From: Acidobacteriota bacterium | Lineage (GTDB): Bacteria; Acidobacteriota; Vicinamibacteria; Marinacidobacterales; SMYC01 | NCBI GenBank assembly: GCA_004356105.1 | Contig: SMYC01000016.1 | Location: 891-64,890, forward strand | Direction of reading: 5' to 3' | Length of the DNA stretch: 64,000 bases | Part shown: one piece after another, positions 1 through 64,000 of the stretch | Position numbering within the stretch: the stretch's first letter is position 1 | Layout: every line of letters begins with the position of its first letter | Made by a program: the position numbers and the translations under genes | Notes under the pieces: generated by a model | Told to the model about the DNA's origin: nothing | Databases searched by the model: none | The model's input: the letters and a program-made list of their open reading frames with translations, nothing else

Positions 1-621
1 GTGACGGGAGCGGGAAAGCCGAGCCTATCGAGTTTCGACGGTCTGATGAGTTGCTCGACCTTCGACCTGAGGCGTTCACCGCTGATGGATTGACCCTTCT
101 GACAGTCGAACGGAGCGCTGGTGGCACAGACCTCGGAAAATTGACGCTATTGGAAGAGCCGGTTTATGAGCCGCTTTTGAACGAGCCGTTCGAAGAGCGC
201 TGGCCGGCGCTGTCCCCCGACGGCCGATTCATCGCCTATGCTGCTGCCGATGAAGCGGGGTCGCTTCCATATTTACGTCCGCCCCTTCCCCGACGTGAAC
301 GGTGGCCTTTACGAGTTGACGCCGCGTGGGGGCAACTGGCCTTTTTGGGCACCTGATGGTTCGGAGCTGTTCTATTTCTCGATTGCGGAGAACGCTTTTT
401 TTGCCGTACCGATTCAGATGGAGCCGGCGTTCCGAGTGGGGGCGCCCCATAAATTGTTTGGCGGTGACTATGTACGAGGAGGTGGCAACCAGTGGGACAT
501 CACTCCGGACGGCGAGCGTTTCCTCCTAATTCGCGAGATCCGGGACGTGGAGGCTCGCGAAATCCATGTCGTCCTCAACTGGACCGAAGAGCTAAAACGG
601 TTGGTGCCCACGAATGACTAG
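1..621 (+). pseudogene. C-terminal TolB-like (PD40/WD40-like) beta-propeller region of a larger protein that runs off the 5' edge of the window, probably a Ser/Thr kinase. It appears frameshifted near 238-356, where frame 3 switches to frame 1.
   Basis: Frame 3 is open from position 3 and reads ...ALSPDGRFIAYAAADEAGS. The propeller repeat then continues in frame 1 (HIYVRPFPDVNGGLYELTPRGGNWPFWAPDGSELFYF ... EIHVVLNWTEELKRLVP), which is the typical C-terminus of acidobacterial kinase-TolB proteins. Two overlapping ORFs in different frames carry consecutive propeller blades. Confidence 0.5.
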
Positions 622-861
622 CTGTCTTGACAGGTGCGCCATCAAAGGGGCATGGCAAACGAATTCAAGCTCAGTTCGATTTCAGATGACGATCTACTTC
701 GACGCTTGTCGGAGATCGTGAAAAAGTCGCGGCGCGTCGAGGTCGATGTTCGTTTACTGCACACAAACGCCGAGCTTGCCTTTCGCCAGTGGGGAAATTT
801 CGTGCGGACCGGGGCCGGACACGTATGAATTTTCCGGTCCTTACTTTCCACGCGGAGAAGC

Positions 862-1284
862 TCAATGAAAGGGATTTTCGATCGTCATCCCCTTGATTTT
901 TTGTCCTGTCGACAAGTCTTCGGTCATGAGCACGGTTGCGCCCACTTGCAGCGCCGCGTGAATGATCAATGAATCCCAAAAGGAATATTTGTAGCGCTTC
1001 TGCAAATCGATAGCGTTGAGGATAGATTTTCCGTCGGTGACGACAACTTCCCAGCTGAGAAGGTCGCCTACTACCTTTTGAGCTACGGACACGTCAATCG
1101 GTTTGGGCAACTTCTGCGTTACATTCACGTAGAATTCCTGTAGTACTTGGGTGCTGAGCACGCCGCCGCCGCGTTTCCATAACCCAGCCATCATGTCACG
1201 TGCCACGTCGTGCTTGCTCCCGGCCGAGATATCGTGTGCATAAACCAGAATGTTGGCATCGAGGAAGACTTTAGCGTCGGCCAT
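862..1284 (-). CDS. vapC: PIN-domain ribonuclease, type II toxin VapC
   Basis: The N-terminus FLDANILVYA is the classic PIN acidic motif. The protein is 140 aa and overlaps the upstream small RHH ORF by 14 nt. Confidence 0.85.
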   Translation of the reverse strand: MADAKVFLDANILVYAHDISAGSKHDVARDMMAGLWKRGGGVLSTQVLQEFYVNVTQKLPKPIDVSVAQKVVGDLLSWEVVVTDGKSILNAIDLQKRYKYSFWDSLIIHAALQVGATVLMTEDLSTGQKIKGMTIENPFH

Positions 1285-1516
1285 GAAGCTCTTCTCGAGA
1301 AACGGCTAGCTTACCTCGCGAACCCAAATCGAAACCACGTTCTAGGAGCTTCAGATGTCGTTTTTTGGCCCTTTCGTACTCGGCGCCTTGGTTTATTCGG
1401 TATTCGAGGGCTTCCCGCATCAATTCACTCAAGGATTTGTCCTGTTGGGCTGCCGCGACCTTGGCCTTCTTCAGCAAAGGCTTCGGCAGCGACAGGGTCA
1501 CATTCTGACGTTCCAT
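1271..1516 (-). CDS. vapB: Ribbon-helix-helix (CopG/VapB-like) antitoxin. The start is either ATG at 1516 (MERQ...) or the upstream M at 1531.
   Basis: MERQNVTLSLPKPLLKKAKVAAAQQDKSLSELMREALEYRI gives a beta-strand followed by a helix, the RHH pattern. The gene lies directly upstream of and overlaps the PIN toxin. Confidence 0.7.
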   Translation of the reverse strand: MERQNVTLSLPKPLLKKAKVAAAQQDKSLSELMREALEYRINQGAEYERAKKRHLKLLERGFDLGSRGKLAVSREELHGRR

Positions 1517-1520
1517 GAAG

Positions 1521-1566
1521 CCTCCTTTCACATATTTATGTGTAGCACATATTTATGTGACATTTC
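1521..1566 (-). promoter_or_regulatory. Putative vapBC operator/promoter made of two tandem copies of the palindromic box CACATAtttATGTG
   Basis: TTTCACATATTTATGTGTAGCACATATTTATGTGACATTTC sits immediately 5' of the vapB start on the minus strand. RHH antitoxins bind inverted repeats of this kind. Confidence 0.55.
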
Positions 1567-1733
1567 AAACGAACGAAAGCTGAGCTCGTGATTCGCGCGG
1601 CCCAACCATGGGTGCTTCCGCTATCACGAGCGCCGGCGCCACATCGTTCACTTCAACGCCACGTTCCATCCGACGTCGGCGTGGGGTGATGCAGCAACTG
1701 CCTCGGGGACTTCACCGAGGCCAAGACAGATCG

Positions 1734-2291
1734 CTAAGCGAGCTCGGCGCAAGTGATGAGCGCCGAGTGGTCGAGGTCATCGAGTCGGGGATTGTCGCGG
1801 TCGCGATCGGACAAGAGAGGATCCGAACCAGGCCAATCGATCGCGAGCCCTGTGTCGTTCCAGAGAATGCCGCCTTCTTCCTCCGGCCGATAGATGTCGG
1901 TCGTCTTGTACCAGACATCCGCTTCGTCAGAGAGAACACAAAATCCGTGCGCAAACCCCGGTGGAACGTAGAGCTGTCGATGGTTGCTTGCGCTCAGTTG
2001 GCTAGAAACCCATTGGCCGAAGCGTAACGAGTCGGGGCGAATGTCCACCGCGACATCGAAGACCTCCCCTCGAACCACACTGATGAGCTTTCCCTGGTGC
2101 CGCTGGAAGTGCAGCCCGCGCAGCACGTGTTTCGTCGAGTGGGAAAGGTTGTCCTGGACGAAGCGCGCGTTGATCCCGGCGTCGCGATATGGGCCTTCTC
2201 GAAAGGTTTCGAGGAAGAACCCGCGCGCGTCGTCATAACTTTTGGGCTCGAAGAGCAGAACCTCTGGTAGAGACGTCGTCGTGACCTTCAC
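1734..2291 (-). CDS. rfbC: dTDP-4-dehydrorhamnose 3,5-epimerase
   Basis: The 185-aa cupin protein carries the RmlC motifs [33 protein letters not shown] and [10 protein letters not shown]. It overlaps rmlA by 4 nt. Confidence 0.9.
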
Positions 2292-3172
2292 GGCGAGCCG
2301 TCCGGTTCGACAATGGAAATCAAATATTGTCCGTACTCGCTTTCGGCGTGGGCCTCGCCGAGCTCGCGTAGCGCTTGGGCGTCGATGAATCCCATACGAT
2401 AAGCGATTTCTTCAGGGCAACAGATTTTGAGTCCCTGGCGCTGCTCGATGGCCTCGATGAACGTCGCGGCCTGAAGGAGCGACTCCTTGGTTCCGGTATC
2501 GAGCCACGCGTAACCGCGGCCGAGAGTCTCGACATGTAGCTCGCCTTCGTCCAGATAAAGCTGATTCAAGTCCGTGATCTCGAGCTCGCCGCGCGCGGAC
2601 GGTTTCAGCGCCGAGGCATAATCCACCACCCGCTCGTCGTAGAAATAGAGACCGGTGACGGCGTAGTTCGACGTGGGATTTTCGGGTTTTTCTTCGAGGC
2701 CTATGGCTTGGCCGTCACCATCGAACGTGACCACACCGTAGCGCTCCGGATCGCGCACCCAATAGGCGAAGATGGTAGCCCCCGAGCTGCGCTCCGCCGC
2801 GGAGCGCAAGTACCGTGTGAGCTCATGGCCATAGAAGAGGTTGTCTCCCAGGACGAGTGCCGCGCCCTGGCCGTCGATGAAGTCGGCGCCGATGATGAAG
2901 GCTTGGGCCAACCCTTCGGGGCGCGGCTGTACGGCATAGCGGATCCCGATGCCGAGCTGGCTTCCATCGGCCAACAGGTTCTCGAACAGGGGCTGATCGT
3001 GCGGGGTCGTGATGACGAGGATGTCCCGAATCCCCGCGAGCATCAATGTGCTCAGCGGGAAATAGATCATGGGCTTGTCGTAGACGGGGAGGAGCTGTTT
3101 GCTCACCACCGTCGTCATGGGATAGAGACGGCTCCCCGAGCCTCCGGCGAGGATGATGCCTTTGGTAATCAT
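2288..3172 (-). CDS. rfbA: Glucose-1-phosphate thymidylyltransferase
   Basis: [20 protein letters not shown]...[30 protein letters not shown] is a canonical RmlA N-terminus. The protein is 294 aa. Confidence 0.9.
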
Positions 3173-3232
3173 CGCGGTCCTTGCCGTGTCGGCGTCGGTC
3201 CGGCGCCATCGCTTCTAACAGTCGCTGCGGTG

Positions 3233-3649
3233 TCAGTTTTGGCTCGCGTCGACGTAGGGACCCTCGATCTTAATTTGCCGAAGTGATTTGCGGTCCAACT
3301 CGGTCTCTCCGGTAGGCAGTCCGTTCAATTTGAAGAAATAAGCGATGATATCGATATACTCGCGACGCTTGAGCCGGCCGGGATTGTCCTCGGGCATCGT
3401 CGAGCGTACGAACTCCACGAAGTCGTTGACGTTTTGTCCGGACCAGCCCTCCAAGTAACCGCCATCGCTGAACTCCTCGGGCTGGTGACACACCATGCAC
3501 GCTTCGCCGAAAAATTTCTCGCCTCGTTCGGCTTGGGCGTCGGTATAGACGCCGGCTTGTACCGAGGTCGGGCCGTCCTGGGCCGTGAGCACTTGGGCCG
3601 CGGCAACGATGACGGCTAGAACAGATAGGAAACAGAAAAGTCGCTTCAT
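3233..3649 (-). CDS. Secreted class-I c-type cytochrome
   Basis: It has a signal peptide (MKRLFCFLSVLAVIVAAAQVLTAQ) and a single CMVCH haem-binding motif. The SD GGAG lies 8 nt upstream of the ATG at 3649. Confidence 0.75.
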   Translation of the reverse strand: MKRLFCFLSVLAVIVAAAQVLTAQDGPTSVQAGVYTDAQAERGEKFFGEACMVCHQPEEFSDGGYLEGWSGQNVNDFVEFVRSTMPEDNPGRLKRREYIDIIAYFFKLNGLPTGETELDRKSLRQIKIEGPYVDASQN

Positions 3650-3722
3650 TCTTTGCTCCGACAGATTCACCGCGCGAAGGATAGCATACCAGGCGTCAGC
3701 AGAGCTTCCTCGCCCTTACACG

Positions 3723-4145
3723 CTACTCGAGCAGGCTCTCGGCGACGTCCGAGAGCTCGACGACCTCGGTCGCGTCTTCCTCGAGTCGAGAGAGGAGCCA
3801 CTTACCATCGATGCGGATCATGAGCACATATTGCCGGGTTTGGGCGACACGGCGGTTGCCGAACGCCCCCCTCTCGCTGCTCTTCTGGAAATGAACCGCC
3901 TCGAGCACGACGAGATTCACTTTGTCCTCAGCGGCTCGCTCCGACGATTCGAGCTTGTGACTGACGGCGACGATGTTCCCCTCGATGTGGCGAAAAGACT
4001 TCTTCTTGCCGAGCTCGAGCGCTTGTTTATGTGCCTCGTCTCGATAAGCCCGAAACGCCTCGGCCATCGGTCCGAAATAGTCGACCACTTCCCGCACAGC
4101 GGTTGCGGAGGCAAAGATAATGAACAACCAGAGCAGCTTCTTCAC
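3723..4145 (-). CDS. Hypothetical secreted protein with an N-terminal signal peptide
   Basis: The 140-aa ORF begins MKKLLWLFIIFASATA and has coding-like composition. No motif was recognised. Confidence 0.45.
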   Translation of the reverse strand: MKKLLWLFIIFASATAVREVVDYFGPMAEAFRAYRDEAHKQALELGKKKSFRHIEGNIVAVSHKLESSERAAEDKVNLVVLEAVHFQKSSERGAFGNRRVAQTRQYVLMIRIDGKWLLSRLEEDATEVVELSDVAESLLE

Positions 4146-4178
4146 GCGACAAGGTTACCTGTTTCTATGTCCTCGTCG

Positions 4179-4487
4179 CTACGTAACGCGGCGCTTGAGC
4201 TCCTGCATGCATTGGTTCGCTGCTTTCAAGTGACCGTCGGTGCGGCCCACGATGGTGTTCACTTCGTTGGTCGTACGGCTCACGCTTTCGAGCGTCGCCG
4301 ATTGTTCCTCGGAAGCCGAAGCGATGCTCGTGACGAGCTGCGCACTTTCGGTGGCGCTCTCGCGGATGATCTGAAGCGCCTCGGCGGCGTCCTTTGCGAG
4401 CTCCGCGCTCTTCGAGACGGCTCCCGCGGTGTGCTTCATGGTCGCGACGTTCCGAAGGGTCTCCTCTTGTACTTTTTGTTCTCCCAA
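4179..4487 (-). pseudogene. Remnant of a methyl-accepting chemotaxis protein, comprising only the C-terminal ~100 aa of the signalling domain
   Basis: AEALQIIRESATESAQLVTSIASASEEQSATLESVSRTTNEVNTIVG matches the distal MCP signalling-domain heptads (EEQSA...). An in-frame stop lies at about 4512, so the ORF is at most 108 aa and lacks sensor, HAMP and core regions. Confidence 0.55.
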
Positions 4488-4610
4488 GATCGCACAAAGG
4501 CGGGACTGACGTCAAAGAGGCTCTCGGCTCTCGGCGAGAGCGGCGCTTTGCTCTACAGCTACAGCGAGATTTTGCTGCGGCTTGGCGTGCTGTGTTAGCC
4601 TCGCGACGAG

Positions 4611-5309
4611 ATGAACCGTTGGCTTCTCGTGCTCGTGGCTTTGTTTGGTGGTTGCCAGGCTCCGGAGCCCCCGCAACGTTCCCCACGGGAGCCCGCCCCA
4701 GATGTTACCGAGAGCCGGCCTCTGAAACAGGGATTCACGCACAGGCCGTCGCCAGATACGCCCGGTCTCCCACCGCAGATAGCGCCGCTTCTGGATGAGG
4801 CGGAGGTCACCACGGCCGCCGCCCGTGCCGAGGCACTCGGCCCCGAGGCTTTCCTCGCGGCGCAGCGCGAGCTAGACGTTCTCGTGAAGGCTTTCGAAAA
4901 ACGCCCCGATCCCGACGCCGCGGCTCGCATCCGGGAGCGCGCAACCGAGCTCGCGCGGGACGGCGAGCTTCCGTACCGGGACATCGAGGTGCTCTACGCC
5001 GAGTACCTGTTCCCGAATGTCACGGCTGAGGTAGATGCCAAGTACAAAGGCAAGCTCGTGCTTCTAGAGGCGACCGTCGCCCCGGCCAACATGAGAGACT
5101 TCGCGGACGGTTTCAAGCTCGTCGACCAAGACCCCTATGTCCACGACCCGCTCCTCCTTTCCATCGACTACGAGCTCTCATTTGTGGAATGCAGCCTCGC
5201 CGAGCCGTCCGTTCAACCGGTGCGAGATTGGGAGCCTATACACCTCATCGTCGAGGTGGTTGGCAAGCGATACAGCGATTTGATGCTGCGGCGCTGCGTG
5301 ATTCTCTAG
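4611..5309 (+). CDS. Hypothetical lipoprotein
   Basis: It has a lipobox (LVALFGGC) and is 232 aa. No catalytic motif was recognised. Confidence 0.55.
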   Translation: MNRWLLVLVALFGGCQAPEPPQRSPREPAPDVTESRPLKQGFTHRPSPDTPGLPPQIAPLLDEAEVTTAAARAEALGPEAFLAAQRELDVLVKAFEKRPDPDAAARIRERATELARDGELPYRDIEVLYAEYLFPNVTAEVDAKYKGKLVLLEATVAPANMRDFADGFKLVDQDPYVHDPLLLSIDYELSFVECSLAEPSVQPVRDWEPIHLIVEVVGKRYSDLMLRRCVIL

Positions 5310-5311
5310 AT

Positions 5312-8992
<3,681 letters not shown>

Positions 8993-9147
8993 ACCTGTCG
9001 TTCTAAGTTGATAGCAACTTCACCCTCGAGACGCAAGCTCTGTGCGCGCAACGGTTTGGTTGGACCATCCGATAGCCCCTCCGTCAGGGCCAACGGACGC
9101 CTCGCATTGGGTCGAACGGCCGTGATTGTGATAAGTTCCGGACCGCT

Positions 9148-10407
9148 TTGAAGATCCACAACCGCGTCGCGATCGGGCTTCTCGCCGGCGTCCTCGTCGG
9201 TGTCGTGGCCGGCCCGAGCGCCTCGGTCCTCGAGCCGCTAGGGACGCTGTTCATCAAGCTCATCCGCATGGTCATCGTTCCGCTCATTGCCTCTTCGCTC
9301 ATCATGGCCATCGCGGGTCTCCCGGGCCGGGGCTCGCTCGGGCGCATGGGTGTGCGTGCCGTCGGGTTCATCATGATCAGCCTCTTTGTGGCCCTATGTA
9401 TCGCCATTGCGGTGGGCCAAGTGATCCAGCCTGGGAAGATGCTCTCCTCGGAAGCGCGGAGCGCGCTTATCGATGGCAAAGAGATCCCGGTCGTGGATCC
9501 CAATGCGCCGAAGCCATCGGTCGTCGATACGATCGTCGAAACGATTCTTTCTATTGTGCCGAACAACCCGATCCGTGCAGCGGCAGAAGGCAACGTGCTG
9601 CAGATTCTGCTCGTGTCGATTTTGGTCGGTCTCGCTGCGAGCGCGCTTCCGGAAGATCGCCGCAAGCCGTTGGTCGAGCTTGCGAGAAGCGTCGCCGAGA
9701 CGCTCTTCAAGGTGACGGGCTGGATCCTCGAGCTTGCGCCGTTCGGCATCTTTGGACTCATGGCGGCAGTCGTGGGGCGCTCGGGACTGTCGGTGCTCCT
9801 CAGCCTCTCGGCCTATGTCGGCGTCGTCTTGCTCGCCCTTGTATTGCATATCGTCCTCGTCTACGGGGTGATGCTTCGCGTCGTGGCGCGCCAGAGCCCG
9901 AAGCGCTTGGTTGCCGCCGCCAAACCTCCTCTTCTCATCGCCTTCGCCACGTGCTCGACGGCCGCGGCACTTCCCGTTTCCCTGTCGACGATGCAGAAAG
10001 GGATGGGGATCTCCGCGCGCGTCGCGAGCTTCGTTCTGCCGCTCGGTGCCTCGATCGGTCGTGACGGAAGCGCCATGTATCAGGCGATCTCGGTGATGTT
10101 TATCGCGCAGGTCTACGGCGTCACGCTTGGCGCCCAGGATTTGGGGACGCTCATCTTTATCGCGATGCTCTCGGCGCTTGCCGTTGCTCCCGTACCGGCC
10201 GCGAGCTTCGTGAACTTGACGATAATTCTTGCCGCGCTCGGTTTGCCTCTCGAAGGCGCCGCCCTCATTCTCGGTGTAGAGCGGCCGCTCGATATGGCGC
10301 GAACGTCGACTAATCTCATCGGGCACCTCGTGAACGCGAGCTATGTCGCGGCCGCGGAAGGCGAGATCGACGTGACCGCGAAGGATGACGTCGAGGTCGT
10401 GGCGTGA
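9148..10407 (+). CDS. Dicarboxylate/amino acid:cation symporter (DAACS family, GltP/DctA-like). The start is TTG.
   Basis: The 419-aa polytopic protein carries DAACS motifs (FIKLIRMVIVPLI, GASIGRDGSAMYQAISVMFIAQ). Confidence 0.85.
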   Translation: MKIHNRVAIGLLAGVLVGVVAGPSASVLEPLGTLFIKLIRMVIVPLIASSLIMAIAGLPGRGSLGRMGVRAVGFIMISLFVALCIAIAVGQVIQPGKMLSSEARSALIDGKEIPVVDPNAPKPSVVDTIVETILSIVPNNPIRAAAEGNVLQILLVSILVGLAASALPEDRRKPLVELARSVAETLFKVTGWILELAPFGIFGLMAAVVGRSGLSVLLSLSAYVGVVLLALVLHIVLVYGVMLRVVARQSPKRLVAAAKPPLLIAFATCSTAAALPVSLSTMQKGMGISARVASFVLPLGASIGRDGSAMYQAISVMFIAQVYGVTLGAQDLGTLIFIAMLSALAVAPVPAASFVNLTIILAALGLPLEGAALILGVERPLDMARTSTNLIGHLVNASYVAAAEGEIDVTAKDDVEVVA

Positions 10408-10521
10408 GAAGAACATCACGGATTTAAATCCATCTGAGGGTTTTTCCCCCCACCGGTTACAAGAAAATCCTCATTTCCATACGCTTTTCGCTGGCAGTCT
10501 TCTTGCATCATCGAAGCCGCC

Positions 10522-11238
10522 ATGCGTACAGCGCGCGATACGCTCGTTCATGAATCCTTGCTGCTTGTACGCCGTGTCGCGCTCCAAGTCGCGCGCCGCC
10601 TGCCCACGCAAGTGGAGCTCTCCGATCTGACCCAGGCGGGGTGTCTCGGGCTACTCGATGCCGCGTCGAGATATGACGGGGCGAGAGGCGTTCGTTTCTC
10701 GACCTATGCTGAGCTCCGTATTCGAGGCTCCATCCTCGACGGCCTGCGTGAGCTCGACTGGGTGCCGCGCTCCGTGAGGCGTCGCGGGCGCGAGCTCGAC
10801 GCGGCGTCCGGGAGGCTCGAGGCGCGCCTGGGACGTTCGCCGAATGAAACGGAGCTCGCCGCCGAGCTCGACATTGCTGTTAGCGACCTCGGTCGTATCG
10901 AGCCAACGGTTGAGATGGTGGAGACCACCGACGATCTCGTCCGCGATCCGAACGCGATCGATCCCCACGAGGCTTTGGCGCGTCGCGAGTTATTTCGGAT
11001 TCTCGTCGAAGCTATCGAGACTCTCACCAAGAATGAGCGGCTCGTTATGACGCTTTACTACTACGAAGAGCTCACCATGAAAGCGGTAGGCGAGGTACTC
11101 GGCGTGAACGAGTCTCGGGTCTCACAGATTCACAAGAAAGCGGTGCGTACGTTGCGGAAGCGTCTCGGCGGTCGGGTCTCGCTTGCGGGCCTCACGGGGC
11201 TCGTACGAACGGCCGAGCTCGCGCCGCAAGCCCCATAA
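10522..11238 (+). CDS. fliA: Sigma-70 family sigma factor of the FliA/WhiG (sigma-28) type
   Basis: Region 2 reads LTQAGCLGLLDAASRYDGARGVRFSTYAELRIRGSILDGLR. The region 4 HTH reads LTMKAVGEVLGVNESRVSQIHKKAVRTLR. Confidence 0.7.
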   Translation: MRTARDTLVHESLLLVRRVALQVARRLPTQVELSDLTQAGCLGLLDAASRYDGARGVRFSTYAELRIRGSILDGLRELDWVPRSVRRRGRELDAASGRLEARLGRSPNETELAAELDIAVSDLGRIEPTVEMVETTDDLVRDPNAIDPHEALARRELFRILVEAIETLTKNERLVMTLYYYEELTMKAVGEVLGVNESRVSQIHKKAVRTLRKRLGGRVSLAGLTGLVRTAELAPQAP

Positions 11239-11250
11239 GAGCCTGATAAG

Positions 11251-11568
11251 ATGGCCCTCTGGAGGGCCAGAATGCTCCACCATTTCGTACTCCTGCGGCT
11301 CAAGGCGGACATCACTCCGCAGCAAACCGACGCCTTCATCAACGAGGCGCGTGAAGTTCTCGGACCGATACAAGGCGTTCAGAATTTGCGGGTGGGATTC
11401 GGCTTGGGAGTAAAGTCTGAACGATCCTATCCCATCGCACTTATCATGGATTTCGAGGACGAGGCGGCTCTAGAGGCGTACCAGGTCCATCCCGAGCACC
11501 AGCGATTCGTCAAGGAGATCGTTGGTCCGATTCAGGACGACAAACAGGTCTACGACTACCTTTGCTGA
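11251..11568 (+). CDS. Stress-responsive Dabb (dimeric alpha/beta barrel) domain protein. The likely start is M at 11272.
   Basis: MLHHFVLLRLKADITPQQ...ALIMDFEDEAALEAYQVHPEHQRFV matches the Dabb pattern. Confidence 0.6.
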   Translation: MALWRARMLHHFVLLRLKADITPQQTDAFINEAREVLGPIQGVQNLRVGFGLGVKSERSYPIALIMDFEDEAALEAYQVHPEHQRFVKEIVGPIQDDKQVYDYLC

Positions 11569-11582
11569 TTGAGCTCCCGCGC

Positions 11583-13199
11583 TTACGGGTAGAACAGTGT
11601 GTGGGCCTTGGACTGCGGCTCGACACTCTCTTCGATCATCGTAGCGAAGTGCCAGCCATATTTTGCGAGAAATCCGAGAGGGGATAGGCGGCGCTCCTGG
11701 AACGTGAAGCCCGGGAACAAAGCCGTCCGTGAAGCGAAAAACTGCTGGCGCACGGTCTCATTCTTGCGCTTCACCGCGCGAAGCGCCTTCGACTCGAGCT
11801 CCTTGAGGTGGTGCAGCAGCTTGCCGCGCGTCGATTTGACCGTCGGCACGAGGCTCGCGTCGACGGGGGCGAGATCGCGCTCGAGCGCACTCGTGATGTC
11901 TTCGATACAATTTCGAGCCCGCGCGAGATCTTCGTCGAGCCCCGGTGGTGTGTGTTGACGCAAGATGTTGTTCAGAATCGATTCGTCGTTCGATTTGAGC
12001 TCAACGAACGAGACGTCGTAGCGCTCGAGGAAGCGGGCAGGCGCACGCTCGACCACCGTGAAGCTCGCACGCGACGCGATGAGCGGCATGACGACGCCGA
12101 AATGCTCGTAAAGGCCACGGAGCTGTGCGAAATAGGCGAGCTCGCTGGGCCCGGCGACGTAGGCGAGCGTCGGAAACAGCGTGTCCTGATAGATCGGCCG
12201 CAACAATACGTTGGGGCTGAATTGGCTTGGCTCGTCTTGGAGCCGCTTCAGAACGTCCTTTTTGGACACTGTGGTTCCGTCCGGGGTGAGACGCATGCCC
12301 CCTTCCGACACACCGATCGCGGTTCTGTCGGGGTCCGCGTAGAAAAGATTTAGCTGCCCATCTGTAGGGCTCGCCTGCACGTGATAGCCGCGCGCGACGA
12401 GCTCTTCGCTCGTCCTGTTGATGATCGCGCTGCTTTCGGACGCTTCCTCTAGCTCGCGCGCAAAGAGCGAGGCGCCGATGGCCTTGAGCTCGGGGAGTGT
12501 CGGGTCGATGACGGCGAGCCCCGTCCCGCGCGTCATGCGGAGCAGCCATGCGCCGAAAGCGTCGGCCATTGACCGCCCCGGGGCGTAGCTCGAGCGGAGA
12601 GACGTGAGCACGTCTTCTTTGAACTCGCTGTCGCCGAGCGCCTCGCCGGCCTTGTCGATTACGGCGCTGATCTCGGGCGCGAGCGCCAGCGGCCCAACCG
12701 GCTGGCGACCGGGCGCTCGAGGCGGCTCGTAGCGGAGGTCCAAGAGCTCGTTCCCGCGCGTGAGTATGGAGGTCTTTTGAACCTCGGCGAAATCGTGATC
12801 ATCCGCGTCCATCCAAAACAGCGGCACGACCCGTCTTCCGAGCCGTTGCTCTGCGAGGCGGGCGAGCTGCACGGCAGTAAGGGCTTTCGCGATCGTGTAG
12901 AGCGGCCCTCCGAAAATCCCTACTTGTTGCCCGCTCACGACCACGAGCGCGCCATCGCCGAGTGCATGAAGCGATGCGAGGGCTGCTTCGTCCGCCCCCA
13001 GCGAGACATTGAGCTTTCGTAGCGGGCCCGCGGTGGCGCCCTTACCTTCGAGTTTCGCTGCCACATCACCCCACGCGGCCGCATCGAACGGATCGGCGGC
13101 AAAGAAAGGTGAAAGAGCGTCGAACTTGTTCAGGTAGTCAAGGAAAAGGGGCTTGTAAGAAGGCAACTTGCGGTAATCGAGAGTGGAAATGTGCGGCAT
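11583..13199 (-). CDS. bshC: Bacillithiol biosynthesis cysteine-adding enzyme BshC-like
   Basis: The protein is about 540 aa and has the VVSGQQVGIFGGPLYTIAKALTAVQLA motif characteristic of BshC. The assignment is from memory of the family. Confidence 0.6.
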   Translation of the reverse strand: MPHISTLDYRKLPSYKPLFLDYLNKFDALSPFFAADPFDAAAWGDVAAKLEGKGATAGPLRKLNVSLGADEAALASLHALGDGALVVVSGQQVGIFGGPLYTIAKALTAVQLARLAEQRLGRRVVPLFWMDADDHDFAEVQKTSILTRGNELLDLRYEPPRAPGRQPVGPLALAPEISAVIDKAGEALGDSEFKEDVLTSLRSSYAPGRSMADAFGAWLLRMTRGTGLAVIDPTLPELKAIGASLFARELEEASESSAIINRTSEELVARGYHVQASPTDGQLNLFYADPDRTAIGVSEGGMRLTPDGTTVSKKDVLKRLQDEPSQFSPNVLLRPIYQDTLFPTLAYVAGPSELAYFAQLRGLYEHFGVVMPLIASRASFTVVERAPARFLERYDVSFVELKSNDESILNNILRQHTPPGLDEDLARARNCIEDITSALERDLAPVDASLVPTVKSTRGKLLHHLKELESKALRAVKRKNETVRQQFFASRTALFPGFTFQERRLSPLGFLAKYGWHFATMIEESVEPQSKAHTLFYP

Positions 13200-13383
13200 G
13201 GAAATTCCCGGCGGCTCCAAGTTTGCGTAAGCCCGCCTATCATAGCGTTCTCATTGATGTGAGGCCAGGCTGGGCGCGTTGACACCTGTTAAAAGGTTAT
13301 GCTAGAGTAACTTAACTGTATCTTGGATAGCCGTGCGCGGCGGCGTCAACCAGAGATTCGAGCCGTAGGACAGGAGAACCACG

Positions 13384-15627
13384 TTGACTCAGGGTGGTGC
13401 CCAAATCCCGAAGAAGATCGATCGCTACGAGATCATCGAGGTGGTTGGCTTCGGTGCTATGGGAGCGGTGTACAAAGCCTTCGACCCGCTGATCAAGCGG
13501 CCCGTCGCGGTCAAAACGTTGCGCGTCGATGTGGCGCCGCAGAGTCCGGATTACAAAGCTTTTCTCGAACGCTTTCAGACGGAGGCGCGCACCGCGGGCC
13601 GTTTGTCACACCCGAACATCATCACTCTCTACGATGTCGGTCATGCGGACGGCCAGCTTCCCTGGCTCGCGATGGAGTTCATCGATGGTGAGACCGTTGC
13701 CGAGTTGCTCGAAGGTGAAAAGCTCCGCCCCGAGCTCGTCGTTGGTCTCGTCTCCCAGATCGCGAGTGCGCTCGACTATGCCCATGGCGAAGGTGTCATC
13801 CACCGTGACATCAAACCGTCCAATGTTATTGTGTTTGGCGGCGAAAAAGTGAAAGTCGCGGATTTCGGGATCGCGAAGCTCATGGATGCGGAGATGACGA
13901 ATTCCGGCCTCATGCTTGGCACGCCGAGCTACATGTCACCGGAGCAAGCGATGGGAGAGGATCTCGACGGTCGGACCGACATTTTTTCGCTCGGTGTCGT
14001 CGCTTTCGAGATGCTGTCCGGACAGCAACCGTTTCCAGGCAACAACGTTACGTCGATCTTGTACAAGCTCGTACATGCGGATCCCGTCCGTCCGGACGAT
14101 CTAGAAGTGTTGGGTCTTCTGCCCGACAAATGGCACGAAGTGTTCTCGAGAGTGCTCGCGAAAGAGGCAAACGAGCGTTTTGCCACGGCAGCGGAGTTTG
14201 TCGAGAACCTCGAACATTGCCTCGGCTCCTGGTTTGGCGCCCTCGAGGGCGAGACCATCGTCATGAAAGATGTCGGGGCGCGCTTCGACGCCCCCCCCGC
14301 TCGCTCGCTGTCGACGCCGGTTGAGTCGGTTGAGCCCGTTGAGCCCGTTGAGGTTGTCGAGCCAACAGGGGATGCCCTGAGCGATACCGTGGTCCTGTCC
14401 GCCGACGGGGCGCCCGCCGCGCGCGGCCGAGACGCATCACTCGATGGCGCGACGATGACCCTAGAACACGCGCTCGTCGACCTATCGGCGGATACGAATC
14501 GGGAGGCGCGACCGAGCGAGGAAGAAATGGGCGAGGACACGGTGCTCATGGCTCCGCCCGGTGACGTGGAAGCGACTTTGTACACGCAAAACGAGCTGGA
14601 CGAAACAATCCGGGCCTTCGACGCCGCGGACGAAACCGTCATCCAAGCCCCGGCCACCCGGACGGCCATTGCATCGTTGCGTGCTTTGGCGCCCAAGCTG
14701 CGTGCTTTGCCACCCAAGTGGTTGGCTCTCGGAGCGGGGATCTTCGTCGCGATGATTGTCGCTTTGTTCCTCATTTTTTCGGGCGCAGAGCCGAGTCCGG
14801 ATGCCGTAACCGATACTCTGGTCGTCGAATCCGGTACGCTGAGGGTGACGACGGAACCGGAGGGTGCTCTTGTCTTTCTCGACGGTGAGAAGCGCGGCAC
14901 GACGCCCTTCTCGCTCGACGCGCTCCCGCTTGGCGACTACGCGCTGAGAGTCGAACGATCGGGCTACCTTCCGGAAGAGCTGAGCGCTTCGTTGACAGGA
15001 GACTTGCCTCTCGCGAATTTCAAGCTGGTTTTGATACCGGCCCCGGCTTACTTGCTCGTTCGTAGCTCGCCAGCCGGCGCGCGGGTCGTCATCGACGGGC
15101 AGAGGGTTGGGACGACGCCTACAGAAAGGTACGGGGTCGCTCCGGGGAGTCGGGTCGTGCGCATATTACGTACAGGCTATTTGCCGTGGGAGGACACGGT
15201 GTCCGCGCGCTCGGGCGAGACGATAGATATCGACGTGATGTTGACGCGGGACGGTCGCGCTGAGCGTCGCCCCGCCCCGTCAGCAAAGACAAGAGCGACA
15301 CCAGCGCCCGCGGGTGCACCCGTCTCAGGGACGCTCGTCGAGCGCGGCGACCCTGGCGTCGTCGATCCCAAATGTATCGAGTGTCCGGCGGCCCCCTATC
15401 CCGAAGCGGCGCGGCGACGAGGAATGGAAGGCTTGGTCGAGTTGAGCTACGTCATCGACGAGACCGGCGCGGTCCGCGATGTCACGGTTCGAGAGTCGGC
15501 TGGCGAGATTTTCGACGACTCCGTGACCCGGGCAGTCCAAGAATGGCGCTATGAACCGGCGACCAAGAACGGGGCTCCGGTAAGGATGCGCTGGGTTCAG
15601 CGCTTTCGATTTCGACGAGGTAGGTAG
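13384..15627 (+). CDS. Ser/Thr protein kinase with a TM segment, two PEGA domains and a C-terminal TonB_C domain. The start is TTG, with RBS AGGAGA upstream.
   Basis: The kinase shows GFGAMGAVYKA, HRDIKPSNVIV and DFGIAKL. The PEGA domains read LRVTTEPEGALVFLDGEKRGTTPF and LLVRSSPAGARVVIDGQRVGTTP. The C-terminus YPEAARRRGMEGLVELSYVIDETGAVRDVTV...WRYEPATKNGAPV is a TonB C-terminal fold. A putative promoter TTGACA...TAGAGT lies at about 13271-13305. Confidence 0.85.
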   Translation: MTQGGAQIPKKIDRYEIIEVVGFGAMGAVYKAFDPLIKRPVAVKTLRVDVAPQSPDYKAFLERFQTEARTAGRLSHPNIITLYDVGHADGQLPWLAMEFIDGETVAELLEGEKLRPELVVGLVSQIASALDYAHGEGVIHRDIKPSNVIVFGGEKVKVADFGIAKLMDAEMTNSGLMLGTPSYMSPEQAMGEDLDGRTDIFSLGVVAFEMLSGQQPFPGNNVTSILYKLVHADPVRPDDLEVLGLLPDKWHEVFSRVLAKEANERFATAAEFVENLEHCLGSWFGALEGETIVMKDVGARFDAPPARSLSTPVESVEPVEPVEVVEPTGDALSDTVVLSADGAPAARGRDASLDGATMTLEHALVDLSADTNREARPSEEEMGEDTVLMAPPGDVEATLYTQNELDETIRAFDAADETVIQAPATRTAIASLRALAPKLRALPPKWLALGAGIFVAMIVALFLIFSGAEPSPDAVTDTLVVESGTLRVTTEPEGALVFLDGEKRGTTPFSLDALPLGDYALRVERSGYLPEELSASLTGDLPLANFKLVLIPAPAYLLVRSSPAGARVVIDGQRVGTTPTERYGVAPGSRVVRILRTGYLPWEDTVSARSGETIDIDVMLTRDGRAERRPAPSAKTRATPAPAGAPVSGTLVERGDPGVVDPKCIECPAAPYPEAARRRGMEGLVELSYVIDETGAVRDVTVRESAGEIFDDSVTRAVQEWRYEPATKNGAPVRMRWVQRFRFRRGR

Positions 15628-15632
15628 ATACT

Positions 15633-16754
15633 TTGCCCAAGCTCGTCGTCAACCCGAACTCCAGCAACAAGAAAGAGGTCTCGATTGCTTCGCGAGTGAT
15701 CTCGATTGGCCGTGATCCATCAAATGATCTCGTCTTGTCGGACTCGATGGTCTCGCGGCGTCACGCGATTCTAGAGCAGCGCGACGATGTTTTCGTTCTG
15801 CGCGACAACGGCAGCGCTAACGGCACGCTGGTGAACGGCGACAAGCTCGAAAGGGAGCACACGTTGCGAGACGGCGATCTCGTTGCGATCGGCTCGGCTC
15901 GTCTGCTCTTTCAACTCGACAACGCGCACGATTTGGAGCCTGCCGCGTCCGATCCGCCGGTGGCGGACGGCGAGGCCGCTTCCGATATGCGCGACGCCGA
16001 AGCGGACAAGGGTAGCCCGAGCGGGAAGTCGCGCTGCCCTTCCTGTGAGGCGCCATCGCTCAAAAACGATCGTTTTTGCCGGAAGTGCGGCGCGGAGCTA
16101 GTGAGAAAGCAGGTCGCTGTTTGCACCGCTTGCGGTCGCCGCGTGCAGCTCCCCGCGGAGTTTTGCGGTCATTGTGGCCACGAGCTACCCGCTAGCGACA
16201 AGGTGGCGTCGACGCAAGCCAATGCAGCGGATCTCGATCTCAAGAACACCGATCCGGACCGTCCCGATAGGCAACCGGCGCCGCTCGAACGCCGGAAGCC
16301 GGGTATGCGCAAAAGGAAGAACGAAGAGCCTGCTGGATTCGGTGTTCGCCTCGTCGCCGCGGTCGTAGACGGCATGATCTTGGGGATTCCACTCTTTTTG
16401 ACGACCTTGGTTTGGGGGACTTTTGCGTTGAGCGCCACGGGTACCGGGCCTCGCTCGTTACCTTCCTTCAGCTTCCCACTCCTTGCCATCGCGTTTCCGA
16501 TGCTCTGTCTCTTCTATTTCGTTTTCTTCTGGGGGTATCGTGGAGCGACACCCGGCAAGAGCCTCCTTGCTATCGTCGTTGAGTCGGAAGAGGGAGAGAG
16601 CCCAATCGGCTTTCAACGCGCCGCGCTCAGAGCGCTAGGCTACGTCGCGAGCTTGCTCATGATGGGATTGGGGTTCGTCCTAATCGCCTTTTCCGACGAC
16701 AAACGCGGACTCCACGATCGCATCGCCGGCACACGCGTGATAAGGAACCCTTGA
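15633..16754 (+). CDS. FHA domain, double zinc-ribbon and RDD-family membrane domain protein
   Basis: The FHA domain reads ISIGRDPSNDLVLSDSMVSRRHAILE...NGSANGTLVNG. The zinc-ribbon Cys pairs are CPSC...CRKCG...CTACG...CGHCG. The C-terminal RDD domain includes a GYRGATPGK-type motif and hydrophobic segments. It starts 5 nt after the kinase stop. Confidence 0.8.
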   Translation: MPKLVVNPNSSNKKEVSIASRVISIGRDPSNDLVLSDSMVSRRHAILEQRDDVFVLRDNGSANGTLVNGDKLEREHTLRDGDLVAIGSARLLFQLDNAHDLEPAASDPPVADGEAASDMRDAEADKGSPSGKSRCPSCEAPSLKNDRFCRKCGAELVRKQVAVCTACGRRVQLPAEFCGHCGHELPASDKVASTQANAADLDLKNTDPDRPDRQPAPLERRKPGMRKRKNEEPAGFGVRLVAAVVDGMILGIPLFLTTLVWGTFALSATGTGPRSLPSFSFPLLAIAFPMLCLFYFVFFWGYRGATPGKSLLAIVVESEEGESPIGFQRAALRALGYVASLLMMGLGFVLIAFSDDKRGLHDRIAGTRVIRNP

Positions 16755-16784
16755 CGATACCGGACACGGCGTGATGAGGAACCT

Positions 16785-17540
16785 TTGACCACCCCGACCC
16801 GCTTTCCACCGAACGAGCCGAAAACCGAGACTTCGGAGCTCGAAGTCCCGAATACCGAGATGCCGAGAACTGCCCTCGGAGACGAAGCCCAAGGCGAAGC
16901 CGTGGTCCCATCCCAATCCGCCGCTGTTGTCGAGCCTGACCCTGCGCTGTCGCTCGAGTCGAAGTCGGTCGAGAGCCCTCGCGACATGCCGCCTGAAGCG
17001 GGAGAGGATGTACCGCCAAAACCAGGCACGTTTCGCTCTATCGTCGAATTGGTTCACGACTTGGCCATCGCCGTCGTGATCTGCGTGCTGCTGATTACCT
17101 ATGTTGTTCAGGCGTTCAAAGTTCAGGGTACGAGTATGTCCCCGGAGCTTAAAGACGGCGAGCGGATTCTAGTCAACAAATTCATGTACCACTTCAGCGA
17201 TATCGCACGCGGAGATGTTGTCGTCTTTTGGTATCCGGAAGACCCGGAGCTCTCTTTCATCAAGCGGATCATCGCGCTACCTGGTGAAACCGTCGAGATC
17301 AAAAGCGGGGATGTTTTCGTCGATGGAGTTTTGATCCACGAATCCTACGTGACGAGCGCGCATGCCGACCGCAGGTCTCACCCGAGCCAGGAAATTCGCC
17401 CTGGACATTATTTTGTCTTGGGAGACAATCGGCGCGGCAGCAATGACAGTCGAAGCTGGGGCCTGGTGCCCGAGCGCTACATCTACGGTCGAGCTTTCGT
17501 CCGAATCTGGCCACCGAGCGACGTCGGCCTCGTTCAGTAG
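16785..17540 (+). CDS. lepB: Signal peptidase I. The start is uncertain, and the annotated ORF includes a ~100-aa acidic/Pro-rich N-terminal extension.
   Basis: The catalytic box GTSMSPEL, then KRIIALPGETVE, and GDNRRGSNDSRSWGLVP near the C-terminus. Confidence 0.85.
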   Translation: MTTPTRFPPNEPKTETSELEVPNTEMPRTALGDEAQGEAVVPSQSAAVVEPDPALSLESKSVESPRDMPPEAGEDVPPKPGTFRSIVELVHDLAIAVVICVLLITYVVQAFKVQGTSMSPELKDGERILVNKFMYHFSDIARGDVVVFWYPEDPELSFIKRIIALPGETVEIKSGDVFVDGVLIHESYVTSAHADRRSHPSQEIRPGHYFVLGDNRRGSNDSRSWGLVPERYIYGRAFVRIWPPSDVGLVQ

Positions 17541-17545
17541 CTACA

Positions 17546-19549
17546 CTACATACGGTCTGGCACCGGGATTCCCATCAGCTCGAGGGCCGTTTTGTGCTGA
17601 CGATGAAAGAGTTGGACCACTAGAAGCAGCAGCGCGCGCTTCGCTTCGTTCGGCTCGGTGGCGATTTTGAAGCGGTGGTAGAACCCGTTGAACTTTTGCG
17701 CGAGGCCCAAGGCGAAACGTGCCAAATGGGCGGGCTCTTCGGTGCGCAAGACGGTCTCCGTCATCGCCCCGAGCTCCATCGCTTCGTACATGACACTCCA
17801 AATCTCGTCCGCTTCCGCGTCACCGAGGGTCTCGAAACTCTCGGCCAACGTTTCTGGAAAAGTGATGTCCACGGACGAAGTGCTCATCTTCTGAAGTATC
17901 TTGGCGGCACGCACCGCGGCGTATTGCAGATAAGGCCCGCTGTCGCCGTCGAAGCTCAAGGCTTCATCGAAATCGAAGGCTATGACCCTGTTCTTCGTGT
18001 ACTTGACCATGAAGTAGCGAAGCGATCCTCGGGCTATCGCCTTGGCGATGTCGCGTTGCTCGTCTCCGGTCATCTCGGGATTTCTCTTGTCGACCTCGGC
18101 GCGCGCCTTGGTCTCGAGTGCGCCGAGCAGATCGTCGGCTTTCACGCCGCGACCTCGGCGTCCCGACACTTCGAGGTAAGGTTTCTTCGCCTCCTCGGCG
18201 CTCACGGAGAAGCCGAGCTCGCGACAAGTCGCCGGCGTGAGTGCGACCATTTCGTAAGAAAAGTGGTGGGAGCGGTCTCGCGCGCTTTCCGAAGCGAGCA
18301 AGGCGACGCCGCGCTGCACGATGTCTTGAAGGTAGGCTTGCCGGACGTCGATGACGTTGAAGACAGTCTCGCCGTCACCGAAGCTCGGCGCGTCCGAAGC
18401 ACCGCTTGGCGTCGTCGACGCCGTCGTGCCGTCTGACGTCGTCGACGCCGTCGTGCCGTCTGACGTCGTCGACCACACCGTATGCCCGTCGGGGTAGCGG
18501 TGAAAGGCCTCATATTGGAAGTGGCGGTCGAGGAGCCCCAACTTCCACATTTGATAGGCGATGTCCTTTCCCACGTAAGTCACGGTTCCGTTCGAGCGCA
18601 CGATGACTTTTTCGTCTTGCTCGCTCGGCTCCTCGCCTTCGGTGCCCAGGTCCATGATCCAGCAGCCTACGTTTTTGCCTTTCGTCGCGAGCCGGATGGC
18701 TTTTTTTTCTTTGAGGAGCTCGTAAGCGCGTTCCCAGAAATGCAATCGAAGAATATCGCTCTCCCATGGCAGAAGGTCGTAGCGGACGTCGATGCGCTCC
18801 ATCGTCGTGAGGTGGTAGCGAACGATCGTCTCGGCGATCAGCTCGCCGAGGGGTCCTTCCGGGCCAGTGCCTTCTTCGATTGCCTTGAGCGTGTTCTCAC
18901 GAAGCTTTAGACGCTCACGATCCTCCGCGTAGAAGCCGGAGACACGCGCATACAGATCCCAGCAAACGTAGTCGAAACGCCCTTCATTGATGATGGCGCG
19001 TACCTCGTCGAGCGTTTTCTTCTCGATGTGGAGAAAACCAACCACGACGTCCGCGACCTGAACGCCCGTATCGTCAATGTAATTCTGTACTTCGACGTCG
19101 TGACCGCGGTAGCGCAGCACGCGCACGAAGGTGTCGCCGAGCGCCGCGTTTCTTAGATGGCCGATATGGGCGGCTTTATTCGGGTTGATGTTCGTGTGCT
19201 CGACGATCGTCTTTGAGTGCGTTTTTGGCGCGTCATTTTTTCTCGGCGCGAGGAAGTCCTCGACGTAGCTCGCTCTGTCGACGAAAACGTTGAGATAGCC
19301 CGCACCCGCGACGTCGACGCGTGCTACACCTTGGACGCTTTCGAGAGCGGGGGCCAAGGTCTCGGCGATCTTTCGCGGGGCCATTTTCGCGATTCGAGCG
19401 AGATCGAAAGCAACTGGAAAAGCTGCATCTCCCAAGCTCGATTTTGGCGGTCGCTCTTGCACGATGTCGTCGATGGCAACGCCATAATTCTCTTGCACCG
19501 AGTCGCGGAGCGCTCGGCGCAGCCTTTGATGAACTTCTCCTTGGCGCAT
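17546..19549 (-). CDS. argS: Arginine--tRNA ligase. The likely start is M at 19549, and the ORF is open back to 19609.
   Basis: The class I HIGH signature is present in PNKAAHIGHLRNAALGDTFVR. It also has an Add-1 N-domain and the DALR anticodon-binding C-terminus. A T/S-rich insertion encoded by a tandem 27-bp repeat is present (see findings). Confidence 0.9.
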   Translation of the reverse strand: MRQGEVHQRLRRALRDSVQENYGVAIDDIVQERPPKSSLGDAAFPVAFDLARIAKMAPRKIAETLAPALESVQGVARVDVAGAGYLNVFVDRASYVEDFLAPRKNDAPKTHSKTIVEHTNINPNKAAHIGHLRNAALGDTFVRVLRYRGHDVEVQNYIDDTGVQVADVVVGFLHIEKKTLDEVRAIINEGRFDYVCWDLYARVSGFYAEDRERLKLRENTLKAIEEGTGPEGPLGELIAETIVRYHLTTMERIDVRYDLLPWESDILRLHFWERAYELLKEKKAIRLATKGKNVGCWIMDLGTEGEEPSEQDEKVIVRSNGTVTYVGKDIAYQMWKLGLLDRHFQYEAFHRYPDGHTVWSTTSDGTTASTTSDGTTASTTPSGASDAPSFGDGETVFNVIDVRQAYLQDIVQRGVALLASESARDRSHHFSYEMVALTPATCRELGFSVSAEEAKKPYLEVSGRRGRGVKADDLLGALETKARAEVDKRNPEMTGDEQRDIAKAIARGSLRYFMVKYTKNRVIAFDFDEALSFDGDSGPYLQYAAVRAAKILQKMSTSSVDITFPETLAESFETLGDAEADEIWSVMYEAMELGAMTETVLRTEEPAHLARFALGLAQKFNGFYHRFKIATEPNEAKRALLLLVVQLFHRQHKTALELMGIPVPDRM

Positions 19550-19617
19550 CTGCGAATTATACACATCGGCGGAATGGCAGATGCTACGAGCGCCGCGCTG
19601 TTTTATCATGGGCGCGC

Positions 19618-20985
19618 ATGACGAGCTTCTCTGAGTTCAGCACCCATCGACGCACGGCCGCGATCCTTCTCGGTGAAGGCACGTCGGCTGCCTATCTCGC
19701 GGGCGTCATGAGCGCGCTCAAAAATGCCGGCGTGCGTATCGACATAATCCTCGGAAAAGGTGCCGGGGCGCTCGTAGCGGTTTTTAGCGCTATCGACGCC
19801 GAGGAGCGGCTTCATGGAGACGCGGGACTGCTGGCCGGGGCGAGTGTTGAGCGCCCATGGCGCTTGCGCCCCTTGTACAAGTTGACGTTTGCCTGTCTTC
19901 TCGTTGCAATGGCCGTCTTTCTCTCGCCGGTTTTGTTCGGGCTCGCGCTTCCGCTTCAAGCCTTGGGCCACGTTCTGTTTGGGGGGGCGGAGACGGTGCT
20001 CCCAAGGGTCGGCGTGTTATGGCTGCCCGCGCTGTTAGATGCTGCCGAGCCGGTTTATCTTCGCGCGATGGTGCTCCCGCTCGTTGCGCTTTGCGCGATA
20101 TGGGTCGTGTGGTGGCTATCGAGTTTCGCGCGGCAACGTAGTGCACCTTCGCTTCCCGAGCTCTACGACCTCGAGCCGCTCGCGGCACTCGTCGAGACCA
20201 AGCTATGGCAAGCTGTACGGGGTGCTTTGACCAGCGATCGGCCGAAGGAGCGAAGGGATATTGGCGCTGCGTATCAAGAGCTTCTGTCGGGAAGCCTCGG
20301 GCAGCTCGGTTTTCGCGAAATCGTTTTCTACGCTCTCGATACCGATAGCGGTCGCGAGGTCTCTTTTGCGCTCCTGAAGGATCGTTTTTTTAGAAAATTT
20401 TCATCGAACGGCGCGGGGCGAGCGCCGCGCCGGGAGACCATCGATCTCGCCAAAGACGGCGGGCCTCTATTGTTCGATGCTTTGATGGCGGCGTTGAGCC
20501 CGGTTGGGCTCGTGCCGACCGTGCCGATCAAGCTTCCGCTCGACACCACTTTCGGGGGCGAGGTTCACCGCTTCGCCGGGAGCCTCCTCTCCGGCTCGAG
20601 CGCGGTTCAGGACGCTGTGGCGGCGGGCGCCGAACAAATCATCTATGTGGCCGGGTGCGCTCCCAGCGACCGCCCGGGCGGCAATGCGATCGAGCGGCTC
20701 ATGGAGGCGTCGTTGCGGCGAACTTTGAGCGACGATCTCGCCGAAGCGACGAGACAAAACGACCTCCCCGTTTTTCTGATCCGTCCGGACAAGCAGCGAC
20801 TGAACCCGTTTGAAGTGACAGGCCGCGCGCAAATTGGAAACGAGCGGTTCAACTTGAACGCGCTGGTCGCGCATGGACGCCGCGACGCGCTGCGCCTGTT
20901 CGTAGAGCCCGTACTAGGTGACGATGCTTCCGAGCAGGACCGGAGCTCGATGAAAGTGCCGCAAGCGGGGCCCCGCGAGCTGTAG
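19618..20985 (+). CDS. Membrane protein with a degenerate patatin-like N-terminal domain
   Basis: ILLGEGTSAAYLAGVMSALKNAGVRIDIILGKGAGALVA aligns with the patatin Gly-rich loop plus GxSxG, with Ser replaced by Gly. A DGG motif comes later, and several hydrophobic helices lie in between. The assignment is low confidence. Confidence 0.4.
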   Translation: MTSFSEFSTHRRTAAILLGEGTSAAYLAGVMSALKNAGVRIDIILGKGAGALVAVFSAIDAEERLHGDAGLLAGASVERPWRLRPLYKLTFACLLVAMAVFLSPVLFGLALPLQALGHVLFGGAETVLPRVGVLWLPALLDAAEPVYLRAMVLPLVALCAIWVVWWLSSFARQRSAPSLPELYDLEPLAALVETKLWQAVRGALTSDRPKERRDIGAAYQELLSGSLGQLGFREIVFYALDTDSGREVSFALLKDRFFRKFSSNGAGRAPRRETIDLAKDGGPLLFDALMAALSPVGLVPTVPIKLPLDTTFGGEVHRFAGSLLSGSSAVQDAVAAGAEQIIYVAGCAPSDRPGGNAIERLMEASLRRTLSDDLAEATRQNDLPVFLIRPDKQRLNPFEVTGRAQIGNERFNLNALVAHGRRDALRLFVEPVLGDDASEQDRSSMKVPQAGPREL

Positions 20986-21030
20986 CAATAGCGAAAAGCG
21001 TAACGTAGCGACGCGACAGAAGGGGATTGG

Positions 21031-21110
21031 CCACAGAGGCACAGAGAAAAGAGAGAAGCGAAGAGCTAAGTGTTTTCGAGACTCAGTGTCTCTGTGTCTC
21101 TGTGGCCATT
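21031..21110. repeat. Long imperfect inverted repeat (18-nt arms GGCCACAGAGGCACAGAG / CTCTGTGTCTCTGTGGCC, ~44-nt loop). It sits between the patatin-like gene and the next operon.
   Basis: Seen directly in the sequence. It is preceded at 20995-21020 by a degenerate copy of the AAAAGCGTAACG dispersed motif. Confidence 0.6.
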
Positions 21111-21185
21111 TTTGAGGCGCTTCATGCGGACGATTTGGGCGCCAAGGTTCAAAGACGGGGAGGTTCAGGCCTTCAGCGCTGTACA

Positions 21186-21809
21186 ATGGGTTCAGTTATG
21201 TCTAGCGTTCTCGATTTGACCTTTATCGGACTCGCGGGGCTCTTTACGGTGTGGAACGTCTTTTTTCTTGCTCGCTACGCGCGATATCGGCGCCTCATGC
21301 CCACCGCCGAGCTCACGTGGCGGGCCAGCAGGCCATGGTTTTACAACATGTGTATCGGCATCGGGTTTTTTATGGTGAGCATGACGTCGTTGAGCCTCTT
21401 CGTTTTGGATCGGCCGGTCCTCTCGATCGTGGCCCAGGGCCTGATGGCCATCTACTACACGATCGCCTTTCCTCTCTCGTTTCAGATTCAACGTGGTTTC
21501 TACAAGTCGGGCATCTGGTTCGACCGCTCGTTCGTGCCCTATACGAAAGTGCGACGTTTGGCGTGGCGCGAACAACCGGACGTCGTTCTTGTCGTCACGA
21601 AGGAAGCAGATCTGACGGGGCAGGACTACGCGCGACTTCAAGTTCCAAGGGAGCGCTACGGTGAAGCGCGGGGTATTCTGGCGAGCCATATAGATGATCG
21701 GAGTCTCTCGGTCGAAGCGGGCATTCTAGGTCTCGCCGAGGAAACCGCGGGGGGTGCCGAGGAAACTCCGAGGCTCGCCGACAGCGACGCGGCGCAGGAT
21801 CGCGTATGA
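21186..21809 (+). CDS. Hypothetical polytopic membrane protein
   Basis: It has four to five hydrophobic helices and coding-like composition. It overlaps the downstream HMT/MTHFR gene by 4 nt, which suggests co-transcription. Confidence 0.45.
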   Translation: MGSVMSSVLDLTFIGLAGLFTVWNVFFLARYARYRRLMPTAELTWRASRPWFYNMCIGIGFFMVSMTSLSLFVLDRPVLSIVAQGLMAIYYTIAFPLSFQIQRGFYKSGIWFDRSFVPYTKVRRLAWREQPDVVLVVTKEADLTGQDYARLQVPRERYGEARGILASHIDDRSLSVEAGILGLAEETAGGAEETPRLADSDAAQDRV

Positions 21810-23659
21810 CGTCGCTTGGACGAGACGCCTTCTCGAAACGACTATCGTCCGCGCCGCTCGTGTGTGACGGTGCCATGGGGACGTTGCTCTACGGCAAGGG
21901 CGTGATGGTCCACCGCTGTTTCGACGAGCTCAACCTCTCGAATCGTGAGCTCGTCCTGTCGGTGCATCGCGACTACCTCGCCGTCGGTGTCGACGTCCTC
22001 GAGACGAACACTTATGGCGCCAACCGTTTCAAGCTCGAGCCTCACGGATTCAAAGACCGCGTCCGCGAGATCAACGAGGCCGGCGCGGCCGTCGCGAGAG
22101 GGGCCATCGGAGCCATGGATGGGCCCGTTCTCGTTGCGGGTTCTATTGGTCCGCTCGGGAAACCGATCGCGCCGATCGGCACGATTTCCGAAGAGGAGGC
22201 GCTCGCGAGCTTTGGCGAGCAATGCGAGGGATTGGTCGCCGGCGCCGTCGATTTCGTGATTCTCGAAACGTTCTCGGATCTTCGGGAGCTCAGTCTCGGC
22301 ATCCGCGCGCTGCGCGAGGTGGCGCCGGATTTGCCGATCGTCGCGCAGATGACTTACGGCGATGACGGATCGACGCCGCTCGGCGCCAAGCCAGAGCACG
22401 TTGCCCGCAAGCTCTCGGCCCTCGACATCGACGCCATCGGCGCGAATTGTAGCGTGGGCCCCGAGCTCATGCTGCGCGTCGTCGAGCGGCTTGCGACCGC
22501 GACGAATCTTCCGATCTCCGTGCTGCCCAATGCCGGTCTCCCCGAGCTCGTCGAAGGACGGGTCATTTATCTGAGCTCACCTGAATATATGGCGCATTAC
22601 GCGAAGCGTTTCTTGAAGGCTGGCGCCGCGATGCTCGGCGGCTGCTGTGGCACGACGCCCGATCATATCGGTGCCATGGTCGGCGTTGTTCGAGCGCTCG
22701 GCCCCGCGCGAACGCAAATCGAGGTCGCCACCCCCGCACAAGACTACATCGAGCGTGAGCCCGTGCCACGCGAGAAGAAATCGCGCCTCGCGAGAGCCCT
22801 GGGGCGCAAATTCGTCGTCTCCGTCGAGATGGATCCGCCCAAGGGCGCGGACCCAGGACTCTTTCTCGAAAAAGCGCAGTGGCTCAAGGAGAACGAGGTC
22901 GACTACATCAATGTCGGCGACGGGCCGCGCGCGAGCGCGAGGATGAGTGCTTTGAGCTTCGCCGTTCTTCTCGAGCAGCGTGTCGGCTTGGAGACGATCC
23001 TTCACTATCAATGCCGCGACCGGAACCTCATCGGCATCCAGTCGGATCTGCTGGGGGCGCAGTCCCTGGGCTTGCGCAACATCCTCGCGGTAACAGGCGA
23101 TCCTCCCAAGCTCGGAGATTATCCATATGCGACCGCGGTCTTCGACGTCGACTCCGTCGGCCTCACGAAAATCCTCGGCCGGTTGAATCGTGGTCTCGAT
23201 CTTTCTGGAAATCCTCTCGGTCTTGCGCTCCCGTTCCACATTGGTGTCGGCGTCAACCCTGGAGCGACCGACTTCGACGAGGAGATTCAGAGGTTCCAGG
23301 ACAAGGTGGAAGCGGGGGCAGAATATTGCTTGACGCAACCCGTCTACGAGGCGCGCTATCTCGAAAGGTTTCTTGAAGCGATCGAGAGCTACCGGATCCC
23401 CGTGCTCGTCGGCATCCTGCCTCTCGTGAGCTCGCGCAACGCCGAGTTTCTCCACAACGAGGTGCCCGGCATGGCCGTCCCGCAGGAGATTCGTGACCGG
23501 CTAAGGAGCGCTTTGACCAAAGAAGCCGCCCAGCAAGTCGGCGTGGATGTCGCGCGCGATGCTTTACGGGCCGCGCGAGACCTCGCCGACGGTGCTTATG
23601 TGTTGCCGCCGTTCAATCGATTCGAGCTCGCCGTCCAGGTCATCGCAGATATTATCTAG
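21806..23659 (+). CDS. Bifunctional homocysteine S-methyltransferase / 5,10-methylenetetrahydrofolate reductase (YitJ-like fusion)
   Basis: The N-terminal Hcy-binding domain shows VCDGAMGTLLY and [11 protein letters not shown]. The C-terminal MetF domain reads FVVSVEMDPPKG...LHYQCRDRN...AVTGDPP. The protein is 617 aa. Confidence 0.85.
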   Translation: MTSLGRDAFSKRLSSAPLVCDGAMGTLLYGKGVMVHRCFDELNLSNRELVLSVHRDYLAVGVDVLETNTYGANRFKLEPHGFKDRVREINEAGAAVARGAIGAMDGPVLVAGSIGPLGKPIAPIGTISEEEALASFGEQCEGLVAGAVDFVILETFSDLRELSLGIRALREVAPDLPIVAQMTYGDDGSTPLGAKPEHVARKLSALDIDAIGANCSVGPELMLRVVERLATATNLPISVLPNAGLPELVEGRVIYLSSPEYMAHYAKRFLKAGAAMLGGCCGTTPDHIGAMVGVVRALGPARTQIEVATPAQDYIEREPVPREKKSRLARALGRKFVVSVEMDPPKGADPGLFLEKAQWLKENEVDYINVGDGPRASARMSALSFAVLLEQRVGLETILHYQCRDRNLIGIQSDLLGAQSLGLRNILAVTGDPPKLGDYPYATAVFDVDSVGLTKILGRLNRGLDLSGNPLGLALPFHIGVGVNPGATDFDEEIQRFQDKVEAGAEYCLTQPVYEARYLERFLEAIESYRIPVLVGILPLVSSRNAEFLHNEVPGMAVPQEIRDRLRSALTKEAAQQVGVDVARDALRAARDLADGAYVLPPFNRFELAVQVIADII

Positions 23660-23762
23660 CAAGCTGACGAAACGACATCCCCTTGCTTTTGCTCTTTGCG
23701 ACACCACTCTCGCGGGAGCTGTACCGCTTTAAGCTCGACCCGCGGTGTGTTACAACGGAGAT

Positions 23763-24719
23763 ATGCTCTCGCTGAGTCTCGTTGGTCTCCTCCTACTTTC
23801 GTCGGTGTTAGCGTTTGCGCAAGAAGAAGTCCAACGAATTCCCGTTTTCACGACGGATGTCGACATGGTGTCGGTCGCAATCGCGGTTCACGACCGCGAC
23901 GGCAACTTCGTGAGGGGCCTTACCGCCGATCAGTTCAAAGTGTACGAGGACGGCGTCGAGCAGAGGATCGAGCTCTTTGCCGCGGGACTCGACGAGTCCT
24001 GGGTCGATCTGCCGCCCGAGATCAAAGACGAGCTCTCGGGCCGGCAAGTCATTGGGCTCATCATGGACGCGAGCGGGAGCATGGAAGACGACATGCCCCT
24101 TTTGCGAACCGCCGCGATCAAGTTCCTGATGAATATCCCGAAGACCGAGAATTTGTTCGTCATGGATTTCGACGAGAACATACGTCTGTCGCGGTACTCG
24201 TCCGACGATCAACGGGTCATTGCCGAGCGTATATACGGGATCAAGTCCGAGGGCTGGACGGCACTCTATGATGCGGCTGCGACTTTTCTCGAGCGAGTTT
24301 ACGACCTTGATGGTCGCAAGACGCTCGTCATTTTCAGCGACGGCGTCGACTCGCGAAGCACCCTGGGCGTCAGCGAGGTCTTCGAAATGGTGAAGCTTTC
24401 CAACGTCACGATCCACTCCATCCATTTCGCGGGGAGCTCCAGCATGAGCCGCCGTTTCCAAGAGAGCCGTTTTCTGCGTCAACTTGCGCGCGAGACGGGG
24501 GGCACCTACGCACAGGGCCATTCGTTGGAGGTAATCGACAAGCTCTTCGACAAGATCCTCGACGAGCTCTTCAGCCAATACAACATCGCCTACCTATCCT
24601 CGAATACGGAGACCAACGGGAAGTACCGGAAGATCAAAGTCGAGGTCGATGTGGACGATATCAAGATTCGCCATCGCCGTGGCTATTTCGGCCCGGAGCG
24701 AGAACCCACGAAGCAATAG
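23763..24719 (+). CDS. Secreted von Willebrand factor A domain protein (acidobacterial VWFA-related type)
   Basis: Signal peptide, then VIGLIMDASGSMEDDM (MIDAS DxSxS), then LVIFSDGVDSRST. Confidence 0.75.
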   Translation: MLSLSLVGLLLLSSVLAFAQEEVQRIPVFTTDVDMVSVAIAVHDRDGNFVRGLTADQFKVYEDGVEQRIELFAAGLDESWVDLPPEIKDELSGRQVIGLIMDASGSMEDDMPLLRTAAIKFLMNIPKTENLFVMDFDENIRLSRYSSDDQRVIAERIYGIKSEGWTALYDAAATFLERVYDLDGRKTLVIFSDGVDSRSTLGVSEVFEMVKLSNVTIHSIHFAGSSSMSRRFQESRFLRQLARETGGTYAQGHSLEVIDKLFDKILDELFSQYNIAYLSSNTETNGKYRKIKVEVDVDDIKIRHRRGYFGPEREPTKQ

Positions 24720-24781
24720 CTGATACATGAGGATAGAGAGACTGGCGATCGACGACCGGTGACTGCTACGATGCGGGTGTC

Positions 24782-25090
24782 ATGAAATCCAAGTTCACGG
24801 TGCAAGATACGCAATATGAAGTCGTGCTCGAGAAGAAAGAGCGCGGCGAAGGCGACAAGTTCAACCCCTACGGTGCCACGGTCTCCGGGCAGCCGAGCGG
24901 AAACGTCTCGGGTACCTGCCGGATTACCGACGACGCTCTGAGGCTTGCGGAGGAGCGCACCCGCTCTGAAGGCGCTTCCTCGGGCGAGCTCCTCGCTCGA
25001 GCTTGTGGAAAGTCGCTCGCGTCGGAGCTCGTGATTCGAAAGCTCGAGCCGGATTTCTCTTTCGTGGTCGACCATCGCTGGCTCGACTGA
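24782..25090 (+). CDS. Small hypothetical protein (102 aa)
   Basis: ORF only. No motif was recognised. Confidence 0.3.
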   Translation: MKSKFTVQDTQYEVVLEKKERGEGDKFNPYGATVSGQPSGNVSGTCRITDDALRLAEERTRSEGASSGELLARACGKSLASELVIRKLEPDFSFVVDHRWLD

Positions 25091-25290
25091 GCTTCCGCCC
25101 AGCCGCGTAGTTCAAATCATTGAACCTAGCAGTGTTGCGGGAGGCCTGCGGTAAAATCCTCATGATCGAGCGCGCGCCGTGGCGTATAATAGAGAAGTAC
25201 GCAAACCAAGGCTCAGGAAGCTACCACTTCGAAACCGCTGGGCCGGCGCCCTCGGGTAAAAAGAACACTCCCGGGGCGGTTAAAAAAAGG

Positions 25291-26274
25291 ATGGCTGTGC
25301 CCCCGCACGAAGGCCAGTACGTAGCAACGCGTTGGCGACGTCGCCGAGCGGTCTTGGTCGGCGCTGTCACTGTTGTAGTGCTGCTTGTAGTGCTGCTCGC
25401 GTGTTTGGGAGCGTCCCCGCCGTACGGGCCGCTTCATCGCCTGGTCGCACTTTCGGGAATGCTCGGCAAGCCCGTATCGCCCTTAGTACCGGCAGCGCCA
25501 GTTCAGCCGATCAAGAACGAACCGCCACAAACATCTGGTTCCCCGGAAGACCTTTTCATGCTGCCGCAGGCGCTTCAGCAGTACCGGAGCCCCGAGATTA
25601 GCGACCCACGTGTTCCGCGTGAGTTTTATTTCTCTCGCGCGGCCTATACCGGTCGTTCCCGTTTTCGCAACTATCGCACGTGGAGCGTCGATTTTCCGAA
25701 GGCGGATCGGCAGTTCTTGATAGGGCTCCGCCGCCTCACGAATCTCGATGCTTTCGAGGCCGAGAATCCGCTGCGGCTCACGGATCCAAACCTCGGACGC
25801 TTTCCGTTCCTGTATACGGTCGAGGTCGGCTACATGGCGCTCACCCAGCCCGAGGTCGAGGGGCTGAGGCGCTATCTCCTGGCGGGAGGCTTTCTCGTCG
25901 TCGATGATTTTTGGGGTACCTACGAGTTCGAGAACTTCCAGGACCAGTTCCAGCGCATTCTTCCCGGATACCCGATCGTGGACATCCCGCTCGATCATCC
26001 GATTTTCAGCTGCTTCTACCACGTGGAAGAGATCATTCAAGTTCCCAACGTCGGACAAGGCATGCAAGGTGGTCCGACGTGGGAGTCGGATGGGTATTAT
26101 CCGGCCCTGAAGGGTGTCTACGATGAGCATGGGCGGCTCATGGTCGTGATCAATTGGAACACGGACCTCGGAGATGCCTGGGAGTGGGCTGAAAATCCCT
26201 ATTACCCGCTCAAATTCTCGACTTATGCTTACCAAATGGGAGTAAACTTCATTATCTACGCAATGAGTCATTGA
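25291..26274 (+). CDS. DUF4159-like membrane-anchored protein (paralog 1). The likely start is ATG at 25291.
   Basis: It has a TM anchor (LVGAVTVVVLLVVLLACLG). The core YLLAGGFLVVDDFWG...HPIF...GVNFIIYAMSH is clearly paralogous to the ORF at 32235. The family assignment is from memory of MoxR/BatA neighbourhoods. Confidence 0.55.
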   Translation: MAVPPHEGQYVATRWRRRRAVLVGAVTVVVLLVVLLACLGASPPYGPLHRLVALSGMLGKPVSPLVPAAPVQPIKNEPPQTSGSPEDLFMLPQALQQYRSPEISDPRVPREFYFSRAAYTGRSRFRNYRTWSVDFPKADRQFLIGLRRLTNLDAFEAENPLRLTDPNLGRFPFLYTVEVGYMALTQPEVEGLRRYLLAGGFLVVDDFWGTYEFENFQDQFQRILPGYPIVDIPLDHPIFSCFYHVEEIIQVPNVGQGMQGGPTWESDGYYPALKGVYDEHGRLMVVINWNTDLGDAWEWAENPYYPLKFSTYAYQMGVNFIIYAMSH

Positions 26275-28583
26275 TGGCATCTTGGGTCGAAAGCGTTTTT
26301 GAGTTTCTATTCAAGTACCGCCCGTTGCTCTACGAGCGAGGCGAGTTCAGTCTCGGTGTGTCCTGGCCGCTCATTTTGGCAGGCGTCGTGGCGGTGGTTC
26401 TAGCAGTACCCACGGTCCTGTGTTATCGAGACGTGCGCGGCAAGAGCTCCGCCCGCGATCGTCTCGTGCTCACTGGTTTGAGGACGGCCGCATTGCTGCT
26501 CGTCTTGTTCTGCCTGTTTCGTCCTTCGCTCAGCTTGTCGACGGTCGTTCCGCAGAGGAGCTTTGTCGGCATCCTGCTCGACGACTCGCGCAGCATGCAG
26601 ATCGCGGATGTCGAGAACGAGCCTCGCGGCCGTTTCATTCAGGACACCTTTGGTCCCGAGGGGAGCGCACTCGCGAAAGCGCTCTCCGACAAGTTCATAG
26701 TTCGGTTTTTCCGCTTCTCGGAGACAGCGCAACGTTTGAACGATCCCGCGGCGCTCACCTTTGCAGGGGCACGGACGCACCTCGCGCGCTCTCTCATACG
26801 AAGCGCCGAAGAGCTTTCGAACGTTCCTCTCGCGGGCCTCATCGTCATGAGCGACGGCGCCGATAACTCGAACGCGGCGATCAGCGATACGTTGCTCGAG
26901 CTTCAAGCGCGGAAAGTACCGGTCTATACCGTTGGCCTCGGACGTGAGCGCTTTACGAAGGACATCGAAATCTCTCGGGTTGAAGCTCCAAGGAGCGTAC
27001 TCGTTGGCTCGTCGCTCATTGTGGACGTCACGATCTCGCAGCGGGGCTTCAACGGCGAGACCGTCCGCCTCGACGTCGAGGATGACGGTCGAATCGTGAG
27101 CTCGCGCGAGGTCGAGCTTTCTTCCGAGGCAACAACGGTGCGGATTCATTTCACCGCCGCGGATCCCGGAGCGCGCATTTTCCGTTTTCGGGTTGCGACC
27201 AAGGAGGGTGAGATGGTCTCGCAGAACAATCAGCGCGACCAGCTCATCTATGTCGAGGACGAACGCCCCAAGATTTTGTACTTCGAAGGCGAGCCGCGCT
27301 ACGAGGTCAAGTTCATCCGGCGCGCGGTTGCGGATGATGAGAACTTGCAGGTCGTTTGTCTACTGCGCACCGCGGAGAACAAATATTATCGTATCGACAT
27401 CGACGATCCCGAAGAGCTTGCGAGCGGCTTTCCGAAAACGCGCGAAGAGCTCTTCAAATATCGGGGCCTCATTCTAGGGAGCATCGAAGCGAGCCATTTC
27501 ACGCATGACCAGCTCCGAATGATCGCGGACTTCGTTAGCCAGCGCGGCGGCGGCTTGCTCGTGCTCGGCGGCCGTCTCGCGCTCTCCGAGGGCGGCTATG
27601 CCGGAACACCGGTCGCGGACGTGCTTCCCGTCGTGCTCTCTCCAGCCAAAGAGCGCTCCGAAGCTGAGGAGCTCGCGGGCCCGGCTTTCTTCAGCACGCT
27701 CACGGTGAAGCCGACGCCGTTCGGGGCGACCCATCCTGTCACGCAGTTCGGCCCGGATCTCGATGCGAGCAGCGAACGTTGGGCGACACTGCCGCCGCTA
27801 TCGACCCTGAACGATGTGACTGCCGTGAAGCCGGGCGCGACCACGCTTCTGACAGGCTCGGGGCCGGGTGTAGACGAGCAGCCTGTACTCGTCTTCCAGC
27901 GCTACGGTCGGGGAAAATCCATCGCCTTCACGGTCAACGATTCGTGGCTATGGCAGATGCATCATGACATGCCGCTCGAGGACATGACGCACGAGCTGCT
28001 CTGGCGAAAACTTCTGCGGTGGCTCGTGAGCTACGTTCCCCAACAAGTATCGATAAGCGCTGAAAAACATCGCTACGCGCCCGGCGAGAGTGTCTCGCTG
28101 CTCGCCGAAACGGATGACGACCGTTTCTTGAAAGTAAATAATGCCCAAGTCACGGCCACCGTTCGAACACCCTCGGGAGAGCGTTTCGACGTCCCAATGG
28201 AATGGACCGTAGACAAAGACGGCGAATATCGCGGAAATTTCTTGCCCAGGGAAAAGGGTATCTATGAAATCACCGTCTCGGCGATGCGCGACGGTGTCGA
28301 GCTCGGGACCGCCCGCGCCTTCACCGAGTCCCAAGACCTCGATGACGAGTACTTTCAAGCCGAGATGCGCATGGCTCTCTTGGAGCGCGTCGCGCACGAG
28401 ACCGGTGGCCGGTTTTACACGCCGGATACCGTCGCCCGTCTCCCCGAGGACATGACTTACGCCGAAGGCGGGATGACCGTGCGCGAGCAGCATGACCTCT
28501 GGGACATGCCATTCATCTTCTTGATGCTCGTCGGCCTCGTCGGCTCGGAGTGGGGCTACCGGAAGCTCCGAGGCCTCGCATGA
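26271..28583 (+). CDS. N-terminal double-TM, VWA, GATase1-like (ThuA/DUF1355-like) domain protein (BatA-related)
   Basis: The two N-terminal helices are followed by ILLDDSRSMQ (MIDAS), then LIVMSDGADNS. The C-terminal region reads GLILGSIEASHFT...GGGLLVLGG. It overlaps upstream and downstream genes by 4 and 34 nt. Confidence 0.65.
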   Translation: MMASWVESVFEFLFKYRPLLYERGEFSLGVSWPLILAGVVAVVLAVPTVLCYRDVRGKSSARDRLVLTGLRTAALLLVLFCLFRPSLSLSTVVPQRSFVGILLDDSRSMQIADVENEPRGRFIQDTFGPEGSALAKALSDKFIVRFFRFSETAQRLNDPAALTFAGARTHLARSLIRSAEELSNVPLAGLIVMSDGADNSNAAISDTLLELQARKVPVYTVGLGRERFTKDIEISRVEAPRSVLVGSSLIVDVTISQRGFNGETVRLDVEDDGRIVSSREVELSSEATTVRIHFTAADPGARIFRFRVATKEGEMVSQNNQRDQLIYVEDERPKILYFEGEPRYEVKFIRRAVADDENLQVVCLLRTAENKYYRIDIDDPEELASGFPKTREELFKYRGLILGSIEASHFTHDQLRMIADFVSQRGGGLLVLGGRLALSEGGYAGTPVADVLPVVLSPAKERSEAEELAGPAFFSTLTVKPTPFGATHPVTQFGPDLDASSERWATLPPLSTLNDVTAVKPGATTLLTGSGPGVDEQPVLVFQRYGRGKSIAFTVNDSWLWQMHHDMPLEDMTHELLWRKLLRWLVSYVPQQVSISAEKHRYAPGESVSLLAETDDDRFLKVNNAQVTATVRTPSGERFDVPMEWTVDKDGEYRGNFLPREKGIYEITVSAMRDGVELGTARAFTESQDLDDEYFQAEMRMALLERVAHETGGRFYTPDTVARLPEDMTYAEGGMTVREQHDLWDMPFIFLMLVGLVGSEWGYRKLRGLA

Positions 28584-29575
28584 TCGCGAGGGCGTTCGCG
28601 GTCGTCCTCATCTCGACATTGGCCGCCGTCGCGACGGCGAACCAGACCTACCTCGTCATCATTTCGGGCCTCGGCGGCGAGGACCGGTACCGCGAGAGGT
28701 TCCACCAATGGTCGCTCGCGATGCGTGAAGCGGCGCTAACGGACGCGGCCGTCCCCGAAGACAACATTTTCTACCTCGCCGAGAAAGTCGAGCTTTCTCC
28801 CGAGCTCGTGCACGCGAAGTCGACCAAGGACAACGTCATCGCGCTTTTCGAGAAAATACAGAAAAAAGTGCGCCCGGGCGATCAGCTCTATGTGTTGCTC
28901 ATCGGTCACGGCAGCTTTCGCTCGGAGCAGTCGCGGTTCAATTTACCGGGGCCGGATTTGACCGCCGAGGATTTCGACGCAATCTTGGCGCCTTTTGGCG
29001 AACAACAAATCGTGTTCGTCAATACGTCGAGCGCGAGCGGAAATTTTGTTCGCATTCTCTCGGGGCCCAATCGCATCGTGGCGACCGCGACGAAGAGCGG
29101 CTACGAGCGGAATGAATCGCAGTTTGGAAAGTATTTCGTAGAGGCCTATTCTGGAGACGGGGCGGACACGGACAAGAACGAGCGTGTATCGGTACTGGAA
29201 GCTTACACCTATGCCCGGATTCGCGTGAAGGGCTACTACGACGAAGAGAACCTGCTTCAAACCGAGCATTCCATGCTCGACGATAACGGAGACGGTGAGG
29301 GTTCTCACGAGCCTTCGGAGAACGAGGGCAACCTGGCGAGCACGGCTTATCTCATGGGTGACGCCGCGGTGGCCGAAGGGTTCGGAGAAGCCGACATCGC
29401 GGCGGATCCCGAGCTTGCGGCGCTCGTCGAGAAACGGCGTGAGCTCGAAGGGCGCGTCGTAGCGCTTCGCCAACAGAAAGACTCGATGCCGGAAGATTTG
29501 TATATGCAAGAGCTCGAGCAGGTGCTTCTGGAGCTCGCCCGAGTTACGGCCAGTATCGAGGAGAAGCGGCAGTGA
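28550..29575 (+). CDS. Legumain/peptidase C13-like protein in which Ser replaces the catalytic Cys; possible pseudo-peptidase or Ser-nucleophile variant
   Basis: It has a signal peptide. LYVLLIGHGS...QQIVFVNTSSASGNFV...IVATATKSG aligns with the legumain YFTDHGS...VFYIEACESGSM...YATTAANP blocks. Confidence 0.55.
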   Translation: MGLPEAPRPRMIARAFAVVLISTLAAVATANQTYLVIISGLGGEDRYRERFHQWSLAMREAALTDAAVPEDNIFYLAEKVELSPELVHAKSTKDNVIALFEKIQKKVRPGDQLYVLLIGHGSFRSEQSRFNLPGPDLTAEDFDAILAPFGEQQIVFVNTSSASGNFVRILSGPNRIVATATKSGYERNESQFGKYFVEAYSGDGADTDKNERVSVLEAYTYARIRVKGYYDEENLLQTEHSMLDDNGDGEGSHEPSENEGNLASTAYLMGDAAVAEGFGEADIAADPELAALVEKRRELEGRVVALRQQKDSMPEDLYMQELEQVLLELARVTASIEEKRQ

Positions 29576-32238
29576 TTGGGTCCGCCCGCTTCTCGCTACC
29601 GGCTGCCGGCTATCTGCGTGTTTTTGGTGTTGTTCTCTTGCTAAGTTTGGTTTTCGTTGGGGCGGCGGGGGCTAGCCTCCAGGATGCGGAGTTGGCGCTT
29701 TCCGAGGGGCGTTATGACGAGGCCATCGCGGCGTTCGAGGCAGCATCGGTCAGCATGCCGACGCCGCGGCTCTATCACGGATGGATCGAAGCGCTTCGGC
29801 TTACGGGTAAGAACGATGACGCGCTTGCATGCGTCGATGCCTTTGTCGCAAAAGAGCCGGCTTCTGTAGAGCTCGAGAACGTGCGTGGCGAGGTTCTTTA
29901 CGAGACAGGACATATCGATGAAGCGCGTACCGCTTTCGAAAAAGCGATTGCCGCGGGCGCCCGCGATCATCTTACGGCGGAGCTCAACCTTGCAATCCTT
30001 TACCGGGAGCAGGGCGACTTAGACGAGGCCCTCAGCCGGTTCGATGCCTTCATCGACGTCTACAACGGCAACTCGTCGCTGCGCGCCGACGAGCTCCTCG
30101 CGGTAGGTGTTGCGTGCTGGTATCTCGGCGCGACGAACCCGCAGCTCTTCAAGGACGCTTTGAAAGCCCTCGACGAGGCGAAAGCAGCTGACCCCTCGTC
30201 GATCGAGCCGACGATTTTCGCGGGCTCCTTGTTTCTCGAGAAATATAACAGCCCCGACGCCAGCTCGAGCTTTGACGAAGCGCTCTCCATGAACCCGAAC
30301 CATCCCGAAGCTCTTTTCGGCATGGCCCAAGTGAAGGCCTTCGACGGCTCGCCCGAAGCGCTTACTTTGGCCGAGAAAGTGCTCGAAGTGAACCCGAATC
30401 ACGTCGCGGCCCGCGCGTTCGTCGCGGAGCAGCATCTCGGACTCGAAGATTACGGCAGCGCGCGGTCGGAAGCGGAAAAAGCGCTCGAAGTGAACCCGCT
30501 GTCGCCCGATGCGCTCCCGATTTTGGCCGCGGCGGAGCTTTTGAGCGGCAACGAAGCCGGCTTCCGCGTGGTCGAGGCGCGCGCCCTCGAGAGGAACCCG
30601 CGCGACGCGGATTTTTACAACAAGCTCTCCGAGATCGCCGTCAATAATCGTCTCTACGAGCGTGCCGCGGATTTCGCCAAAAAGGCAGTGGAGCTCGACG
30701 AGCGCTCGTGGTGGGGCTACGGGCTTCTCGGCGTCAATCAGCTCCGGCTCGGTAATATCGAAGAAGGGACCAAGAATCTCGAGCTCTCCTTCAAAGGTGA
30801 CCCCTACCACATCTGGAACAAGAACACGCTCGATCTTCTCGACACCTTCGTCGACTACGAAACGACGCTGACCGAGCGGTTCGAGATATTCATTGAACGT
30901 CAAGAATCCGATCTGCTCTCGGTCCACTACGCAAACGTCGCGGAAGAGGCCTACCAGAAACTCTCGGAGCTCTACCAATACGAACCGCCCACTCCGATAC
31001 GGATCGAGGTCTTCCGGTCGCATGGCGACTTCTCGGTGCGGACGCTCGGGCTCCCCGGGCTCGGTGCTCTCGGCGTTTGTTTCGGCCGGGTGATTGCGGT
31101 CGATTCACCTTCCGCGCGCCAGAAGGGTCAGTTCAACTGGGCGTCGACCCTCTGGCACGAGCTCGCCCACTCGGTGACCCTCGGCATGACCGATCACAAA
31201 GTGCCGCGCTGGTTCTCGGAGGGTCTCTCTGTGCTCGAAGAGCGGCGCGCCCGCCCGGGCTGGGGTGACGACGTGAATCTCGGCTTTCTCGCGGCCTATC
31301 AGCGCGAGCGGCTACTGAAGATAGCGGAGCTGAATAACGGCTTCATGCGTCCCACCTACCCGCAGCAAATCGGGATCTCTTACTATCAGGCATCGCTCGT
31401 CGCGGAGCTCATCGAGCGCGACTTCGAGTTTCAAGCGATCCGCGACATGTTGGCGGCCTATCGTGATGATCTCTCGACGCCGGAAGTTTTTGAGAAAGTG
31501 CTCGGCCTGACGCTCGACGCGTTCGACACGCGCTTCGATGAATATTTGGCCGAGCGCTTCGACGCGATTGCCGCGACCCTTCGGCTCCCGCCCGAAGATG
31601 ACAGGGCGCCCGACTCGGTCGAGGAGCTCGCGACCCGCGCCGAAGAAGACGCGTTCGATTTCATCGCTCAGCTCGAGACCGGACGCCGCGCCCTCGAAGA
31701 GGGCGACATCGAAAAGGCCGAGAAGCTTCTCGAGCGTGCCAAGAAGCTCTTCCCCCAATATGCCGGCGAAGGCAACGCCTATTTAGCACTCGCGAAAATC
31801 CACGAGGATCGGGGCGACATCCGCCGTGCCGCCCAAGAGCTCGCGACCTTCGTCGACATCAACGAGAACCACTACGATGCGCACGTCATGCTAGCCGGGC
31901 TCTACGTGGATCTGGACGAGAAAGCGAAGGCCGCGGAGATTCTGAAGCGCGCACTCTATATCTACCCGTTCGAGCTCGAGGACCATAGAAAACTCGCGGA
32001 GCTCTACCGCGCAACGGGGCGGAAGGATGAGGTTATCGTCGAGCGCCGCGCGCTACTCGCGCTCACGACGGACCGCGCCCAGGCACTCTATGAGCTCGCG
32101 CTCGCCTACCATGAGGCGGGGGACGATAGCCGCGCGCGCCTGGAGCTTTTGAGAGCGCTCGAGCTCGCCCCCGCTTTCAAAGACGGCCTCGCACTCTTGC
32201 TGAAGCTCTCACGTTCCAAGAAAGGCGACGGAGCGTGA
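29572..32238 (+). CDS. Tetratricopeptide-repeat protein with an embedded peptidase MA-like zincin motif
   Basis: The 888-aa protein has a signal/TM N-terminus. TPR-like AxxAxxxY repeats flank WHELAHSVTL...WFSEGLSVLEE (HEXXH plus a downstream Glu). Confidence 0.65.
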   Translation: MIGSARFSLPAAGYLRVFGVVLLLSLVFVGAAGASLQDAELALSEGRYDEAIAAFEAASVSMPTPRLYHGWIEALRLTGKNDDALACVDAFVAKEPASVELENVRGEVLYETGHIDEARTAFEKAIAAGARDHLTAELNLAILYREQGDLDEALSRFDAFIDVYNGNSSLRADELLAVGVACWYLGATNPQLFKDALKALDEAKAADPSSIEPTIFAGSLFLEKYNSPDASSSFDEALSMNPNHPEALFGMAQVKAFDGSPEALTLAEKVLEVNPNHVAARAFVAEQHLGLEDYGSARSEAEKALEVNPLSPDALPILAAAELLSGNEAGFRVVEARALERNPRDADFYNKLSEIAVNNRLYERAADFAKKAVELDERSWWGYGLLGVNQLRLGNIEEGTKNLELSFKGDPYHIWNKNTLDLLDTFVDYETTLTERFEIFIERQESDLLSVHYANVAEEAYQKLSELYQYEPPTPIRIEVFRSHGDFSVRTLGLPGLGALGVCFGRVIAVDSPSARQKGQFNWASTLWHELAHSVTLGMTDHKVPRWFSEGLSVLEERRARPGWGDDVNLGFLAAYQRERLLKIAELNNGFMRPTYPQQIGISYYQASLVAELIERDFEFQAIRDMLAAYRDDLSTPEVFEKVLGLTLDAFDTRFDEYLAERFDAIAATLRLPPEDDRAPDSVEELATRAEEDAFDFIAQLETGRRALEEGDIEKAEKLLERAKKLFPQYAGEGNAYLALAKIHEDRGDIRRAAQELATFVDINENHYDAHVMLAGLYVDLDEKAKAAEILKRALYIYPFELEDHRKLAELYRATGRKDEVIVERRALLALTTDRAQALYELALAYHEAGDDSRARLELLRALELAPAFKDGLALLLKLSRSKKGDGA

Positions 32239-33017
32239 GCCCGACATTGAAAAAGAGATTGTTTCTCGCTCTCGCGGCCGTTGTCGTCATGAGCCTCGCG
32301 GTCCCGATCGGGGCAAGCTTCTTGCAAGGGTTCGACGTTCCCTATGAGAATCACGCCTATAACGGGCGGTTCACCTTCGTTCGGGTCAAGTTCGAACCGA
32401 CGCAATGGGGACGAGGTCCGTATCAGTGGGGGCTGGATCTCAAATGGAACCATGACTACCCCCAGGCCGAGCGGAATTTGATGACGATCCTGAAGCATCA
32501 CACGTCGATATCCCCCAATATGGGGAAGAGCAACATTTACGCGCTCGACGATCCCGAGCTGTTCAGGTATCCCTGGGCCTATCTCTGCGAGGTCGGGTTC
32601 TGGAATCCGACGAAGGCCGAAGCCGAAAGCTTGCGCACCTATTTGCTCAAAGGCGGGTTTCTCGTCGTCGACGATTTCATCACGGAATGGCAGTGGTTCA
32701 ACTATGTCGAGCAGATGCGCAAAGTGATGCCCGATTACCAGCTCGTAGAGCTGGATGTCTCGCATCCGATTTTCAATTCCTTCTTCTACATCGAAACGCT
32801 CGATTTCGAGCACCCCACCTTGCCCGGCTATCAGCCCGTTTACTACGGCATCTTTGAAGACAACGATCCCAAGAAACGGCTCATGGTGATCGCGAATTAC
32901 AACCACGATATCGGCGACTATTGGGAATGGTCGGGAAGTGGCTGGGTACCCATCGATATCTCGAACGAGGCTTTCAAGCTCGGTGTCAACTACGTCGTTT
33001 ACGGGATGACGCATTGA
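32235..33017 (+). CDS. DUF4159-like secreted protein (paralog 2)
   Basis: Signal peptide. YLLKGGFLVVDDFITEW...HPIFNSFFY...GVNYVVYGMTH is paralogous to 25291-26274. Confidence 0.55.
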   Translation: MSPTLKKRLFLALAAVVVMSLAVPIGASFLQGFDVPYENHAYNGRFTFVRVKFEPTQWGRGPYQWGLDLKWNHDYPQAERNLMTILKHHTSISPNMGKSNIYALDDPELFRYPWAYLCEVGFWNPTKAEAESLRTYLLKGGFLVVDDFITEWQWFNYVEQMRKVMPDYQLVELDVSHPIFNSFFYIETLDFEHPTLPGYQPVYYGIFEDNDPKKRLMVIANYNHDIGDYWEWSGSGWVPIDISNEAFKLGVNYVVYGMTH

Positions 33018-33035
33018 AGGCGTGCTTACTGATGA

Positions 33036-34112
33036 TTGCTGACGGGATGCGGGGCACACCGAAAGAAAGGAAAGCTAGTCTTGGCTGAAGAAGAAAAAGT
33101 CGCCCTCGAATCCGAAGATGACATCGCCCTCGCGGACAAGCTCAAAGACGCTTATGCGAATGTTACGAGCGAGATCAAAAAGCAAATCGTGGGCCAGGAA
33201 GGCCCGATCGAACAGGTGCTCATATCTCTGTTCGTCGGCGGCAATTCCATCATCACGGGCGTTCCCGGCCTTGCGAAGACGATGATCGTGCACACCGTTG
33301 CCCAGGTCCTGGATCTCAAATTCGCTCGGATCCAGTTTACGCCGGATCTGATGCCGTCCGACATCACGGGCACCGACCTCGTGCAAGAAGACCCGCAAAC
33401 GGGTAAGCGCGAGCTCGTCTTCATGCCCGGGCCCATCTTCAACAACATCGTGCTCGCCGACGAGATCAACCGGACGCCGCCCAAGACACAATCGGCGCTT
33501 CTCGAAGCCATGCAGGAGCACCAGGTCACGATTCAAGGACGCACCTATCCGCTCGAAGAGCCTTTTTTCGTCTTCGCGACCCAGAACCCGATCGAGCTCG
33601 AAGGCACCTATCCGCTTCCTGAAGCACAGCTCGACCGCTTCATGTTCAACATCATCATTGATTACATGCCGGAAGAGGACGAGATGGAGGTGGTGCGGCA
33701 GACGACGGCGATACAGGAAATTAGCTTCAACAACGTTATCACCGGTGAAGACATCCTGGCGTTCCAAAGGCTCGTGCGGCGCGTGCCGGTCGCGGAGTCG
33801 ATCATGCGCTACGCGGTGCGCCTCTCACGGACGTCGCGGCCAGGCGAAGAGGGTGCTCCTGACTTCGTCGAGAAGTGGGTCGAGTACGGTGCGAGCGTCC
33901 GGGCGGCGCAGTACATCATCCTCGGCAGCAAGGCCCGGGCCATCATGGATGGGCGCTATCACGTGAGTTATGAGGACATTCGCGCCCTCGCGCCGCCGGT
34001 CTTTCGCCACCGCATCCTGACCAATTTCCACGCGCAGTCGGAGAAGATTTCCTCGGAGAAGATCCTCGACCAGCTTCTTGAAACGGTCGATGCTCCGAAA
34101 TCAAGAATGTGA
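33036..34112 (+). CDS. MoxR-family AAA+ ATPase
   Basis: IVGQEGPIEQVLISLFVGGNSIITGVPGLAKT (Walker A), LADEINRTPPKTQSALLEAMQE (Walker B / sensor 1), and VFATQNP. Confidence 0.9.
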   Translation: MLTGCGAHRKKGKLVLAEEEKVALESEDDIALADKLKDAYANVTSEIKKQIVGQEGPIEQVLISLFVGGNSIITGVPGLAKTMIVHTVAQVLDLKFARIQFTPDLMPSDITGTDLVQEDPQTGKRELVFMPGPIFNNIVLADEINRTPPKTQSALLEAMQEHQVTIQGRTYPLEEPFFVFATQNPIELEGTYPLPEAQLDRFMFNIIIDYMPEEDEMEVVRQTTAIQEISFNNVITGEDILAFQRLVRRVPVAESIMRYAVRLSRTSRPGEEGAPDFVEKWVEYGASVRAAQYIILGSKARAIMDGRYHVSYEDIRALAPPVFRHRILTNFHAQSEKISSEKILDQLLETVDAPKSRM

Positions 34113-34154
34113 TGTTCAGCATTCAGCATTCAGGATATTCGGATTTAGCTCGGC

Positions 34155-35063
34155 ATGGCTGAAACACAGGAGCGGCTCGGGCAGTTTGTCGACCCTCACG
34201 TGCTTGGGCGCATCTCGAATTTGAAGTTGCTCGCGCGTAGTGTGGTGCAGGGGTTTATTAGTGGGCTTCATCGCTCGACTTATCTCGGGCGCTCGGTCGA
34301 TTTTGCCGAGCATCGGGCTTATATGCCGGGGGATGACATTCGTCAGATCGATTGGAGGCTCTTCGCGCGGACCGACCGCTTCTACGTGAAACAGTTCGAG
34401 GCGGATACGAATACGAGCCTGACGGTGCTTCTCGACATCTCGCGCTCGATGAACTTCGGGAGCGAAGGCATCACGAAGCTCGACTATGCGCGCTACCTCG
34501 CGGCGTCGCTCGCGGTGTTCTCGCAAAAACAGCGCGATCGCATCGGCCTCGTCACCTTCGACGAGGACATCGTGGATTTCGTGCCCCCTTCGGCGAAACA
34601 TCTCGAGATCGTGCTTCACACTATCGATCGTGTGAAGTCCACCAAGGCGGGCGAGTACCGGAAGCCTTTGCAAAAAATCGCCGGGGCGATCCAGCGGCGG
34701 AGCATCGTCGTGCTCATTTCGGATCTCTATGACGAGCCGGAGGCCATCCTCGACGCCGTGAAGGGGTTGCGGTACAAAGGGAACGACCTCATCGTCTTCC
34801 ACGTTCTCGACCCCGCCGAGCTCAGTTTTCCCTATGACGGAGCCGCGAATTATCGAGACCTCGAATCGGGCGAGGCTCAGCCGATCATTCCCGAATATTT
34901 GCGGGACGAGTATCGCAAGCTCGTCCAGGAGCACATCTCGCGCCTGACCCACACGCTCGGTGATAATAAAATCGATTATGTGCTCATGGACACGTCCACA
35001 CCGCTCGAATACGCACTTTTTCATTTCCTCTCGAGCCGTGAACGGATGACGCGGACGAGGTGA
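34155..35063 (+). CDS. DUF58 protein (VWA-like MoxR partner)
   Basis: GRSVDFAEHRAYMPGDDIRQIDWRLFARTDRFYVKQFE...LLDISRSM is the hallmark DUF58 motif. Confidence 0.85.
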   Translation: MAETQERLGQFVDPHVLGRISNLKLLARSVVQGFISGLHRSTYLGRSVDFAEHRAYMPGDDIRQIDWRLFARTDRFYVKQFEADTNTSLTVLLDISRSMNFGSEGITKLDYARYLAASLAVFSQKQRDRIGLVTFDEDIVDFVPPSAKHLEIVLHTIDRVKSTKAGEYRKPLQKIAGAIQRRSIVVLISDLYDEPEAILDAVKGLRYKGNDLIVFHVLDPAELSFPYDGAANYRDLESGEAQPIIPEYLRDEYRKLVQEHISRLTHTLGDNKIDYVLMDTSTPLEYALFHFLSSRERMTRTR

Positions 35064-35067
35064 GCCC

Positions 35068-37200
35068 ATGAGTTTTCTCACTCCTGCTTTTTTTCTCGGC
35101 GCGTTGGCGCTGGCGATCCCGGTCATCATTCATCTGACGAACCGTGAGAAGAAGGAAATCGTCGACTTTCCCTCGCTCATGTTTCTCCGGCGTATTCCGT
35201 ATCGGTCAGTACGTCGGCAGCGGCTCCGCCATCTGCTACTTTTTGCGCTGCGCTGTCTCGCGCTGCTCCTCTTGATCTTGGCCTTCGCGCGCCCGTTCCT
35301 CGAATCGACGACGGCGGCGAGTGCTTTGTCTCTGGGACCTCGTGAAGTGGTTTTCGTGCTCGATCACTCCTACAGCATGGGCTACGAGGACCGGCTCGAG
35401 CGTGCCAAAGATGAGATACGCAGGCAGATTGCAATGCTTTCGCCCGACGAGCGCGCATCGGTCGTCGTCTTCTCGGATCGCGCGGAGATCTCGAATCAAC
35501 CGACCTCCGACAAAGATCAGCTGAGAGCGATCGTAAACGGCGTCACGCTTTCGGCACGAACGACGCGCTACGGTCCCGCCTTGAAGCTCGCCAAGAAGAT
35601 CGTCGACGAATCGTCGCTGACGCGGAAGGAAGTCTTCCTGCTGACCGATTTTCAGCGTCTCGGCTGGGAAGGCGATGAGGACGTTTGGTTTCCCGCGGAT
35701 ACGAAATTCACGACCATTGATGTCGGGAGCCCGAAATCTGCCAATCTCGCGGTGACGGGTGTGATTCTCGAGCGCAAAAAGACCGACAGAAGTAAGAACG
35801 CATCATCCTCAGTCTCAGTGCGCGAGCGGCTCATCGCTACCGCGCGTGTCACCTACAAGGCGCCCGATGGTGACCCGCCGGTCGAGACCAATATCCGACT
35901 TCTGCTCAACGGCCGTTCGCTCCAGTCGAAAAAGCTTCAGCTCGCCCCGAACAGCTCGACCACGGTGAGCTTCGATCCTCTGACGCTTCCGGGTGGCGTC
36001 TCGCGCGGGACGGTTCAGCTCGACGCCGACAAACTCGAGATCGACAACGCCTATCACTTCGTGCTCTGGCCAGGGCAATCGTTGAACGTGCTGTCACTGG
36101 ACGGAAATCGTGGCAGAAGCCTCTACGTAGATCGCGCCTTGGCGATCGGCGAACGGCCGTCATTTCGCCTCGAGAGCAAACGGATGAGCCAATTGGGCGC
36201 CGCCGATCTGGCGGGTCGGCATGTGGTGCTCTTGAACGACGTCGCTTCGTTCGGGGCCGCTAGAGCGCGTCTTCTCGAGCGCTTTGTCAAAGAAGGTGGC
36301 GGTCTCATCATCGCACTCGGGGAAGCGAGCGGCCGGAACAGTTTCACCGGAGACGCCGCGCGACTCCTGCCGGCGCCGCTCGGGGGTTCCACCGATCGCG
36401 CTCGTGACTGGGGTGGGACATTGTCTTATTTGGATTACGGATCGCCGGTCTTCGAAATCTTTGGAGCACCGCATAGTGGCGATTTTTCCGCGGCCAAATT
36501 TTTTCGCTACCGCACCTTCGAAGGGCCGATTTCAAGCGGCATACTCGCACGCTACGATGATGGGGCTGTAGCACTTGCCGAGAAGACCATCGGCGAGGGT
36601 CGAGTGCTCGTGTGGACGTCGACGCTCGACACTTTCTGGAACGACTTGGCGTTGCAGCCCGTGTTCTTGCCTTTTCTGCACCAGCTCATAAAATACGCCG
36701 CTGGCTACGCGGAGGTGAACGCATGGCATACCGTCGGCGAGGTCGCGGATCTCGAGCAATTTCTTGCCGTGGCAGGCGAGGACACAGCATCCGATGGCGA
36801 ACGGAAAGTCGATCTCGTCGTCTCGTCGCCTTCCGGAACGCGCACGATCATCCCGCCGAGCGAAGAACGCGCGCTCTTGTCGCTTTCGGAGCAAGGATTC
36901 TACGAGATTCGCCAGGCAGGCAGCGGTTCTGGGACGGCCGTGGCCATGGCCCTCGCGTCGAACTTGGATTTGACCGAGTCCGATCTCGCCAAGCTCGATC
37001 CGGAGGAGCTCGTGGCCTCGGTCACCTTTCGTGACTTGAGCGCCGCCGCTCCCGCCGCGGGGGAGACAGTGGCCGACCGAGAAGGACGGCAGGGCTTTTG
37101 GTGGTATTTGCTCGTCGCCGCTTTCATTGCTCTGGCGATGGAGACAATCCTTTCGAATCGCTTGTCGCGCGCTCGGACCGTGGTGTCTGCTGTCGGCTAA
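35068..37200 (+). CDS. BatA-like protein with an N-terminal double-TM anchor and a VWA domain
   Basis: PAFFLGALALAIPVIIHL...LALLLLILAFARP are the double-TM helices, then FVLDHSYSM (MIDAS). The 710-aa size matches the 600-700-aa two-anchor family. Confidence 0.75.
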   Translation: MSFLTPAFFLGALALAIPVIIHLTNREKKEIVDFPSLMFLRRIPYRSVRRQRLRHLLLFALRCLALLLLILAFARPFLESTTAASALSLGPREVVFVLDHSYSMGYEDRLERAKDEIRRQIAMLSPDERASVVVFSDRAEISNQPTSDKDQLRAIVNGVTLSARTTRYGPALKLAKKIVDESSLTRKEVFLLTDFQRLGWEGDEDVWFPADTKFTTIDVGSPKSANLAVTGVILERKKTDRSKNASSSVSVRERLIATARVTYKAPDGDPPVETNIRLLLNGRSLQSKKLQLAPNSSTTVSFDPLTLPGGVSRGTVQLDADKLEIDNAYHFVLWPGQSLNVLSLDGNRGRSLYVDRALAIGERPSFRLESKRMSQLGAADLAGRHVVLLNDVASFGAARARLLERFVKEGGGLIIALGEASGRNSFTGDAARLLPAPLGGSTDRARDWGGTLSYLDYGSPVFEIFGAPHSGDFSAAKFFRYRTFEGPISSGILARYDDGAVALAEKTIGEGRVLVWTSTLDTFWNDLALQPVFLPFLHQLIKYAAGYAEVNAWHTVGEVADLEQFLAVAGEDTASDGERKVDLVVSSPSGTRTIIPPSEERALLSLSEQGFYEIRQAGSGSGTAVAMALASNLDLTESDLAKLDPEELVASVTFRDLSAAAPAAGETVADREGRQGFWWYLLVAAFIALAMETILSNRLSRARTVVSAVG

Positions 37201-37274
37201 GTCAAGCTATACTAGTAAGTAAGCGTGAAGCGCTTTGGGCACGAACAGCTAGATGATTTTTCGGAGCTTAGGCA

Positions 37275-40200
37275 ATGGAGATTTTCGAGACATCGGGCTA
37301 CCCGCAATTACTTCGAGTCATCCGCTACGTAAGAAGCCGTTGGCGTATCCGGAACACGGTCAGAGGCATCGCCTTTCTTCTGCTGTTCGGGCTCGTGGCC
37401 TTCGCCATCTCCGCTTACGGGATGGAGTATTTCCGCTATAGCGCGTGGTCCGTCCGGCTCTTCCGCATCTTTACTTATGTTGCGCTCGTCGGCGTCGCTT
37501 TGCGGTTCCTCATACGCCCTCTCGCGAAGCGCGTCACTAACGAACAAGTCGCACTCTATATCGAAGAACACGATCCGTCCTTGAAAGAGGCCCTCTCGAG
37601 TGCGCTCGAGGTGGGCGGTTTCGAGAATGGCGAGGGCCGGACGAAGAAGGCTGATGCGAGCGTGTCGCCTGCTCTCATCGAGAAGCTCGTCGAGCAAACG
37701 GTGGAGCGCTGTGAGTCTATCGATTACGGGCACGTGATCGATCAAGATGGTCTGAAGAAAAGCTCAGCCGTTTTCCTTGCCGTGGCGGTTGCCGGAATGA
37801 TTGCGGTCCTGCTCAGCCCCGGCTTTTTGCGCTACGGTGCGGGGCTTCTTCTCAACCCGATGAGAAGCGCCCAAGCGGCGAGCCCTTACTTGATCGTTGT
37901 CGAGCCCGGTGACATCGGCGTCGCGCGCGGCGCCGATCAACTCGTGACGGCGGAGCTTCAGGGATTCGATGCTGAAGAGTCGGATATCGCTGTCAAGAGC
38001 GAAGGCGAGGACGAGTGGCGCCGTTTACCAATGAGCTTCGACGACGAGACGGGACTCTATTCGTTCATGCTCTTCGATCTCGAGGACCCGACGGAATATT
38101 ACGTCGAGGCCCATGGCGTCCGGTCAGATTTATTTCGCGTGGATGTCTCGGATCTGCCTTACGTGCGGCGTATCGATCTCGAATACGAGTTCCCGAGCTA
38201 TACCGGGCTCTCTCCGCAGCGTGTAGAGGACGGGGGCGACATCGCGGCGCTTCGAGGAACCAAAGTCCATCTGAGCATCCATCCGACGGTCCGCGTCGCC
38301 GGTGGCGTGCTCGCGGTTGAAGACAAGGATCCGGTGCCGCTCCAGCTCGGCCCGGACGGCAATTTGTCGGTGACGCTCGAGCTCGTCGAGGACGGTTTCT
38401 ATCGCATCGATCTCGAATCCTTCGACGAAACGTTGCAGCCTGCATCTCCCGACTACGCCATCGAGCTTCTGTCGGATCAGCCTCCTTCGGTGACGATCGT
38501 GAAACCCGGCAGGGATTCGAAAGTGAATCCGATCGAGGAAGTGTTCACCGAGATCAAAGGCGAAGACGATTACGGCCTGCGCCGCCTCGAGCTCGTCTTT
38601 TCGGTGAATGGGGGCGAAGAGCAGATCGTCGTGCTTTATGACGGACGCGGGAAGAAAGAAATGATCGCGGGCTACACATTCTTCCTCGAAGATTACGAGC
38701 TTCAGCCAGGCGATTTCATTTCCTATTATGCGCGCGCCAAAGATGTCGGCGGCACGCAAGTGGCGATGACGGACATCTATTTCATCGAAGCGCGGCCCTT
38801 CGATCGCCAATATCGTCAAGCCCAAGGCGGGATGCAGGGCGGCGGTGGCGGCGGTATGGAAGGCACGCTGTCCCTCCGTCAGCGCGAGATCGTGGCAGCG
38901 ACGTTCAAGCTCATTCGCGACAAGGCCAAGTACAAAAAGCGGGACTGGGAAGAAAATCTCACAACGATAGCGCTCATGGAGGGCCGGCTTCGGGATCAAG
39001 TTACCAACTTGCTGCGCCGCATGGGCAATCGCGGTATTACCGCTGTGGATAGTGATTTCGTGACCATCAGCGAGTCTTTGAAAAAGGCCATCGATGAGAT
39101 GGGCTTGGCCGAGGAGAGCTTGACGGTCAAAGACCCGGACGAAGCGATGCCGTTCGAGCAGCGGGCGCTACAACATCTGCAGCGGGCCGATGCCTTTTTT
39201 CGCGAAGTGCAGGTCTCCTTCCAACAGGGTGGCGGCGGTGGCGGCGGTCAGGCCGCAAGCGCCGAGGACCTCGCGGATCTCTTCGAGCTCGAGCTCGACA
39301 AGCTCCGGAATCAGTACGAGATGGTGCAGCGCGGACAGCGGCAGAGTGTCGACAACGAAGTCGATGAAGCGCTCCAGCGGTTGCAAGAGCTTGCGCGCCG
39401 CCAGCAGCAGGAGAACGAACGGATGCGCCGCCGGGCTAGCCGCCTACGCAACCAAATGGGTGGCGGCTCTGGCATGAGCCAGCGCGAGCTCGCTGAGCAG
39501 ACCAAAGAGCTCGCGCGCGAGCTCGAGCGTCTCTCGCGCGATCATTCTTCTCCCGATCTCAAGGACACGGCGCGCCGCCTCGAGCAGGCGGCCAACGACA
39601 TGATGCGAGCGGGAGCCAGGGGCGACGACGGCGCGCTCGCCGAAGGGCTGGCCGCGCTCGACAAGCTCAAAGACGCACGCCGTTTGCTCGACAAGAACCG
39701 GTCGGTGCGGCTCGAGCGCGATATGGATGATGTGATAGAACAGGTGGAGCGCCTGAAGGCGCAACAAGAGCGCATCCAGTCCGAGGTGTCTAAGCTCAGT
39801 GCACAAGGCCAGGGAAGCGGTGAGCGACTGAAGCGTATCTTCGAGCGCAAGGACGAGCTTGCCGAGCAGGTTGCCAATCTGGAATCCCAGCTAGATCGAA
39901 TGGCGCGGGACTCGCGTAGCGAACAAAAAGAAGCCTCGCGTAAGATCCAAGAGGCGGCCAACTCGATTCGCGATACGAAGCTCAAGGAGAAGATCCGCTA
40001 TAGCAAGGGTGTCGTTCAGGGACGCTCGGGACAATATGCCGATAATTTCGAGACCGTCATCGGCGAGGACATCGAATCGCTACGCGATCGCCTCGGTGAA
40101 GCGCGGGGTGCAATCGGCAAGTCCGAGCAAGACAAAGTCGCCGAGGCGATCAACCAGACGCGCGACCTCGTGCGGAACCTCGAGTCGCTTTCGGAGCGCA

Positions 40201-40787
40201 TCCGGGAGCGCCGTGAGGCCGAGCAGGGCGAACGGGCCGAACTGGATCGGCGCGGCCAGGGGCGGCAGGGTCAGGAAGGACAGCAACAAGGACGAGAAGG
40301 TCAAGAGGGCCAACAGGGCCAAGCTCAGCACGGCCAAGAGGGTCAACAGGGCCAACGCAGCCAGGGAGGCGCCTCTGGGCCGAGCTCGATTGGGCCAGGC
40401 GACCAGACCGGTGGCGGCGGCTACCAGCCTGGACAATTCTCCACGGAAGAGCTCCGGCAGCTGCGCCGTGAGTTCCACGAGCGCGTGTCGGATGCCGAGG
40501 CCCTACGGCAGGACCTCGCGCGCCAGAAGCTCAACGTGCCCGACCTCGGTGAGATCATCCGCCGGATGAAAGAGTTCGATAAAAAGCAGATCTACTTGAA
40601 TCCCCTCGGTCTCGAGCAGCTCGAAGAAGAGGTGTTGACAGATCTCAAGCAGTTCGAGTACTGGTTACGGCGCGAGCTCGAGGGCCTCACGGAGGGCGAG
40701 CTCTACGTCGCGGGCTCGGACCAAGTTCCCGCGGGGTACCGGAATCTCGTCGAGGAGTATTTTCGGGCGCTTTCGCGAGAGCAATGA
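37275..40787 (+). CDS. Large membrane-anchored protein (1170 aa) with N-terminal TM helices and a long Gln/Gly-rich coiled-coil C-terminal region (DUF4175/TIGR02302-like)
   Basis: It has two to three N-terminal TM helices. Low-complexity runs include QGGMQGGGGGGMEG, QQGGGGGGGQ and GQGRQGQEGQQQGREGQEGQQGQ, with heptad-like charged segments. It is the last big gene of the MoxR operon. Confidence 0.5.
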   Translation: MEIFETSGYPQLLRVIRYVRSRWRIRNTVRGIAFLLLFGLVAFAISAYGMEYFRYSAWSVRLFRIFTYVALVGVALRFLIRPLAKRVTNEQVALYIEEHDPSLKEALSSALEVGGFENGEGRTKKADASVSPALIEKLVEQTVERCESIDYGHVIDQDGLKKSSAVFLAVAVAGMIAVLLSPGFLRYGAGLLLNPMRSAQAASPYLIVVEPGDIGVARGADQLVTAELQGFDAEESDIAVKSEGEDEWRRLPMSFDDETGLYSFMLFDLEDPTEYYVEAHGVRSDLFRVDVSDLPYVRRIDLEYEFPSYTGLSPQRVEDGGDIAALRGTKVHLSIHPTVRVAGGVLAVEDKDPVPLQLGPDGNLSVTLELVEDGFYRIDLESFDETLQPASPDYAIELLSDQPPSVTIVKPGRDSKVNPIEEVFTEIKGEDDYGLRRLELVFSVNGGEEQIVVLYDGRGKKEMIAGYTFFLEDYELQPGDFISYYARAKDVGGTQVAMTDIYFIEARPFDRQYRQAQGGMQGGGGGGMEGTLSLRQREIVAATFKLIRDKAKYKKRDWEENLTTIALMEGRLRDQVTNLLRRMGNRGITAVDSDFVTISESLKKAIDEMGLAEESLTVKDPDEAMPFEQRALQHLQRADAFFREVQVSFQQGGGGGGGQAASAEDLADLFELELDKLRNQYEMVQRGQRQSVDNEVDEALQRLQELARRQQQENERMRRRASRLRNQMGGGSGMSQRELAEQTKELARELERLSRDHSSPDLKDTARRLEQAANDMMRAGARGDDGALAEGLAALDKLKDARRLLDKNRSVRLERDMDDVIEQVERLKAQQERIQSEVSKLSAQGQGSGERLKRIFERKDELAEQVANLESQLDRMARDSRSEQKEASRKIQEAANSIRDTKLKEKIRYSKGVVQGRSGQYADNFETVIGEDIESLRDRLGEARGAIGKSEQDKVAEAINQTRDLVRNLESLSERIRERREAEQGERAELDRRGQGRQGQEGQQQGREGQEGQQGQAQHGQEGQQGQRSQGGASGPSSIGPGDQTGGGGYQPGQFSTEELRQLRREFHERVSDAEALRQDLARQKLNVPDLGEIIRRMKEFDKKQIYLNPLGLEQLEEEVLTDLKQFEYWLRRELEGLTEGELYVAGSDQVPAGYRNLVEEYFRALSREQ

Positions 40788-40859
40788 GCCGCCCTGGCGG
40801 TAACCGAGCCGAGATGCTACGCTAGTTTCAAGCATCTTCCAAGAAAATCGGGGTTTCCC

Positions 40860-41492
40860 ATGCCGAGAATTGCGTCGTTTCTTTTCGCCGCCGTGCTCTT
40901 GCTTACCTGGTCTGCCTCTGCCTCACCTGCTGGGCAGTCGCTCGGCGAGCTTGCGCGCAAGGAGCGTGAGCGCCGTGATGAGAACAAAGCCCAAGGCGTC
41001 GCCGCCCGAGAGTTCGCGGAGGCGGAGATCTTCGAACAGGAGGAGGACTTCGATGCCGAGGAAGGTGAAGACGGTGCCGACGCCAACGAAAGCGATCCCG
41101 ACAACAGCACCGACATCGCCGGCGATCCAGAAGGGGCTAGAAGGCGCAGCTCGATAGGCCTCGACGCCGCCTTGGACGATCCCGAATCTGCCAACCGGGA
41201 AAACGAGAGCCGGGACCGTAGTCGACGCGAAGCCGATTTCCGAGCGCGCTATCAAACTGCAAAACAACGTGAGGCCGCCGCGCAAAAGCGCAAGCAAAAC
41301 CTCGATGGTATTTACGTCGTCGAGGGAGTCCGGTATGTCGACGAAAAAGGGAATACGGTCATCGAATCTCTCGATCATTTGCGCCGCCTCATTCGGGAGG
41401 CCGAACAGGAGCGGCAGGCTGCAGCAGAGACCGTGAAGGCGCTCGAAGAAGAGGCGCATCGGCAGAACTATCCAAAAGGGTGGCTACGTTAG
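40860..41492 (+). CDS. Secreted highly acidic hypothetical protein
   Basis: Signal peptide (FLFAAVLLLTWSASA), then D/E-rich low complexity. Confidence 0.4.
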   Translation: MPRIASFLFAAVLLLTWSASASPAGQSLGELARKERERRDENKAQGVAAREFAEAEIFEQEEDFDAEEGEDGADANESDPDNSTDIAGDPEGARRRSSIGLDAALDDPESANRENESRDRSRREADFRARYQTAKQREAAAQKRKQNLDGIYVVEGVRYVDEKGNTVIESLDHLRRLIREAEQERQAAAETVKALEEEAHRQNYPKGWLR

Positions 41493-42649
41493 CCAGACCC
41501 AGCGTCGATCAAGCTTCCAGCCTCGACCACGCTTCCGTTCGAAACCCGCGCTCCATCGCCCACCACCGCGCCGAGCCGGTCGAGCTCCGGGTGCACGCGC
41601 TTTCCTTTGACGTCGATCGTGAGCTCGCGTCCCGAAGCGCTCGAGAGCTTCGCCCCCTTGCCGATCTCCACGCCCTCGCCGAGCACCGAGTCGAGCACGG
41701 TCGCGCCCTCGCCGATATGGACGTTGTCGAAAAGAGCGCTGCCTTCGACGCGAGCGCCGTCACCGACCGAGCATCCGGCCCCGATCGTGGTCGGGCCCAC
41801 GAGGAGCACCCCGTCGCCGAGCCGTACGCCGTTTCCGAGCCTGATCGGACCTTCTAGGCGTACGTCCTTTCCGAAGCTCACGAAATCGAAATCGAAATCA
41901 TCAGTACGTGCTCTCGAGGCCTCGTGTCTCGTCTCCGCGATGCCCAGGTCCTTCGCTCGTTGCGGGTCCGCCCAGATGTGACGTATGGCCGTCAGCACGT
42001 CCCATCCATAGGTCAAGGGCAACCACCACTGGGTGATAGCCTGCGGCCGAACCTTCGAGTCGCGCACGAGTCTCAGGATGAAATCGGGAAGCTCCAGCTC
42101 GCCGCGCGGGCTCAAAGGGAGATCGTCCAGTAGATTCAAGTCGTCATATTCGATGCAATAGCCTCCGACGCTGCAGAGCGCGCCGGGCTCGGGATTTGGC
42201 GGCTTTTCCACGATATCAATGACCGCGTCGAGCTCGCAACGGACCACCGCACGGTTTTGAGGGTCCGGCGCCTGCGTCACAAGGAGTCCGCGTCCGCCCT
42301 CGAGCAGCGCTTTCAGGTCGGCGTGATGATAAAAATCGTCTCCATTGAGCACGAGGCTTCTCTCGGAGATATAGGGACGCGCGGTGAGCACCGCATCGGC
42401 GGTTCCGCGTTGAGTCCGTTGCTCGGCATAGCGCAAACGGATACCGCGATACTCGCTTCCGAAATGAGACTCGATTTGCTCATGCCGGTAACCCACCACG
42501 AGTATGGCTTCGTCGACCAGACCGGCCAGTTGACCGAGCTGATGCTCGAGAAGCGGCCGGTCCCAAATGGGGATCAGGGGCTTTGGGCGTGTGCGGGTGA
42601 GCGGATAGGTGCGGGTCGATCGGCCCGCGGCGAGGAGCACGGCTTGCAT
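41489..42649 (-). CDS. Sugar-phosphate nucleotidyltransferase with a C-terminal left-handed beta-helix (GlmU/RmlA-like bifunctional architecture)
   Basis: MQAVLLAAGRSTRTYPLTRTRPKPLIPI is an NTP-transferase N-terminus. Hexapeptide repeats (VRLGDGVLL, IGAGCSVGDGARVEGS) at the C-terminus. Confidence 0.7.
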   Translation of the reverse strand: MQAVLLAAGRSTRTYPLTRTRPKPLIPIWDRPLLEHQLGQLAGLVDEAILVVGYRHEQIESHFGSEYRGIRLRYAEQRTQRGTADAVLTARPYISERSLVLNGDDFYHHADLKALLEGGRGLLVTQAPDPQNRAVVRCELDAVIDIVEKPPNPEPGALCSVGGYCIEYDDLNLLDDLPLSPRGELELPDFILRLVRDSKVRPQAITQWWLPLTYGWDVLTAIRHIWADPQRAKDLGIAETRHEASRARTDDFDFDFVSFGKDVRLEGPIRLGNGVRLGDGVLLVGPTTIGAGCSVGDGARVEGSALFDNVHIGEGATVLDSVLGEGVEIGKGAKLSSASGRELTIDVKGKRVHPELDRLGAVVGDGARVSNGSVVEAGSLIDAGSG

Positions 42650-42702
42650 AGTCTCGAGAGACGATCGTACCACGCTCCGCCGCGGTAGGTTAGATAGACA
42701 AC

Positions 42703-43707
42703 GTGGATCCGCGGTACACTAAACCTGAGATCGAGACGAGCATGAGCAGCCTGATCGCCGAACGCGCTGCCGCGAATCTGCAAGTCGTGGACTTGTGTCG
42801 CGTTCGGCCTCACGAGCTTCGTCGCCTATGGGAGCGAGAGGCGCGGCTTTGGCGCCAGCGTTTCGACTGGGATGTGACGACCGCTATGTCCGCCCTCGAG
42901 CGAGCCGTCGATCGTGGCGGGCTCGTCGGCAAAGCTATCCGATGCGATGGCGTGACAGCCGCCTATGCCTACTACGTCGTCGAAGGTGATCGTGGCGTGA
43001 TCTCAGGGCTCGTCGTCTCTCCGGCCTTTCGGGATTCCGAGATCGGGCGCATGATGCTCCAAGCGATTCTCGAAGACTTGTACCGCCGCGGAGTGCGTCG
43101 CATCGAGACCCAATTCGTTTGCTTCGATGCTCCGTGGCTCGCCGAATGCTTCGAAGCCGAAGGCTTTCAAACCTTTTGGCGTGATTTCCTTCGAAGAACA
43201 GTGTCGCGGGTCCACCCCGATGCTGGCTCCTCGAACCGCGTGGTGCTGCTGCGGTGGACGGCGTGGAACTTGTCCGAGATGGCGGCGTTGATGGAGCGCG
43301 CCCATCGAGGTGGCGCCGACGCCGAGATGAACGAGCTCTATCGTTCGAGCTCCGGTTGCCGTCTTCTGCTCAACAATATCGTGCGCCAGCGCGGCTGCGG
43401 GAAAGCTCTAACCGAAGTCTCCACCGTGGCACGCGAGCCGTCGACCGATGCCGCCGCGGGCTTTGCGATCGTAACCGAGATCGCCAAGGGGCATGGCCAT
43501 CTTGCTCAAGTGGCCGTGGACCCGATCTTTCAGCGGCAAGGCGTTGGGCGTTTGCTTGTTACCAATACTCTCGATCGACTCGCGGCCATCGGGATCCGAA
43601 CCTTGTCACTCATGGTCAGTCGCGACAACGATCGCGCCCTACACCTCTATCGTAGTCTGGGCTTCGAATCGATCTATCGCTTTCCGGTCTTCAGCCTCGA
43701 GCGCTAA
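42703..43707 (+). CDS. Tandem GNAT N-acetyltransferase
   Basis: Two acetyl-CoA-binding motifs: VVSPAFRDSEIGRMMLQA and VAVDPIFQRQGVGRLLVTNTL. Confidence 0.7.
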   Translation: MDPRYTKPEIETSMSSLIAERAAANLQVVDLCRVRPHELRRLWEREARLWRQRFDWDVTTAMSALERAVDRGGLVGKAIRCDGVTAAYAYYVVEGDRGVISGLVVSPAFRDSEIGRMMLQAILEDLYRRGVRRIETQFVCFDAPWLAECFEAEGFQTFWRDFLRRTVSRVHPDAGSSNRVVLLRWTAWNLSEMAALMERAHRGGADAEMNELYRSSSGCRLLLNNIVRQRGCGKALTEVSTVAREPSTDAAAGFAIVTEIAKGHGHLAQVAVDPIFQRQGVGRLLVTNTLDRLAAIGIRTLSLMVSRDNDRALHLYRSLGFESIYRFPVFSLER

Positions 43708-43733
43708 AAAAAAGCCAAACGCCATGCGCCCGC

Positions 43734-45854
43734 TCACCGGGTGAGCACTTCGATTTCCGAGAGCGCGGGCGGTCTCCCGTCGATCCCACGAAGTTTTAGT
43801 CTCAGCCGCGCTGTCTCGAAAGGTGCTAGAGAGATCGTCTGGGTTCCGTTCAAAGGCGTCTCTATCAAGCCTTCGATGAGCGCGGCCACCGCGGGCCAGT
43901 CCGGTGGCCCGGCGCCGCGGGTCCCCGGTCGTCCACTTGCGGCACTAGCGTCATCAAAGAACAATTCGAACGCGACGACGGGCGTGCGCGGCACCGGCCC
44001 ATAGTGAAAGCGGAGTCCTGCCACTTCGGTGAGCTCTTCGAGCTCCACCTCGAGCTCGAGGACCGTCTCTTTGGCTTCGAAGGGCTCGGCCGTGACGCCG
44101 TCGAAGAGCGCCTCGATACTTCCCGAGACGGGGACGCTCTCGAGAGCGGGTGCCTTTGCACCAAGCTTCGATCGAGTGGGATCGGGAAGGACCTCGAAAA
44201 CGATGTCGGTTCCGAAATCTCGGACCGGGAGGAGAGCTTCCCGTTGCGTTTCTATACCGCTCAGAAGCCTCAAGAGCGCCGGTTTGCGAAAGGCGCCTAG
44301 ATGCAGCACGACGTAGCGCACTTCGAGGTGCCTCAGCACGGCGATGGCGTCGGGGGAGGGAAATCGTCCGAGCGCGACTTTCAGCCATTGATGAGACATC
44401 GGGATGAAGCCGCTATCTCCGTTCAGCATGGGCCGAAAGTTGTGATGACGAGCCCAGAACATATAGCGCGTGTCCACTACTTTGAACGGAAGTTCGACGA
44501 TCGGCCCCGGCTCGGCATCGCGCAGCCATCTATAGACTTCCGGCGGCGCATCGCGATGAGGCTCGAGCCGGTAAGGGAGCGCGGTGGACTCGACCACGAA
44601 GAAGACAAGGATGGCCCCGAATATGGTTTTGCGACGGCCGACGCCTTCGAGAAGCCATGCGAGGCCGTAGGCGGAGAATACAGACAAGCTCAATAACGGC
44701 AGAAGGCTGAAGCGCGTAAGCGCGCGCAACCCTCGAAAAAAGACGACATGCTCATAGAGAAACGGATGGATGGGAGTCGCAGGCCCGAGCGACAAAATGA
44801 TACCCGTTAGAAAGATGGCCGCGTAGCAAACGCCGATGGTGCGCCCCCCGTTTTTCTTGACGAGCGTCGCGAGGCCCGTGCCGCCGAGGGTAATCAAGGT
44901 AAAGCCAGGAAAGAGAAAATCGGTGCGCCCCTCCGGGCTCGTCAAGGCTTCGGTGATCGATCGGTAGAGATGACTGGAAGAGGCTAGATAGGCTTGGGGC
45001 GTCGCGGAGAGCGAGCCGAGACCGGACAGGTCCCACTCGACGCCGAGCTCGCGATTCACCCAGAGATAGGGAAGCGCGAACGGTACGAGCACGGCTGCCA
45101 TGGCGATGAGCGCTGCGAGCAGGTAGCCCCATTCGCGGCGCGACAAACCAGCGTAGGGAAAGAGTGTTATGAGCGCCACGCCGAGGGCGACCGCGGCGAT
45201 GGCCCCGAGATAGGTACCTGACAGCGCTTGCAACACGAACGCCGCGGCTGCGAGGACGAGCCAGCGAGGCCGATGCGTCTCGGCATATCGGTGCAGCCCG
45301 GCGAGAAACAGAGGGATGAACGCATAGAGCTGCATTTGGAGGTGAGGGAGGCGATTGAAGCGGAAAGGAGCGAACGAAAAGAAGATGCCCGCGAGAATCG
45401 CGGCGAGATGGTCGCGCGTGAGCGCATAGGCCAGGAAATACATCCCGAGTCCCGAGGCGAACATCGAGAAGAGAAGGATAAAGTTGTTTGTCAATACGAG
45501 ATCGTCCGTCAGCGCGAGAAGCGGGATCGCGAGAATCCCCTGTAATGTCAGATGTTCGGAATAGGCCAGCGTGTGCGGCAGCGGGTAGAAGGTGTTGGCT
45601 TCGAACAGCGCGAGCGGATCCTCGAGAAGCTGATGCGCCACCCAAGAGATGGCCCATGCGTTCAGCCGGGCGTCGCCGTTATCGAGCCGGGAGAATGTGG
45701 CCGGGTGAAACGCGAGCGGGTAGCTAAGGAGCACGGTGGCCACGGCGAAGACGAGCGCGGCCCAAGCAACCTCTCGCCCGGTTGGTCCCGAGTCGGCTAG
45801 AGGCGCGAGCCGGGGCTCCGGCTCGATGACGCCTTTGCGAGATTTCAGGGGCAC
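43734..45854 (-). CDS. Large polytopic membrane protein; possible glycosyltransferase (GT39/YfhO-like) with a C-terminal soluble domain
   Basis: The 706-aa protein has more than 10 hydrophobic helices in the N-terminal 450 aa, then a soluble ~250-aa C-terminus. The family call is weak. Confidence 0.4.
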   Translation of the reverse strand: MPLKSRKGVIEPEPRLAPLADSGPTGREVAWAALVFAVATVLLSYPLAFHPATFSRLDNGDARLNAWAISWVAHQLLEDPLALFEANTFYPLPHTLAYSEHLTLQGILAIPLLALTDDLVLTNNFILLFSMFASGLGMYFLAYALTRDHLAAILAGIFFSFAPFRFNRLPHLQMQLYAFIPLFLAGLHRYAETHRPRWLVLAAAAFVLQALSGTYLGAIAAVALGVALITLFPYAGLSRREWGYLLAALIAMAAVLVPFALPYLWVNRELGVEWDLSGLGSLSATPQAYLASSSHLYRSITEALTSPEGRTDFLFPGFTLITLGGTGLATLVKKNGGRTIGVCYAAIFLTGIILSLGPATPIHPFLYEHVVFFRGLRALTRFSLLPLLSLSVFSAYGLAWLLEGVGRRKTIFGAILVFFVVESTALPYRLEPHRDAPPEVYRWLRDAEPGPIVELPFKVVDTRYMFWARHHNFRPMLNGDSGFIPMSHQWLKVALGRFPSPDAIAVLRHLEVRYVVLHLGAFRKPALLRLLSGIETQREALLPVRDFGTDIVFEVLPDPTRSKLGAKAPALESVPVSGSIEALFDGVTAEPFEAKETVLELEVELEELTEVAGLRFHYGPVPRTPVVAFELFFDDASAASGRPGTRGAGPPDWPAVAALIEGLIETPLNGTQTISLAPFETARLRLKLRGIDGRPPALSEIEVLTR

Positions 45855-45990
45855 GGACGATTCAATCGCAAAAGGGAAGGCAGAAGCAAGTTTTCTGTGT
45901 CTTTTTTCGCAACAATTGCGTTCTTCAGGAGGTTATGCGTAAAATGCCGCTTTTGTCGCCCGCGATAAGGATCTCGACAGGAGGAAATGG

Positions 45991-47145
<1,155 letters not shown>

Positions 47146-47154
47146 GCAATCTGG

Positions 47155-47216
47155 GAAATATTAGTAATAGCGATCAATATTAAAAAGCGTAACGCAAAGG
47201 CGCAAAGAAGAGCAAA
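47155..47216 (+). repeat. Dispersed ~50-bp motif, copy 1 (AATATT..CGATCAATATTAAAAAGCGTAACGCAAAGGCGCAAAGAAG). It is the left inverted boundary of the ASST island.
   Basis: It matches the reverse complement of 49283-49352 over about 55 bp and resembles 55506-55556 / 55628-55697. Confidence 0.8.
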
Positions 47217-47264
47217 GTTGGATTCTAAAAGGGCGCTCGCTCGTTCGAGCCATTGTCCGCGAGG

Positions 47265-47579
47265 CTAAAATTCGCTCCGCCGAGGCTTTTTGTGGTGACG
47301 CCGTCGACGACGGGGACTGGGTTCGTTCATCGTTTCGAGGCGTTCGGGATCGAAGCCCACTGCCCAAAGCGTACTTGCGACGCCATAGACGATGTGCCCG
47401 TTAGGCGGGTAGCGTGGGCTGCTGCCGCCGGAGACGAGGACCTTCTTCTCTTCGCTTGATAGCTTGAGCTTCGTGTCGCGAGCGCGATACACCTCGCCCA
47501 TACCACTGCTCCGATGGGCGCGAGGATCTCGTAAGCTCCGAGTCGGGTTCCCGATGGGAGGGCCATTCACGTTACTCAC
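47265..47579 (-). pseudogene. Internally deleted relic of a Ser/Thr kinase / TolB-propeller gene
   Basis: One frame reads MALPSGTRLGAYEILAPIGA. It continues in another frame as GMGEVYRARDTKL (kinase Gly-loop / VAIK region), followed directly by a propeller-like tail. The catalytic domain is missing. Confidence 0.5.
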
Positions 47580-49110
47580 TGTTTGAAATCAGGTCTGCGA
47601 GTCCGGGGTAGTCGATTGGGTATTTGTTCGCACGATACAGGGTATGCGGAGCGTCGACTTCGTTCTTGTAGACGTATTCCCAAACGATATCGCCGGATGG
47701 CGTGACTTCACGCAATTTGGCGCCGGCGCCTTGATTGATCAGCGTATTTCCGTTCGGCAGGCGCTGAGCGCCCGAGATGTACCATGAGAAGAACCGTTCT
47801 GGCGGCTCGGGGTTGTATGCCCAGACCAGATCTTTGGGGCCATACGGCATGCCGTCTAGTGCCTCGTAGCTGCCGTCTGGATTCACGTCTGGTGTGAACT
47901 CGACGACGGTCGAATACGGCCGCGAATCATCATCGCCATTGTTGAATATCAATATGTTCCCAGCGCCCGGAAGGCCCGGGTGGATCCACTGCACGTCGTG
48001 CTGAAGGAAAAGAGTGCGATCGTTTTCGCTGCCGCGGTCGTAATTCGCTGGGTTACCCCATCGATACAACAAGTCACCGCCCTTGCCATAGCGACCACCA
48101 GAGTGCCCAGCGGATTGCTGTGGCGAGGTGCTGTGATCGATGATCAGGATTTCACTCATCGATCGGAAAGACATAGCGATTTGATCCAGCTCCGGGTTGT
48201 AATCAAGGGCGTTGGCATGGGTCCAGTCGGCCGACACGGTTCCATCATCGGAGTTCTGCCGAAACACATTGATATTGAGATGCTCGGGATGGTCAGCCAC
48301 AACACCGTAGTTGGATTTCCCTGGGTCGAAATCTTGAATCAAGTGATGCCGGATACTCCACTCCCAGACGACATCCAGAGTGTACGGATTGACCTCGATG
48401 ACGCCCTCGTACCAGAACTCACCGTTTTCCGCGACATGTTCAGGATCACGCCCCTGAGAGACAGCCTCGTCCGAGGTCACTTTTTCCCACACGAGCGTCA
48501 GAACATTGCCGTTATCCAACTTGACGACATCATGATGATTTATGTAATTGTCGGTGTTCAGGTTGATGCGCCATACCAGTTCACCCGACGCCGTATATTC
48601 TTCGATACAACCTGTCCTACCGCCCTGGGTGAAGCCTTTCGGACGGCCATTGCTAGACACCAAGCGGTGGCCATTCGGTAGCAATTGGGAGTAGGAGGGG
48701 TAGTAATCGCCTTCAAACGTAGCCACGATCTCTTTGGCGTCGTTGATCAGAAAAGACTCTTTGACGGCGCTTGGCTCAATGAGCACGTAGCCAGGTGAAA
48801 CACGATCCCAATCTGTGTCGACCAGATCCCGGTCCGCACCTATGGCGAGTCTCTTGACGTTATTTTCAGGCATTTCACTGATTTCGGTCCCAACCGGACC
48901 TGCCATGCCACCGTTTGAGCTCGGCATATTCTCAACACCACAATCCGAGGTAACGGTCATTGTCGATCGGTAAATCGGACGCAATGTCGGCGCATCACTG
49001 CCGGCTGCACCTTCCCGCTCGTCATTGCCCGAATTCACGCCACAGCCGCCGGCGATCGTCGCGATCCAGATAATCGTTACAAGTAGCAGTCGAAGTTTGT
49101 TCGCACTCAT
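47572..49110 (-). CDS. Arylsulfotransferase (ASST)-family beta-propeller lipoprotein
   Basis: Lipobox IAGGC. The repeated LPNGHRLV / NGNVLTL / NGNTLI blade motifs and HHDV / HANA histidines are typical of ASST-like proteins. Its GC content is visibly lower than the flanks. Confidence 0.6.
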   Translation of the reverse strand: MSANKLRLLLVTIIWIATIAGGCGVNSGNDEREGAAGSDAPTLRPIYRSTMTVTSDCGVENMPSSNGGMAGPVGTEISEMPENNVKRLAIGADRDLVDTDWDRVSPGYVLIEPSAVKESFLINDAKEIVATFEGDYYPSYSQLLPNGHRLVSSNGRPKGFTQGGRTGCIEEYTASGELVWRINLNTDNYINHHDVVKLDNGNVLTLVWEKVTSDEAVSQGRDPEHVAENGEFWYEGVIEVNPYTLDVVWEWSIRHHLIQDFDPGKSNYGVVADHPEHLNINVFRQNSDDGTVSADWTHANALDYNPELDQIAMSFRSMSEILIIDHSTSPQQSAGHSGGRYGKGGDLLYRWGNPANYDRGSENDRTLFLQHDVQWIHPGLPGAGNILIFNNGDDDSRPYSTVVEFTPDVNPDGSYEALDGMPYGPKDLVWAYNPEPPERFFSWYISGAQRLPNGNTLINQGAGAKLREVTPSGDIVWEYVYKNEVDAPHTLYRANKYPIDYPGLADLISNSE

Positions 49111-49282
49111 ATCTCACTTTGCTCAGCGAAATTGTCCAAGTAGTCGGCCTCACTTGGGACATTTTCGAATCGAACAATATAGGATCTCCACCACCCCAAC
49201 AACCCTCACGCCGACGAAGCACGAGAAGGCCATTCGCCCCAAGCCGCCCGAGACCCCCTATTATTCCGGAAGAGACTTCTTT

Positions 49283-49352
49283 TCTTTCTTTTTTTCTTTG
49301 CGCCTTTGCGTTACGCCTTTTTTAACATTGATCGTTTTTATCAATATTGTCC
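49283..49352 (-). repeat. Dispersed ~50-bp motif, copy 2 (inverted relative to copy 1). It is the right boundary of the ASST island.
   Basis: The + strand reads CTTTGCGCCTTTGCGTTACGCCTTTTTTAACATTGATCGTTTTTATCAATATT. Confidence 0.8.
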
Positions 49353-49358
49353 GGGGAT

Positions 49359-51680
49359 CTACGTGCGCACGTTGAAGAGCCCATATAGCGCCGCGATGCT
49401 GAAGAGCACGTTGGGGGCCCAGGCAGCCAAGACGGGTGGAAGGAACGCCATCTCGCCCATGAAAGCGAACACGCGGGTCGTCACGTAATAGGCCAAGCCG
49501 ATCGCGATGGCAATTCCGATGCCGTAGAGTGCGCCTTTTTTTCCCGGGCTAAACGAGAAGGGTATCGCGATGAGCGCCATTACCATCGCGGCTAGCGGGA
49601 AGGAGAACTTTGCATGTTGGGCCACGCGAAGGGGGACGACGTCATAGCCTGCCTGCTGCAAATCGTCGACGTAGCGGGTCAGCTCCATGTAGGTCATCTG
49701 ATCGGAGCGCTTGACCTCCTTGACGAAGTAAGACGGTGGCTCCATGTCGTGGATGAGGAGGGTCTCGAAGCTCTCATGCTTCCCGCCTTCGACGAAATTG
49801 CGCCTCCATCCCCGGGAGAAAATCCATGCGCCCTGCTCCGACGCCCATTGAGCTTCTTGCGTATAGAGACGTTCGGTGATGGTGAATGGGTCGGTCTGAA
49901 ACTTGTAGACCGCGAGGCCGCTAAACTTCTGCAGATTCGAATCGTAATAGGCGTAGTTGTAGAGCTCTTGCCCCTCTCCCATCATCCATTGACGGTTCAA
50001 GACATTGTGGGTCTGGACCGGGCGGTTCTTGATCTCGTCGCGAAGCTCCGCCGCGCGGCGATTGGCGTAGGGGAGCCAATATTCTTGGAGCGCGAAACAG
50101 CCCGCGCTCACCATGATTCCTATCAAGATAACGGGCACGGATATCCGGTAGAGGCTTATTCCCCCGGCTTTCGCCGCCGTGATCTCGCTCGTCTTTGTCA
50201 AGATGGCGAAACAGACAAGGGTCGCCATGAGGGTTGCGAGAGGCAACATGTGAAAGAGAATCTGCGGCTGGGCAAAAGCGAGATATTGAAGAACGAGCGT
50301 TCCCTTTATGTTGTGCTCGAATGCATCGGCGATCACATCGATGAGCAGACCGAGGATGTAGACGCTCACGAGTGCTACTAGTATCAGTAGAAAGAAACGC
50401 GCGAACTCGCGACCGATATAGCGATCGAGCGTGTTCGGGAAGCGCAAGCTTATCCGTGGGACGCGGACCACGACGATGGTGCGGTCGGGTGTGCTCGCTC
50501 GTCTCTTGCGGAGAGCGTGGAGCTTTACTGCCAGGCTTGGCCAAAGCCTGTCGATCCCGAAAAAACCGGCTCCTTGAGATTCCCGCGCCGCACGTATCAG
50601 GAGCGCTATTGCCATACCGCCGAGAAGGATGTTGGGCGTCCACATCCCGAGAAAAGGTGACAAGCGGCCCGTTACCGCCATGTTCTCGCCAACATCGATG
50701 ATGATGTAGTAAGTAAAAATGACGGCCAGGCTCACGATGAAGCCCCATGAACGACCGTCTCGTCGATTGCTGATGCCGAGCGCGAGGCCGAGCACCCCGA
50801 AAACGAAACAGGCAAAGGGAATCGAGAATTTCTTGTGGATCTCGGTCAGATAGATAGGGAGCTTCGTTTCGGCATAAGACTGACGCAGCTGGCTCAGGCT
50901 GAGCTCGCGTGCTCCCCGCGGCACGTTGATGTCTTCCGGTGGGAAGAAGGTGTGCGTCGGTAGCGGAAGAAAGATCTCCTTCGAGACCTGTCTCTGATAT
51001 TCCGCTGGCTTGCGATGCGAGACCTGATGCAGCTCAGCGTCTTTCAGGTAAAACGTCGCCGTCCGCGCCTCGGCGTCGATGAGGAGCTGTCCCTGGCTGG
51101 CGAAAGTCACGCGCGGAGATTGGGGCTCCGACAAGTCGGCAAGGATCACGTTCTCCCAGTAGCCCACGCCCGTCGGCGTGTCGAGCACCAGGAACATGAG
51201 ATTCGGGAAAAGCCGGTCGTAGAACACCCGCGGCCGGACCTCAGTGCCCGCTTGGGACGTCAGGATCTTGAAGAAGAGCTGGCGGACGTGCTGATTCGAG
51301 TCCGGCAGCACTTTAATAATGAGGTAGGATGACGCTCCCCAGGCGATCGTGGCCGCCACCAATATTGGGATGAGCAGCCGGTACAGACTCACGCCGCTCG
51401 CCCGCATCGCGATGATCTCGCTATCCGCGGCGAGTCGTCCTAGTGCTATGAGTACCCCGAGCAAGAAGCCCATCGGGATGGTCAAACAGAGGACGCTCGG
51501 GAGCAGGTGTAACAGGATGCTGAGCGTGTCCGCCAATGACGCCGATTGGCTCACGATCCTCTGGGCGAAGCGCAGGATCTCGTTCAGCAGGATGACGAAG
51601 GTAAAGACGCCTATCCCCAAAATAACGCTCGGGAACACTTCACGCAGGACGTAGCGGTCGAGGATCCGCAGCATGTTCAA
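49359..51680 (-). CDS. lptFG: Fused LptF-LptG lipopolysaccharide export permease (two YjgP/YjgQ modules in one 773-aa polypeptide)
   Basis: The N-terminal module starts MNMLRILDRYVLREV. The second module starts LRFPNTLDRYIGREFARFFLLILVAL. Each has the six-TM-plus-periplasmic-domain layout, and the reading frame is continuous. Confidence 0.75.
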   Translation of the reverse strand: MNMLRILDRYVLREVFPSVILGIGVFTFVILLNEILRFAQRIVSQSASLADTLSILLHLLPSVLCLTIPMGFLLGVLIALGRLAADSEIIAMRASGVSLYRLLIPILVAATIAWGASSYLIIKVLPDSNQHVRQLFFKILTSQAGTEVRPRVFYDRLFPNLMFLVLDTPTGVGYWENVILADLSEPQSPRVTFASQGQLLIDAEARTATFYLKDAELHQVSHRKPAEYQRQVSKEIFLPLPTHTFFPPEDINVPRGARELSLSQLRQSYAETKLPIYLTEIHKKFSIPFACFVFGVLGLALGISNRRDGRSWGFIVSLAVIFTYYIIIDVGENMAVTGRLSPFLGMWTPNILLGGMAIALLIRAARESQGAGFFGIDRLWPSLAVKLHALRKRRASTPDRTIVVVRVPRISLRFPNTLDRYIGREFARFFLLILVALVSVYILGLLIDVIADAFEHNIKGTLVLQYLAFAQPQILFHMLPLATLMATLVCFAILTKTSEITAAKAGGISLYRISVPVILIGIMVSAGCFALQEYWLPYANRRAAELRDEIKNRPVQTHNVLNRQWMMGEGQELYNYAYYDSNLQKFSGLAVYKFQTDPFTITERLYTQEAQWASEQGAWIFSRGWRRNFVEGGKHESFETLLIHDMEPPSYFVKEVKRSDQMTYMELTRYVDDLQQAGYDVVPLRVAQHAKFSFPLAAMVMALIAIPFSFSPGKKGALYGIGIAIAIGLAYYVTTRVFAFMGEMAFLPPVLAAWAPNVLFSIAALYGLFNVRT

Positions 51681-51854
51681 GTCTAGCCGGATGTCGGCAT
51701 GGAGCTCATCTTTTTACAAAGTAGCATAGGCGGGTAGCTTTCTTCCACTGCTTCAGCATCTTGGGGTAAATCATTGAACGGTCTACTATATCTTGTTGTT
51801 TTGCCTGGGCTGGGCGCGAAACCTGTGCTAAGCTTTCCACCTTCTGGGGTCAAA

Positions 51855-54800
51855 ATGAGGCTTGAGCGAGTCGACATCACGGGTTTCAAGAGTTTCGGCG
51901 AACGGGCCGAGCTGACGTTTCACAAGGGCGTTACGGCCATCGTTGGGCCGAACGGCTGTGGCAAGAGCAACATCGCTGACGCTATCGGCTGGGTTCTGGG
52001 CGAGCAGAGCGCCAAGAACTTACGCGGCCAGAAGATGGAGGAGCTCATCTTCAACGGTAGCGAGACACGGCCGGCGCTGTCGCTCGCGGAAGTGAATCTT
52101 CGGGTCTCGAACGTAAACGTGCCCGTGCCCACGAAAAAGGGCGAGACCGAGAATAACAAGAAGAGCTCGAAACGGGGTGAAGTGCTCGTCACCCGGCGCC
52201 TCCATCGCTCGGGCGAGAGCGAATATCTTCTCGACGGCAAAGCCAGCCGCCTCCGGGACGTCCAGGACCTTTTCATGGGGACGGGCGTCGGCTCGAAAGC
52301 TTACGCCATCATCGAGCAAGGAAAGATAGGGCTCATTCTCTCCAGCAAGCCGACCGACCGGCGCGCCATCATCGAGGAAGCCGCCGGCATCACGAAGTAC
52401 AAATCGCGGCGCCGTGCGGCGGAGCTCAAGCTCTCGGCTGCCCAGCAGAATCTTTTGCGCGTCAACGACATCGTGTACGAGATCACGCGGCAGATGAGCT
52501 CTTTGAAGCGCCAGGCCGGCAAAGCTCGCCGTTACAATCGTCTCCGAAAGGCGATGGATCGTCTCGAGAAAATATTTTTCGTCAAGCGCGCGGAGCTACA
52601 GGAGACAACGCTCAAACACTTCCGCGCGCGCCTCGCCAAAATTTCCGACGAGGAACTGCGTCGCTCGACGAGTCTCACCATTGCCGAGGGCTACCTCGAG
52701 CGAACGCGTCTCGCCCAGGCGGATGGTGAAGTTGTTTTGACAGATGCGCGCGAGGCTTTGCATCAACTCGAGCTAACCATCGAGCGTCTCGACCAATCTA
52801 TCGTGCGCCACAAAGGCCAGCTCGTGGAGCTCGACAAGCGACGCGCCCAACTCGAGACGGAAATGAAAGAGCTCGATGCCCGTCGAGGACCGGTGCTCGA
52901 GCAGCTCCAAACACGTCAAAAAGAAGAAACGGCGCTCTGTGGGGATCTCGAAGGGCGGGAAGAGCGGACGCAGGAGCAACAGGGGCTTCTAAAAGAGGCG
53001 AGCCTGTCCCTCGCGGAGCTCGAGTCTAAAATCGAAGAGCGCCGCTCCGAGATCGTGCATCGCATCAGTAAGATCGCCGCTTTGCATAATTTTCTTCAGG
53101 GCGTGCTCGCGAATGGAGACAAAGTCTCGGCGGAGCTCCTCAAGCTCTCGGAGGAGGAACGTGAAGTCGGGGCCGAGCGGTCACGTCTCGTATCGATGCT
53201 CGGCGAGACCAAAGGTGAGCTCGACGCGCAAGAAAAAACGGGGGCAAGGCTCGCCGATGAGCGCACCGAGCTCGAAGCAAAGGCGTCGGCCGCACGAGAG
53301 CAGCTCGAGGCGCTCGACACGCGCATGGCTTCTGACAAGGAAAAGCTGTCCGGGCTTTCGGCTCGGCTGACATCGCTCCAGGAGCTCGTTTCGGCGCGGG
53401 CCCATTTCGGAAGCGGGGCTAGGCTGCTTTTGTCTCGCGGGGCGGCACACGGCGTTCGGGTGAAAGGCTCCGTTGCGGACGCGCTCGAGGTCGAAGAGCG
53501 TTTCGAGCGTGCCGCAGAAGCATTTTTCGACACGGCGCTCCAGAGAATCCGGGTCGAGAACGAAGACGACGTCCGTCGCGCCCGTGAGCTGCTTCAAGAA
53601 GAACAGGATGCGGAGCGTTCCGAGCTTCTCGTCGAATCCCTGCCATGCTCGCCTCCTCCCGATCTCACGCCGGTAATTTCCACACTTCGAAAGCGAGGTC
53701 TCTCCGGGATCGTTGGCCGGTTGAGCGAGTTCTTGAGCTGGACGTCGGACGCGGCGCCTCTTCCCGACGCGATCGTCGTCGAGAATTTCGAACAGGCTCT
53801 CAGCTGTTATCGGGAGGAGCAAGCTTCTTACGTCACTTTGGGCGGTGAAGTCGTGACCTCTTTCGGGGTCATCGGCATCGGTCCCGGCGGAGCGAGCGAA
53901 GGTCTGCTTCAAACCAAACGCGAAATTCGTGAGCTCCACGAGGCGGTCGCGGAGGCAAAGGGTCAACTCGAGGCGGCTACCGGACGCCGCGGGGGGCGAA
54001 AAATCGAGCTCGAACGTGTGTCGAGTCGGCTTCTGGCCGTACGCGATCAGCAGCACGATCTCGAGAAAAAACTGGTGGGCCTCGAGCACAAAAGAGACCA
54101 GCTCTTCGAGGAGAACGAACGGCTCGAGCGTAAGCAAGATGTTCTAGCCGGGGAGCGCGCCCGCGCGGAATCTGAAAAGGCAACGCTCGCGGCCAAACGG
54201 ACCGAGATGGAATCTACCCTCGACGTCGAGGAGAAGCAGAAAGCGGGCGCGGAGGACAGTCTCGACACGTCGCGCGGCGAGCTCGCCGAGCGGCGCACGA
54301 GTGTGGAAGCGCTTCAAGTCCGTGCCGCCGAAGAAGCCTCGAGGCTCGCCGCGCTGAAGGAACGCCGCGACGCGGTGCGCGTCGACGTGCTGCGTCTCGA
54401 GGAAGGTGCCGCGGAGCTCGGGTTGCGCCTCGAGCGGAACGGCCGAGAGCAAGAAAGCTTGACGAGTCGAAAAGCGCAGCTCGGCGAAGCCGTCGTTACG
54501 GCGGAGTTGGAGCTGAAGTCCTCGGTCGCATCGCGTGGCGTCAAAGAAAACCTCGTGCGCAAGCTCGAGACCGGTGTGGTCGGTTTACGCGAGCGGGTCG
54601 AGACGACACAAACCGCTCTCAAGGCGCGGCGCGGCGAGCTCGAGGAAGTGCGCGAGCGACGCTCGCACGAGGCCGTCGAGGTCGCCAAGGAAGAGTCGGA
54701 GCTCAAACACTTGAAGGAGAGCTGCGAGAGTGCTTTTGCCATGTCGCTTCAGGACACGGCCGGTCTCCTCACCCCCGTGGAGCTTCTGCGCGACGATGAG

Positions 54801-55481
54801 GAAATCCAGGTGGAGCTCAAAGAGCTCAAGACGAAGATCGATGCTATCGGCACCGTCAATCCGATGGCGGACGAAGAATATCGCGAGCTCGAGACACGCC
54901 ACGAGTTCATCACGAAGCAGCGACAAGATCTCCTCGACTCCATCGAGAGCACCGAGACGGCGATTGGCCGTATCGATCGCACATCCCGCCAGCGTTTTCA
55001 GGAAGCCTTCGATATTATCAATCGAGAATTCGCCATAACGTTTCGCCAGCTCTTTGGCGGTGGTAGCGCCGGCTTGCGGCTCGTGGACGAGCAGAATGCT
55101 CTCGAGAGCGGCATCGACATCATCGCTCAGCCGCCCGGAAAGACCCTCCAAAACGTGCTGCTATTGTCGGGCGGCGAGAAAGCAATGACCGCCATTGCGC
55201 TTTTGTTCGCGATCTTTCGCTATCGGCCATCGCCTTTCTGTCTCCTCGACGAGGTGGATGCACCGCTCGACGACGCCAATGTCGGCCGCTTCGTCAACAT
55301 GCTGAGCGAGCTTCGAGATACGACGCAATTCATCATCATCACCCATCACCGAAAAACGATGGAGACGGCGGACCACCTCTTCGGCATCACGATGGAAGAG
55401 CCAGGAATCTCGAAGCTCGTTTCGGTCAACTTCGTCGAAGGAGACGAGGCTCCAGCCGAAGCGTTGGCCTCGACACCGTAG
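51855..55481 (+). CDS. smc: Chromosome partition protein SMC
   Basis: MRLERVDITGFKSFGERAELTFHKGVTAIVGPNGCGKSNIADAI (Walker A), long coiled coils, a hinge, and the C-terminal LSGGEKAMTAIALLFAI...LLDEVDAPLD. Confidence 0.9.
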   Translation: MRLERVDITGFKSFGERAELTFHKGVTAIVGPNGCGKSNIADAIGWVLGEQSAKNLRGQKMEELIFNGSETRPALSLAEVNLRVSNVNVPVPTKKGETENNKKSSKRGEVLVTRRLHRSGESEYLLDGKASRLRDVQDLFMGTGVGSKAYAIIEQGKIGLILSSKPTDRRAIIEEAAGITKYKSRRRAAELKLSAAQQNLLRVNDIVYEITRQMSSLKRQAGKARRYNRLRKAMDRLEKIFFVKRAELQETTLKHFRARLAKISDEELRRSTSLTIAEGYLERTRLAQADGEVVLTDAREALHQLELTIERLDQSIVRHKGQLVELDKRRAQLETEMKELDARRGPVLEQLQTRQKEETALCGDLEGREERTQEQQGLLKEASLSLAELESKIEERRSEIVHRISKIAALHNFLQGVLANGDKVSAELLKLSEEEREVGAERSRLVSMLGETKGELDAQEKTGARLADERTELEAKASAAREQLEALDTRMASDKEKLSGLSARLTSLQELVSARAHFGSGARLLLSRGAAHGVRVKGSVADALEVEERFERAAEAFFDTALQRIRVENEDDVRRARELLQEEQDAERSELLVESLPCSPPPDLTPVISTLRKRGLSGIVGRLSEFLSWTSDAAPLPDAIVVENFEQALSCYREEQASYVTLGGEVVTSFGVIGIGPGGASEGLLQTKREIRELHEAVAEAKGQLEAATGRRGGRKIELERVSSRLLAVRDQQHDLEKKLVGLEHKRDQLFEENERLERKQDVLAGERARAESEKATLAAKRTEMESTLDVEEKQKAGAEDSLDTSRGELAERRTSVEALQVRAAEEASRLAALKERRDAVRVDVLRLEEGAAELGLRLERNGREQESLTSRKAQLGEAVVTAELELKSSVASRGVKENLVRKLETGVVGLRERVETTQTALKARRGELEEVRERRSHEAVEVAKEESELKHLKESCESAFAMSLQDTAGLLTPVELLRDDEEIQVELKELKTKIDAIGTVNPMADEEYRELETRHEFITKQRQDLLDSIESTETAIGRIDRTSRQRFQEAFDIINREFAITFRQLFGGGSAGLRLVDEQNALESGIDIIAQPPGKTLQNVLLLSGGEKAMTAIALLFAIFRYRPSPFCLLDEVDAPLDDANVGRFVNMLSELRDTTQFIIITHHRKTMETADHLFGITMEEPGISKLVSVNFVEGDEAPAEALASTP

Positions 55482-55505
55482 CGGGCTATCCGAAACTGCA
55501 GGCTG

Positions 55506-55697
55506 GAAAAGATCAATAATAAAAAGGCGTAACGCAAAGGCGCCAAGCCGCAAAGGTCCGTATACCAAAGGTCCGTATCCCACCCTAAAGATTACGTACC
55601 GATCCAAAGAGGGCCTTCGAATCTTCTTCCTTTTCTTTCTTTGCGCCTCTGCGGCTTTGCGCCTTTGCGTTACGCTTTCCTTAATATTGATCTTTTC
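55506..55697. mobile_element. MITE-like 190-bp element. Two ~50-bp inverted copies of the dispersed motif (55506-55556 and 55628-55697) flank a 70-bp core that contains a CAAAGGTCCGTAT direct repeat.
   Basis: The outer ends AAAAGATCAATAATAAAAAGGCGTAACGC ... GCGTTACGCTTTCCTTAATATTGATCTTTT are near-perfect inverted repeats. No coding capacity. Confidence 0.6.
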
Positions 55698-55759
55698 GAG
55701 GTTCGGCGGCGCGACGATTGCGTCGTCCCGGAGGCGCGGCATACACTGCGGGTCTCTAG

Positions 55760-56350
55760 TTGAGGGCTCTATTGACCATACTGCTCGAACAAGAAGTCAA
55801 GTTTCGCCTGCAGGAGGCGCGAGATGGTGCGGCCAAGCTCGAGGCGATCGGCGCCCATATCGAGAAACCGCGTCATTTCGAGCAGAATGTGCTCTACGAC
55901 TACTCGGATAGGCGGCTCCGCAAGCGAGACGAAGCGCTCCGCCTGCGCCGCGTGGGGGGGGACCAGGCCTGGCTCACGTGGAAGGGGCCTCATCATGGGA
56001 GCGGCCGGATCAAGCAGCGTCGTGAGTTCGAGACCTTTCTCAGCGACGCGGACGCAGTGGAGGCGATTTTCGAAGCAATCGGACTCGTCGAGTGTTTCCG
56101 CTACGAGAAATACCGAGCGATCTACCGCGTCGGGTCAGCCATCCTAACGGTCGACGAGACCCCTATGGGTGTTTTTCTAGAGATCGAGGCGACGCCCGCG
56201 ATCATCACGGAGATGGCGGGCCGGCTCGGCCTCGACATGGAGGATGCCATCAATCTCAGCTATCCCCACCTCTATGAGCTGTATCGCGACACGACGCCCG
56301 GAGCGCCCGAGTTCATGGTGTTCTCAGAGGACCCGTTGACACCCTCATGA
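55760..56350 (+). CDS. CYTH-domain (triphosphate tunnel metalloenzyme / class IV adenylate cyclase-like) protein. The start is TTG.
   Basis: EQEVKFRL opens a CYTH first strand and LRLRRVGG...WLTWKG follows. The protein is about 190 aa and overlaps the next gene by 4 nt. Confidence 0.6.
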   Translation: MRALLTILLEQEVKFRLQEARDGAAKLEAIGAHIEKPRHFEQNVLYDYSDRRLRKRDEALRLRRVGGDQAWLTWKGPHHGSGRIKQRREFETFLSDADAVEAIFEAIGLVECFRYEKYRAIYRVGSAILTVDETPMGVFLEIEATPAIITEMAGRLGLDMEDAINLSYPHLYELYRDTTPGAPEFMVFSEDPLTPS

Positions 56351-57420
56351 CGCCTCCGCTTCGAAAAGCCATGGTCCTCGCGGCGGGCTTTGGCAAACGG
56401 CTGAGGCCGCTGACGGTGAATCGAGCCAAATCGGCGCTACCGGTTCTCGGTAGACCCATTATTGAATATGTCCTGCGGAGGCTCGCTCGGGCCGGTGTGC
56501 GGGAAGCCGTCGTGAACCTTCACCACGAGGCGAAGATGGTGGAGGCTGCGCTCGAGGGCGGCCCCCCGGAGCTCGCCATAGAGTTGTCCGTCGAGTCCGA
56601 GCTCCTGGGAACGGCGGGCGGGTTGAAGCACGCCTCGCATCACTTCGAGGATGAGGCCGCGTTTCTGCTCGTGAACGCCGACACCCTCGTCGATTTCGAC
56701 GTCGAGAACCTTGTACGCACCCATCACGAGACCGGCGCGATGGCGACCTTGCTCTTACGATCGAGACCATCGGGGAGTACCTACTCCACGATATCCGTCA
56801 ATGCCGATGGGAGGATCGACGCCGTTCTCACCGGAAGTGAGGAAGGAGAGCTCATGTTCGCCGGCGTCTGGGTCCTCTCGCCGAACGTACTCGATTACCT
56901 CTCGGGCGAGCCTGCGGGGCTCGAGAAAGAGCTCTTGCCGCGACTGATCGAACAAAGATCCGCGGTTGCCTGTGTTCAGGATACGACGTGGATTACCATC
57001 GATACCCTTGAACGTTATTGGACAGCCTGTCTTACGATGGCGCGCGCGCGGTTCTTCGAGGACGATTGGAACGTGAGCGTCGTGCCGAATCACGATCGGG
57101 CGCGAGTCCTCGCGGGCGGTGGCACACGCATCGATCGTCGGGCTTCGTTTCGGGGGGACGTCATTCTCGGCGCGGATTGTCGTGTGGCACGAAGCGCTCG
57201 AATCGAGAGCTCGATTTGTTGGGATGGCGTGGTGATTCCGAAGGGCGCAAAGATATCCCGATGCATCATCGCGGAAGCCGTCGAGCTTTCGCCGAACATG
57301 GAGCTCGAGGACAAGCTTGTCATGCACGTTGGTGAAAATAGCTCTGGGCTCAGGCGCCGCGAGATTCACGGGAATCTCGTGATCAGTAAAATCAGACGTG
57401 AACGGGCACGAGGCCTGTGA
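56347..57420 (+). CDS. Sugar-1-phosphate nucleotidyltransferase (MurU / mannose-1-P guanylyltransferase-like)
   Basis: MVLAAGFGKRLRPLTVNRAKSALPVLGRPIIEYVL is an NTP-transferase N-terminus. The C-terminal region is beta-helix-like. Confidence 0.65.
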   Translation: MTPPLRKAMVLAAGFGKRLRPLTVNRAKSALPVLGRPIIEYVLRRLARAGVREAVVNLHHEAKMVEAALEGGPPELAIELSVESELLGTAGGLKHASHHFEDEAAFLLVNADTLVDFDVENLVRTHHETGAMATLLLRSRPSGSTYSTISVNADGRIDAVLTGSEEGELMFAGVWVLSPNVLDYLSGEPAGLEKELLPRLIEQRSAVACVQDTTWITIDTLERYWTACLTMARARFFEDDWNVSVVPNHDRARVLAGGGTRIDRRASFRGDVILGADCRVARSARIESSICWDGVVIPKGAKISRCIIAEAVELSPNMELEDKLVMHVGENSSGLRRREIHGNLVISKIRRERARGL

Positions 57421-58403
57421 GTCTCACGGACGAGCCGCTCGCCGAGCGCGTCGCGCGCTTCGCTCACCGTCACGCGATTAGAGCGACGACACCGATGGTC
57501 GGGGACGCGTCGAATCGCGCTTATTTCCGTGTGGAGCTCGAAAGCGGCGAGACGCGCGTGCTCGCCCTTTTGCCGGAAGCTTTCACACAACGAGAGCTGC
57601 CGTTTCTGAACGTCGCCGAGCTATTACGGGCGATGCCGATTCGCGTGCCGGAAGTGATGGAGGTCTCGGGCTCCGAAGGGATTTTGCTCCTCGAAGATCT
57701 GGGCGACCGCTTGCTGCAGGATGCCGCGGAGGAGAGCTCGGATACTTGCAAGAGAGAACTCTACCGAAAAGCGATCGAAATGCTCGCCACCCTACAGCTC
57801 CGCGGAAAAGAGCTCGAGAACGAGCGCTATCTGCCGTTTCGCATCGTCCTCGACGAAGCGAAGTTCTTTCAAGAGCTCGAGTTCTTTCGCGAGCACTTTA
57901 TCGAAGGTCTCCGGGAGGCGCTCCTTCCGAGCATCGAGCTCGAGGAGCTCGAGTGCTTTTTTAGGGTAATCGCCAAAGAGTTGACGACCAAGCCCGAAGC
58001 ACTGTGCCATCGTGACTACCACGCGCGCAATTTGATGCTTTTCTCCGGCGAGCTCGTTCTAATCGACTTCCAGGATGCGCGGCGCGGCCCAATGGCCTAC
58101 GACCTCGTTTCTCTCTTGAACGATTCCTACGTTACCCACGAACCAGATTTCGTCGGCGAGATGACGGCGCTTTTCGAAGACCGCGTCGGCGCCACCGTTC
58201 TCGAGGACTATGACATCGCCGCCCTACAGCGCAACCTCAAAGCTCTCGGCACCTTCGGCTATCAAATCTCGCGGCGCGGCAACGACGTCTATGAGCGCTA
58301 TCTCGAGCACACGGTTGCGATGGTACGGGAGAATTTCGAGCGCAATCCGCGATGGGATGCCCTGCGGCGTATACTGGCGCGATATGAAAAGGGGCTTGGC
58401 TGA
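57417..58403 (+). CDS. Aminoglycoside-phosphotransferase-fold kinase (AmgK-like anomeric sugar kinase)
   Basis: The APH family catalytic loop LCHRDYHARNLM and LIDFQDA (DFG-equivalent). It overlaps the upstream nucleotidyltransferase by 4 nt. Confidence 0.65.
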   Translation: MSLTDEPLAERVARFAHRHAIRATTPMVGDASNRAYFRVELESGETRVLALLPEAFTQRELPFLNVAELLRAMPIRVPEVMEVSGSEGILLLEDLGDRLLQDAAEESSDTCKRELYRKAIEMLATLQLRGKELENERYLPFRIVLDEAKFFQELEFFREHFIEGLREALLPSIELEELECFFRVIAKELTTKPEALCHRDYHARNLMLFSGELVLIDFQDARRGPMAYDLVSLLNDSYVTHEPDFVGEMTALFEDRVGATVLEDYDIAALQRNLKALGTFGYQISRRGNDVYERYLEHTVAMVRENFERNPRWDALRRILARYEKGLG

Positions 58404-58412
58404 GGGTTAGGG

Positions 58413-59714
58413 ATGACTAGCGAAGCACAAGTCTACGTCTCGGATTTGTCTCAGCACGAAGGCGAGACGGTCACCATGCGCGGCTGGCTTCACAATCGGC
58501 GCTCGAGCGGGAAGCTCCAATTTCTCGTCTTTCGTGACGGTTCGGGATTCATGCAGGCGGTAGTATCGAAAGCAGACCTACCGGAAGAGGCGTGGGAGCG
58601 AACGCGCGCCCTCACCCAGGAAAGCTCCATCGAGCTCGAAGGGACCGTTCGCAAGGACGCGCGGGCTCCGGGGGGCTTCGAGCTGACGGTGAGCGATGTG
58701 AAGGTGTTCCAGATTGCGGAGGACTATCCCATCACGCCGAAGGAGCACGGCGTGAACTTCCTCTTGGACAACCGGCACCTCTGGCTCCGTTCGAAACGCC
58801 AGCATGCCATCCTCCGTATTCGGAACGAAGTGATCATGTCGGCCCGCCGCTATCTGGATGACCAGGGATTCATTGGCTGCGACACGCCAATTTTTACGCC
58901 GAATGCCTGCGAGGGCACGACGACCCTCTTCGAAACGAAATATTTCGACCAGAGAGCCTTTTTGACGCAAAGCGGACAGCTCTATAACGAAGCCATCGCG
59001 ATGGCAGTGGGGAAAACGTACAGCTTCGGACCAACGTTTCGCGCGGAGAAGTCCAAGACTCGCCGGCATCTCATCGAATTCTGGATGATCGAGCCAGAGG
59101 TCGCTTATCACGAGCTCGACGACACCATCGCTTTGGCGGAGAACTTGATTTGCGCCATCATCGAGTCTGTTCTCGAGCGACGCCGGCCGGAGCTCGACGT
59201 GCTAGAGCGTGATGTCTCGAAGCTCGAATCGGTTAAAAAGCCATTTCACCGGACGACTTACGACGAAGCCGCGGAAAAGCTCGAAGAGAAGGGGACGGAC
59301 TTCGTTCCTGGCAGCGATTTCGGCGCGCAGGACGAAACCGTGCTCGCCGAAGAGCTCGACCGGCCGCTCGTTGTCACCCATTACCCGACTGACATCAAGG
59401 CGTTTTACATGCAGCCGGATGCCGAGCGCCCGGATCGCGCGCTGTGCGTCGACATCCTCGCGCCTGAGGGCTATGGCGAGATCGTGGGCGGAGGGCAGCG
59501 CATACACGACCCCGAGCTCCTCGAGCAGAGACTGAAAGACCACGATCTGCCGCGCGATGCGTTCCAGTGGTATTTAGATCTGCGCCGCTACGGCAGCGTC
59601 CCGCATGCCGGCTTCGGGATGGGGATCGAACGCTTCATCTCTTGGATATGTAAGCTCGAGCACTTGAGGGAGGCCATCCCTTTCCCGAGAATGCTCTACC
59701 GCCTATCCCCGTAG
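58413..59714 (+). CDS. asnS: Asparagine--tRNA ligase
   Basis: The 433-aa protein has class IIb motifs [24 protein letters not shown] and [12 protein letters not shown], with an OB-fold N-domain. Confidence 0.9.
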
Positions 59715-59739
59715 CGGACGACTGAAAGCTAGCTTTTGA

Positions 59740-59830
59740 TGTTAAAAGCAAGGAGAGGTGGGGATAGGAGGAGATGTGGGGATAGAAAAACCGCAAGTTC
59801 TCATCTCCCCATCCCCTCCTATCCCCCATC
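59740..59830. repeat. Imperfect inverted repeat made of a G-rich arm (GGTGGGGATAGGAGGAGATGTGGGGATAG) and a C-rich arm (CTCATCTCCCCATCCCCTCCTATCCCCCATCCCC)
   Basis: Seen directly in the sequence. It lies between asnS and a diverged duplicate of the asnS 3' end (59840-59925). Confidence 0.6.
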
Positions 59831-60007
59831 CCCTTTCTTTTGCTTTTCGAGCTCGAGCACTCGATGGAGGCCATCCCGTTCCGGAGAAATGCTCTACCGC
59901 CTATCACGGTAGCCGACTGCCGAAAACTCCCCTTTTTTTTGGTTTTCACAAGCGTTCGGTCCGGCCGGCTCGCGGCGAGTGGCGAGTTACGCTAATCTAG
60001 TTTCCTA

Positions 60008-61354
60008 ATGACTAAGAAAGTCGGATTCGTCAGCCTCGGTTGCCCCAAGAATCTCCTCGATAGCGAGGTCATGCTCGGGCATCTCGAGCGAGCGGGATAC
60101 AGCCTTACCAATGCCCCGGAAGAAGCCGACGTGCTCGTGATCAATACTTGCGGCTTCATTGATAGAGCGAAGCAGGAAAGCATCGACACCATCTTGGAGA
60201 TGGCGCGATACAAGGAGACGGGGAACTGCCGCCGCCTCGTTGTGACCGGCTGTCTGGCGCAACGTTACTCCGAGAAGATCGCGAAGGAGCTTCCCGAGGT
60301 TGACGCCGTTATTGGACTCGATCAGCTCCACATGGTGGTAGAGGCGTCCGAAGGTGTTGCGCGGCGCGTCGAATCTCTTCGAGCGGACGGCTCGGCCGCC
60401 TATCTCTACGATCATTTAGCACCTCGGGTCCGAACGACCCCCGCGCACTACGCCTACCTCAAGATTTCTGAAGGCTGCGACTATCCCTGTACCTTTTGCA
60501 TCATTCCGAAGATTCGCGGGGCTTATCGGAGTCGCACACCGGAGTCGATTTTGGCCGAGGCGGAAACGCTCGCGGCTCAGAATGTTCGCGAGCTCGTCCT
60601 CATTGCGCAGGACACGACCCGCTATGGAGACGAGCTCGGGATGCGACATGGGCTCGCCGGGCTTCTGCGCCAGCTCGCCCACGTCGATGGCATCGAGTGG
60701 GTACGTTTTCTCTATGCCTATCCCACGACAGTGGATGACGCGGTTCTTCAGGCGATGGCGGATGAGCCCGCCCTCTGCCGTTACGTGGATATCCCGCTGC
60801 AGCACGCGAGCAATCGCGTTCTCAAAGCCATGAAGCGTCCGGGGACGGGCGAGAGCAACAAGGCGCTCATTCAGCGCATCCGCGATGCCGTGCCTGGCGT
60901 TGCTATCCGGAGCTCCTTCATCGTGGGCTTTCCGGGGGAAACGGAAGACGACTTCGAGTTACTTCTCGATTTTTGTGCGGATGTGCGCTTGGATCACCTC
61001 GGTGTCTTTACCTATTCGAACGAGGAAGGCACGGATGCTTTCGTCCCGATCGAGACCGTTTCGGACGAGGAGAAAGCGCGCCGCCGGGACTTCTTGATGG
61101 AGCAGCAGTCAGATATCTCCCGTCAGAAAAACGAGGAACGTGTCGGTTCGAAGCTCCGGGTCCTAGTGGAAGGCCTCTCCGATGAATCGGACCTCCTCTT
61201 GCAAGGGAGGGCGGAGCATCAAGCCCCAGGTATCGACGGCGTGATATTGATTAACGAGGGCGAAGCAGAGGCGGGCTCTTTCGCGACGGTCGAGATCTCT
61301 GAGGCGCACCCCTACGACCTCGTGGGCCGCGTCTTGGAGACGGAGCTTTCGTGA
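60008..61354 (+). CDS. rimO: Ribosomal protein S12 methylthiotransferase
   Basis: The MTTase N-domain reads VGFVSLGCPKNLLDSE. The radical-SAM motif is CDYPCTFCIIP. A TRAM domain is at the C-terminus. The protein is 448 aa. Confidence 0.9.
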   Translation: MTKKVGFVSLGCPKNLLDSEVMLGHLERAGYSLTNAPEEADVLVINTCGFIDRAKQESIDTILEMARYKETGNCRRLVVTGCLAQRYSEKIAKELPEVDAVIGLDQLHMVVEASEGVARRVESLRADGSAAYLYDHLAPRVRTTPAHYAYLKISEGCDYPCTFCIIPKIRGAYRSRTPESILAEAETLAAQNVRELVLIAQDTTRYGDELGMRHGLAGLLRQLAHVDGIEWVRFLYAYPTTVDDAVLQAMADEPALCRYVDIPLQHASNRVLKAMKRPGTGESNKALIQRIRDAVPGVAIRSSFIVGFPGETEDDFELLLDFCADVRLDHLGVFTYSNEEGTDAFVPIETVSDEEKARRRDFLMEQQSDISRQKNEERVGSKLRVLVEGLSDESDLLLQGRAEHQAPGIDGVILINEGEAEAGSFATVEISEAHPYDLVGRVLETELS

Positions 61355-61439
61355 GCCTCGGCCTCACCCTTCGGCCCTTCGGGATGACAGCTTGAATTCG
61401 AAATCCCCCTAGTTTATAGTTGGTGTTCTGATTTGGCGA

Positions 61440-61470
61440 TAACCACCAGGTGGGCGTCGGTTTGCCCGCC
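61440..61470 (+). terminator. Possible weak intrinsic terminator after rimO: a short GC stem followed by a T7 run
   Basis: GGGCGTCGGTTTGCCCGCCTTTTTTTC. The stem is only 4-5 bp, so confidence is low. Confidence 0.3.
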
Positions 61471-61533
61471 TTTTTTTCTGATTCAAACGCTGTAAGCCTC
61501 TTTCGCGCGACCCCGTAGACAAGTTGAGGTAAA

Positions 61534-62181
61534 TTGTTCGAGGTGATTGGAACACTAGAAGCGTCTTCACCGGCCAAGGCCTTGGTGAAAACCGCGTTGT
61601 CGATACGCATGGATGGGACCCAAAAGGTGATATTCGCGAAAAATCTGCTGCCACAGCTCGAGCTGATCGCACGCCGTGCAGCCGAGCCTCAGGGTGTGGA
61701 GGTCGCCTGGGTCGAGCTCAAGCCGCTGGGGCGAGGCTTCGTCTTCCGGGTCTTCATCGAGCGCGTTAAAAACAGTGGGGACGTCGGCGGAGGCGTTGGC
61801 CTCGAAGATTGCCAGCGTGTCGGTGAGCGCTTGTCGCTTTTGCTCGACGTGGAAGACCCGATTGAGTCGTCTTACACGCTCGAGGTGAGCTCCCCGGGCC
61901 TCGATCGGCCGCTTCACGAGCCCAAGGATTACGAGCGATTCGTGGGCGCGCTCGCGCGGGTCAAAACGAAACAACCGATGGAAGGCCGTAGACGGTTCGT
62001 CGGGCGTCTTTTGGGTGTCGAGCCCACTGGGGTCACCGAGCAAGAGCAACGAAACGGACCCACGATTCTGCTCGACGGAGAGTCCGGTCCGATCCGTATC
62101 CCGTATTCTGCCATTGAGAGCGCTCGGCTCGAGGTGGAGCTCAATCAGCCCCCCCCCCGCAAAGCGAGGAACCGCGTATGA
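61534..62181 (+). CDS. rimP: Ribosome maturation factor RimP. The true start is probably the internal M at about 61609.
   Basis: LIARRAAEPQGVEVAWVEL...FRVFIER...LEVSSPGLDRPL is the RimP pattern. It overlaps nusA by 4 nt, giving the classic rimP-nusA-infB order. Confidence 0.8.
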   Translation: MFEVIGTLEASSPAKALVKTALSIRMDGTQKVIFAKNLLPQLELIARRAAEPQGVEVAWVELKPLGRGFVFRVFIERVKNSGDVGGGVGLEDCQRVGERLSLLLDVEDPIESSYTLEVSSPGLDRPLHEPKDYERFVGALARVKTKQPMEGRRRFVGRLLGVEPTGVTEQEQRNGPTILLDGESGPIRIPYSAIESARLEVELNQPPPRKARNRV

Positions 62182-63563
62182 GTCTGCTCTACCAACACAT
62201 CGAGCAAATGAGCCGGGACAAAGGCGTTGCCGCCGCGATCATTCTAGAGGCGGTGGAAGACGCCATCCTCACGGCAGCCAAGAAATATTATGGGACGGAG
62301 GAGCCTTATCAGGCTCGCTTCAATGAGGAGTCCGGCCAGGTCGAGGTCTTTCTCGTAAAGAGAGTCGTCGAACGCGTCACCACTCCCGAGACCGAGATCA
62401 CCCTACAAGACGCGAAGCGTGTCGTAAAGTCGGCGAAGCTCGGAAGTGATGTAGAGCTCCACAAACCGACGGACGTGCTGGGGCGCATCGCCGCGCAGAC
62501 GGCCAAACAAGTCATCTTTCAAAAAGTGCGCGAAGCCGAGCGCGATCACATCTTCAACGAGTATCGGGACAAAGTCGGTCAACTCGTCACCGGCATCGTG
62601 AAGCGCGCCGAGGCCGGTGACCTCGTCGTGGATTTAGGCAAGACCGAAGCGCTCTTGCCGCGTCGCGAGCAGTCGCGCGCCGAGATCTTCAACCCCGGCG
62701 AGCGGATTCGCGTTGTCATCACGCGCGTGTCGCGTCCGGCGCGTGGGCCCCAAGTCATCGTTTCGCGTACCGACCCGGCGTTGCTCGCCGGGCTTTTCGA
62801 GATGGAAGTGCCCGAGATCTACGAGGGTACCGTCATCGTCAAGAACGCCGTGCGGGAGCCCGGCGACCGGGCCAAAGTGGCAGTGTATTCGAGAGAAAAG
62901 GACGTCGACCCCGTCGGCGCTTGTGTCGGTATCAAGGGCGCTCGGGTACAGAACATCATCCGCGAGCTGCGCGGCGAAAAAATAGATATCGTCGAGTGGA
63001 ACGATGACGCTTGCTCGTTCGCGACCAATGCGCTCAACCCGGCCAAGGTTAGCCGAGTCTCCATCGTCGACGACAAAGATCGCATCATGGAAGTGATCGT
63101 GGCGGACAATCAGCTGTCGCTCGCGATCGGCAAGCGTGGTCAGAATGTTCGGCTAGCGGCGAGATTGCTCGGGTGGCGGATCGACATCAAGAGTGCAGAG
63201 GAGAAAAAACTCGAAGTGCAGTCTCAGATGGATGCCGCGATGATCGCAACCGGCACGGATGTAACGGTTCTCGAGGGGATCCCGCAAAAGACTCTCCAAA
63301 AGGTCGCCACTCATGGGATCACGTCGCTCGAGAAAATCTTGGAATCGCCCGAGAGAGTCACGGACGTTCCAGGCGTTGGCGAGAAGACAGCGGAGAAGCT
63401 GATCGCGAAGGCGCGGGCTTATCTAGAAAAGGTTTCACCTTCGAGCCCCGAGAAAGGAAAAGAAGTCTTGGCCCTGTCGGAGGCAGAAGGTACGACGGAG
63501 ATAGCAGCAACGGTCGAGCCGACCTCGGACGGAGCCGGGTTGGACGATGCGTCGGGAGGGTGA
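62178..63563 (+). CDS. nusA: Transcription termination/antitermination factor NusA
   Basis: An N-terminal domain, S1 (GQLVTGIVKRAEAGDLVVDLG), KH1/KH2 (GACVGIKGARVQNIIREL, AIGKRGQNVRLAARLLGW) and a C-terminal HhH acidic repeat. Confidence 0.9.
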   Translation: MSLLYQHIEQMSRDKGVAAAIILEAVEDAILTAAKKYYGTEEPYQARFNEESGQVEVFLVKRVVERVTTPETEITLQDAKRVVKSAKLGSDVELHKPTDVLGRIAAQTAKQVIFQKVREAERDHIFNEYRDKVGQLVTGIVKRAEAGDLVVDLGKTEALLPRREQSRAEIFNPGERIRVVITRVSRPARGPQVIVSRTDPALLAGLFEMEVPEIYEGTVIVKNAVREPGDRAKVAVYSREKDVDPVGACVGIKGARVQNIIRELRGEKIDIVEWNDDACSFATNALNPAKVSRVSIVDDKDRIMEVIVADNQLSLAIGKRGQNVRLAARLLGWRIDIKSAEEKKLEVQSQMDAAMIATGTDVTVLEGIPQKTLQKVATHGITSLEKILESPERVTDVPGVGEKTAEKLIAKARAYLEKVSPSSPEKGKEVLALSEAEGTTEIAATVEPTSDGAGLDDASGG

Positions 63564-63570
63564 GCGGTAA

Positions 63571-64000
63571 TGGACAAAGTCAGAGTCTATGAGCTCGCAC
63601 GTGACCTCGGCATCACGAGCCCGGAAACGATTGCGCTTCTCAAAGAGAAGCTCAAGATTCGGGTGAAGTCCGCGTCGAGCACGGTCCCGGAAGATACCTC
63701 GACCAGGCTGAAGCGGCTCTTGCGCCTGGAAGGCGCGAGCGCGAGCCGGACAAAAGCTGCAAGGGTGGCAAAGGCCGTGGCGCCTCCCGCCGAAGACGGC
63801 GCCGACCGCGCAAAATTGGCGAGTAAAGCCCGGGCCGAGAAAGCTCGTCTCGCCCTGCTCGAGGAAATGGACGAGGAAGAGCGCGCCGAAAAGGAAAAGG
63901 TTGAGCGCGCGAAACGGGAGAAAGAAGAGCGCGAGCGTCGCGAGGCCGAAGAAGCCGCGCAGAAGATCGCGGAAGAGGAGCAAGCGCAAGAAGCCGCTGC
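63571..64000 (+). CDS. infB: Translation initiation factor IF-2, N-terminal part (runs off the window)
   Basis: MDKVRVYELARDLGITSPETIALLKEKL is the IF2 N-terminal domain, followed by a charged K/E/R/A-rich linker. It is located after nusA. Confidence 0.85.

Follow-up and report, generated by a model that had tools for sequence, protein, structure and literature searches.

A conserved kinase–FHA/RDD–lepB operon of Vicinamibacteria with a proposed role in envelope signaling

The window, the whole 64,000-nucleotide stretch of DNA that was analyzed, carries what its sequence and its relatives indicate to be a real and strictly conserved three-gene operon encoding a receptor Ser/Thr kinase, a membrane protein that combines FHA, double zinc ribbon and RDD domains, and signal peptidase I (LepB). 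The kinase gene (13384..15627, + strand, 747 aa) and the FHA/zinc-ribbon/RDD gene (15633..16754, +, 373 aa) occupy exactly the open reading frames named in the original prediction, and lepB (16785..17540, +, 251 aa; Peptidase_S26, E 4.3e-48) lies downstream as it had stated. That prediction described a two-gene module. The kinase/FHA pair stands, but the unit is better counted as three genes because the stop codon of the FHA gene overlaps the start codon of lepB (NTGA) in 39 of 53 relatives. We lean, with moderate confidence, toward reading this tricistron (stk, fha-znr-rdd, lepB) as an envelope-signaling operon that works by the mechanism proposed below. No literature was found on a Vicinamibacteria kinase–FHA/RDD–lepB operon.

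The kinase gene begins with a TTG codon, with an AGGAG Shine-Dalgarno sequence 7 nt upstream, and its product is identical to NCBI TDI48318.1, which is annotated as a ‘TonB family protein’. The Hanks-type kinase domain (aa 15-267; 13426..14184, +; Pfam Pkinase, E 2e-45) features a fully intact set of catalytic motifs, namely GxGxxG, VAVK44, HRDIKPSN140-147 (with D142 as the HRD Asp), DFG160, and SPE185. Among 13 kinase orthologs, K44, N147, DFG160-162, and P186-E187 are invariant, while R141 and D142 are conserved in 12, the exception (P0083) having HCG. The domain resembles PknB-type kinases most closely; the NCBIfam model PknB_PASTA_kin matches at E 1.4e-85, over the kinase region alone. A single transmembrane helix (aa 447-465; 14722..14778, +) is evident from hydropathy, and the basic residues flanking its N-terminal side place the kinase in the cytoplasm and the PEGA and TonB_C domains in the periplasm, which is the topology originally proposed. 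The predicted product is a bitopic receptor whose cytoplasmic kinase domain is catalytically intact and whose overall layout resembles that of TonB, with the kinase standing in for the short cytoplasmic N-terminus.

The ectodomain opens with two PEGA domains (approximately aa 484-550 and 557-622; 14833..15249, +; Pfam PEGA, 100.6 bits in two stretches, E 4.4e-29), which share the conserved pattern PxGAxVxxDG...G.TP in the ortholog alignment. These are followed by a Pro/Ala-rich spacer recognized from sequence (aa 623-661; 15250..15366, +), a variable region in ortholog alignment A1, and by a CxxC pair (C664-C667; 15373..15384, +) located four residues before the YP motif of TonB_C. These are the only two Cys residues of the ectodomain; the pair is found in 79 of 106 kinase orthologs, whereas the remaining 27, which form a distant clade, lack Cys altogether. 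The C-terminal ~80 residues had been assigned to TonB_C, and every comparison agrees with this (aa 670-744, including YPEA and WRYEP; 15391..15615, +; Pfam TonB_C, E 8.9e-21). The domain reaches 74.6 bits with Pfam (gathering score 24.6) and 55.2 bits with NCBIfam tonB_Cterm (cutoff 27.1), and the sequence matches the solved TonB C-terminal domains 6fip and 6i97 at E ~4e-10. Its AF2 model (pLDDT 89.9) has as its top Foldseek match 6i97_D, the C-terminal domain of Pseudomonas aeruginosa TonB (E 3.5e-7, TM 0.91, rmsd 1.2 Å). The C-terminal strand, RWxQRFRFRxGR, is strongly conserved among orthologs. TonB_C on a kinase had been called uncommon, which is accurate outside the lineage only, as 111 of the best 120 database matches (90%-identity clusters) carry Pkinase, PEGA, and TonB_C together. 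The architecture is lineage-specific yet common within the class Vicinamibacteria.

The second gene encodes a protein identical to NCBI TDI48319.1, in which all of the predicted parts, including the four CxxC pairs, were found. Its FHA domain (aa 23-87; 15699..15893, +; Pfam FHA, E 4e-21) retains phosphothreonine (pThr)-binding residues that are invariant among orthologs (G26-R27, S41-R42-R43-H44, and N63-G64-T65), and its nearest solved relatives are the mycobacterial kinase partners Rv1747, GarA, and OdhI, with the Rv1747 FHA domain 6cah among the best solved matches (E 1e-9). The NCBIfam model FhaB_Rv0019c (FhaB/FipA) matches the domain at E 1.8e-16 with 60.6 bits, below its cutoff of 125, and the GltG model scores 45.9 against a cutoff of 650. 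Two zinc ribbons (aa 135-182; 16035..16178, +) are formed by CxxC pairs at C135, C149, C164, and C178, and all eight Cys residues are invariant among orthologs. The RDD domain (aa 233-366; 16329..16730, +; Pfam RDD, E 1.1e-23) consists of three hydrophobic helices with invariant R239, D246, and D362. Its AF2 model has a pLDDT of 88.5, and a structure search with it returned no solved structural relative. Members of the RDD family (PF06271) have been reported as a cation/H+ antiporter in H. andaensis (PMC5996927) and as having a cytoplasm-facing intramembrane site, with VanZ-RDD fusions (PMC12419801). Neither reported role fits the part proposed here for the FHA/RDD partner.

The junction between the first two genes (15617..15635, +) contains a Shine-Dalgarno-like GAGG within the final kinase codons, the TAG stop (15625-15627), the 5-nt gap ATACT that had been predicted, and the TTG start of the FHA gene at 15633. 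Both the TTG and the 5-nt gap are identical in the four closest relatives, and the gap ranges from -1 to +17 nt in 61 of 63 junctions; from this spacing we infer that the two genes are translationally coupled. The third gene, lepB, encodes an acidic cytoplasmic N-terminal tail of ~90 aa and one transmembrane helix (aa 93-111), and its N-terminus, MTTPTRFPPNEP, is conserved in loci L005-L008. At the FHA/lepB junction of the window lies an imperfect direct repeat (28 nt, 82% identity, 34-nt spacing; 16735..16796, +), with the TGA of the FHA gene in copy 1 and the TTG of lepB in copy 2. Judged by its sequence, the repeat is a 34-nt duplication of the ancestral stop/start overlap, and it uncouples lepB from the FHA gene in the window. 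Upstream of the operon, the divergent intergenic region between bshC and the kinase gene contains a weak candidate for a sigma-70-like, TG-extended promoter (TTGACA-18 nt-TAGAGT; 13279..13308, +), a consensus match only, with 10 of 12 consensus positions, in a search that gave 3 sites against 1.0±1.2 in shuffles. A gene for a sigma factor with regions 2, 3, and 4 is present 2 kb upstream and is absent from distant loci.

Conservation of the locus was surveyed in 69 orthologous kinase loci from species-representative genomes, 59 of which had enough DNA to show the downstream genes; all relatives of the operon are MAGs. The FHA/double zinc ribbon/RDD gene lies directly 3' of the kinase gene in 59/59 informative loci, so that the two are no chance pairing and the predicted neighbor is conserved beside the orthologous kinases; lepB comes next in the same 59/59. 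The bacillithiol cysteine-adding enzyme gene bshC (11583..13220, - strand; 433.6 bits against a cutoff of 265.8) is divergently upstream in 63 of 65 loci and is regarded as a conserved neighbor, as genomic context only. Across loci the position between bshC, lepB, and argS is conserved, and three independent loci from metagenomes, 43-60% identical, show the same gene order. The wider region is also syntenic among close relatives.

Between the kinase domain and the transmembrane helix lies a cytoplasmic juxtamembrane linker of ~160 aa (aa 286-446; 14239..14721, +) that is Thr-rich, acidic, and predicted to be disordered. It is poorly conserved overall, yet it carries repeated D-E-T-[IV]-x-[MIL] motifs, and enrichment around the linker Thr is seen for D at -2, E at -1, I/V at +1, and M/I/L at +3. 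The linker of the window kinase has five [DE]T[VILM] motifs (T290, T334, T385, T407, and T417) against 0.63 expected in shuffles. Across 104 kinase orthologs there are 3.6 per linker against 0.41 in shuffles, an 8.9-fold enrichment, and linkers hold 2.1 such motifs per 100 aa, compared with 0.32 per 100 aa elsewhere in the protein; these figures are post hoc, the motif having first been seen in the window, and come from statistically non-independent orthologs. The LepB tails, used as a negative control, displayed no enrichment of motifs of this type. Mycobacterial Ser/Thr kinases and FHA domains are reported to prefer acidic residues upstream and a hydrophobic residue at +3, and the linker motif fits this preference. 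The repeats are likely candidates for both autophosphorylation sites and pThr docking sites for the FHA partner.

Several known systems resemble parts of this operon. In Mycobacterium tuberculosis, the Hanks kinase gene pknF is co-transcribed with that of Rv1747, an integral membrane protein with cytoplasmic FHA domains; PknF phosphorylates Thr residues in a disordered linker that the FHA domains read, a precedent for an adjacent kinase regulating an FHA-bearing membrane protein (PMC3138270; PMC3908365). Rv1747 differs in that it is an ABC exporter, bears two FHA domains, and has the pThr sites in the transporter, whereas the Vicinamibacteria operon has a membrane module of RDD and two zinc ribbons, carries its candidate pThr repeats in the kinase’s own linker, and includes lepB. 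To our knowledge, PknF has no ectodomain of the PEGA/TonB_C type. The actinobacterial PknA/PknB-FhaA/FhaB (FipA) cluster likewise pairs a membrane-anchored FHA partner with a PknB-like receptor kinase whose sensor contacts the wall outside the cytoplasm; the Vicinamibacteria operon, however, has neither PASTA repeats nor genes for PstP, RodA, and PbpA, and its sensor is PEGA x2 plus TonB_C in a diderm periplasm. With TonB of Escherichia coli and P. aeruginosa the kinase has in common the inner-membrane anchor, the periplasm-spanning Pro-rich spacer, and a C-terminal TonB_C with YP, WRYEP, and the fold, while the 290-aa kinase, the 160-aa linker, and the two inserted PEGA domains set it apart. 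Other RDD proteins share the three-helix domain with conserved R, D, and D, and the N-terminal FHA domain, double zinc ribbon, obligatory kinase neighbor, and lepB coupling are specific to this family. TonB-dependent cell-surface signaling of the FecA-FecR-FecI type offers a possible analogy, in function only: there, as in the operon, an inner-membrane protein would sense from across the periplasm what state a receptor in the outer membrane is in. The operon has no FecR-type anti-sigma, ECF sigma factor, or transducer gene, and its output would be Ser/Thr phosphorylation.

In the mechanism that we favor, the TonB_C tip would engage a partner at the outer membrane or at peptidoglycan through the kind of beta-strand augmentation that TonB uses, and this contact would alter the oligomeric or activation state of the kinase. 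The kinase would then autophosphorylate the D-E-T-[IV]-x-[MIL] threonines of its own linker, and the partner, translated together with the kinase, may dock on these pThr sites through its invariant FHA domain. Docking would recruit the zinc ribbons and the RDD membrane domain to the kinase, and the partner would probably become a substrate, with an output at the inner membrane. A functional link between kinase and RDD domains is supported by fusions of the two in cyanobacteria (PMC2176072) and by a PADLOC kinase model whose C-terminus matches the RDD region.

An alternative that we hold to be possible, though doubtful, is that PEGA and TonB_C are a static anchor by which the kinase is held on peptidoglycan or on a protein of the outer membrane, at sites of growth or division for instance, so that the pair acts like the PknB/FhaA/FhaB envelope-growth module and kinase activity is controlled in another way. 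The PknB-type kinase domain, the FhaB/FipA match of the FHA domain, and the single-copy, core-genome locus among housekeeping genes are in keeping with such a role, and there are reports of TonB C-terminal domains that bind peptidoglycan. Structural connectors of this kind are also known from the gliding machinery of Myxococcus xanthus, in which GltG (FHA-FHA-TM-TonB_C-like) and GltJ (ZnR-GYF-TM-TonB_C-like) carry TonB_C-like domains (PMC11761067). The loci examined nevertheless have no PASTA domain and no adjoining PP2C, RodA, or PBP genes, and the conserved C-terminal strand and canonical fold of TonB_C point to a specific beta-augmentation partner and not to generic anchoring. Anchoring and sensing are compatible, and the two accounts overlap.

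It is improbable that adjacency reflects synteny or co-expression only, with the FHA/RDD protein reading pThr from other kinases and the neighboring kinase acting on unrelated substrates. Ser/Thr kinases are indeed numerous in Acidobacteriota, the MAG of locus L017 also holds a PEGA-kinase paralog (L067) that has neither TonB_C nor an FHA neighbor, and synteny among close relatives extends beyond the operon. Yet the pair is kept in every informative locus with gaps of at most 17 nt, the four-gene core persists in 22 of 40 full-size loci whose 7-kb flanks yielded none of the six other window flanking genes tested, the pThr-type motif is enriched specifically in the kinase linker, and kinase-RDD fusions occur elsewhere. 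We give still less credence to a genuine TonB paralog, an ExbBD-energized transducer for outer-membrane receptors that is modulated by its own kinase domain. The canonical TonB_C, the Pro/Ala-rich spacer, and the database name suggest it, but the transmembrane helix lacks both His and an SHLS-type motif, none of its residues is conserved among orthologs, and the two PEGA domains and the cytoplasmic part of 440 aa have no counterpart in TonB. No ExbB/ExbD-type genes were found within ±6 kb in three loci or, by Pfam, among those ORFs of the 64-kb window that were scanned, all 220 aa or longer, and together with the missing TonB-type motif this makes the name ‘TonB family protein’ misleading. An anti-phage defense kinase related to PD-T4-6, MADS, or BREX PglW is hardly credible, since the PADLOC PD-T4-6 and mad6 matches (E down to 9e-91) and the NCBIfam MAD6 and PglW matches span the generic kinase domain only (aa ~10-290) and fall far under the NCBIfam cutoffs, further defense genes are absent next to a locus that holds a conserved core-genome position, and there is no variable island.

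The operon is apparently a class-wide, core, single-copy feature of Vicinamibacteria (Acidobacteriota). The start/stop overlap with lepB suggests that the output of the favored mechanism may lie in signal-peptide processing, secretion, or envelope biogenesis, although the arrangement could instead reflect co-expression with a housekeeping gene. No PP2C phosphatase gene is found in the locus. The Glt proteins are built from the same components, namely an FHA domain in the cytoplasm, a zinc ribbon, a single transmembrane helix, a long spacer in the periplasm, and a TonB_C-like tip reaching partners near the outer membrane, and they show that TonB_C can act as a connector outside iron uptake (PMC11761067). 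In Glt a single chain carries these components, coupled to a TolQR-like motor and without a kinase, whereas in Vicinamibacteria TonB_C is on the kinase and FHA and zinc ribbon are on a separate RDD protein. Ultimately, as judged from sequence, the operon is a variant of known kinase–FHA signaling pairs and not a new kind of system.

The kinase gene occupies 13384-15627 on the plus strand and encodes 747 residues from a TTG start with AGGAG 7 nt upstream. It is followed on the same strand by a gene (15633-16754, 373 aa) for a protein that combines an FHA domain, a double zinc ribbon (DZR) and an RDD domain, and both reading frames run exactly as the original prediction had drawn them. In the kinase, Pfam recognizes a Pkinase domain at aa 15-267 (PF00069, E 2e-45, 155.7 bits vs a cutoff of 31.7) and two PEGA stretches (E 4.4e-29), and the catalytic motifs are all intact (GFGAMG22-27, K44, HRDIKPSN140-147, DFG160-162, and SPE185-187). 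Across an alignment of 13 kinase orthologs, K44, N147, DFG, and P186-E187 are invariant, while R141 and D142 are kept in 12, the exception being P0083. By its domain and catalytic residues, the protein is predicted to be a Hanks-type (eukaryotic-like) Ser/Thr protein kinase capable of phosphotransfer. P0083, an ortholog of 44% identity, has HCG in place of the HRD of the catalytic loop (alignment columns ~170-180) and retains PEGA and TonB_C; the change may mark a pseudokinase variant or come from a sequencing error.

Bacterial Hanks kinases commonly show domain shuffling. Because 111 of the best 120 database clusters for the kinase carry Pkinase, PEGA and TonB_C together, its architecture is lineage-specific yet common inside the lineage, and the earlier description of it as uncommon stands only in the first sense. 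The protein is identical to NCBI TDI48318.1, 'MAG: TonB family protein [Acidobacteria bacterium]', and among species-representative genomes it is closest (76-81% identity) to 'Candidatus Marinacidobacterales' and Acidobacteria bin61 MAGs, Marinacidobacterales being an order within the class Vicinamibacteria, phylum Acidobacteriota. The relatives bear only the automatic names 'TonB family protein' or 'serine/threonine-protein kinase'; the former is misleading, and 'PEGA/TonB_C-domain receptor Ser/Thr kinase' is nearer the mark. A literature search found no paper on a TonB+PEGA+kinase or TonB_C+Pkinase architecture, nor on a Vicinamibacteria kinase with TonB. With the ectodomain as the query against the representative set, the matches were mostly multi-PEGA repeat proteins; of the 156 proteins checked (150 in the list and six repeats, which alter no count), just 24 combined PEGA with TonB_C. 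A kinase domain is detectable in 15 of these 24, and the other nine are short (156-448 aa) and probably fragments; the same ectodomain was not found on other signalling outputs among the 156 proteins.

Short kinase relatives that lack TonB_C (P0004 and P0084-P0092) were rejected as natural truncations, as their corresponding loci show the kinase domain and PEGA plus TonB_C in adjacent frames. This split is seen at L006-L008, L018, L019, L028, L031, L047, L055, L058, L061-L064, L070, L080, and L081, which come from long-read MAGs (OZ..., CBD..., and MFD... records). The split frames are most likely indel errors or frameshift artefacts, and such errors thus give rise to database 'kinases' of 441-584 aa without TonB_C.

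The TonB C-terminal fold that had been proposed for the end of the kinase is upheld by Pfam, NCBIfam, PDB sequence matches and fold comparison, which all agree. TonB_C (PF03544) covers aa 670-744 (E 8.9e-21, 74.6 bits vs a gathering score of 24.6), and the NCBIfam model tonB_Cterm (TIGR01352) is passed at 55.2 bits vs 27.1. By sequence, the last 97 residues match solved TonB C-terminal domains (CTDs) from P. aeruginosa (6fip and 6i97, E ~4e-10), with further PDB matches to V. anguillarum TonB2 and to E. coli 1u07, 2gsk, and 2grx, and the YP and WR[YF]EP motifs lie inside the alignment. An AlphaFold2 model of aa 640-747, built from 100 family sequences, has a mean pLDDT of 89.9. Its best Foldseek match is 6i97_D, a TonB CTD in complex with the FoxA TonB box (E 3.5e-7, TM 0.91, rmsd 1.2 Å), and the next matches are all TonB, FusB or HasB CTDs, with TolA domain III far behind. 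From these scores and matches it follows that the C-terminal 80 residues are indeed TonB_C.

The kinase was rejected as a true TonB energy transducer. Coupling to ExbBD needs a His in the TonB transmembrane (TM) helix, and there is no His in the TM helix of the kinase (aa 447-465, LALGAGIFVAMIVALFLIF), nor any invariant column between aa 284 and 484 in the alignment of 13 orthologs. This helix comes after 446 cytoplasmic residues, where TonB has an N-terminal signal anchor. At loci L001-L004, the ±6 kb around the kinase gene contain no member of the MotA_ExbB or ExbD families, and neither ExbB nor ExbD turned up among those ORFs of 220 aa or more in the 64-kb window that were scanned against Pfam.

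Membrane topology was derived from hydropathy and the positive-inside rule for the kinase, its FHA partner and LepB (signal peptidase I). The helix at aa 447-465 is the only one in the kinase; Lys/Arg precede it and acidic residues follow it. Kinase domains require ATP, and with a single TM helix this places the kinase domain and the juxtamembrane linker (aa 286-446) in the cytoplasm and the two PEGA domains, the Pro/Ala spacer and TonB_C in the periplasm. In the partner, three hydrophobic helices fall within the RDD domain, and a strongly basic stretch ahead of the first argues that the FHA domain and zinc ribbons are cytoplasmic. In LepB, an acidic tail of ~90 aa is followed by a single TM helix (aa 93-111). 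On the periplasmic side of the kinase, a CxxC (15373-15384, plus strand; aa 664-667) that lies 4 residues before the TonB_C YP motif provides the sole two Cys of the ectodomain. Of 106 orthologs, 79 have this CxxC and the other 27 form a distant clade without any Cys; the pair may be a structural disulfide or a redox switch. The divergent neighbour kept beside the CxxC-bearing kinase is the bacillithiol gene bshC.

As for the partner, the predicted union of an FHA domain with four CxxC zinc-ribbon pairs and an RDD membrane domain is borne out by Pfam and by the Cys positions. The FHA domain spans aa 23-87 (PF00498, E 4e-21, 75.7 bits vs 20.7), the double zinc ribbon aa 135-182 (CxxC pairs at C135, C149, C164, and C178), and the RDD domain aa 233-366 (PF06271, E 1.1e-23, 84.5 bits vs 24.1). 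The protein is identical to NCBI TDI48319.1, 'FHA domain-containing protein', and all of the best 120 database clusters for it carry FHA, DZR and RDD. The FHA domain is near-invariant across the family, GR, SRRH and NGT included: an alignment of 14 sequences shows no change at G26, R27, S41, R42, R43, H44, N63, G64, and T65, and across 117 sequences each of these residues is at least 90% conserved. Among solved structures, the domains nearest to it belong to kinase partners (Rv1747, GarA, OdhI, and Rv0020c), and its domain score and pThr-binding residues make it a predicted phosphothreonine reader.

The RDD domain has three hydrophobic segments and invariant R239, D246, and D362, and its AF2 model is confident (pLDDT 88.5); a structure comparison found no solved relative of this model. 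One RDD member has been reported as a Na+(Li+,K+)/H+ antiporter (PMC5996927). According to Burroughs et al., the role of RDD is not known, its conserved intramembrane site faces the cytoplasm, and it is often fused to VanZ lipid-carrier enzymes and kinases (PMC12419801); cyanobacterial STK-RDD fusions also exist (PMC2176072). The C-terminal end of the PADLOC PD-T4-6 model PDLC04051 matches the RDD domain (16515-16748; partner aa 295-372, E 2.3e-5), which implies that kinase-RDD fusion proteins are among the source sequences of that model. Together with the cyanobacterial fusions, this match lends Rosetta-stone-type support to a functional link between kinase and RDD. The sole further clue to RDD output is the apparent translational coupling to lepB, as read from gene spacing.

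A candidate ligand for the FHA domain is found in the kinase itself. In the alignment of 13 orthologs the kinase domain and ectodomain are conserved whereas the cytoplasmic linker is not, and the linker is rich in acidic-Thr-hydrophobic motifs. Five [DE]T[VILM] sites, vs 0.63 expected from shuffles, fall in the window's linker, and their Thr residues (T290, T334, T385, T407, and T417) are the predicted autophosphorylation sites; across 104 orthologs, which are mutually related, the motif, defined post hoc, averages 3.6 per linker vs 0.41 in shuffles (an 8.9-fold excess), at a density of 2.1 per 100 aa vs 0.32 per 100 aa elsewhere in the kinase. Enriched around the linker Thr are D at -2, E at -1, I/V at +1, and M/I/L at +3. 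Mycobacterial Ser/Thr kinases and FHA domains have been reported to favour an acidic-upstream, +3-hydrophobic pattern around Thr, which the linker motif matches. The linker Thr motifs are thus proposed, from their sequence, as a candidate docking code for the partner FHA, to which they would bind as putative pThr ligands. As a control, LepB N-terminal tails are not enriched in [DE]T[VILM] (0.03 vs 0.08 expected), and the tail was accordingly rejected as a further motif-bearing substrate. Several of the linker motifs (SDTVVLS, GETIVM, EDTVLM, and DETVIQ, within 14239-14721) resemble the TonB-box consensus of outer-membrane receptors, which is D-T-hydrophobic-V-V. Their candidacy (DTVVL, ETIVM) as a self-ligand of TonB_C was rejected on topology: self-binding to the periplasmic TonB_C seems impossible because, with the one TM helix between them, the linker is left in the cytoplasm. 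The TonB-box look of these motifs is probably convergence with the pThr preference of kinases and FHA domains.

The three genes are closely joined. After the kinase stop TAG (15625-15627) come ATACT and the partner's TTG at 15633, a same-strand gap of 5 nt, with a GAGG string inside the last kinase codons ahead of this start. Partner starts were placed by the conserved N-terminus (M)[AP]KL[VI][VI]NP; on this basis 61 of 63 junctions have a gap of -1 to +17 nt between the kinase stop and the FHA start, and the start codon varies among relatives (TTG, GTG, ATG). The TTG and 5-nt gap of the window are common to its four closest relatives, which validates the partner start. As had been foreseen, signal peptidase I lies directly downstream, with lepB at 16785-17540 on the plus strand (Peptidase_S26, E 4.3e-48; TIGR02227, 162.7 bits vs 47). 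Its start overlaps the FHA-gene stop as NTGA in 39 of 53 loci, which makes lepB the third cistron of the unit; the compact two-gene signalling module originally described is therefore right for the kinase-FHA pair and too narrow for the unit. At this junction the window itself carries an imperfect direct repeat (16735-16762 and 16769-16796; 28 nt, 82% identity, 34-nt spacing), of which copy 1 holds the FHA stop and copy 2 the lepB TTG, with the conserved MTTPTRFPPNEP still encoded. Relatives have the segment once only, with the lepB TTG and the TGA stop overlapping as TTGA. Comparison with L005-L008 thus identifies the repeat as a duplication of the ancestral FHA-stop/lepB-start overlap, and it uncouples the two genes by 30 nt. 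TTG is the apparent start of the kinase (13384), the FHA/RDD gene (15633), lepB (16785) and bshC (11583-13220, minus strand); for the FHA/RDD gene and lepB it is backed by conservation in the closest relatives, and distant ones use GTG or ATG at the same codon. A promoter/terminator scan, which gives weak evidence, found one plausible promoter-like site upstream of the kinase and no convincing terminator inside the unit, and Rfam and tRNA scans of the window gave no matches.

This order, with bshC divergent from kinase, FHA/DZR/RDD and Peptidase_S26, recurs in three metagenome loci with kinases of 60%, ~47%, and 43% identity. For a wider survey, a kinase alignment was searched against one genome per GTDB species and the ORFs at the 80 loci returned were typed with phmmer domain probes; the genome scan rested on two exact peptide patterns and so undercounts Pkinase+TonB_C loci. 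Orthologous loci make up 69 of the 80, and the other 11 comprise a paralogous PEGA kinase (L067), a short contig fragment (L069) and nine loci that match over the kinase domain alone, from Chloroflexi, Mycobacterium, Myxococcales, and Actinomycetota. The FHA+DZR+RDD gene is directly 3' of the kinase in all 59 loci with at least 1.3 kb of downstream DNA, so the FHA neighbour is conserved as predicted; lepB comes next in the same proportion (59/59), and bshC is divergent and upstream in 63 of 65. This linkage exceeds background synteny, since all four core genes persist in 22 of 40 full-size loci that have no argS, metH, sigma factor, SDF, Dabb or ORF554 within ±7 kb. The kinase-FHA/RDD-lepB operon is apparently a class-wide, single-copy core feature of Vicinamibacteria. 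Two contigs labelled 'uncultured Hyphomicrobium sp.' (L029) and 'uncultured Alphaproteobacteria bacterium' (L055) carry the full Vicinamibacteria-type locus and are likely mis-binned or mislabelled.

Several other features of the window were noted. Downstream of argS, a 554-aa ORF (19321-20985, plus strand) has no Pfam match at E <= 1e-5, and 18 of 40 related loci keep it beside argS. A Patatin-domain gene follows lepB in a similar position in L002. A homocysteine S-methyltransferase/methylenetetrahydrofolate reductase fusion of 617 aa (21806-23659, plus strand) is present 13 kb from a full-length B12-dependent methionine synthase gene, metH (5312-8992, minus strand). A large cluster at 23745-40787 resembles a Bat/MoxR aerotolerance-type operon, with VWA, DUF4159 (twice), GATase1-like, TPR plus peptidase-MA (888 aa), MoxR AAA_3 ATPase and BatA-VWA genes and a 1170-aa DUF4175 protein. 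Finally, a 773-aa ORF (49359-51680, minus strand) contains LptF_LptG twice (E 1.2e-153) and so appears to encode a permease in which LptF and LptG are fused.

The most economical interpretation of the locus is a receptor-kinase/FHA-adaptor operon of the kind known from PknF-Rv1747 (PMC3138270, PMC3908365), with which it shares a kinase gene adjoining a same-strand gene for a membrane protein with a cytoplasmic FHA domain. It differs in that the partner has RDD and zinc ribbons and, by Pfam, no ABC domains; that the sensor is a TonB-like periplasm-spanning arm (PEGA x2, stalk, TonB_C); that candidate pThr docking repeats lie in the kinase's own juxtamembrane linker; and that the partner appears, from gene overlap, to be coupled to signal peptidase I. 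Myxococcus GltG/GltJ use the same parts together (FHA, zinc ribbon, TM helix, and TonB_C-like tip; PMC11761067) in another arrangement, which shows that TonB_C can be a periplasmic connector outside nutrient uptake. Membership of that system was rejected, with NF033760 reaching 45.9 vs a cutoff of 650 over the FHA region only and the domains split over two proteins. The actinobacterial PknB/PASTA division cluster was likewise rejected: NF033483 scores 288.5 vs 450 on the kinase domain only, and neither PASTA repeats nor pstP, rodA, pbpA, fhaA or fhaB were found in the kinase or at the loci examined. A PD-T4-6, MADS or BREX defence kinase was dismissed, as PADLOC matches cover only the generic kinase domain (aa ~10-290), NCBIfam defence models fall short (MAD6 152 vs 460, PglW 67 vs 990) and the context is conserved housekeeping, not a defence island.

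Beyond this operon assignment, it is conceivable, if rather unlikely, that the kinase is a Ser/Thr-kinase form of TonB-dependent cell-surface signalling. The TonB_C tip would dock on outer-membrane receptors or barrels through their exposed TonB boxes or an equivalent beta-strand; receptor occupancy, or the state of the outer membrane, would lead to multi-site Thr phosphorylation in the cytoplasm, and FHA-RDD would read this and tune signal peptidase I, secretion or envelope biogenesis. The CxxC beside the TonB_C binding strand might add redox gating in most members. Alternatively, the tip may merely anchor rather than sense exposed TonB boxes; LepB, for its part, may be either regulated or only co-expressed.

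Soils and sediments are rich in Acidobacteriota, but nearly all that is known of Vicinamibacteria comes from uncultured genomes; to our knowledge, their signalling is essentially unstudied. The operon joins a TonB-type outer-membrane contact domain, Hanks kinase/FHA phospho-signalling and signal peptidase, an essential enzyme, and we know of no established link among the three. If it is true that the TonB_C tip reports outer-membrane or periplasmic state to the kinase, this would be a new trans-envelope signalling route in diderms, and the enigmatic RDD domain would gain a defined upstream regulator. In a kinase family that has had generic automatic names only, the module is clean-cut, conserved and spread across the class, and from it comes a hypothesis of trans-envelope Ser/Thr signalling that can be tested.

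Follow-up and report, generated by a model that had tools for sequence, protein, structure and literature searches.

We found that a cluster of nine genes (A-I), all on the + strand and spanning positions 25291-40787 of the window (the whole 64,000-nucleotide stretch of DNA that was analysed), is probably a lineage-specific expansion of the MRP-type MoxR-DUF58-BatA/VWA envelope operon, for which we infer a mechanism below. The class takes in the Bacteroides Bat operon, Borrelia BB0170-BB0176 and Rhizobium RL3499-RL3502. What is new here is the addition of two protease-like and two DUF4159 proteins to a known MoxR-DUF58-BatA system, and not a new type of machine. A first-pass annotation, made from the nucleotide sequence, had assigned the domains of the cluster, and all of these assignments were upheld, including a legumain-like protein without Cys, an HEXXH zincin, a duplicated DUF4159 and a MoxR-DUF58-BatA core. 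The same annotation had regarded the combination as uncharacterised, and our literature search likewise found no paper describing it.

Neighbouring genes within the cluster overlap by 1-4 nt or are separated by short gaps. The A/B junction reads TGATG, an overlap of 1 nt if B starts at ATG 26274 and of 4 nt if it starts at TTG 26271, the B/C junction reads ATGA, and GTGA forms the C/D and likewise the D/E junction. With these overlapping stop and start codons, A-I reads as a single operon, and its boundaries had been placed correctly in the first-pass annotation. A 34-nt overlap given there between B and C (from GTG 28550) is really 4 nt, because C most likely begins at ATG 28580. G and H are spaced by 4 nt and the other gaps measure 42-74 nt; sizeable intergenic spacers occur only at E/F, F/G and H/I. 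A scan of positions 23000-42000 for promoter and terminator consensus sequences gave counts that were not above those of shuffled sequence, and is silent on internal transcription units. The surroundings of the cluster in the window are those of a housekeeping chromosome (ArgRS, MetH, MetK, LptFG and SMC). Hydropathy analysis revealed an export signal or transmembrane (TM) segment in every product except F and G, in which it detected no TM segment or signal peptide; the earlier statement that every product faces the envelope or periplasm fails for MoxR and DUF58, which are cytoplasmic.

Conservation was examined in the 46 loci with full flanks that were recovered with C, each from a different species, in either Acidobacteriota or Gemmatimonadota. 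The order A-B-C-(D)-E-F-G-H-I was colinear in 44 of these 46 loci and all nine genes were present in 32, with components 35-60% identical across the two phyla. By this screen a single locus had no MoxR (1/46), and in locus L087 a reverse-strand gene sits between E and F. Because the flanks vary among loci while A-I remain constant, we regard A-I as a conserved unit, and the cluster is a conserved feature of Acidobacteriota and Gemmatimonadota, not one peculiar to this genome. In the cultured Gemmatirosa kalamazoonensis KBS708 it was located with H on a megaplasmid (plasmid 1). The first DUF4159 match on that plasmid, at about 183 kb, proved to be a lone gene outside any cluster. The VWA and 102-aa genes upstream of A were conserved only among closer Vicinamibacteria relatives, and a tblastn search with J, the 210-aa acidic protein downstream of I, found no match in the loci, of which only L085-L087 extend beyond I; in those three, the genes called after I belong to DUF4440, Band_7 or Fic, or consist of a 144-aa ORF without annotation. 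We excluded four flanking genes from the system, namely the upstream secreted VWA (TIGR03436), the downstream acidic protein, the 102-aa ORF and a 260-aa ORF with two TM segments, because they are conserved in close relatives only, or nowhere.

The features of an MRP-type MoxR-DUF58-VWA operon are all present: a MoxR with an AAA_3 domain and intact Walker motifs (F), an adjacent DUF58 gene (G) and membrane VWA proteins (B and H). F (33036-34112, +) encodes a cytoplasmic MoxR AAA+ ATPase of MRP type (AAA_3, E = 4.6e-62; AAA_lid_2, E = 1.1e-14), whose translation carries the Walker A motif GVPGLAKT and the Walker B motif LADE and which scored 208 bits against AAA_3 versus 34.6 bits against bpMoxR. 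Its probable start is TTG 33081, preceded by a GAAAGGAAAG Shine-Dalgarno, giving a product of 343 aa, the same length as its orthologs. G (34155-35063, +), 42 nt downstream of the MoxR gene, encodes a cytoplasmic, VWA-like DUF58 protein (DUF58, E = 5e-46; VWA_2, E = 1.5e-11) with the MIDAS sequence DISRS, and is presumed to be the co-chaperone of MoxR. F and G were each found in 45 of the 46 loci.

The cluster may be a machine that matures VWA adhesin-like proteins, as the first-pass annotation suggested. The membrane VWA proteins of the cluster are inner-membrane-anchored and of BatA type, and are not surface adhesins. B (26271-28583, +) combines three TM segments with a VWA domain, a GATase1_like domain (E = 5.8e-11) and an Ig/filamin-like region (Filamin, E = 1e-3), and was found in all 46 loci. 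Hydropathy placed its TM segments at residues 34-52, 65-83 and the C-terminus, and the VWA domain, with the MIDAS sequence DDSRS, is predicted to be periplasmic. H (35068-37200, +; 44/46 loci) has a BatA-type double-TM N-terminus (BatA, E = 1.6e-20; TIGR02226, E = 2.4e-22), a VWA domain (VWA_2, E = 1.7e-16) with the MIDAS sequence DHSYS, a GATase1/ThuA-like region, for which one ortholog gave a faint ThuA match, and a C-terminal TM segment. B is paralogous to the H family (hhalign probability 98.5 over 549 columns). The topology predicted from hydropathy agrees with the data on Borrelia BB0173, for which an inner-membrane location and a periplasmic VWA domain have been shown experimentally (PMC5700661), and we counted this agreement in support of our explanation.

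I (37275-40787, +; 44/46 loci) encodes a DUF4175-like protein of 1170 aa with three TM segments (residues 25-43, 62-80 and 166-184 by hydropathy), a predicted periplasmic beta-rich part (about 200-500) and then a long E/R/K/Q-rich stretch with poly-Gly/Gln tracts. Residues 1-750 are 45-76% conserved across 48 orthologs. The DUF4175 match (E = 1.7e-14) reached 53 bits against a threshold of 27.3, yet it covers only about 130 of 825 profile positions, and an NCBIfam scan gave no match to TIGR02302.

Two genes encode DUF4159 proteins. A (25291-26274, +; DUF4159, E = 1.3e-42, 146 bits) is exported or membrane-anchored, with a single hydrophobic segment at its N-terminus, which is hydrophobic in orthologs too; its reading frame is open from 25120, an AAAGGA Shine-Dalgarno precedes ATG 25291, and it was found in 40 of the 46 full loci. 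E (32235-33017, +; E = 7.3e-47, 160 bits; 44/46 loci) is secreted, with a signal-peptide-like N-terminus. The two are paralogous (hhalign E = 4.5e-64). The sole significant relative of solved structure was 4i66, the uncharacterised Hoch_4089, both by profile (E = 3.5e-12) and by a Foldseek search with an AF2 model (E = 3.9e-12; TM 0.60/0.76). Alphaproteobacteria may fuse the BatA N-terminus to DUF4159, which we did not count as evidence, and a homologue search with E, together with the DUF4159 profile against 1.84 billion representatives, returned almost only standalone DUF4159 proteins. Profile comparison gave no convincing link of DUF4159 to the GATase1-like domains that B and H carry (best E = 0.004, with the H domain), nor did a fold search (3rht at E = 1.1); the link between them is a shared clan assigned by Pfam (PMC4702930).

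The first-pass annotation had counted two peptidase modules, of which one fared better than the other. D (29572-32238, +) is an exported, accessory protein in which a gluzincin domain of Peptidase_MA_2 type stands between TPR regions. It gave many TPR matches and a Peptidase_MA_2 score of 31.6 bits, just below the cut-off of 32.4; in precomputed matches of its orthologs, Peptidase_MA_2 was found at E <= 1e-5 in four of seven loci (among L001-L004 and L087) and weakly in the other three. The gluzincin signature, HExxH with a downstream Glu ligand, is present as HELAH (residues 529-533) and E550, and H529, E530, H533, W547, E550 and G551 were invariant in 63 of 63 sequences. Because the HExxH motif and the Glu never vary, D looks catalytically competent. 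Of 71 loci, 20 have no D gene separating C from E, and roughly one locus in four can dispense with D.

C (28580-29575, +) is a secreted protein predicted to have the legumain fold (clan CD, C13-like), followed by a C-terminal helical tail. C itself had no Pfam match, whereas many of its orthologs carry a precomputed match to PF01650 (Peptidase_C13); some orthologs are named "C13 family peptidase" by NCBI. When the sequences of the C family were searched against the PDB, nothing beyond marginal matches to metacaspases at the His-Gly came up (E = 0.19), so a fold search was needed. An AF2 model (pLDDT 84.6) placed C in the caspase-hemoglobinase fold, with legumains as the best Foldseek matches in the PDB (E = 7.5e-9 to 1e-7; probability 1.00; TM 0.46-0.57), followed by metacaspases and the GPI transamidase subunit. 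In the model, a coiled-coil tail at the C-terminus stands where legumain has its LSAM prodomain. C shares this fold with legumain C13 peptidases and pseudo-orthocaspases but is without the catalytic Cys. Of the C13 His-Cys dyad (with Asn), we found only the His: His110 is kept in 85 of 85 orthologs as part of an invariant His-Gly, and C also keeps the "...SG" that follows strand four, while the catalytic-Cys position is occupied by Ser151, with Ser in 67, Thr in 15, Pro in two and Ala in one of the 85 orthologs. Because the Cys-equivalent position varies in this way, C is probably a pseudo-protease.

In the arrangement that we propose, a MoxR hexamer and DUF58 would form a cytoplasmic, ATP-driven chaperone pair that assembles or remodels B, H and I as a complex in the inner membrane. 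Basic loops or tails on the cytoplasmic side of these three proteins would be the likely handle. For MoxR-VWA systems in general, capture of a peptide by VWA, ATP-driven remodelling and complex assembly have been described (PMC7159879, PMC3893208). On the other side of the membrane, the large periplasmic domains of B, H and I may form a MIDAS-dependent scaffold that recruits the soluble DUF4159 proteins; A would probably partner B, and E would partner H, as suggested by gene adjacency and shared clan membership only. Residues of about 500-1170 of I, E/R/K/Q-rich and probably helical, would project into the periplasm. D, held via its TPR arms, could trim or clear components or clients of the complex, and C may serve as a non-catalytic peptide-binding subunit. 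By analogy with the related operons, the physiological role is likely envelope integrity or stress tolerance. In a further version, C would be an active Ser/Thr-His peptidase or transpeptidase of clan CD that, with D, matures the paired VWA/GATase1-like and DUF4159 modules by proteolysis or couples them covalently, giving a MoxR/DUF58-energised, I-based structure spanning the periplasm; we regard this as quite improbable.

The placing of the only sizeable gaps at E/F, F/G and H/I would suit two independent neighbouring units, A-E (protease/DUF4159/VWA) and F-I (a standard MoxR-DUF58-BatA-DUF4175 set), as would Planctomyces clusters of F-, G-, H- and B-like genes without A, C, D and E, the insertion between E and F in L087 and the dispensability of D. 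Such a division is unlikely, however, as the two halves remain neighbours in a conserved order in 44 of 46 species across two phyla while the genes outside them vary, and among the 46 full-flank loci recovered with C just one is without MoxR by the screen. Moreover, the paralog pairs B/H and A/E straddle both halves, and a shared complex is the simplest explanation for this. A surface or periplasmic protein-anchoring machine was also weighed, in which C would be a Ser/Thr-His legumain-type transpeptidase comparable to GPI transamidase or the asparaginyl ligases of plants, C and D would cleave a VWA or a DUF4159 protein and attach it covalently to an envelope acceptor, and MoxR/DUF58 would supply the substrates. 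Among the closest structural relatives of C are peptide asparaginyl ligases and the GPI transamidase catalytic subunit, its His110-Gly is invariant, 82 of 85 orthologs (97%) have Ser or Thr where the Cys would be, and translation of C is coupled to that of B and D. Yet an exchange of Ser and Thr, with Pro or Ala in three orthologs, is atypical of a catalytic residue, the legumain triad residue that we take to be Asn42 is matched by Gly in C, and no recognisable sorting signal or acceptor was found in our analysis. Nor do we know of a characterised enzyme of clan CD whose nucleophile is Ser or Thr, which we counted against an anchoring role, and we hold this machine to be a long shot.

Slimmer still are the chances of an NTP-dependent conflict or threat-sensing MoxR-vWA system (Kaur et al. 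2020; the Actinomycetes Esr pathway) with peptidase-like effectors or thresholding components. MoxR-vWA ternary conflict systems have in common with the cluster the logic of a MoxR AAA+ with a VWA co-chaperone and peptidase-fold proteins nearby, and here the MoxR and VWA pair adjoins a protein of caspase/legumain fold as well as a metallopeptidase. Peptidases, caspase-like ones among them, recur as effectors in such systems (PMC7159879), sensing of epibionts has been demonstrated for a MoxR-vWA pathway (bioRxiv 10.64898/2026.09.08.750141), and F does have its weak bpMoxR match. However, the third component of these systems is a VMAP, iSTAND, FtsH or a beta-propeller fused to the vWA protein (PMC7159879), none of which was detected in A-I by Pfam and NCBIfam scans, and F scores far higher as an AAA_3/MRP-type MoxR, a subfamily other than theirs. 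PADLOC returned nothing for 8 of the 9 proteins and, for D, two weak matches in the TPR regions (PrimPol, E = 9.7e-6; TPR protein, E = 3.1e-4). The cluster also keeps strictly the same order in both phyla and has no slot in which effectors vary, it is surrounded by housekeeping genes, and C has no Cys nucleophile. The link to MoxR-vWA NTP-dependent systems drawn in the first-pass annotation was dropped for want of a defining third component, for the AAA_3 type of the MoxR and for the lack of any meaningful PADLOC match. An expanded MRP-type envelope operon remains our preferred reading.

MRP-type MoxR-DUF58-BatA/VWA operons are very widespread and are tied to aerotolerance, stress resistance, virulence and envelope integrity, and to our knowledge no substrate or mechanism has been established for them after 25 years. 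The variant described here is fixed in two abundant, little-studied soil and marine phyla and adds biochemical handles, namely a probably active metalloprotease (D), a legumain-fold binding module (C) and duplicated DUF4159/GATase1-like pairs, that could show what MoxR-VWA complexes bind or process. Since it also lies on the megaplasmid of the cultured G. kalamazoonensis KBS708, the cluster is experimentally testable. For DUF4159, a family whose structure has been solved but on which there is no literature, it would also offer a first setting in which to look for a function. A Ser/Thr-His C, if true, would be the first of its type in clan CD, and maturation by C and D, if true, would be the first defined substrate pathway of an MRP-type MoxR system.

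Among known systems, Rhizobium leguminosarum RL3499-RL3502 shares with the cluster a MoxR of MRP type. Vanderlinde et al. 2011 (J Bacteriol 193:2684) reportedly presented RL3499-RL3502 as a "broadly conserved operon" of MoxR, DUF58 and two membrane proteins. F-G-H-I, encoding MoxR, DUF58, a BatA-N/TIGR02226 protein and a DUF4175-like protein, would fit this make-up, with the DUF4175 match of I being partial; five additional genes lie upstream here (two DUF4159, a second VWA/GATase1-like, the legumain-fold and the TPR-zincin genes). Several genes of RL3499-RL3502 give growth defects in Tn-seq, and a role in membrane integrity and cell morphology is cited in PMC3893208 and PMC5700661.

Bat loci (Bacteroides fragilis BatI, Leptospira batA/B/D and Borrelia BB0170-BB0176) likewise encode MoxR and DUF58 beside multi-TM BatA-N VWA proteins, and they and the cluster alike include TPR proteins. 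One proposal is that the Bat products assemble on the inner membrane as a periplasmic complex (PMC5700661, PMC3557215), and Leptospira bat mutants had no phenotype (PMC3557215). Pfam detected no BatD or SH3 BatE-type domain among A-I, which sets the cluster apart from Bacteroides Bat sensu stricto, and the Leptospira-specific NCBIfam models for BatA, BatB and BatC scored 15-19 bits against cut-offs of 175-380. Unlike in Bat loci, the TPR protein here bears a metallopeptidase domain and the VWA proteins bear GATase1-like domains and a C-terminal TM segment; no DUF4159, legumain-fold or DUF4175 protein has been described from a Bat locus. On plasmid pPL62-3 of Planctomyces sp. SH-PL62, the core runs in the order MoxR, DUF58, H-like and B-like, with about 25% identity to H and B. 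The B-like gene there follows the H-like gene, whereas B lies upstream of MoxR in the cluster, and genes for DUF4159, a legumain-fold protein or a zincin are lacking on the plasmid cluster, which is followed by three unannotated proteins. The occurrence of the core in Planctomyces without C, D and DUF4159 shows a cross-phylum core to which lineage-specific genes have been added.

An uninterrupted series of + strand genes crosses this region, and nine of them, designated A to I, span positions 25291-40787. Pfam and NCBIfam scans identified A (1.3e-42) and E (7.3e-47) as DUF4159 proteins, F as a MoxR ATPase (AAA_3, 4.6e-62) and G as a DUF58 protein (5e-46). B combines a GATase1_like domain (5.8e-11) and the MIDAS motif DDSRS with three TM segments, a pair at the N-terminus and a single one at the C-terminus, and H carries a BatA N-terminus (1.6e-20; TIGR02226, 2.4e-22) and a VWA_2 domain. 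Protein D gave a Peptidase_MA_2 match of 31.6 bits (cut-off 32.4) between many TPR families, and the 1170-aa membrane protein I matched DUF4175 (1.7e-14), though the alignment takes in no more than about 130 of the 825 positions in the profile. The first-pass annotation of the nine genes was thus essentially correct. It had also placed every product at the envelope; signal peptide and TM calls, made by hydropathy, found one or the other in every product except MoxR and DUF58, and the claim is therefore wrong for these two.

ORF listing and translation bore out the tight packing proposed earlier. The A/B junction reads TGATG, B/C reads ATGA, and C/D and D/E both read GTGA; G and H are separated by 4 nt, and gaps of 42-74 nt lie at E/F, F/G and H/I. 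The most plausible start of C is ATG 28580, which reduces a previously reported 34-nt B/C overlap to 4 nt. MoxR most plausibly begins at TTG 33081, preceded by a GAAAGGAAAG ribosome-binding site, and from there is 343 aa long, the same length as its orthologs. A consensus scan of positions 23000-42000 counted promoter- and terminator-like sites only at the level of shuffled controls, and GC content was uniform with the remainder of the window.

A search with C as the query, over one genome per species, detected its relatives in 317 genomes. The top 80 of these were all Acidobacteriota (Vicinamibacteria, 'Marinacidobacterales' and Thermoanaerobaculia) or Gemmatimonadota (Gemmatimonadales and Longimicrobiales), the best genomic match being the marine Acidobacteria MAG CAUZCL010000010 (98% protein identity). 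When the window proteins were mapped onto these related loci, the order A-B-C-(D)-E-F-G-H-I was recovered nearly everywhere. Among the 46 loci whose flanks extend the full 10 kb, B and C were always present (46/46), followed by F and G (45/46 each), E, H and I (44/46 each), A (40/46) and D (34/46); the full nine-gene set was found in 32/46, and colinearity in 44/46. Gene lists with precomputed Pfam matches showed the same cluster in seven independent contigs. The outer neighbours vary (ArgRS and a MetH-like fusion gene in some loci; CCP_MauG, DUF4440, Band_7 or Fic elsewhere) while the cluster is constant; A-I is therefore the conserved unit, to which the coordinates initially assigned, 25291-40787, are an exact fit.

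Within the cluster, A and E are paralogous (profile-profile E 4.5e-64), as are B and H (probability 98.5 and E 3.5e-15 for an alignment of about 550 columns), and DUF58 shares a VWA core with H (profile-profile E 1e-7). One solved DUF4159 relative, the uncharacterised Hoch_4089 (4i66), was recovered by profile search (E 3.5e-12) and matched an AF2 model of E (Foldseek E 3.9e-12). On structural grounds, Pfam groups DUF4159, ThuA, GATase1_like and Glyco_hydro_42M in one clan (PMC4702930); our profile comparisons and fold searches gave no strong support for the link between DUF4159 and GATase1_like/ThuA, and a literature search on DUF4159 returned nothing beyond this clan note. Given both paralogies and the clan, the cluster comprises two pairs of a DUF4159 protein and a three-TM VWA/GATase1-like protein, A with B and E with H, together with MoxR, DUF58 and I, and with C and D as accessory proteins. 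That the region might instead hold two independent adjoining operons is unlikely, because colinearity is kept across two phyla and the paralog pairs are divided between both halves. Elsewhere, a 370-aa DUF4159 protein of the representative library (P0308) has an N-terminal STN (secretin/TonB N-terminal) domain, a hint that the setting of some family members is the outer membrane or related to TonB. Five D-less Vicinamibacterales-type clusters (L044, L046, L056, L057 and L076) carry an extra A-like DUF4159 gene after gene I.

The Pfam scan found no family match in the window copy of C itself. Its homologs number >1400; many have a precomputed Peptidase_C13 match, and some are named 'C13 family peptidase [Vicinamibacteria]' by NCBI. 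An AlphaFold2 model of C (37 homologs as input; pLDDT 84.6) gave plant and human legumains as best Foldseek matches (E 7.5e-9 to 1e-7, probability 1.00), followed by metacaspases and the GPI transamidase catalytic subunit. When the C family profile is aligned with a legumain sequence, His110 corresponds to the catalytic His, Ser151 to the catalytic Cys and a Gly to the triad Asn. Ser151 is invariant among the 120 closest homologs. In orthologs from related loci (35-98% identity), His110 is likewise invariant (85/85), and residue 151 is occupied by Ser (67), Thr (15), Pro (2) or Ala (1). That Ser and Thr replace each other at 151, and that both are occasionally lost, argues against a nucleophile role, and on these residues we rate C as probably a pseudo-protease, that is, a peptide-binding module; a transpeptidase would be of interest, at low probability. 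Protein D presents a complete gluzincin signature, with H529, E530, H533 and the downstream W547..E550-G551 invariant (63/63 aligned sequences), which suggests a working metalloprotease set between two TPR arms. D is absent between C and E in 20/71 loci, and each of the 13 Thr151 variants of C comes from a locus of this D-less kind, a correlation that is probably phylogenetic rather than independent.

A 260-aa two-TM ORF (21027-21809, +), a secreted VWA protein (23745-24719, +; TIGR03436 acidobact_VWFA, 1.4e-57) and a 102-aa ORF without family match (24782-25090, +) precede A-I; their synteny is confined to the closer Vicinamibacteria/'Marinacidobacterales' loci, and they may be an addition to the system specific to that lineage. 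The TIGR03436 match assigns the window to Acidobacteriota. Between the first two lies a 617-aa homocysteine S-methyltransferase-MTHFR fusion (21806-23659, +), a position it also holds in most Vicinamibacteria relatives; three loci (L003, L021 and L022) have no such gene there. A full-length, 1226-aa B12-dependent MetH is encoded at 5312-8992 (-). Downstream of gene I, the 210-aa acidic protein J, as tblastn query, had no match in related loci, of which only L085-L087 extend beyond I; the genes called there are DUF4440, Band_7, Fic or an unannotated 144-aa ORF. Further away, a 773-aa ORF (49359-51680, -) with two LptF_LptG matches (1.2e-153) is apparently an LptF-LptG permease fusion. At 13384-15627 (+), a Ser/Thr protein kinase shares one ORF with PEGA repeats and a TonB C-terminal domain; after it comes a membrane protein of FHA - zinc-ribbon - RDD architecture (15633-16754, +), and the two look like a kinase/FHA pair for envelope signalling.

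Relatives of the cluster also occur on plasmids. In the cultured Gemmatirosa kalamazoonensis KBS708, plasmid 1, a 1.1-Mb megaplasmid, carries B-C-D-E-F-G-H-I at 39-62% identity (L090; NZ_CP007129.1, 726335-754368); gene A is apparently absent from this cluster, and the PLSDB record of the plasmid carries no annotation. A lone DUF4159 gene, within locus L088 (168577-197245), lies about 550 kb away on the same replicon. Another standalone DUF4159 gene, 30% identical to E, is found on Corynebacterium crudilactis plasmid pCRULAC1 (L089; NZ_CP015623.1, 129740-130357) inside a multi-resistance region (IS26, aph, sul2, dfr), distant from any MoxR context. A Planctomyces plasmid cluster shares the series MoxR-DUF58-H-like-B-like but lacks C, D and DUF4159; the core of ATPase, DUF58 and two VWA proteins is therefore shared between phyla, and the remaining A-I genes are a lineage-specific addition.

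A MoxR-vWA conflict system would be another home for these genes, but PADLOC returned only two weak matches, both in TPR regions of D. Pfam and NCBIfam scans showed no VMAP, iSTAND, FtsH or beta-propeller component in A-I, its MoxR comes from a different subfamily, and the cluster is surrounded by housekeeping genes, and we do not count it among such systems. The best-supported reading is that A-I is an expanded member of the MRP-type class of MoxR-DUF58-BatA/VWA envelope operons. In the general MoxR-VWA model, the VWA domain catches a peptide via its MIDAS site, and ATP-driven remodelling then promotes complex assembly (PMC7159879; PMC3893208). By extension, MoxR and DUF58 would work in the cytoplasm beneath an inner-membrane platform of B, H and I, whose large domains would extend into the periplasm, with A and E as soluble or anchored partners there; D would be a dedicated protease and C a legumain-fold subunit without catalysis. 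We infer every one of these steps from anatomy and analogy with related systems.

The Bacteroides BatI operon is linked to aerotolerance, and the MoxR proteins of Francisella and Riemerella to stress tolerance. Leptospira bat genes gave no phenotype, and 'Bat function remains elusive' (PMC3557215); of the Borrelia BB0170-0176 products, BB0173 is located in the inner membrane and has its VWA domain in the periplasm (PMC5700661). Rhizobium RL3499-RL3502 have envelope integrity and morphology phenotypes, as cited in PMC3893208 and PMC5700661, and growth defects in Tn-seq. Related MRP-type operons have thus been studied in several organisms with no mechanism established, and a literature search for the A-I gene combination found no paper. 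The cluster noticed at first pass is real by its ORFs, domains and conservation, and experiments on it are feasible, since Gemmatirosa kalamazoonensis KBS708 is a cultured carrier of B-I: it is a conserved, uncharacterised cluster, open to experiment, within a known and enigmatic class.

Follow-up and report, generated by a model that had tools for sequence, protein, structure and literature searches.

MITEs such as the Correia elements (CREE) of Neisseria are short, non-coding, high-copy intergenic sequences with inverted ends that form hairpins. They often lie at the ends of genes, where they are possible terminators, their subfamilies vary in the interior, and Correia elements duplicate TA at the insertion site. 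REP and BIME sequences, including REPIN-RAYT systems, occur in hundreds of intergenic copies as inverted doublets that fold into hairpins, with singlets beside the doublets; they prefer the 3' ends of genes and serve as targets for insertion sequences (ISs). The REP unit is a 20–40-nt imperfect palindrome with a GTAG/CGTC head, and REPIN-RAYT systems include a single-copy Y1 gene flanked by the repeats. Insertion at such structures is known from IS1397 and ISKpn1, which enter REP-BIME sequences, and from class C group II introns, which insert by terminator hairpins. Two further systems are relevant to the genes that may lie between repeats: the pdif modules of Acinetobacter plasmids, in which one or two ordinary genes sit between short, widely dispersed inverted XerC/D sites, and the small genomic islets of core-gene spacers, which vary in presence and absence, deviate in GC content or codon use, and decay.

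The 64,000-nucleotide stretch of Acidobacteriota DNA analyzed here (the window) contains a 2.2-kb island at positions 47155–49352 that is bracketed by inverted repeats. An initial annotation, made from the sequence alone, proposed that it was either a non-autonomous cassette bounded by those repeats or a recombination product between dispersed repeats. Because the bracketing arms belong to an intergenic palindromic repeat that is very common in these uncultured Acidobacteria, we read the locus as a repeat hot spot at which accessory genes were inserted, not as a new transposon.

Composition and Cargo of the Island

The island separates two convergent core genes: metK (S-adenosylmethionine synthetase; an open reading frame at 45991–47145, + strand) on its left, and a fused lptF-lptG permease gene (lptFG; 49359–51680, − strand; Pfam LptF_LptG, 1e-153, in two stretches) on its right. 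The S-AdoMet_synt domains of Pfam were identified on an identical metK gene in a related sequence (L083; relatives are referred to by such L numbers below). With 53.8% GC, the segment ranks lowest when the window is read in 2.2-kb stretches, which average 59.6% (standard deviation 1.8%); 0.08% of them are as low. The AT-richness remarked on initially thus persists on calculation; the ~63% GC given for the surrounding DNA does not, as it is ~59.5%.

The main cargo is an intact gene for an ASST-family (arylsulfotransferase-like) lipoprotein of 512 amino acids with a lipobox N-terminus (47572–49110, − strand), as first annotated. Its GC3 is 0.62, vs 0.71–0.75 in neighboring genes. The product matched PF05935 (Arylsulfotrans; 7e-22, 78 bits, cut-off 24) and PF14269 (2e-10, 41 bits, cut-off 27) and has >7,600 homologues; judged by these domains it is a member of the ASST beta-propeller family with a putative enzyme activity. 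The upstream region of the gene (49111–49220, − strand) travels with it, being conserved in homologues at other loci, and blastn homology to one of these, L102, is confined to window positions 49220–47587.

The rest of the cargo is what remains of a Ser/Thr protein kinase gene (47265–47579, − strand), recognized among the open reading frames as a Gly-loop N-terminal region fused to a C-terminal propeller-like piece. The relic had been noted before; it is frameshifted and has lost a large internal part, and the first ~35 residues are 80–94% identical to the N-termini of annotated Ser/Thr kinases. L110 retains another remnant of this gene, which gives a weak Pkinase match (E 0.005). The 3' untranslated tail left by this kinase gene (47218–47264, − strand; …GAGCGAGCGCCCTTTTAGAAT), also common to L110, forms the inner island edge beside the left arm and has no match in other copies of the repeat. 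Both edges of the island adjoin the purine tracts of the arms, and sequence in its interior either is unique or matches only orthologs.

In agreement with the initial annotation, no transposase was found among the open reading frames of the segment. No recombinase was present in the neighborhood and no tRNA in the window, and no integrase or direct repeats accompanied the island, which is therefore without integration machinery of its own. It differs in these respects from genomic islets, and its site is a convergent terminator spacer holding a repeat; its presence and absence among close relatives, together with its deviant composition, nevertheless make it a true accessory islet. An invertible (phase-variable) segment was rejected, since all island-bearing assemblies have it in a single orientation and a recombinase is absent nearby.

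The Inverted Repeat around the Island

The arms are designated c1 (47172–47217, + strand), whose terminus points toward metK, and c2 (49276–49334, − strand), whose terminus points toward lptFG. Arm c1 comprises GATCAATATTAAAAA, GCGTAACGC, CAAAG octamer units and a short purine tract, while c2 has the same core with one octamer unit (three in its ortholog in L101) and a long purine tract. They share exact copies of the 23-mer GCGTAACGCAAAGGCGCAAAGAA at 47187–47209 (+) and 49294–49316 (−), and a repeat search of the window aligned 28 nt of the pair at 96%. Read directly, both follow GATCAAT(A/G)TTAAAAA..GCGTAACGCAAAGGCGCAAAGAA, with ~37 of 40 positions equal. A weaker match, GGA(A/C)AATATT..TAA.A.C, extends outward at 47153–47171 and 49334–49352. 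The total inverted match of ~58 nt bears out the ~55-bp repeats described initially, and none of 100 shuffles gave any match to the 23-mer. In an arm-profile search (nhmmer), c1 scored 42 bits (E 6e-11) and c2 scored 41 bits (E 1.6e-10).

On direct reading, each outward extension repeats the arm terminus in a partial, degenerate form (GGGAAATATTAGTAATAGC, 47153–47171, + strand, on the left; GGACAATATTGATAAAAAC on the minus strand, 49334–49352, on the right). This extra outer half-copy is common to c1 and c2 and is not general in the repeat family, which fits two arms of one element. The arms also end at the same distance, 25–26 nt, from the stop codon on each side (metK, 47143–47145; lptFG, 49359–49361). 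No direct duplication adjoins c1 or c2; only the palindromic AATATT recurs.

Alone, neither arm has structure (folding z-scores of 0.5 and −0.6), and the two are unlike a bidirectional intrinsic terminator. A role for lone arms as promoters or terminators was rejected, as site scans were no richer than in shuffles and the arms were unfolded. The two arms are near-identical, as each is to the consensus of the family, while the age of the island corresponds to at least ~8–9% nucleotide divergence. Arms that look this young in an old island must have been kept alike by selection or gene conversion, or have been renewed later, which counts against the origin favored below.

Alleles of the lptFG–metK Spacer

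The island is polymorphic in presence and absence. A close relative, OZ253507.1, whose LptFG is 93% identical, has 37 nt between lptFG and metK in place of the island; the same 37-nt spacer occurs in L095, L096 and L116, and the island is absent from L095–L097 and L116. The island-free allele of L097 retains arm-like fragments, among them GATCAAATATTAGTAGCG, the ortholog of the left outer partial copy GGGAAATATTAGTAATAGC, so it may have arisen by deletion rather than represent an ancestral empty site. At the same spacer, L098 carries a complete variant palindromic element and L117 a plain hairpin terminator. No unsplit element of the c1/c2 subfamily was found in any allele of the spacer.

Among island-bearing relatives, L101 has c2 without c1, L110 has c1 (an ortholog) without c2, and L090 has the island without a recognizable arm core. 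L090 does share part of the c2 purine tract, and this, with the presence of c1 in the divergent L110, indicates that both arms are old at the locus. L101 is 99–100% identical to window-type DNA except for ~1.5 kb that is 99.5–100% identical to L090-type DNA, and is a homologous-recombination mosaic of the two.

The mosaic demonstrates exchange at this locus and so gives substance to the initial suggestion of a recombination product between dispersed repeats, in which a donor ASST-kinase segment lying between two repeats would have entered by a double crossover with the arms of a resident element, the repeats acting as portable homology. Near-identical arms of 45–60 nt are available at many loci, and such a capture would explain arms that look young and consensus-like. 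No donor arrangement, with ASST between repeats elsewhere, was found, however; the arms would make short substrates for RecA-dependent exchange, and the present data fit insertion into a resident element equally. We consider homologous capture an unlikely way for the DNA to have entered.

A Dispersed Family of Palindromic Repeats

Four arms of the family (c1–c4) occur in the window, and at least 28 loci in OZ240210.1, a related 9-Mb genome, carry the repeat. The motif is a ubiquitous intergenic repeat, which is largely the outcome that the initial annotation had itself named as refuting its reading. Other carriers are OZ253507.1, Acidobacteria bin61 and members of further phyla, and a 20-nt core with CAAAG octamers is common to Acidobacteria, Chloroflexi and Deltaproteobacteria. 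The family was sampled by an exact 20-mer scan that yielded at least 82 loci and is a biased sample.

An intact copy consists of a GATCAATATTAAGAAAA terminus, GCGTAACGCAAAGG, variable (N)CGCAAAG octamers, a purine-rich tract, a short center and the mirrored arm. The number of octamers in this microsatellite differs between strains. Arms are 45–60 nt long and intact copies ~80–370 bp (pairs of 83–373 bp end to end), with core starts clustering at spacings of 45–333 nt, and the arms of a pair converge in 22 cases vs 4 in which they diverge. Intact pairs fold as single long hairpins (z −4.5 to −11) with an A-run and a T-run at the flanks, and most of them are located where two genes converge. The sequence GCGTAAC…GTTACGC resembles attC R boxes, being one mismatch off per side.

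The window contains one intact short copy, c3 and c4 (186 bp; 55510–55695, no strand assigned), between smc and a CYTH gene. It forms a single hairpin (−90 kcal/mol, z −10), and its interior is common to L046 and L063. The equivalent smc/CYTH spacer of L097 is without it, and in this one comparison of a filled with an empty site the copy has AAAA and TTTT at its two flanks, which lengthen the palindrome and do not form a direct repeat; no target duplication was readable at c3/c4. A predicted bidirectional terminator form, a hairpin with AAAA/TTTT flanks, is shared by L017, L003 and c3–c4, and is confined to intact short copies.

The family is enriched in convergent spacers: 25 copies lay in convergent, 13 in tandem and 6 in divergent spacers, against a background of 61, 124 and 66, respectively. 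Single arms are common as well (~20 single vs 24 paired among acidobacterial loci). Both observations, together with the island of L090 that has no recognizable core, would suit a coincidence in which the island came first and two separate truncated or single copies then landed in opposite orientation, favored by the preference for gene 3' ends. Many of the apparently single arms, however, are pairs split by ISs, both arms are old at the locus, and c1 and c2 share the extra outer half-copy and their distance from the stop codons; such a double arrival seems to us very improbable.

The family is short, non-coding and present in many copies per genome, and has terminal inverted repeats, as MITEs do; the repeat is a high-copy, non-coding, palindromic intergenic element of the MITE/REPIN-like kind. 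It differs from Correia elements in the variable octamer microsatellite of its arms, in a core common to several phyla, and in the lack of a readable target duplication. It shares with REP/BIME sequences the inverted doublets that fold as hairpins, the singlets beside doublets, the numerous intergenic copies, the preference for gene 3' ends and the attraction of ISs, although its arms are longer, are not small palindromes themselves, and start with GATCAAT in place of a GTAG or CGTC head. The family appears to be undescribed so far, as neither the motif string nor the order name was found in the literature and the MITE literature was without this repeat. A known RNA family was rejected, since Rfam gave nothing at gathering thresholds over the whole window and matches at chance level only around the arms. 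Phage or plasmid carriage of the repeat was likewise rejected, there being no matches among viral contigs and plasmids.

Insertions into the Repeat in Related Genomes

The ~2-kb arm pairs of L065, L081, L015 and L041 each enclose an ISL3 element that has inverted ends of its own. That of L065 has an 8-bp duplication, GAAAAAGA, within the purine tract. A second type of ISL3, an IS4-like IS and a group II intron without an open reading frame also lie between arms, and an IS200-like IS is lodged within an arm terminus. Since the ISs between arms bring their own ends and duplications, the repeat is a landing pad and not a vehicle, in the manner of REP-BIME sequences for IS1397 and ISKpn1 and of terminator hairpins for class C introns. 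ISL3 appears to favor A/T-rich octamers generally and not to recognize the repeat itself.

ISL3 was rejected as a parent of the repeat: its ends, GCCTCTCCTGCC… and GGTTCTCCTGTC…, are unlike the arms and its 8-bp duplication is inside the repeat. Nor did the sampled arms point to a RAYT/REPIN system: the sole Y1 gene near one of them (L081, 4237–4689) is bounded by hairpin ends of its own and splits an arm terminus, so that it is an IS200-like insertion into the arm and not an arm-flanked gene. A tyrosine-recombinase (RIT-like or integron-like) origin was rejected because the recombinases of L022 occur once, amid nested insertions. No autonomous IS with arm-type ends was found among ~45 sampled acidobacterial copies, a further difference from Correia-type MITEs, and the long pairs all contained ISs whose ends differ from the arms. 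An autonomous partner may exist elsewhere, beyond the ~45 copies sampled.

These results bear on the non-autonomous cassette of the initial annotation, in which the arms would be terminal inverted repeats recognized in trans by the transposase of the short elements and the whole unit would have transposed into the lptFG–metK spacer. The arms do face outward exactly at the island edges, 25–26 nt from the stops, they are like the ends of the short MITE-like copies, and close relatives are without the island. The alleles of L101, L110 and L090 show, however, that the arms vary independently, so that the cargo is not always held by both ends, and the island-free allele gives no clean empty site. 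There is no target duplication, and long arm pairs elsewhere are filled by ISs, with no autonomous element bearing these ends in the sample. An arm-ASST-kinase-arm unit was not found at a second locus: the exact copies of the ASST gene are all in the same lptFG/metK context, and homologues of 80–83% identity at unrelated loci are without the repeat, their homology covering only the coding sequence and ~110 nt upstream. We regard transposition of the island as a cassette as quite improbable.

A broader possibility is that some recombinase or transposase uses the arms to take up and move ordinary genes, the repeats being an undescribed, cross-phylum, self-propagating palindromic family of portable bidirectional terminators. 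We hold this to be a very doubtful proposition. If it were true, the island would represent a module captured in this way, with a layout like that of the pdif modules, which likewise hold one or two ordinary genes between short, widely dispersed inverted sites. The likeness is of layout only, as the arms show no sign of Xer-type half-sites, no copies of the module were found elsewhere, and the ASST homologues at other loci are armless.

Origin of the Island

Taken with the membership of the arms in a dispersed family that behaves as a landing pad, the evidence leads us to favor, as probable on balance, that accessory foreign DNA came to lie between the two arms of a palindromic repeat already resident in the spacer and has since decayed. 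An ancestor would have had one palindromic element resident in the lptFG–metK spacer, and a foreign piece of lower GC content, comprising the ASST gene and the upstream region belonging to it, together with the Ser/Thr kinase gene and its terminator, would have lodged between the arms of that element. The point of insertion would be the A/T-rich tracts, where ISs and the intron land in related genomes, so that the arms would be a split target and not the ends of a vehicle. Later decay and reshuffling, by deletion and by homologous recombination between co-existing lineages, may then have produced the kinase relic, the one-arm or armless alleles and the island-free allele.

The data demonstrate that the arms are family members, that the repeat is a landing pad, that the island varies in presence and absence, and that L101 is a mosaic. 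The origin of c1 and c2 from one resident element, and the route by which the DNA entered, are the steps we infer, the former because the unsplit c1/c2-subfamily allele is missing from the spacers compared. The island occupies the position of the IS and intron insertions, but the lodged DNA is without a mobility gene. Nothing in its content explains the entry of a two-gene piece without mobility genes, and this counts against the favored explanation.

Implications

For annotation, inverted repeats around genes in these genomes should be taken for arms of an insertion-attracting, genome-wide repeat and not for transposon ends. The family combines a strain-variable octamer microsatellite and a cross-phylum core, and it is frequently interrupted, with at least four types of IS and one intron as the inserted elements. 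The lptFG–metK spacer offers a compact series of alleles at one locus (the complete island, loss of one arm, a truncated gene, loss of the island, and a recombinant mosaic), which shows the gain of an accessory gene at a convergent terminator spacer, its erosion, and its reshuffling among co-existing uncultured Acidobacteria.

The lptFG-metK island

The spacer between lptFG and metK contains a low-GC island (47155-49352) bracketed by two arms, c1 on the metK side (47172-47217, + strand) and c2 on the lptFG side (49276-49334, − strand). The inverted copies described in the initial annotation are real: an exact 23-mer, GCGTAACGCAAAGGCGCAAAGAA, lies at 47187-47209 (+) and 49294-49316 (−), with matches in 0 of 100 shuffles. 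The arm alignment spans GATCAAT(A/G)TTAAAAA to GCGTAACGCAAAGGCGCAAAGAA, with a weaker match over a further 18 nt outward, and the stop codons of metK (left) and of the fused lptF-lptG gene (right) are 25-26 nt from the arm ends. At 53.8% GC, the bracketed 2.2-kb segment is lower than any other stretch of its size in the window (mean 59.6%, sd 1.8%); the compositional difference holds, although the DNA around the island is about 59.5% GC and not the 63% originally given. GC3 is 0.62 in the cargo gene as compared to 0.71-0.75 in neighbouring genes.

The cargo was correctly described as an ASST-domain lipoprotein and a kinase remnant. The former is an intact gene encoding 512 aa and is an ordinary ASST-family member; the latter, a Ser/Thr kinase, has a frameshift and an internal deletion, and over its N-terminal 35 residues it matches the N-termini of kinases at 80-94% identity. 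As first reported, no transposase was found in the island; tRNA and recombinase genes were also absent from it, and neither arm was flanked by the direct duplications expected of a target site. On the right of the island, lptF and lptG form a single 773-aa gene (49359-51680) with two LptF_LptG domains, a fusion kept throughout this acidobacterial clade. Adjoining metK is a conserved 706-aa predicted membrane protein (43734-45854) with no Pfam match, syntenic in all relatives examined.

A dispersed palindromic repeat

Two further arms in the window, at 55510-55554 (+) and 55648-55693 (−), bring the total to four and belong to an intact 186-bp palindromic element (55510-55695) between smc and a CYTH-domain gene, which folds as a single hairpin (−90 kcal/mol, z −10). 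Its interior is common to two copies in OZ240210.1 (L046 and L063), and the same smc/CYTH spacer in OZ253507.1 is without the element. The copy-number check suggested in the initial annotation identified a dispersed repeat: an exact-match scan with AAAG(N)CGTAACGCAAAGGCGC, using one genome per species, returned at least 82 loci among the matches listed (L001-L082), where ∼2 would be expected by chance in the scanned collection, as estimated from its size. CAAAG octamer repeats were common to the matches though outside the search pattern. At least 28 of these loci are in OZ240210.1, a 9.2-Mb chromosome of Candidatus Marinacidobacterales; others are in OZ253507.1 and Acidobacteria bin61 and, unexpectedly, many are in Chloroflexi (Anaerolineae, Caldilineaceae), Desulfuromonadales and other deltaproteobacterial MAGs. 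The motif matched no Rfam family and no paper in the literature, and was absent from viral and plasmid collections.

A 20-nt core, AAAGCGTAACGCAAAGGCGC, with CAAAG-type octamers was observed on multiple contigs of Chloroflexi, Desulfuromonadales/Geobacteraceae and other MAGs (e.g. L003, L050, L032 and L021), where it often adjoins heptamer tandem repeats and GTAG-type palindromes. Tandem arrays of the core in these other phyla (L027 ∼990-1065, L032 4200-4700, L070 6490-6700) have periods of 13 nt (x6), 158 nt (x4) and 66 nt.

Four parts make up the acidobacterial arm: the GATCAATATTAAGAAAA terminus is followed by GCGTAACGCAAAGG, then by one to five octamers of the form (N)CGCAAAG, and lastly by a tract rich in purines. 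The copies enclose several interior types. Arms pair convergently (22 versus 4 divergent), with core starts clustering 45-333 nt apart. Perfect hairpins with flanking A-runs and T-runs are formed by minimal copies, among them L017 (83 nt, z −11) and the Anaerolineae copy L003 (z −5); folding of the lone arms c1 and c2 gave no structure. Based on rough ORF calls, arms occupied convergent spacers 25 times, tandem ones 13 times and divergent ones 6 times, against a background of 61, 124 and 66, and are thus far commoner in convergent spacers than background predicts. The number of (N)CGCAAAG units in orthologous arms varies between near-identical strains, from one to two in c1 (window 47200-47217 versus L083 ∼11900-11932) and from one to three in c2 (window 49294-49303 versus L101 4960-4990); the units behave like a microsatellite.

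Insertions into the repeat in relatives

All ∼2-kb arm pairs examined in OZ240210.1 (L065, L081, L015 and L041) enclose an ISL3-family IS (406-aa transposase, Pfam DDE_Tnp_ISL3, 2e-70) that bears inverted ends of its own. At L065 this IS is flanked by an 8-bp duplication, GAAAAAGA, read directly within the purine tract of the repeat. Other copies are split by an ISL3 element of a second type or by an IS4-like IS. Within an arm terminus at L081 4183-4768 lies an element of the IS200-like kind (Y1 transposase, Pfam 1.3e-38), inserted after TTAAT, between CTTAAT and ATTGATC, and at L056 5875-6703 the arms enclose an ORF-less group II intron (Rfam RF02003 group-II-D1D4-4, 68 bits, E 1.5e-14). None of the inserted ISs, nor the intron, has arm-like ends, and among the sampled copies the repeat had no autonomous partner. 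It acts as a landing pad: in sister genomes these arms demonstrably enclose foreign insertions. The ∼1.7-kb ISL3-family IS is highly multiplied (L065 3266-4983 and many other OZ240210.1 loci), and A/T-rich octamers are its landing sites (at least 20 ends among sampled loci).

In layout and behaviour, including use as an IS target, the repeat resembles bacterial MITEs (Correia) and REP/REPIN doublets, the compared features of which are well established. Of the features that define those families, a duplication could not be read, a GTAG head is lacking, and neither a parent IS nor a RAYT turned up among the sampled copies.

Alleles of the lptFG-metK spacer

The exact ASST protein was found on four metagenome contigs, each time in the same context, and LptFG is 93% identical to the OZ253507.1 protein. 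In OZ253507.1 and three further assemblies the lptFG-metK gap is only 37 nt, so the island is accessory. This short allele keeps a stretch, GATCAAATATTAGTAGCG, orthologous to the half-copy outside c1, which hints at a deletion. Among more distant relatives, the spacer holds a complete variant palindromic element (L098), a plain hairpin terminator (L117) or neither (L099).

Partial islands were also recovered. Contigs L090/L091 have the order lptFG-ASST-metK (ASST 90% identical in amino acids, 92% in nucleotides) without core motif or kinase relic, and retain a portion of the lptFG-side purine tract. Contig L110 lacks c2 and carries c1, a kinase remnant unlike that of the window and an ASST gene of which the final third alone is left; since its c1 and that of the window share an adjacent kinase 3′ tail, c1 is old at the locus. 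Contig L101 (SMVA01367931.1) retains ASST and a c2 with three octamer units, and lacks the kinase relic and c1. In a sliding comparison it is 99-100% identical to the window outside a ∼1.5-kb patch (window ∼48,400 to ∼46,900), where it is 99.5-100% identical to L090. The patch covers the ASST 3′ half to the metK 3′ end. Judged from these identities, L101 is clearly a homologous-recombination mosaic, with the exchange falling inside an accessory gene and removing c1 and the relic. Across metK and neighbouring genes L090 is nearest the island-free L097 (95%), with the window at 87-91% from both; thus either L097 has lost the island or flanking homology has carried it from one lineage to another.

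Origin of the island

The arms are neither island-specific nor needed together, and were not found with the ASST gene elsewhere. ASST homologues of 80-83% identity occur in unrelated contexts with the repeat missing, and homology at these loci is limited to the CDS and ∼110 nt upstream. One homologue (80% identical, another acidobacterial genome) lies in an IS-rich region (L086 7048-7971 and 12777-16222) adjoining sulfatase genes, with an ISAzo13-type transposase directly upstream and two DDE_Tnp_1_4 genes downstream; from this setting, the gene appears to move repeatedly. Given arms that are dispersed, uncoupled, missing at other ASST loci and free of duplications, the non-autonomous IR-bounded cassette initially proposed is not sustained.

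The simplest account is that foreign DNA comprising the ASST and kinase genes split a palindromic repeat resident in the convergent lptFG-metK spacer, where it would have lodged at the A/T-rich tracts of the repeat, and that the locus then decayed and recombined. The shared outer half-copy and symmetric stop-codon spacing make a single split element likelier than two unrelated arms. The main alternative, compatible with the same data, is that the ASST-kinase DNA was captured through a double crossover involving a donor's repeat copies. Near-consensus arms despite the island's age would need selection or gene conversion. The finding is genuine but ordinary, an accessory-gene insertion at a hot spot formed by the repeat; the cross-phylum core and the strain-variable octamer number are the parts of the family worth follow-up.

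Follow-up and report, generated by a model that had tools for sequence, protein, structure and literature searches.

The question raised by this locus is what kind of sequence fills the gap between smc and the CYTH-domain gene in the window (the whole stretch of 64,000 nucleotides of acidobacterial DNA that was analysed), whether it has moved as a unit, and whether the cell makes any use of it. The initial annotation placed there a 190-bp MITE-like element, built from two inverted copies of one motif, and the gene context of this placement is supported by Pfam. Repeat detection confirmed the two inverted copies, whose arms of ~54 nt, interrupted by one small indel and 90–91% complementary, consist of a 33-nt block (55524-55556 and 55646-55678, 91% complementary) and a 20-nt block (55503-55522 and 55681-55700, 90% complementary). 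From GATC to GATC the element measures 182 bp, or 196 bp in profile coordinates, which is typical of the pairs of its family. The two arms, called C and D, lie 89 nt apart in the register of the repeat detection, as opposed to the 70 bp given earlier, because the octamers are register-shifted. The tandem direct repeat that had been described in the core is also present, as two 15-nt copies that are 93% identical; the same 15 nt occur singly in four of the related loci (designated here by L numbers), namely L021, L041, L043 and L044, and the duplication is therefore specific to the lineage of the window. The features are collected in Table 1.

Table 1. Coordinates of the element, of the related arms and genes in the window, and of other DNA found in or near related elements
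Feature	Location	Strand	Description
Arm A	47153..47215	+	8 nt past the metK stop codon (47143-47145); nhmmer match 47167-47213
A-B interior	47216..49287	-	104-aa ORF (47265-47579; 78 aa long in public gene calls) and ASST-like gene (47572-49110; Pfam Arylsulfotrans, E = 7e-22)
Arm B	49288..49352	-	Between the LptF/LptG stop codon (49359-49361) and the ASST-like start (49110), facing the ASST-like gene; nhmmer match 49337-49294
smc	51774-55481		Stop codon 55479-55481
Outer left extension GGCTATCCGAAACTGCAGGCTGGAAAA	55484..55510	+	Begins 3 nt past the smc stop codon
Left arm, copy C	55503..55556	+	Terminal box GATCAATAATAA (AT-rich; GATC 55511-55514), 17-mer GCGTAACGCAAAGGCGC, then octamers; nhmmer match 55504-55554, E = 2.8e-14
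15-nt tandem duplication CAAAGGTCCGTATAC / CAAAGGTCCGTATCC	55551..55580 (55551-55565 / 55566-55580)	+	At the arm/core border; direct repeat detected
Non-palindromic core	55557..55645	+	Pyrimidine tract ~55618-55641 adjoins the right-hand octamers
Right arm, copy D	55646..55700	-	Octamer array (three CTTTGCGC-type octamers, 55639-55669, 8 nt spacing), 17-mer, terminal box (GATC 55689-55692); nhmmer match 55699-55648, E = 7.7e-15
CYTH-domain gene	from 55760/55772
ISL3 copies, OZ240210.1	L023 3265-4982; L027 2231-3947; L029 3584-5301		96–99.8% identical to each other
IS200-like copies	L027 4177-4778; L041 ~9310-9905; also L011, L014, L024, L025, L032		589 bp, Y1_Tnp; ends GTCCCACTCGGGG...GCGCTCAGT
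Group II intron	L082 1693-3170	-	Reverse transcriptase/maturase TIGR04416, 321 bits; domain V-VI RF00029, 34.7 bits, just under the gathering score
GxxExxY-family gene	L049 8608-8994	-	TIGR04256, E = 1e-36; enclosed by a 672-bp arm pair (8497-9168)
HNH unit copies	L008 4926-6076; L043 2034-2829; L115-L118 ~2680-4100
Second short repeat family, without the motif	L101 3088, 3264, 697(-), 9548(-); L058 2975; L068 5440; L095 389(-); L105 7882(-)		Ends in the box CTGACGGGTTAGAGC(C)TAG (...AAAATCCTCGSTTCTGACSGGTTAGAGCCTAG)

Within the window the motif is confined to four sites. The 41-mer quoted in the initial annotation occurs once (55507-55547), the 18-mer GGCGTAACGCAAAGGCGC occurs four times when up to 3 mismatches are allowed, against 0.13 expected, and a profile search returned exactly four arms, whose spans are the nhmmer matches of Table 1. 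Further copies, for which a genome-wide repeat search had been suggested, were indeed found in related DNA, since the profile built from these four arms detected 185 arms in 1.03 Mb of retrieved sequence, almost all of it from ‘Ca. Marinacidobacterales’ genomes and metagenome contigs, with 41 distinct short arm pairs of 82–310 bp. A scan of one genome per species, covering 185,579 species with the pattern GATCAATN{5,11}GCGTAACGCAAAGG, gave 36 loci, nearly all of them from four ‘Ca. Marinacidobacterales’/Acidobacteria MAGs: ~27 in MAG OZ240210.1 (9.2 Mb), four in OZ253507.1, seven in Acidobacteria bin61 and one in CBDCYI01, two being probably chance matches. The same pattern gave 70 further loci in metagenome contigs. 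As the DNA examined was reached by way of an exact 21-nt pattern, this sample is biased toward well-preserved arms. Where neighbouring arms are separated by less than 400 nt, 49 pairs were convergent, none divergent and one tandem, from which it follows that the inverted pair of 82–310 bp is the unit. Each family arm presents, in order, the box GATCAATATTAA, a few A/G residues, the nearly invariant 17-mer GCGTAACGCAAAGGCGC, in-phase octamers CAAAGNCG (0–5 per arm, mode 3) and a purine tract.

The elements are non-coding. No conserved ORF was detected in them. The one start that recurs, MRGNALVAK..., opens frames whose length varies between 8 and 100 codons and which contain frameshifts; on these grounds, and because conservation of the DNA is limited to the first ~10 codons, a core-encoded small protein (MRGNALVAK...AFEQ) was rejected. 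Searches of plasmid and phage collections returned no similarity, and no literature on repeats of this acidobacterial lineage was found. The family is thus described here as an undescribed set of dispersed non-coding inverted-repeat elements of one uncultured marine Acidobacteria group.

The evidence that such pairs were copied as units comes from the subfamily to which the smc–CYTH element belongs. The window, which belongs to none of the retrieved genomes, is ~90% identical to OZ240210.1 over their overlap, and the C-D subfamily occurs at three unrelated loci of that genome (L005, L021, L041). These three and the window have in common the core (...GGTCCGTATCCCACCCTAAAGATTACGTA...GATCCAAAGAGGGCCTTCGAATCT...), the differences between the left arm (AATAAT, GCGCCAAG) and the right arm (AATATT), and an outer extension of 30–45 nt (GGCTATCAGACAAGAAACTGGAAGCTGAAAAA); the occurrence of this last stretch before GATC at three separate loci indicates that the outer left extension is part of the subfamily and not local flank. 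Because the same asymmetric arms and core recur at three loci, the C-D subfamily must have been copied as a unit, and a 200–250 bp asymmetric sequence dispersed to unrelated loci is the defining mark of a repeat that is, or once was, mobile. Copying of the complete inverted pair, to many intergenic positions, took place in the ancestors of this acidobacterial group.

Most copies, including that between smc and the CYTH gene, are now vertically inherited. The syntenic regions of four related genomes (L041-L044) were reached through homologues of the CYTH protein, and four species (window, L041, L043, L044) have orthologous copies at the smc–CYTH spot, their cores being homologous; orthologous copies persist across species that are ~9% diverged. 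The core of the window element is 73–90% identical to those of L021, L043 and L044. In L041, which is the locus in OZ240210.1, an ISL3 fragment and an IS200-like element interrupt the copy, and in L043 a 480-bp insert does so; these inserts measure 0.5–0.9 kb and leave the neighbouring genes intact. In L042 the element is lacking and the spot reads ...GAAACTAAAGCTTCGAAGATCGAGG..., in which the residue GAAACT..AAGATC corresponds to the left tip of the element. A neighbour-joining tree of LptFG and smc groups the window with L042 and leaves L041, L043 and L044 outside, so that the absence in L042 represents a loss. Presence/absence differences between related genomes therefore exist, comprising this loss and the filled and empty alleles at L033/window 24720-24735, L019/L010 and L011/L012. 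The same-species contigs L037-L040, at 99.9% identity, carry the same element as the window and are too similar to it to inform on mobility.

Copies also change in place. Over 11.6 kb, the only indel between the window and L037 is one extra 8-nt octamer in arm A of the latter (window 47186-47203; L037 ~836-846); an octamer indel between contigs 99.9% identical indicates that octamer number varies within the population, and the octamer arrays of orthologues show length differences of 8 or 16 nt. Relics of internal deletion were found at L088, L069 and L042, where the seemingly empty alleles retain the outermost bits of the element, and these are therefore symmetric internal deletions of the palindrome, not virgin sites.

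Taken together, the element is probably a copy of a lineage-specific, non-coding, foldback-type dispersed repeat that spread by a mechanism without target duplication, and it would be, as part of this reading, a dispensable passenger in the 3' region of smc. The unit comprises a subfamily-specific outer segment, the box GATCAATATTAA, the 17-mer GCGTAACGCAAAGGCGC, 0–5 octamers CAAAGNCG, the purine tract and a short non-palindromic core, followed by the mirror-image arm. A putative copying enzyme, acting in trans, would recognise the terminal box, the 17-mer and the octamer array and would leave no detectable target duplication. The copies now change through slippage of octamers, through deletions inside the palindrome and through capture of mobile DNA in their AT-rich and purine-rich parts. 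Neither the window nor ~1 Mb of related loci yielded the copying enzyme. Against the foldback-repeat reading, the termini differ by subfamily and target duplications are lacking, unlike in most characterised bacterial MITEs; at least two of the seemingly empty alleles (L042, L069) are deletions, and the conservation of the 17-mer, described below, weighs against it as well.

The likeness to known repeats is partial in each case. BOX elements of Streptococcus pneumoniae have the structure boxA-boxB(n)-boxC, with a 45-nt middle module. The family resembles them in being modular and intergenic, with a variable internal short repeat between conserved ends that pair, and in having no known mobilising enzyme; unlike in BOX, the repeat that varies in number is 8 nt long and belongs to each arm, in place of a 45-nt middle module, and there is no sequence similarity. 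With the foldback (FB) elements of eukaryotes it has in common long arms that consist in part of short tandem repeats of variable number, an unrelated short middle and occasional foreign DNA between the arms, although FB elements belong to another domain of life, the present family is much smaller and no associated transposase is known here.

The best-surviving alternative, which we nonetheless regard as unlikely, is a classical MITE, that is, an internally deleted derivative of a DDE-type IS whose transposase is encoded elsewhere and whose short target duplication has been hidden by divergence. Bacterial MITEs include Correia/NEMIS of Neisseria, RUP of Streptococcus and Nezha of cyanobacteria. 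The family is like these in its size of 80–310 bp, terminal inverted repeats, non-coding intergenic copies, hairpin transcripts and differences between related genomes; it departs from them in its much longer arms (50–110 nt), tandem octamers and heterogeneous outer ends, and no target-site duplication or parent IS was found for it. Accordingly, the designation MITE-like holds for small size (182 bp, family 82–310 bp, below the usual limit of ~600 bp), the lack of a transposase gene and of coding capacity, long terminal inverted repeats (~54-nt arms) and multiple dispersed intergenic copies (185 arms), and fails on the target-site duplication. An IS transposase with terminal inverted repeats matching AAAAGATCAATA, as had been proposed, and more generally an autonomous IS with matching ends, were not found in the window or among ~1 Mb of related loci, which is a fraction of genomes of 9–10 Mb and leaves some room for the MITE reading. 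As no enzyme with matching ends was found, mobility is read from the distribution of the copies and not from observed movement. An IS with inverted repeats matching GATCAATATTAAGAAAAGCGTAACGC, together with short duplications at recent insertions, would make the element a classical MITE.

The junctions speak against this alternative. In four comparisons of filled and empty sites (L011 vs L012, L019 vs L010, L033 vs window 24720-24735, L096 vs L069) no direct repeat was seen, at a flank identity of 85–92% at which a duplication of 2–3 bp could escape detection. At L011/L012 and L033/window, 7–13 nt of the empty site are replaced, L019/L010 is a plain junction, and at L096/L069 the outermost bits of both ends are still present in the L069 allele; clean empty sites are those of L010, L012 and window 24720, at 85–92% flank identity only. 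In several copies TA stands on either side (...GAGCTA|GATC...GATC|TAGCTC...), recalling families that duplicate TA. However, similarity between copies continues for 25–55 nt past the GATC box, in subfamilies such as ...CTAGCAGCTAATTCTGACGGGTTAGAGCTA|GATC and ...AACCCGCCAAAATCGCGAATTCCGTTCACGTTTCGGAGCAA|GATC, so that the flanking TA is probably part of the arm. The insertion of elements into pre-existing palindromes, which would likewise let arm similarity enter the flanks, is unsupported at L011/L012, where the empty site contains no palindrome. The most extreme flank similarity, 66 nt, was recorded at L085, at a contig start, and is probably an assembly fold-back artefact. A second short repeat family, without the motif, ends in the box CTGACGGGTTAGAGC(C)TAG (Table 1), and as this box is common to that family and to the outer end of one motif subfamily, the outer parts are mosaic.

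Arm pairs lying 1–5 kb apart could have held the missing transposase; they contain ISL3, an unrelated gene or ORFs with no family match, none of which is a cognate transposase. Pairs ~2 kb apart in OZ240210.1 hold a 1718-bp ISL3 element (Pfam DDE_Tnp_ISL3, E = 1.8e-70; NCBIfam transpos_ISL3), which by its position between many arm pairs resembles an autonomous partner and yet has no similarity to the arms. It carries its own 25-bp inverted repeats (GGTTCTCCTGTCGTTTC... and GCCTCTCCTGCCATTTC...), which align locally to the arms no better than shuffled sequences do (of 500 shuffles, 341 and 497 score at least as high as the left and the right repeat, respectively), and its own 8-bp duplications (TCTTTTTC, CTCTTTTC), which flank the IS and not the element and fall in the purine tract at positions that differ by copy. 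On account of its own ends and duplications ISL3 was rejected as autonomous partner or as the source of the MITE and is read as a nested secondary insertion, and from the varied positions of the duplications the motif elements are a hot spot for ISL3. An attractive reading is hereby corrected, as neither ISL3 nor a cargo-carrying MITE explains the motif pairs.

Other kinds of DNA are nested in the same way. The IS200-like element always lies directly after TTAAT, and one copy sits inside a motif arm, between TTAAT and ATTGATC. A group II intron abuts the arm octamers at the same position in five bin61-type loci (L082, L004, L036, L056, L089); several bin61-type contigs break at the intron/octamer junction. 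The GxxExxY-family gene of L049 is enclosed by an arm pair. The HNH-type gene (~360 aa), which one source calls an HNH endonuclease, matches DUF222 weakly. It is preceded by a conserved leader of ~330 nt with TTGACA and TATAAT-like boxes, and its 694 homologues include several in each acidobacterial genome; gene and leader look like an independent selfish unit. At L008 this unit begins inside the purine tract, as other nested inserts do. As a mobilising enzyme for the arms the HNH/DUF222-like gene of L008 was rejected, since full-length homologues at L116-L118 have their own leader and no surrounding arms.

A less probable alternative is that the element is a REP/BIME-like repeat used by the host, whose arms bind a protein or whose hairpin marks a transcript end, and which is kept by selection and not by ongoing transposition. 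This reading draws on the conservation of the arms. When the window copy is compared with its orthologues in L043 and L044, the two 17-mers agree at 33–34 of 34 positions (97–100%), the whole arms at 85–93% and the core at 73–88%, compared with 75–79% identity at 4-fold degenerate sites of smc between the window and L041, L043 and L044; in a second orthologous pair, L054/L112, the arm differs at 1 of ~38 positions and the whole element is 87% identical. The persistence of orthologous copies across species and the position of all three window sites, which begin 3–10 nt past a stop codon, point in the same direction. It is mainly because of this arm conservation that the element is not treated as simply dead, and a 17-mer so well conserved suits a constrained sequence, be it through a host function or through gene conversion, better than it suits a dead passenger. 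Conversion among the numerous copies could equally account for it, so that the arm sequence is either under selection or homogenised by this process.

The predicted structure of the transcript does not strengthen the case for host use. The long hairpin that had been proposed is real in silico: the segment 55495-55710 folds as one long hairpin well below shuffled sequences, at -95.1 kcal/mol as RNA vs -55.6 +/- 4.4 for dinucleotide shuffles (z = -9.0) and at -51.8 kcal/mol as DNA (z = -7.2). Single arms, on the other hand, fold as DNA no better than shuffles (z = -0.64, -0.24 and -0.61), with arm B at -2.27, and the alignment of four copies gave no useful covariation and no compensatory changes (covariation term +1.6). 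A role as terminator of smc or as leader of the CYTH gene, as suggested earlier, found no support: the stem is not followed by a U-tract, since the TTTT next to the right-hand GATC is itself base-paired in the stem, and the element is deleted in L042 and split in L041 and L043 by inserts of 0.5–0.9 kb with the flanking genes retained. The scan for intrinsic terminators (GC-rich stem-loop followed by a U-tract) gave no site on the + strand downstream of smc, on which ground that identity was rejected, its sole match being a weak site on the opposite strand. A known RNA family was rejected likewise, as Rfam gave no match over the whole window; at E up to 10 there were two matches, both far below their gathering scores. 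Any read-through transcript would carry a long hairpin at the smc–CYTH spot, and nothing shows that the cell uses it.

The comparison with REP sequences leads to a similar result. A REP/REPIN unit is itself an imperfect palindrome of 20–40 nt, and the gene for a RAYT (a Y1 transposase) is flanked by such repeats. The family shares with REP/REPIN/BIME sequences the inverted doublets, the lack of target duplication, the long orthologous persistence, the post-stop position and the mosaic arrangement with short modules. It differs in that its single arm is not palindromic, for which REP identity was rejected, and in that the only Y1 transposase seen, in the DNA retrieved, is that of the IS200-like element with its own hairpin ends; this enzyme was rejected as a RAYT because of these ends, its TTAAT target and its occurrence also in contexts without the motif. 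REP units bear a tag, GTAG or CGTC at one end (as given in PMC3733652), and neither is present in the aligned arms, which end in GATCAAT... and ...CAAAG.

Equally improbable to us as host use, the arms might be maintained recognition sites, bound by a DNA-binding protein of their own or by a recombinase or nuclease of an unusual type, and the elements preferred landing pads that channel selfish DNA into harmless intergenic sites. The 17-mer and octamers are near-invariant across species whose silent sites are more than 20% different, and at least five unrelated kinds of DNA (ISL3, IS200-like, group II intron, HNH gene, GxxExxY gene) have entered the elements.

The second arm pair of the window, A and B, had been taken for a 2.2-kb version that carries cargo. 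That A and B form a matched inverted pair is correct, and they have in common ~24 extra outer nt (GGGAAATATTAGTAATAGC|GATC vs GGACAATATTGATAAAAAC|GATC) not present in C and D; the mobilisation of a passenger is weakly supported. The metK–LptFG slot that they occupy has a varied content. The 104-aa ORF, the ASST-like gene and both arms are found in the window and in the same-species contigs. The closest relative, L052 (96–98% identical), keeps the ASST gene and arm B while ~64 nt replaces arm A and the small ORF; L042 has an ASST remnant and arm A and lacks arm B; in L043 an HNH-unit pseudogene lies between the same two arm ends; L041 has ISL3 copies; and L044 has 100 nt between metK and LptFG, with no motif. 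The neighbouring gene (window 49359-51680, - strand) encodes LptF and LptG as one protein of 771–773 aa with two LptF_LptG stretches, an arrangement kept in all five related genomes. A composite transposon that would have brought the small ORF and its ASST-like neighbour to this spacer, proposed for the A-B pair only, is very unlikely: the inverted arms with their private outer nucleotides do bracket 2.1 kb that is absent from L044, but the ASST-like gene and the 104-aa ORF occur at this one slot only among all retrieved loci, L052 has the ASST gene and arm B but other sequence in place of arm A and the ORF, the arm ends of L043 enclose different DNA, and other genes and ISs demonstrably enter such elements. 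Because ISL3, the IS200-like element, the intron, the GxxExxY gene and the HNH unit do so, capture of DNA by an old element accounts for the A-B pair better than does a MITE pair moving a passenger.

For now, the smc–CYTH element counts as a small dispersed repeat of an ordinary sort, the MITE/BOX/foldback-like kind, although its family had not been described before. With it, a repeat family of uncultured marine Acidobacteria, whose genomes measure 9–10 Mb, acquires a name and a defined anatomy. The family also explains the frequent breaks of metagenome contigs at these sites in this group; at L085, the first 88 nt of a metagenome contig (1-88) repeat, in reverse complement, what comes after the element, probably an assembly fold-back artefact caused by the hairpin. 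If the conservation of the arms reflects protein binding, the family would lend itself well to the study of how a repeat can persist and at the same time attract mobile DNA.
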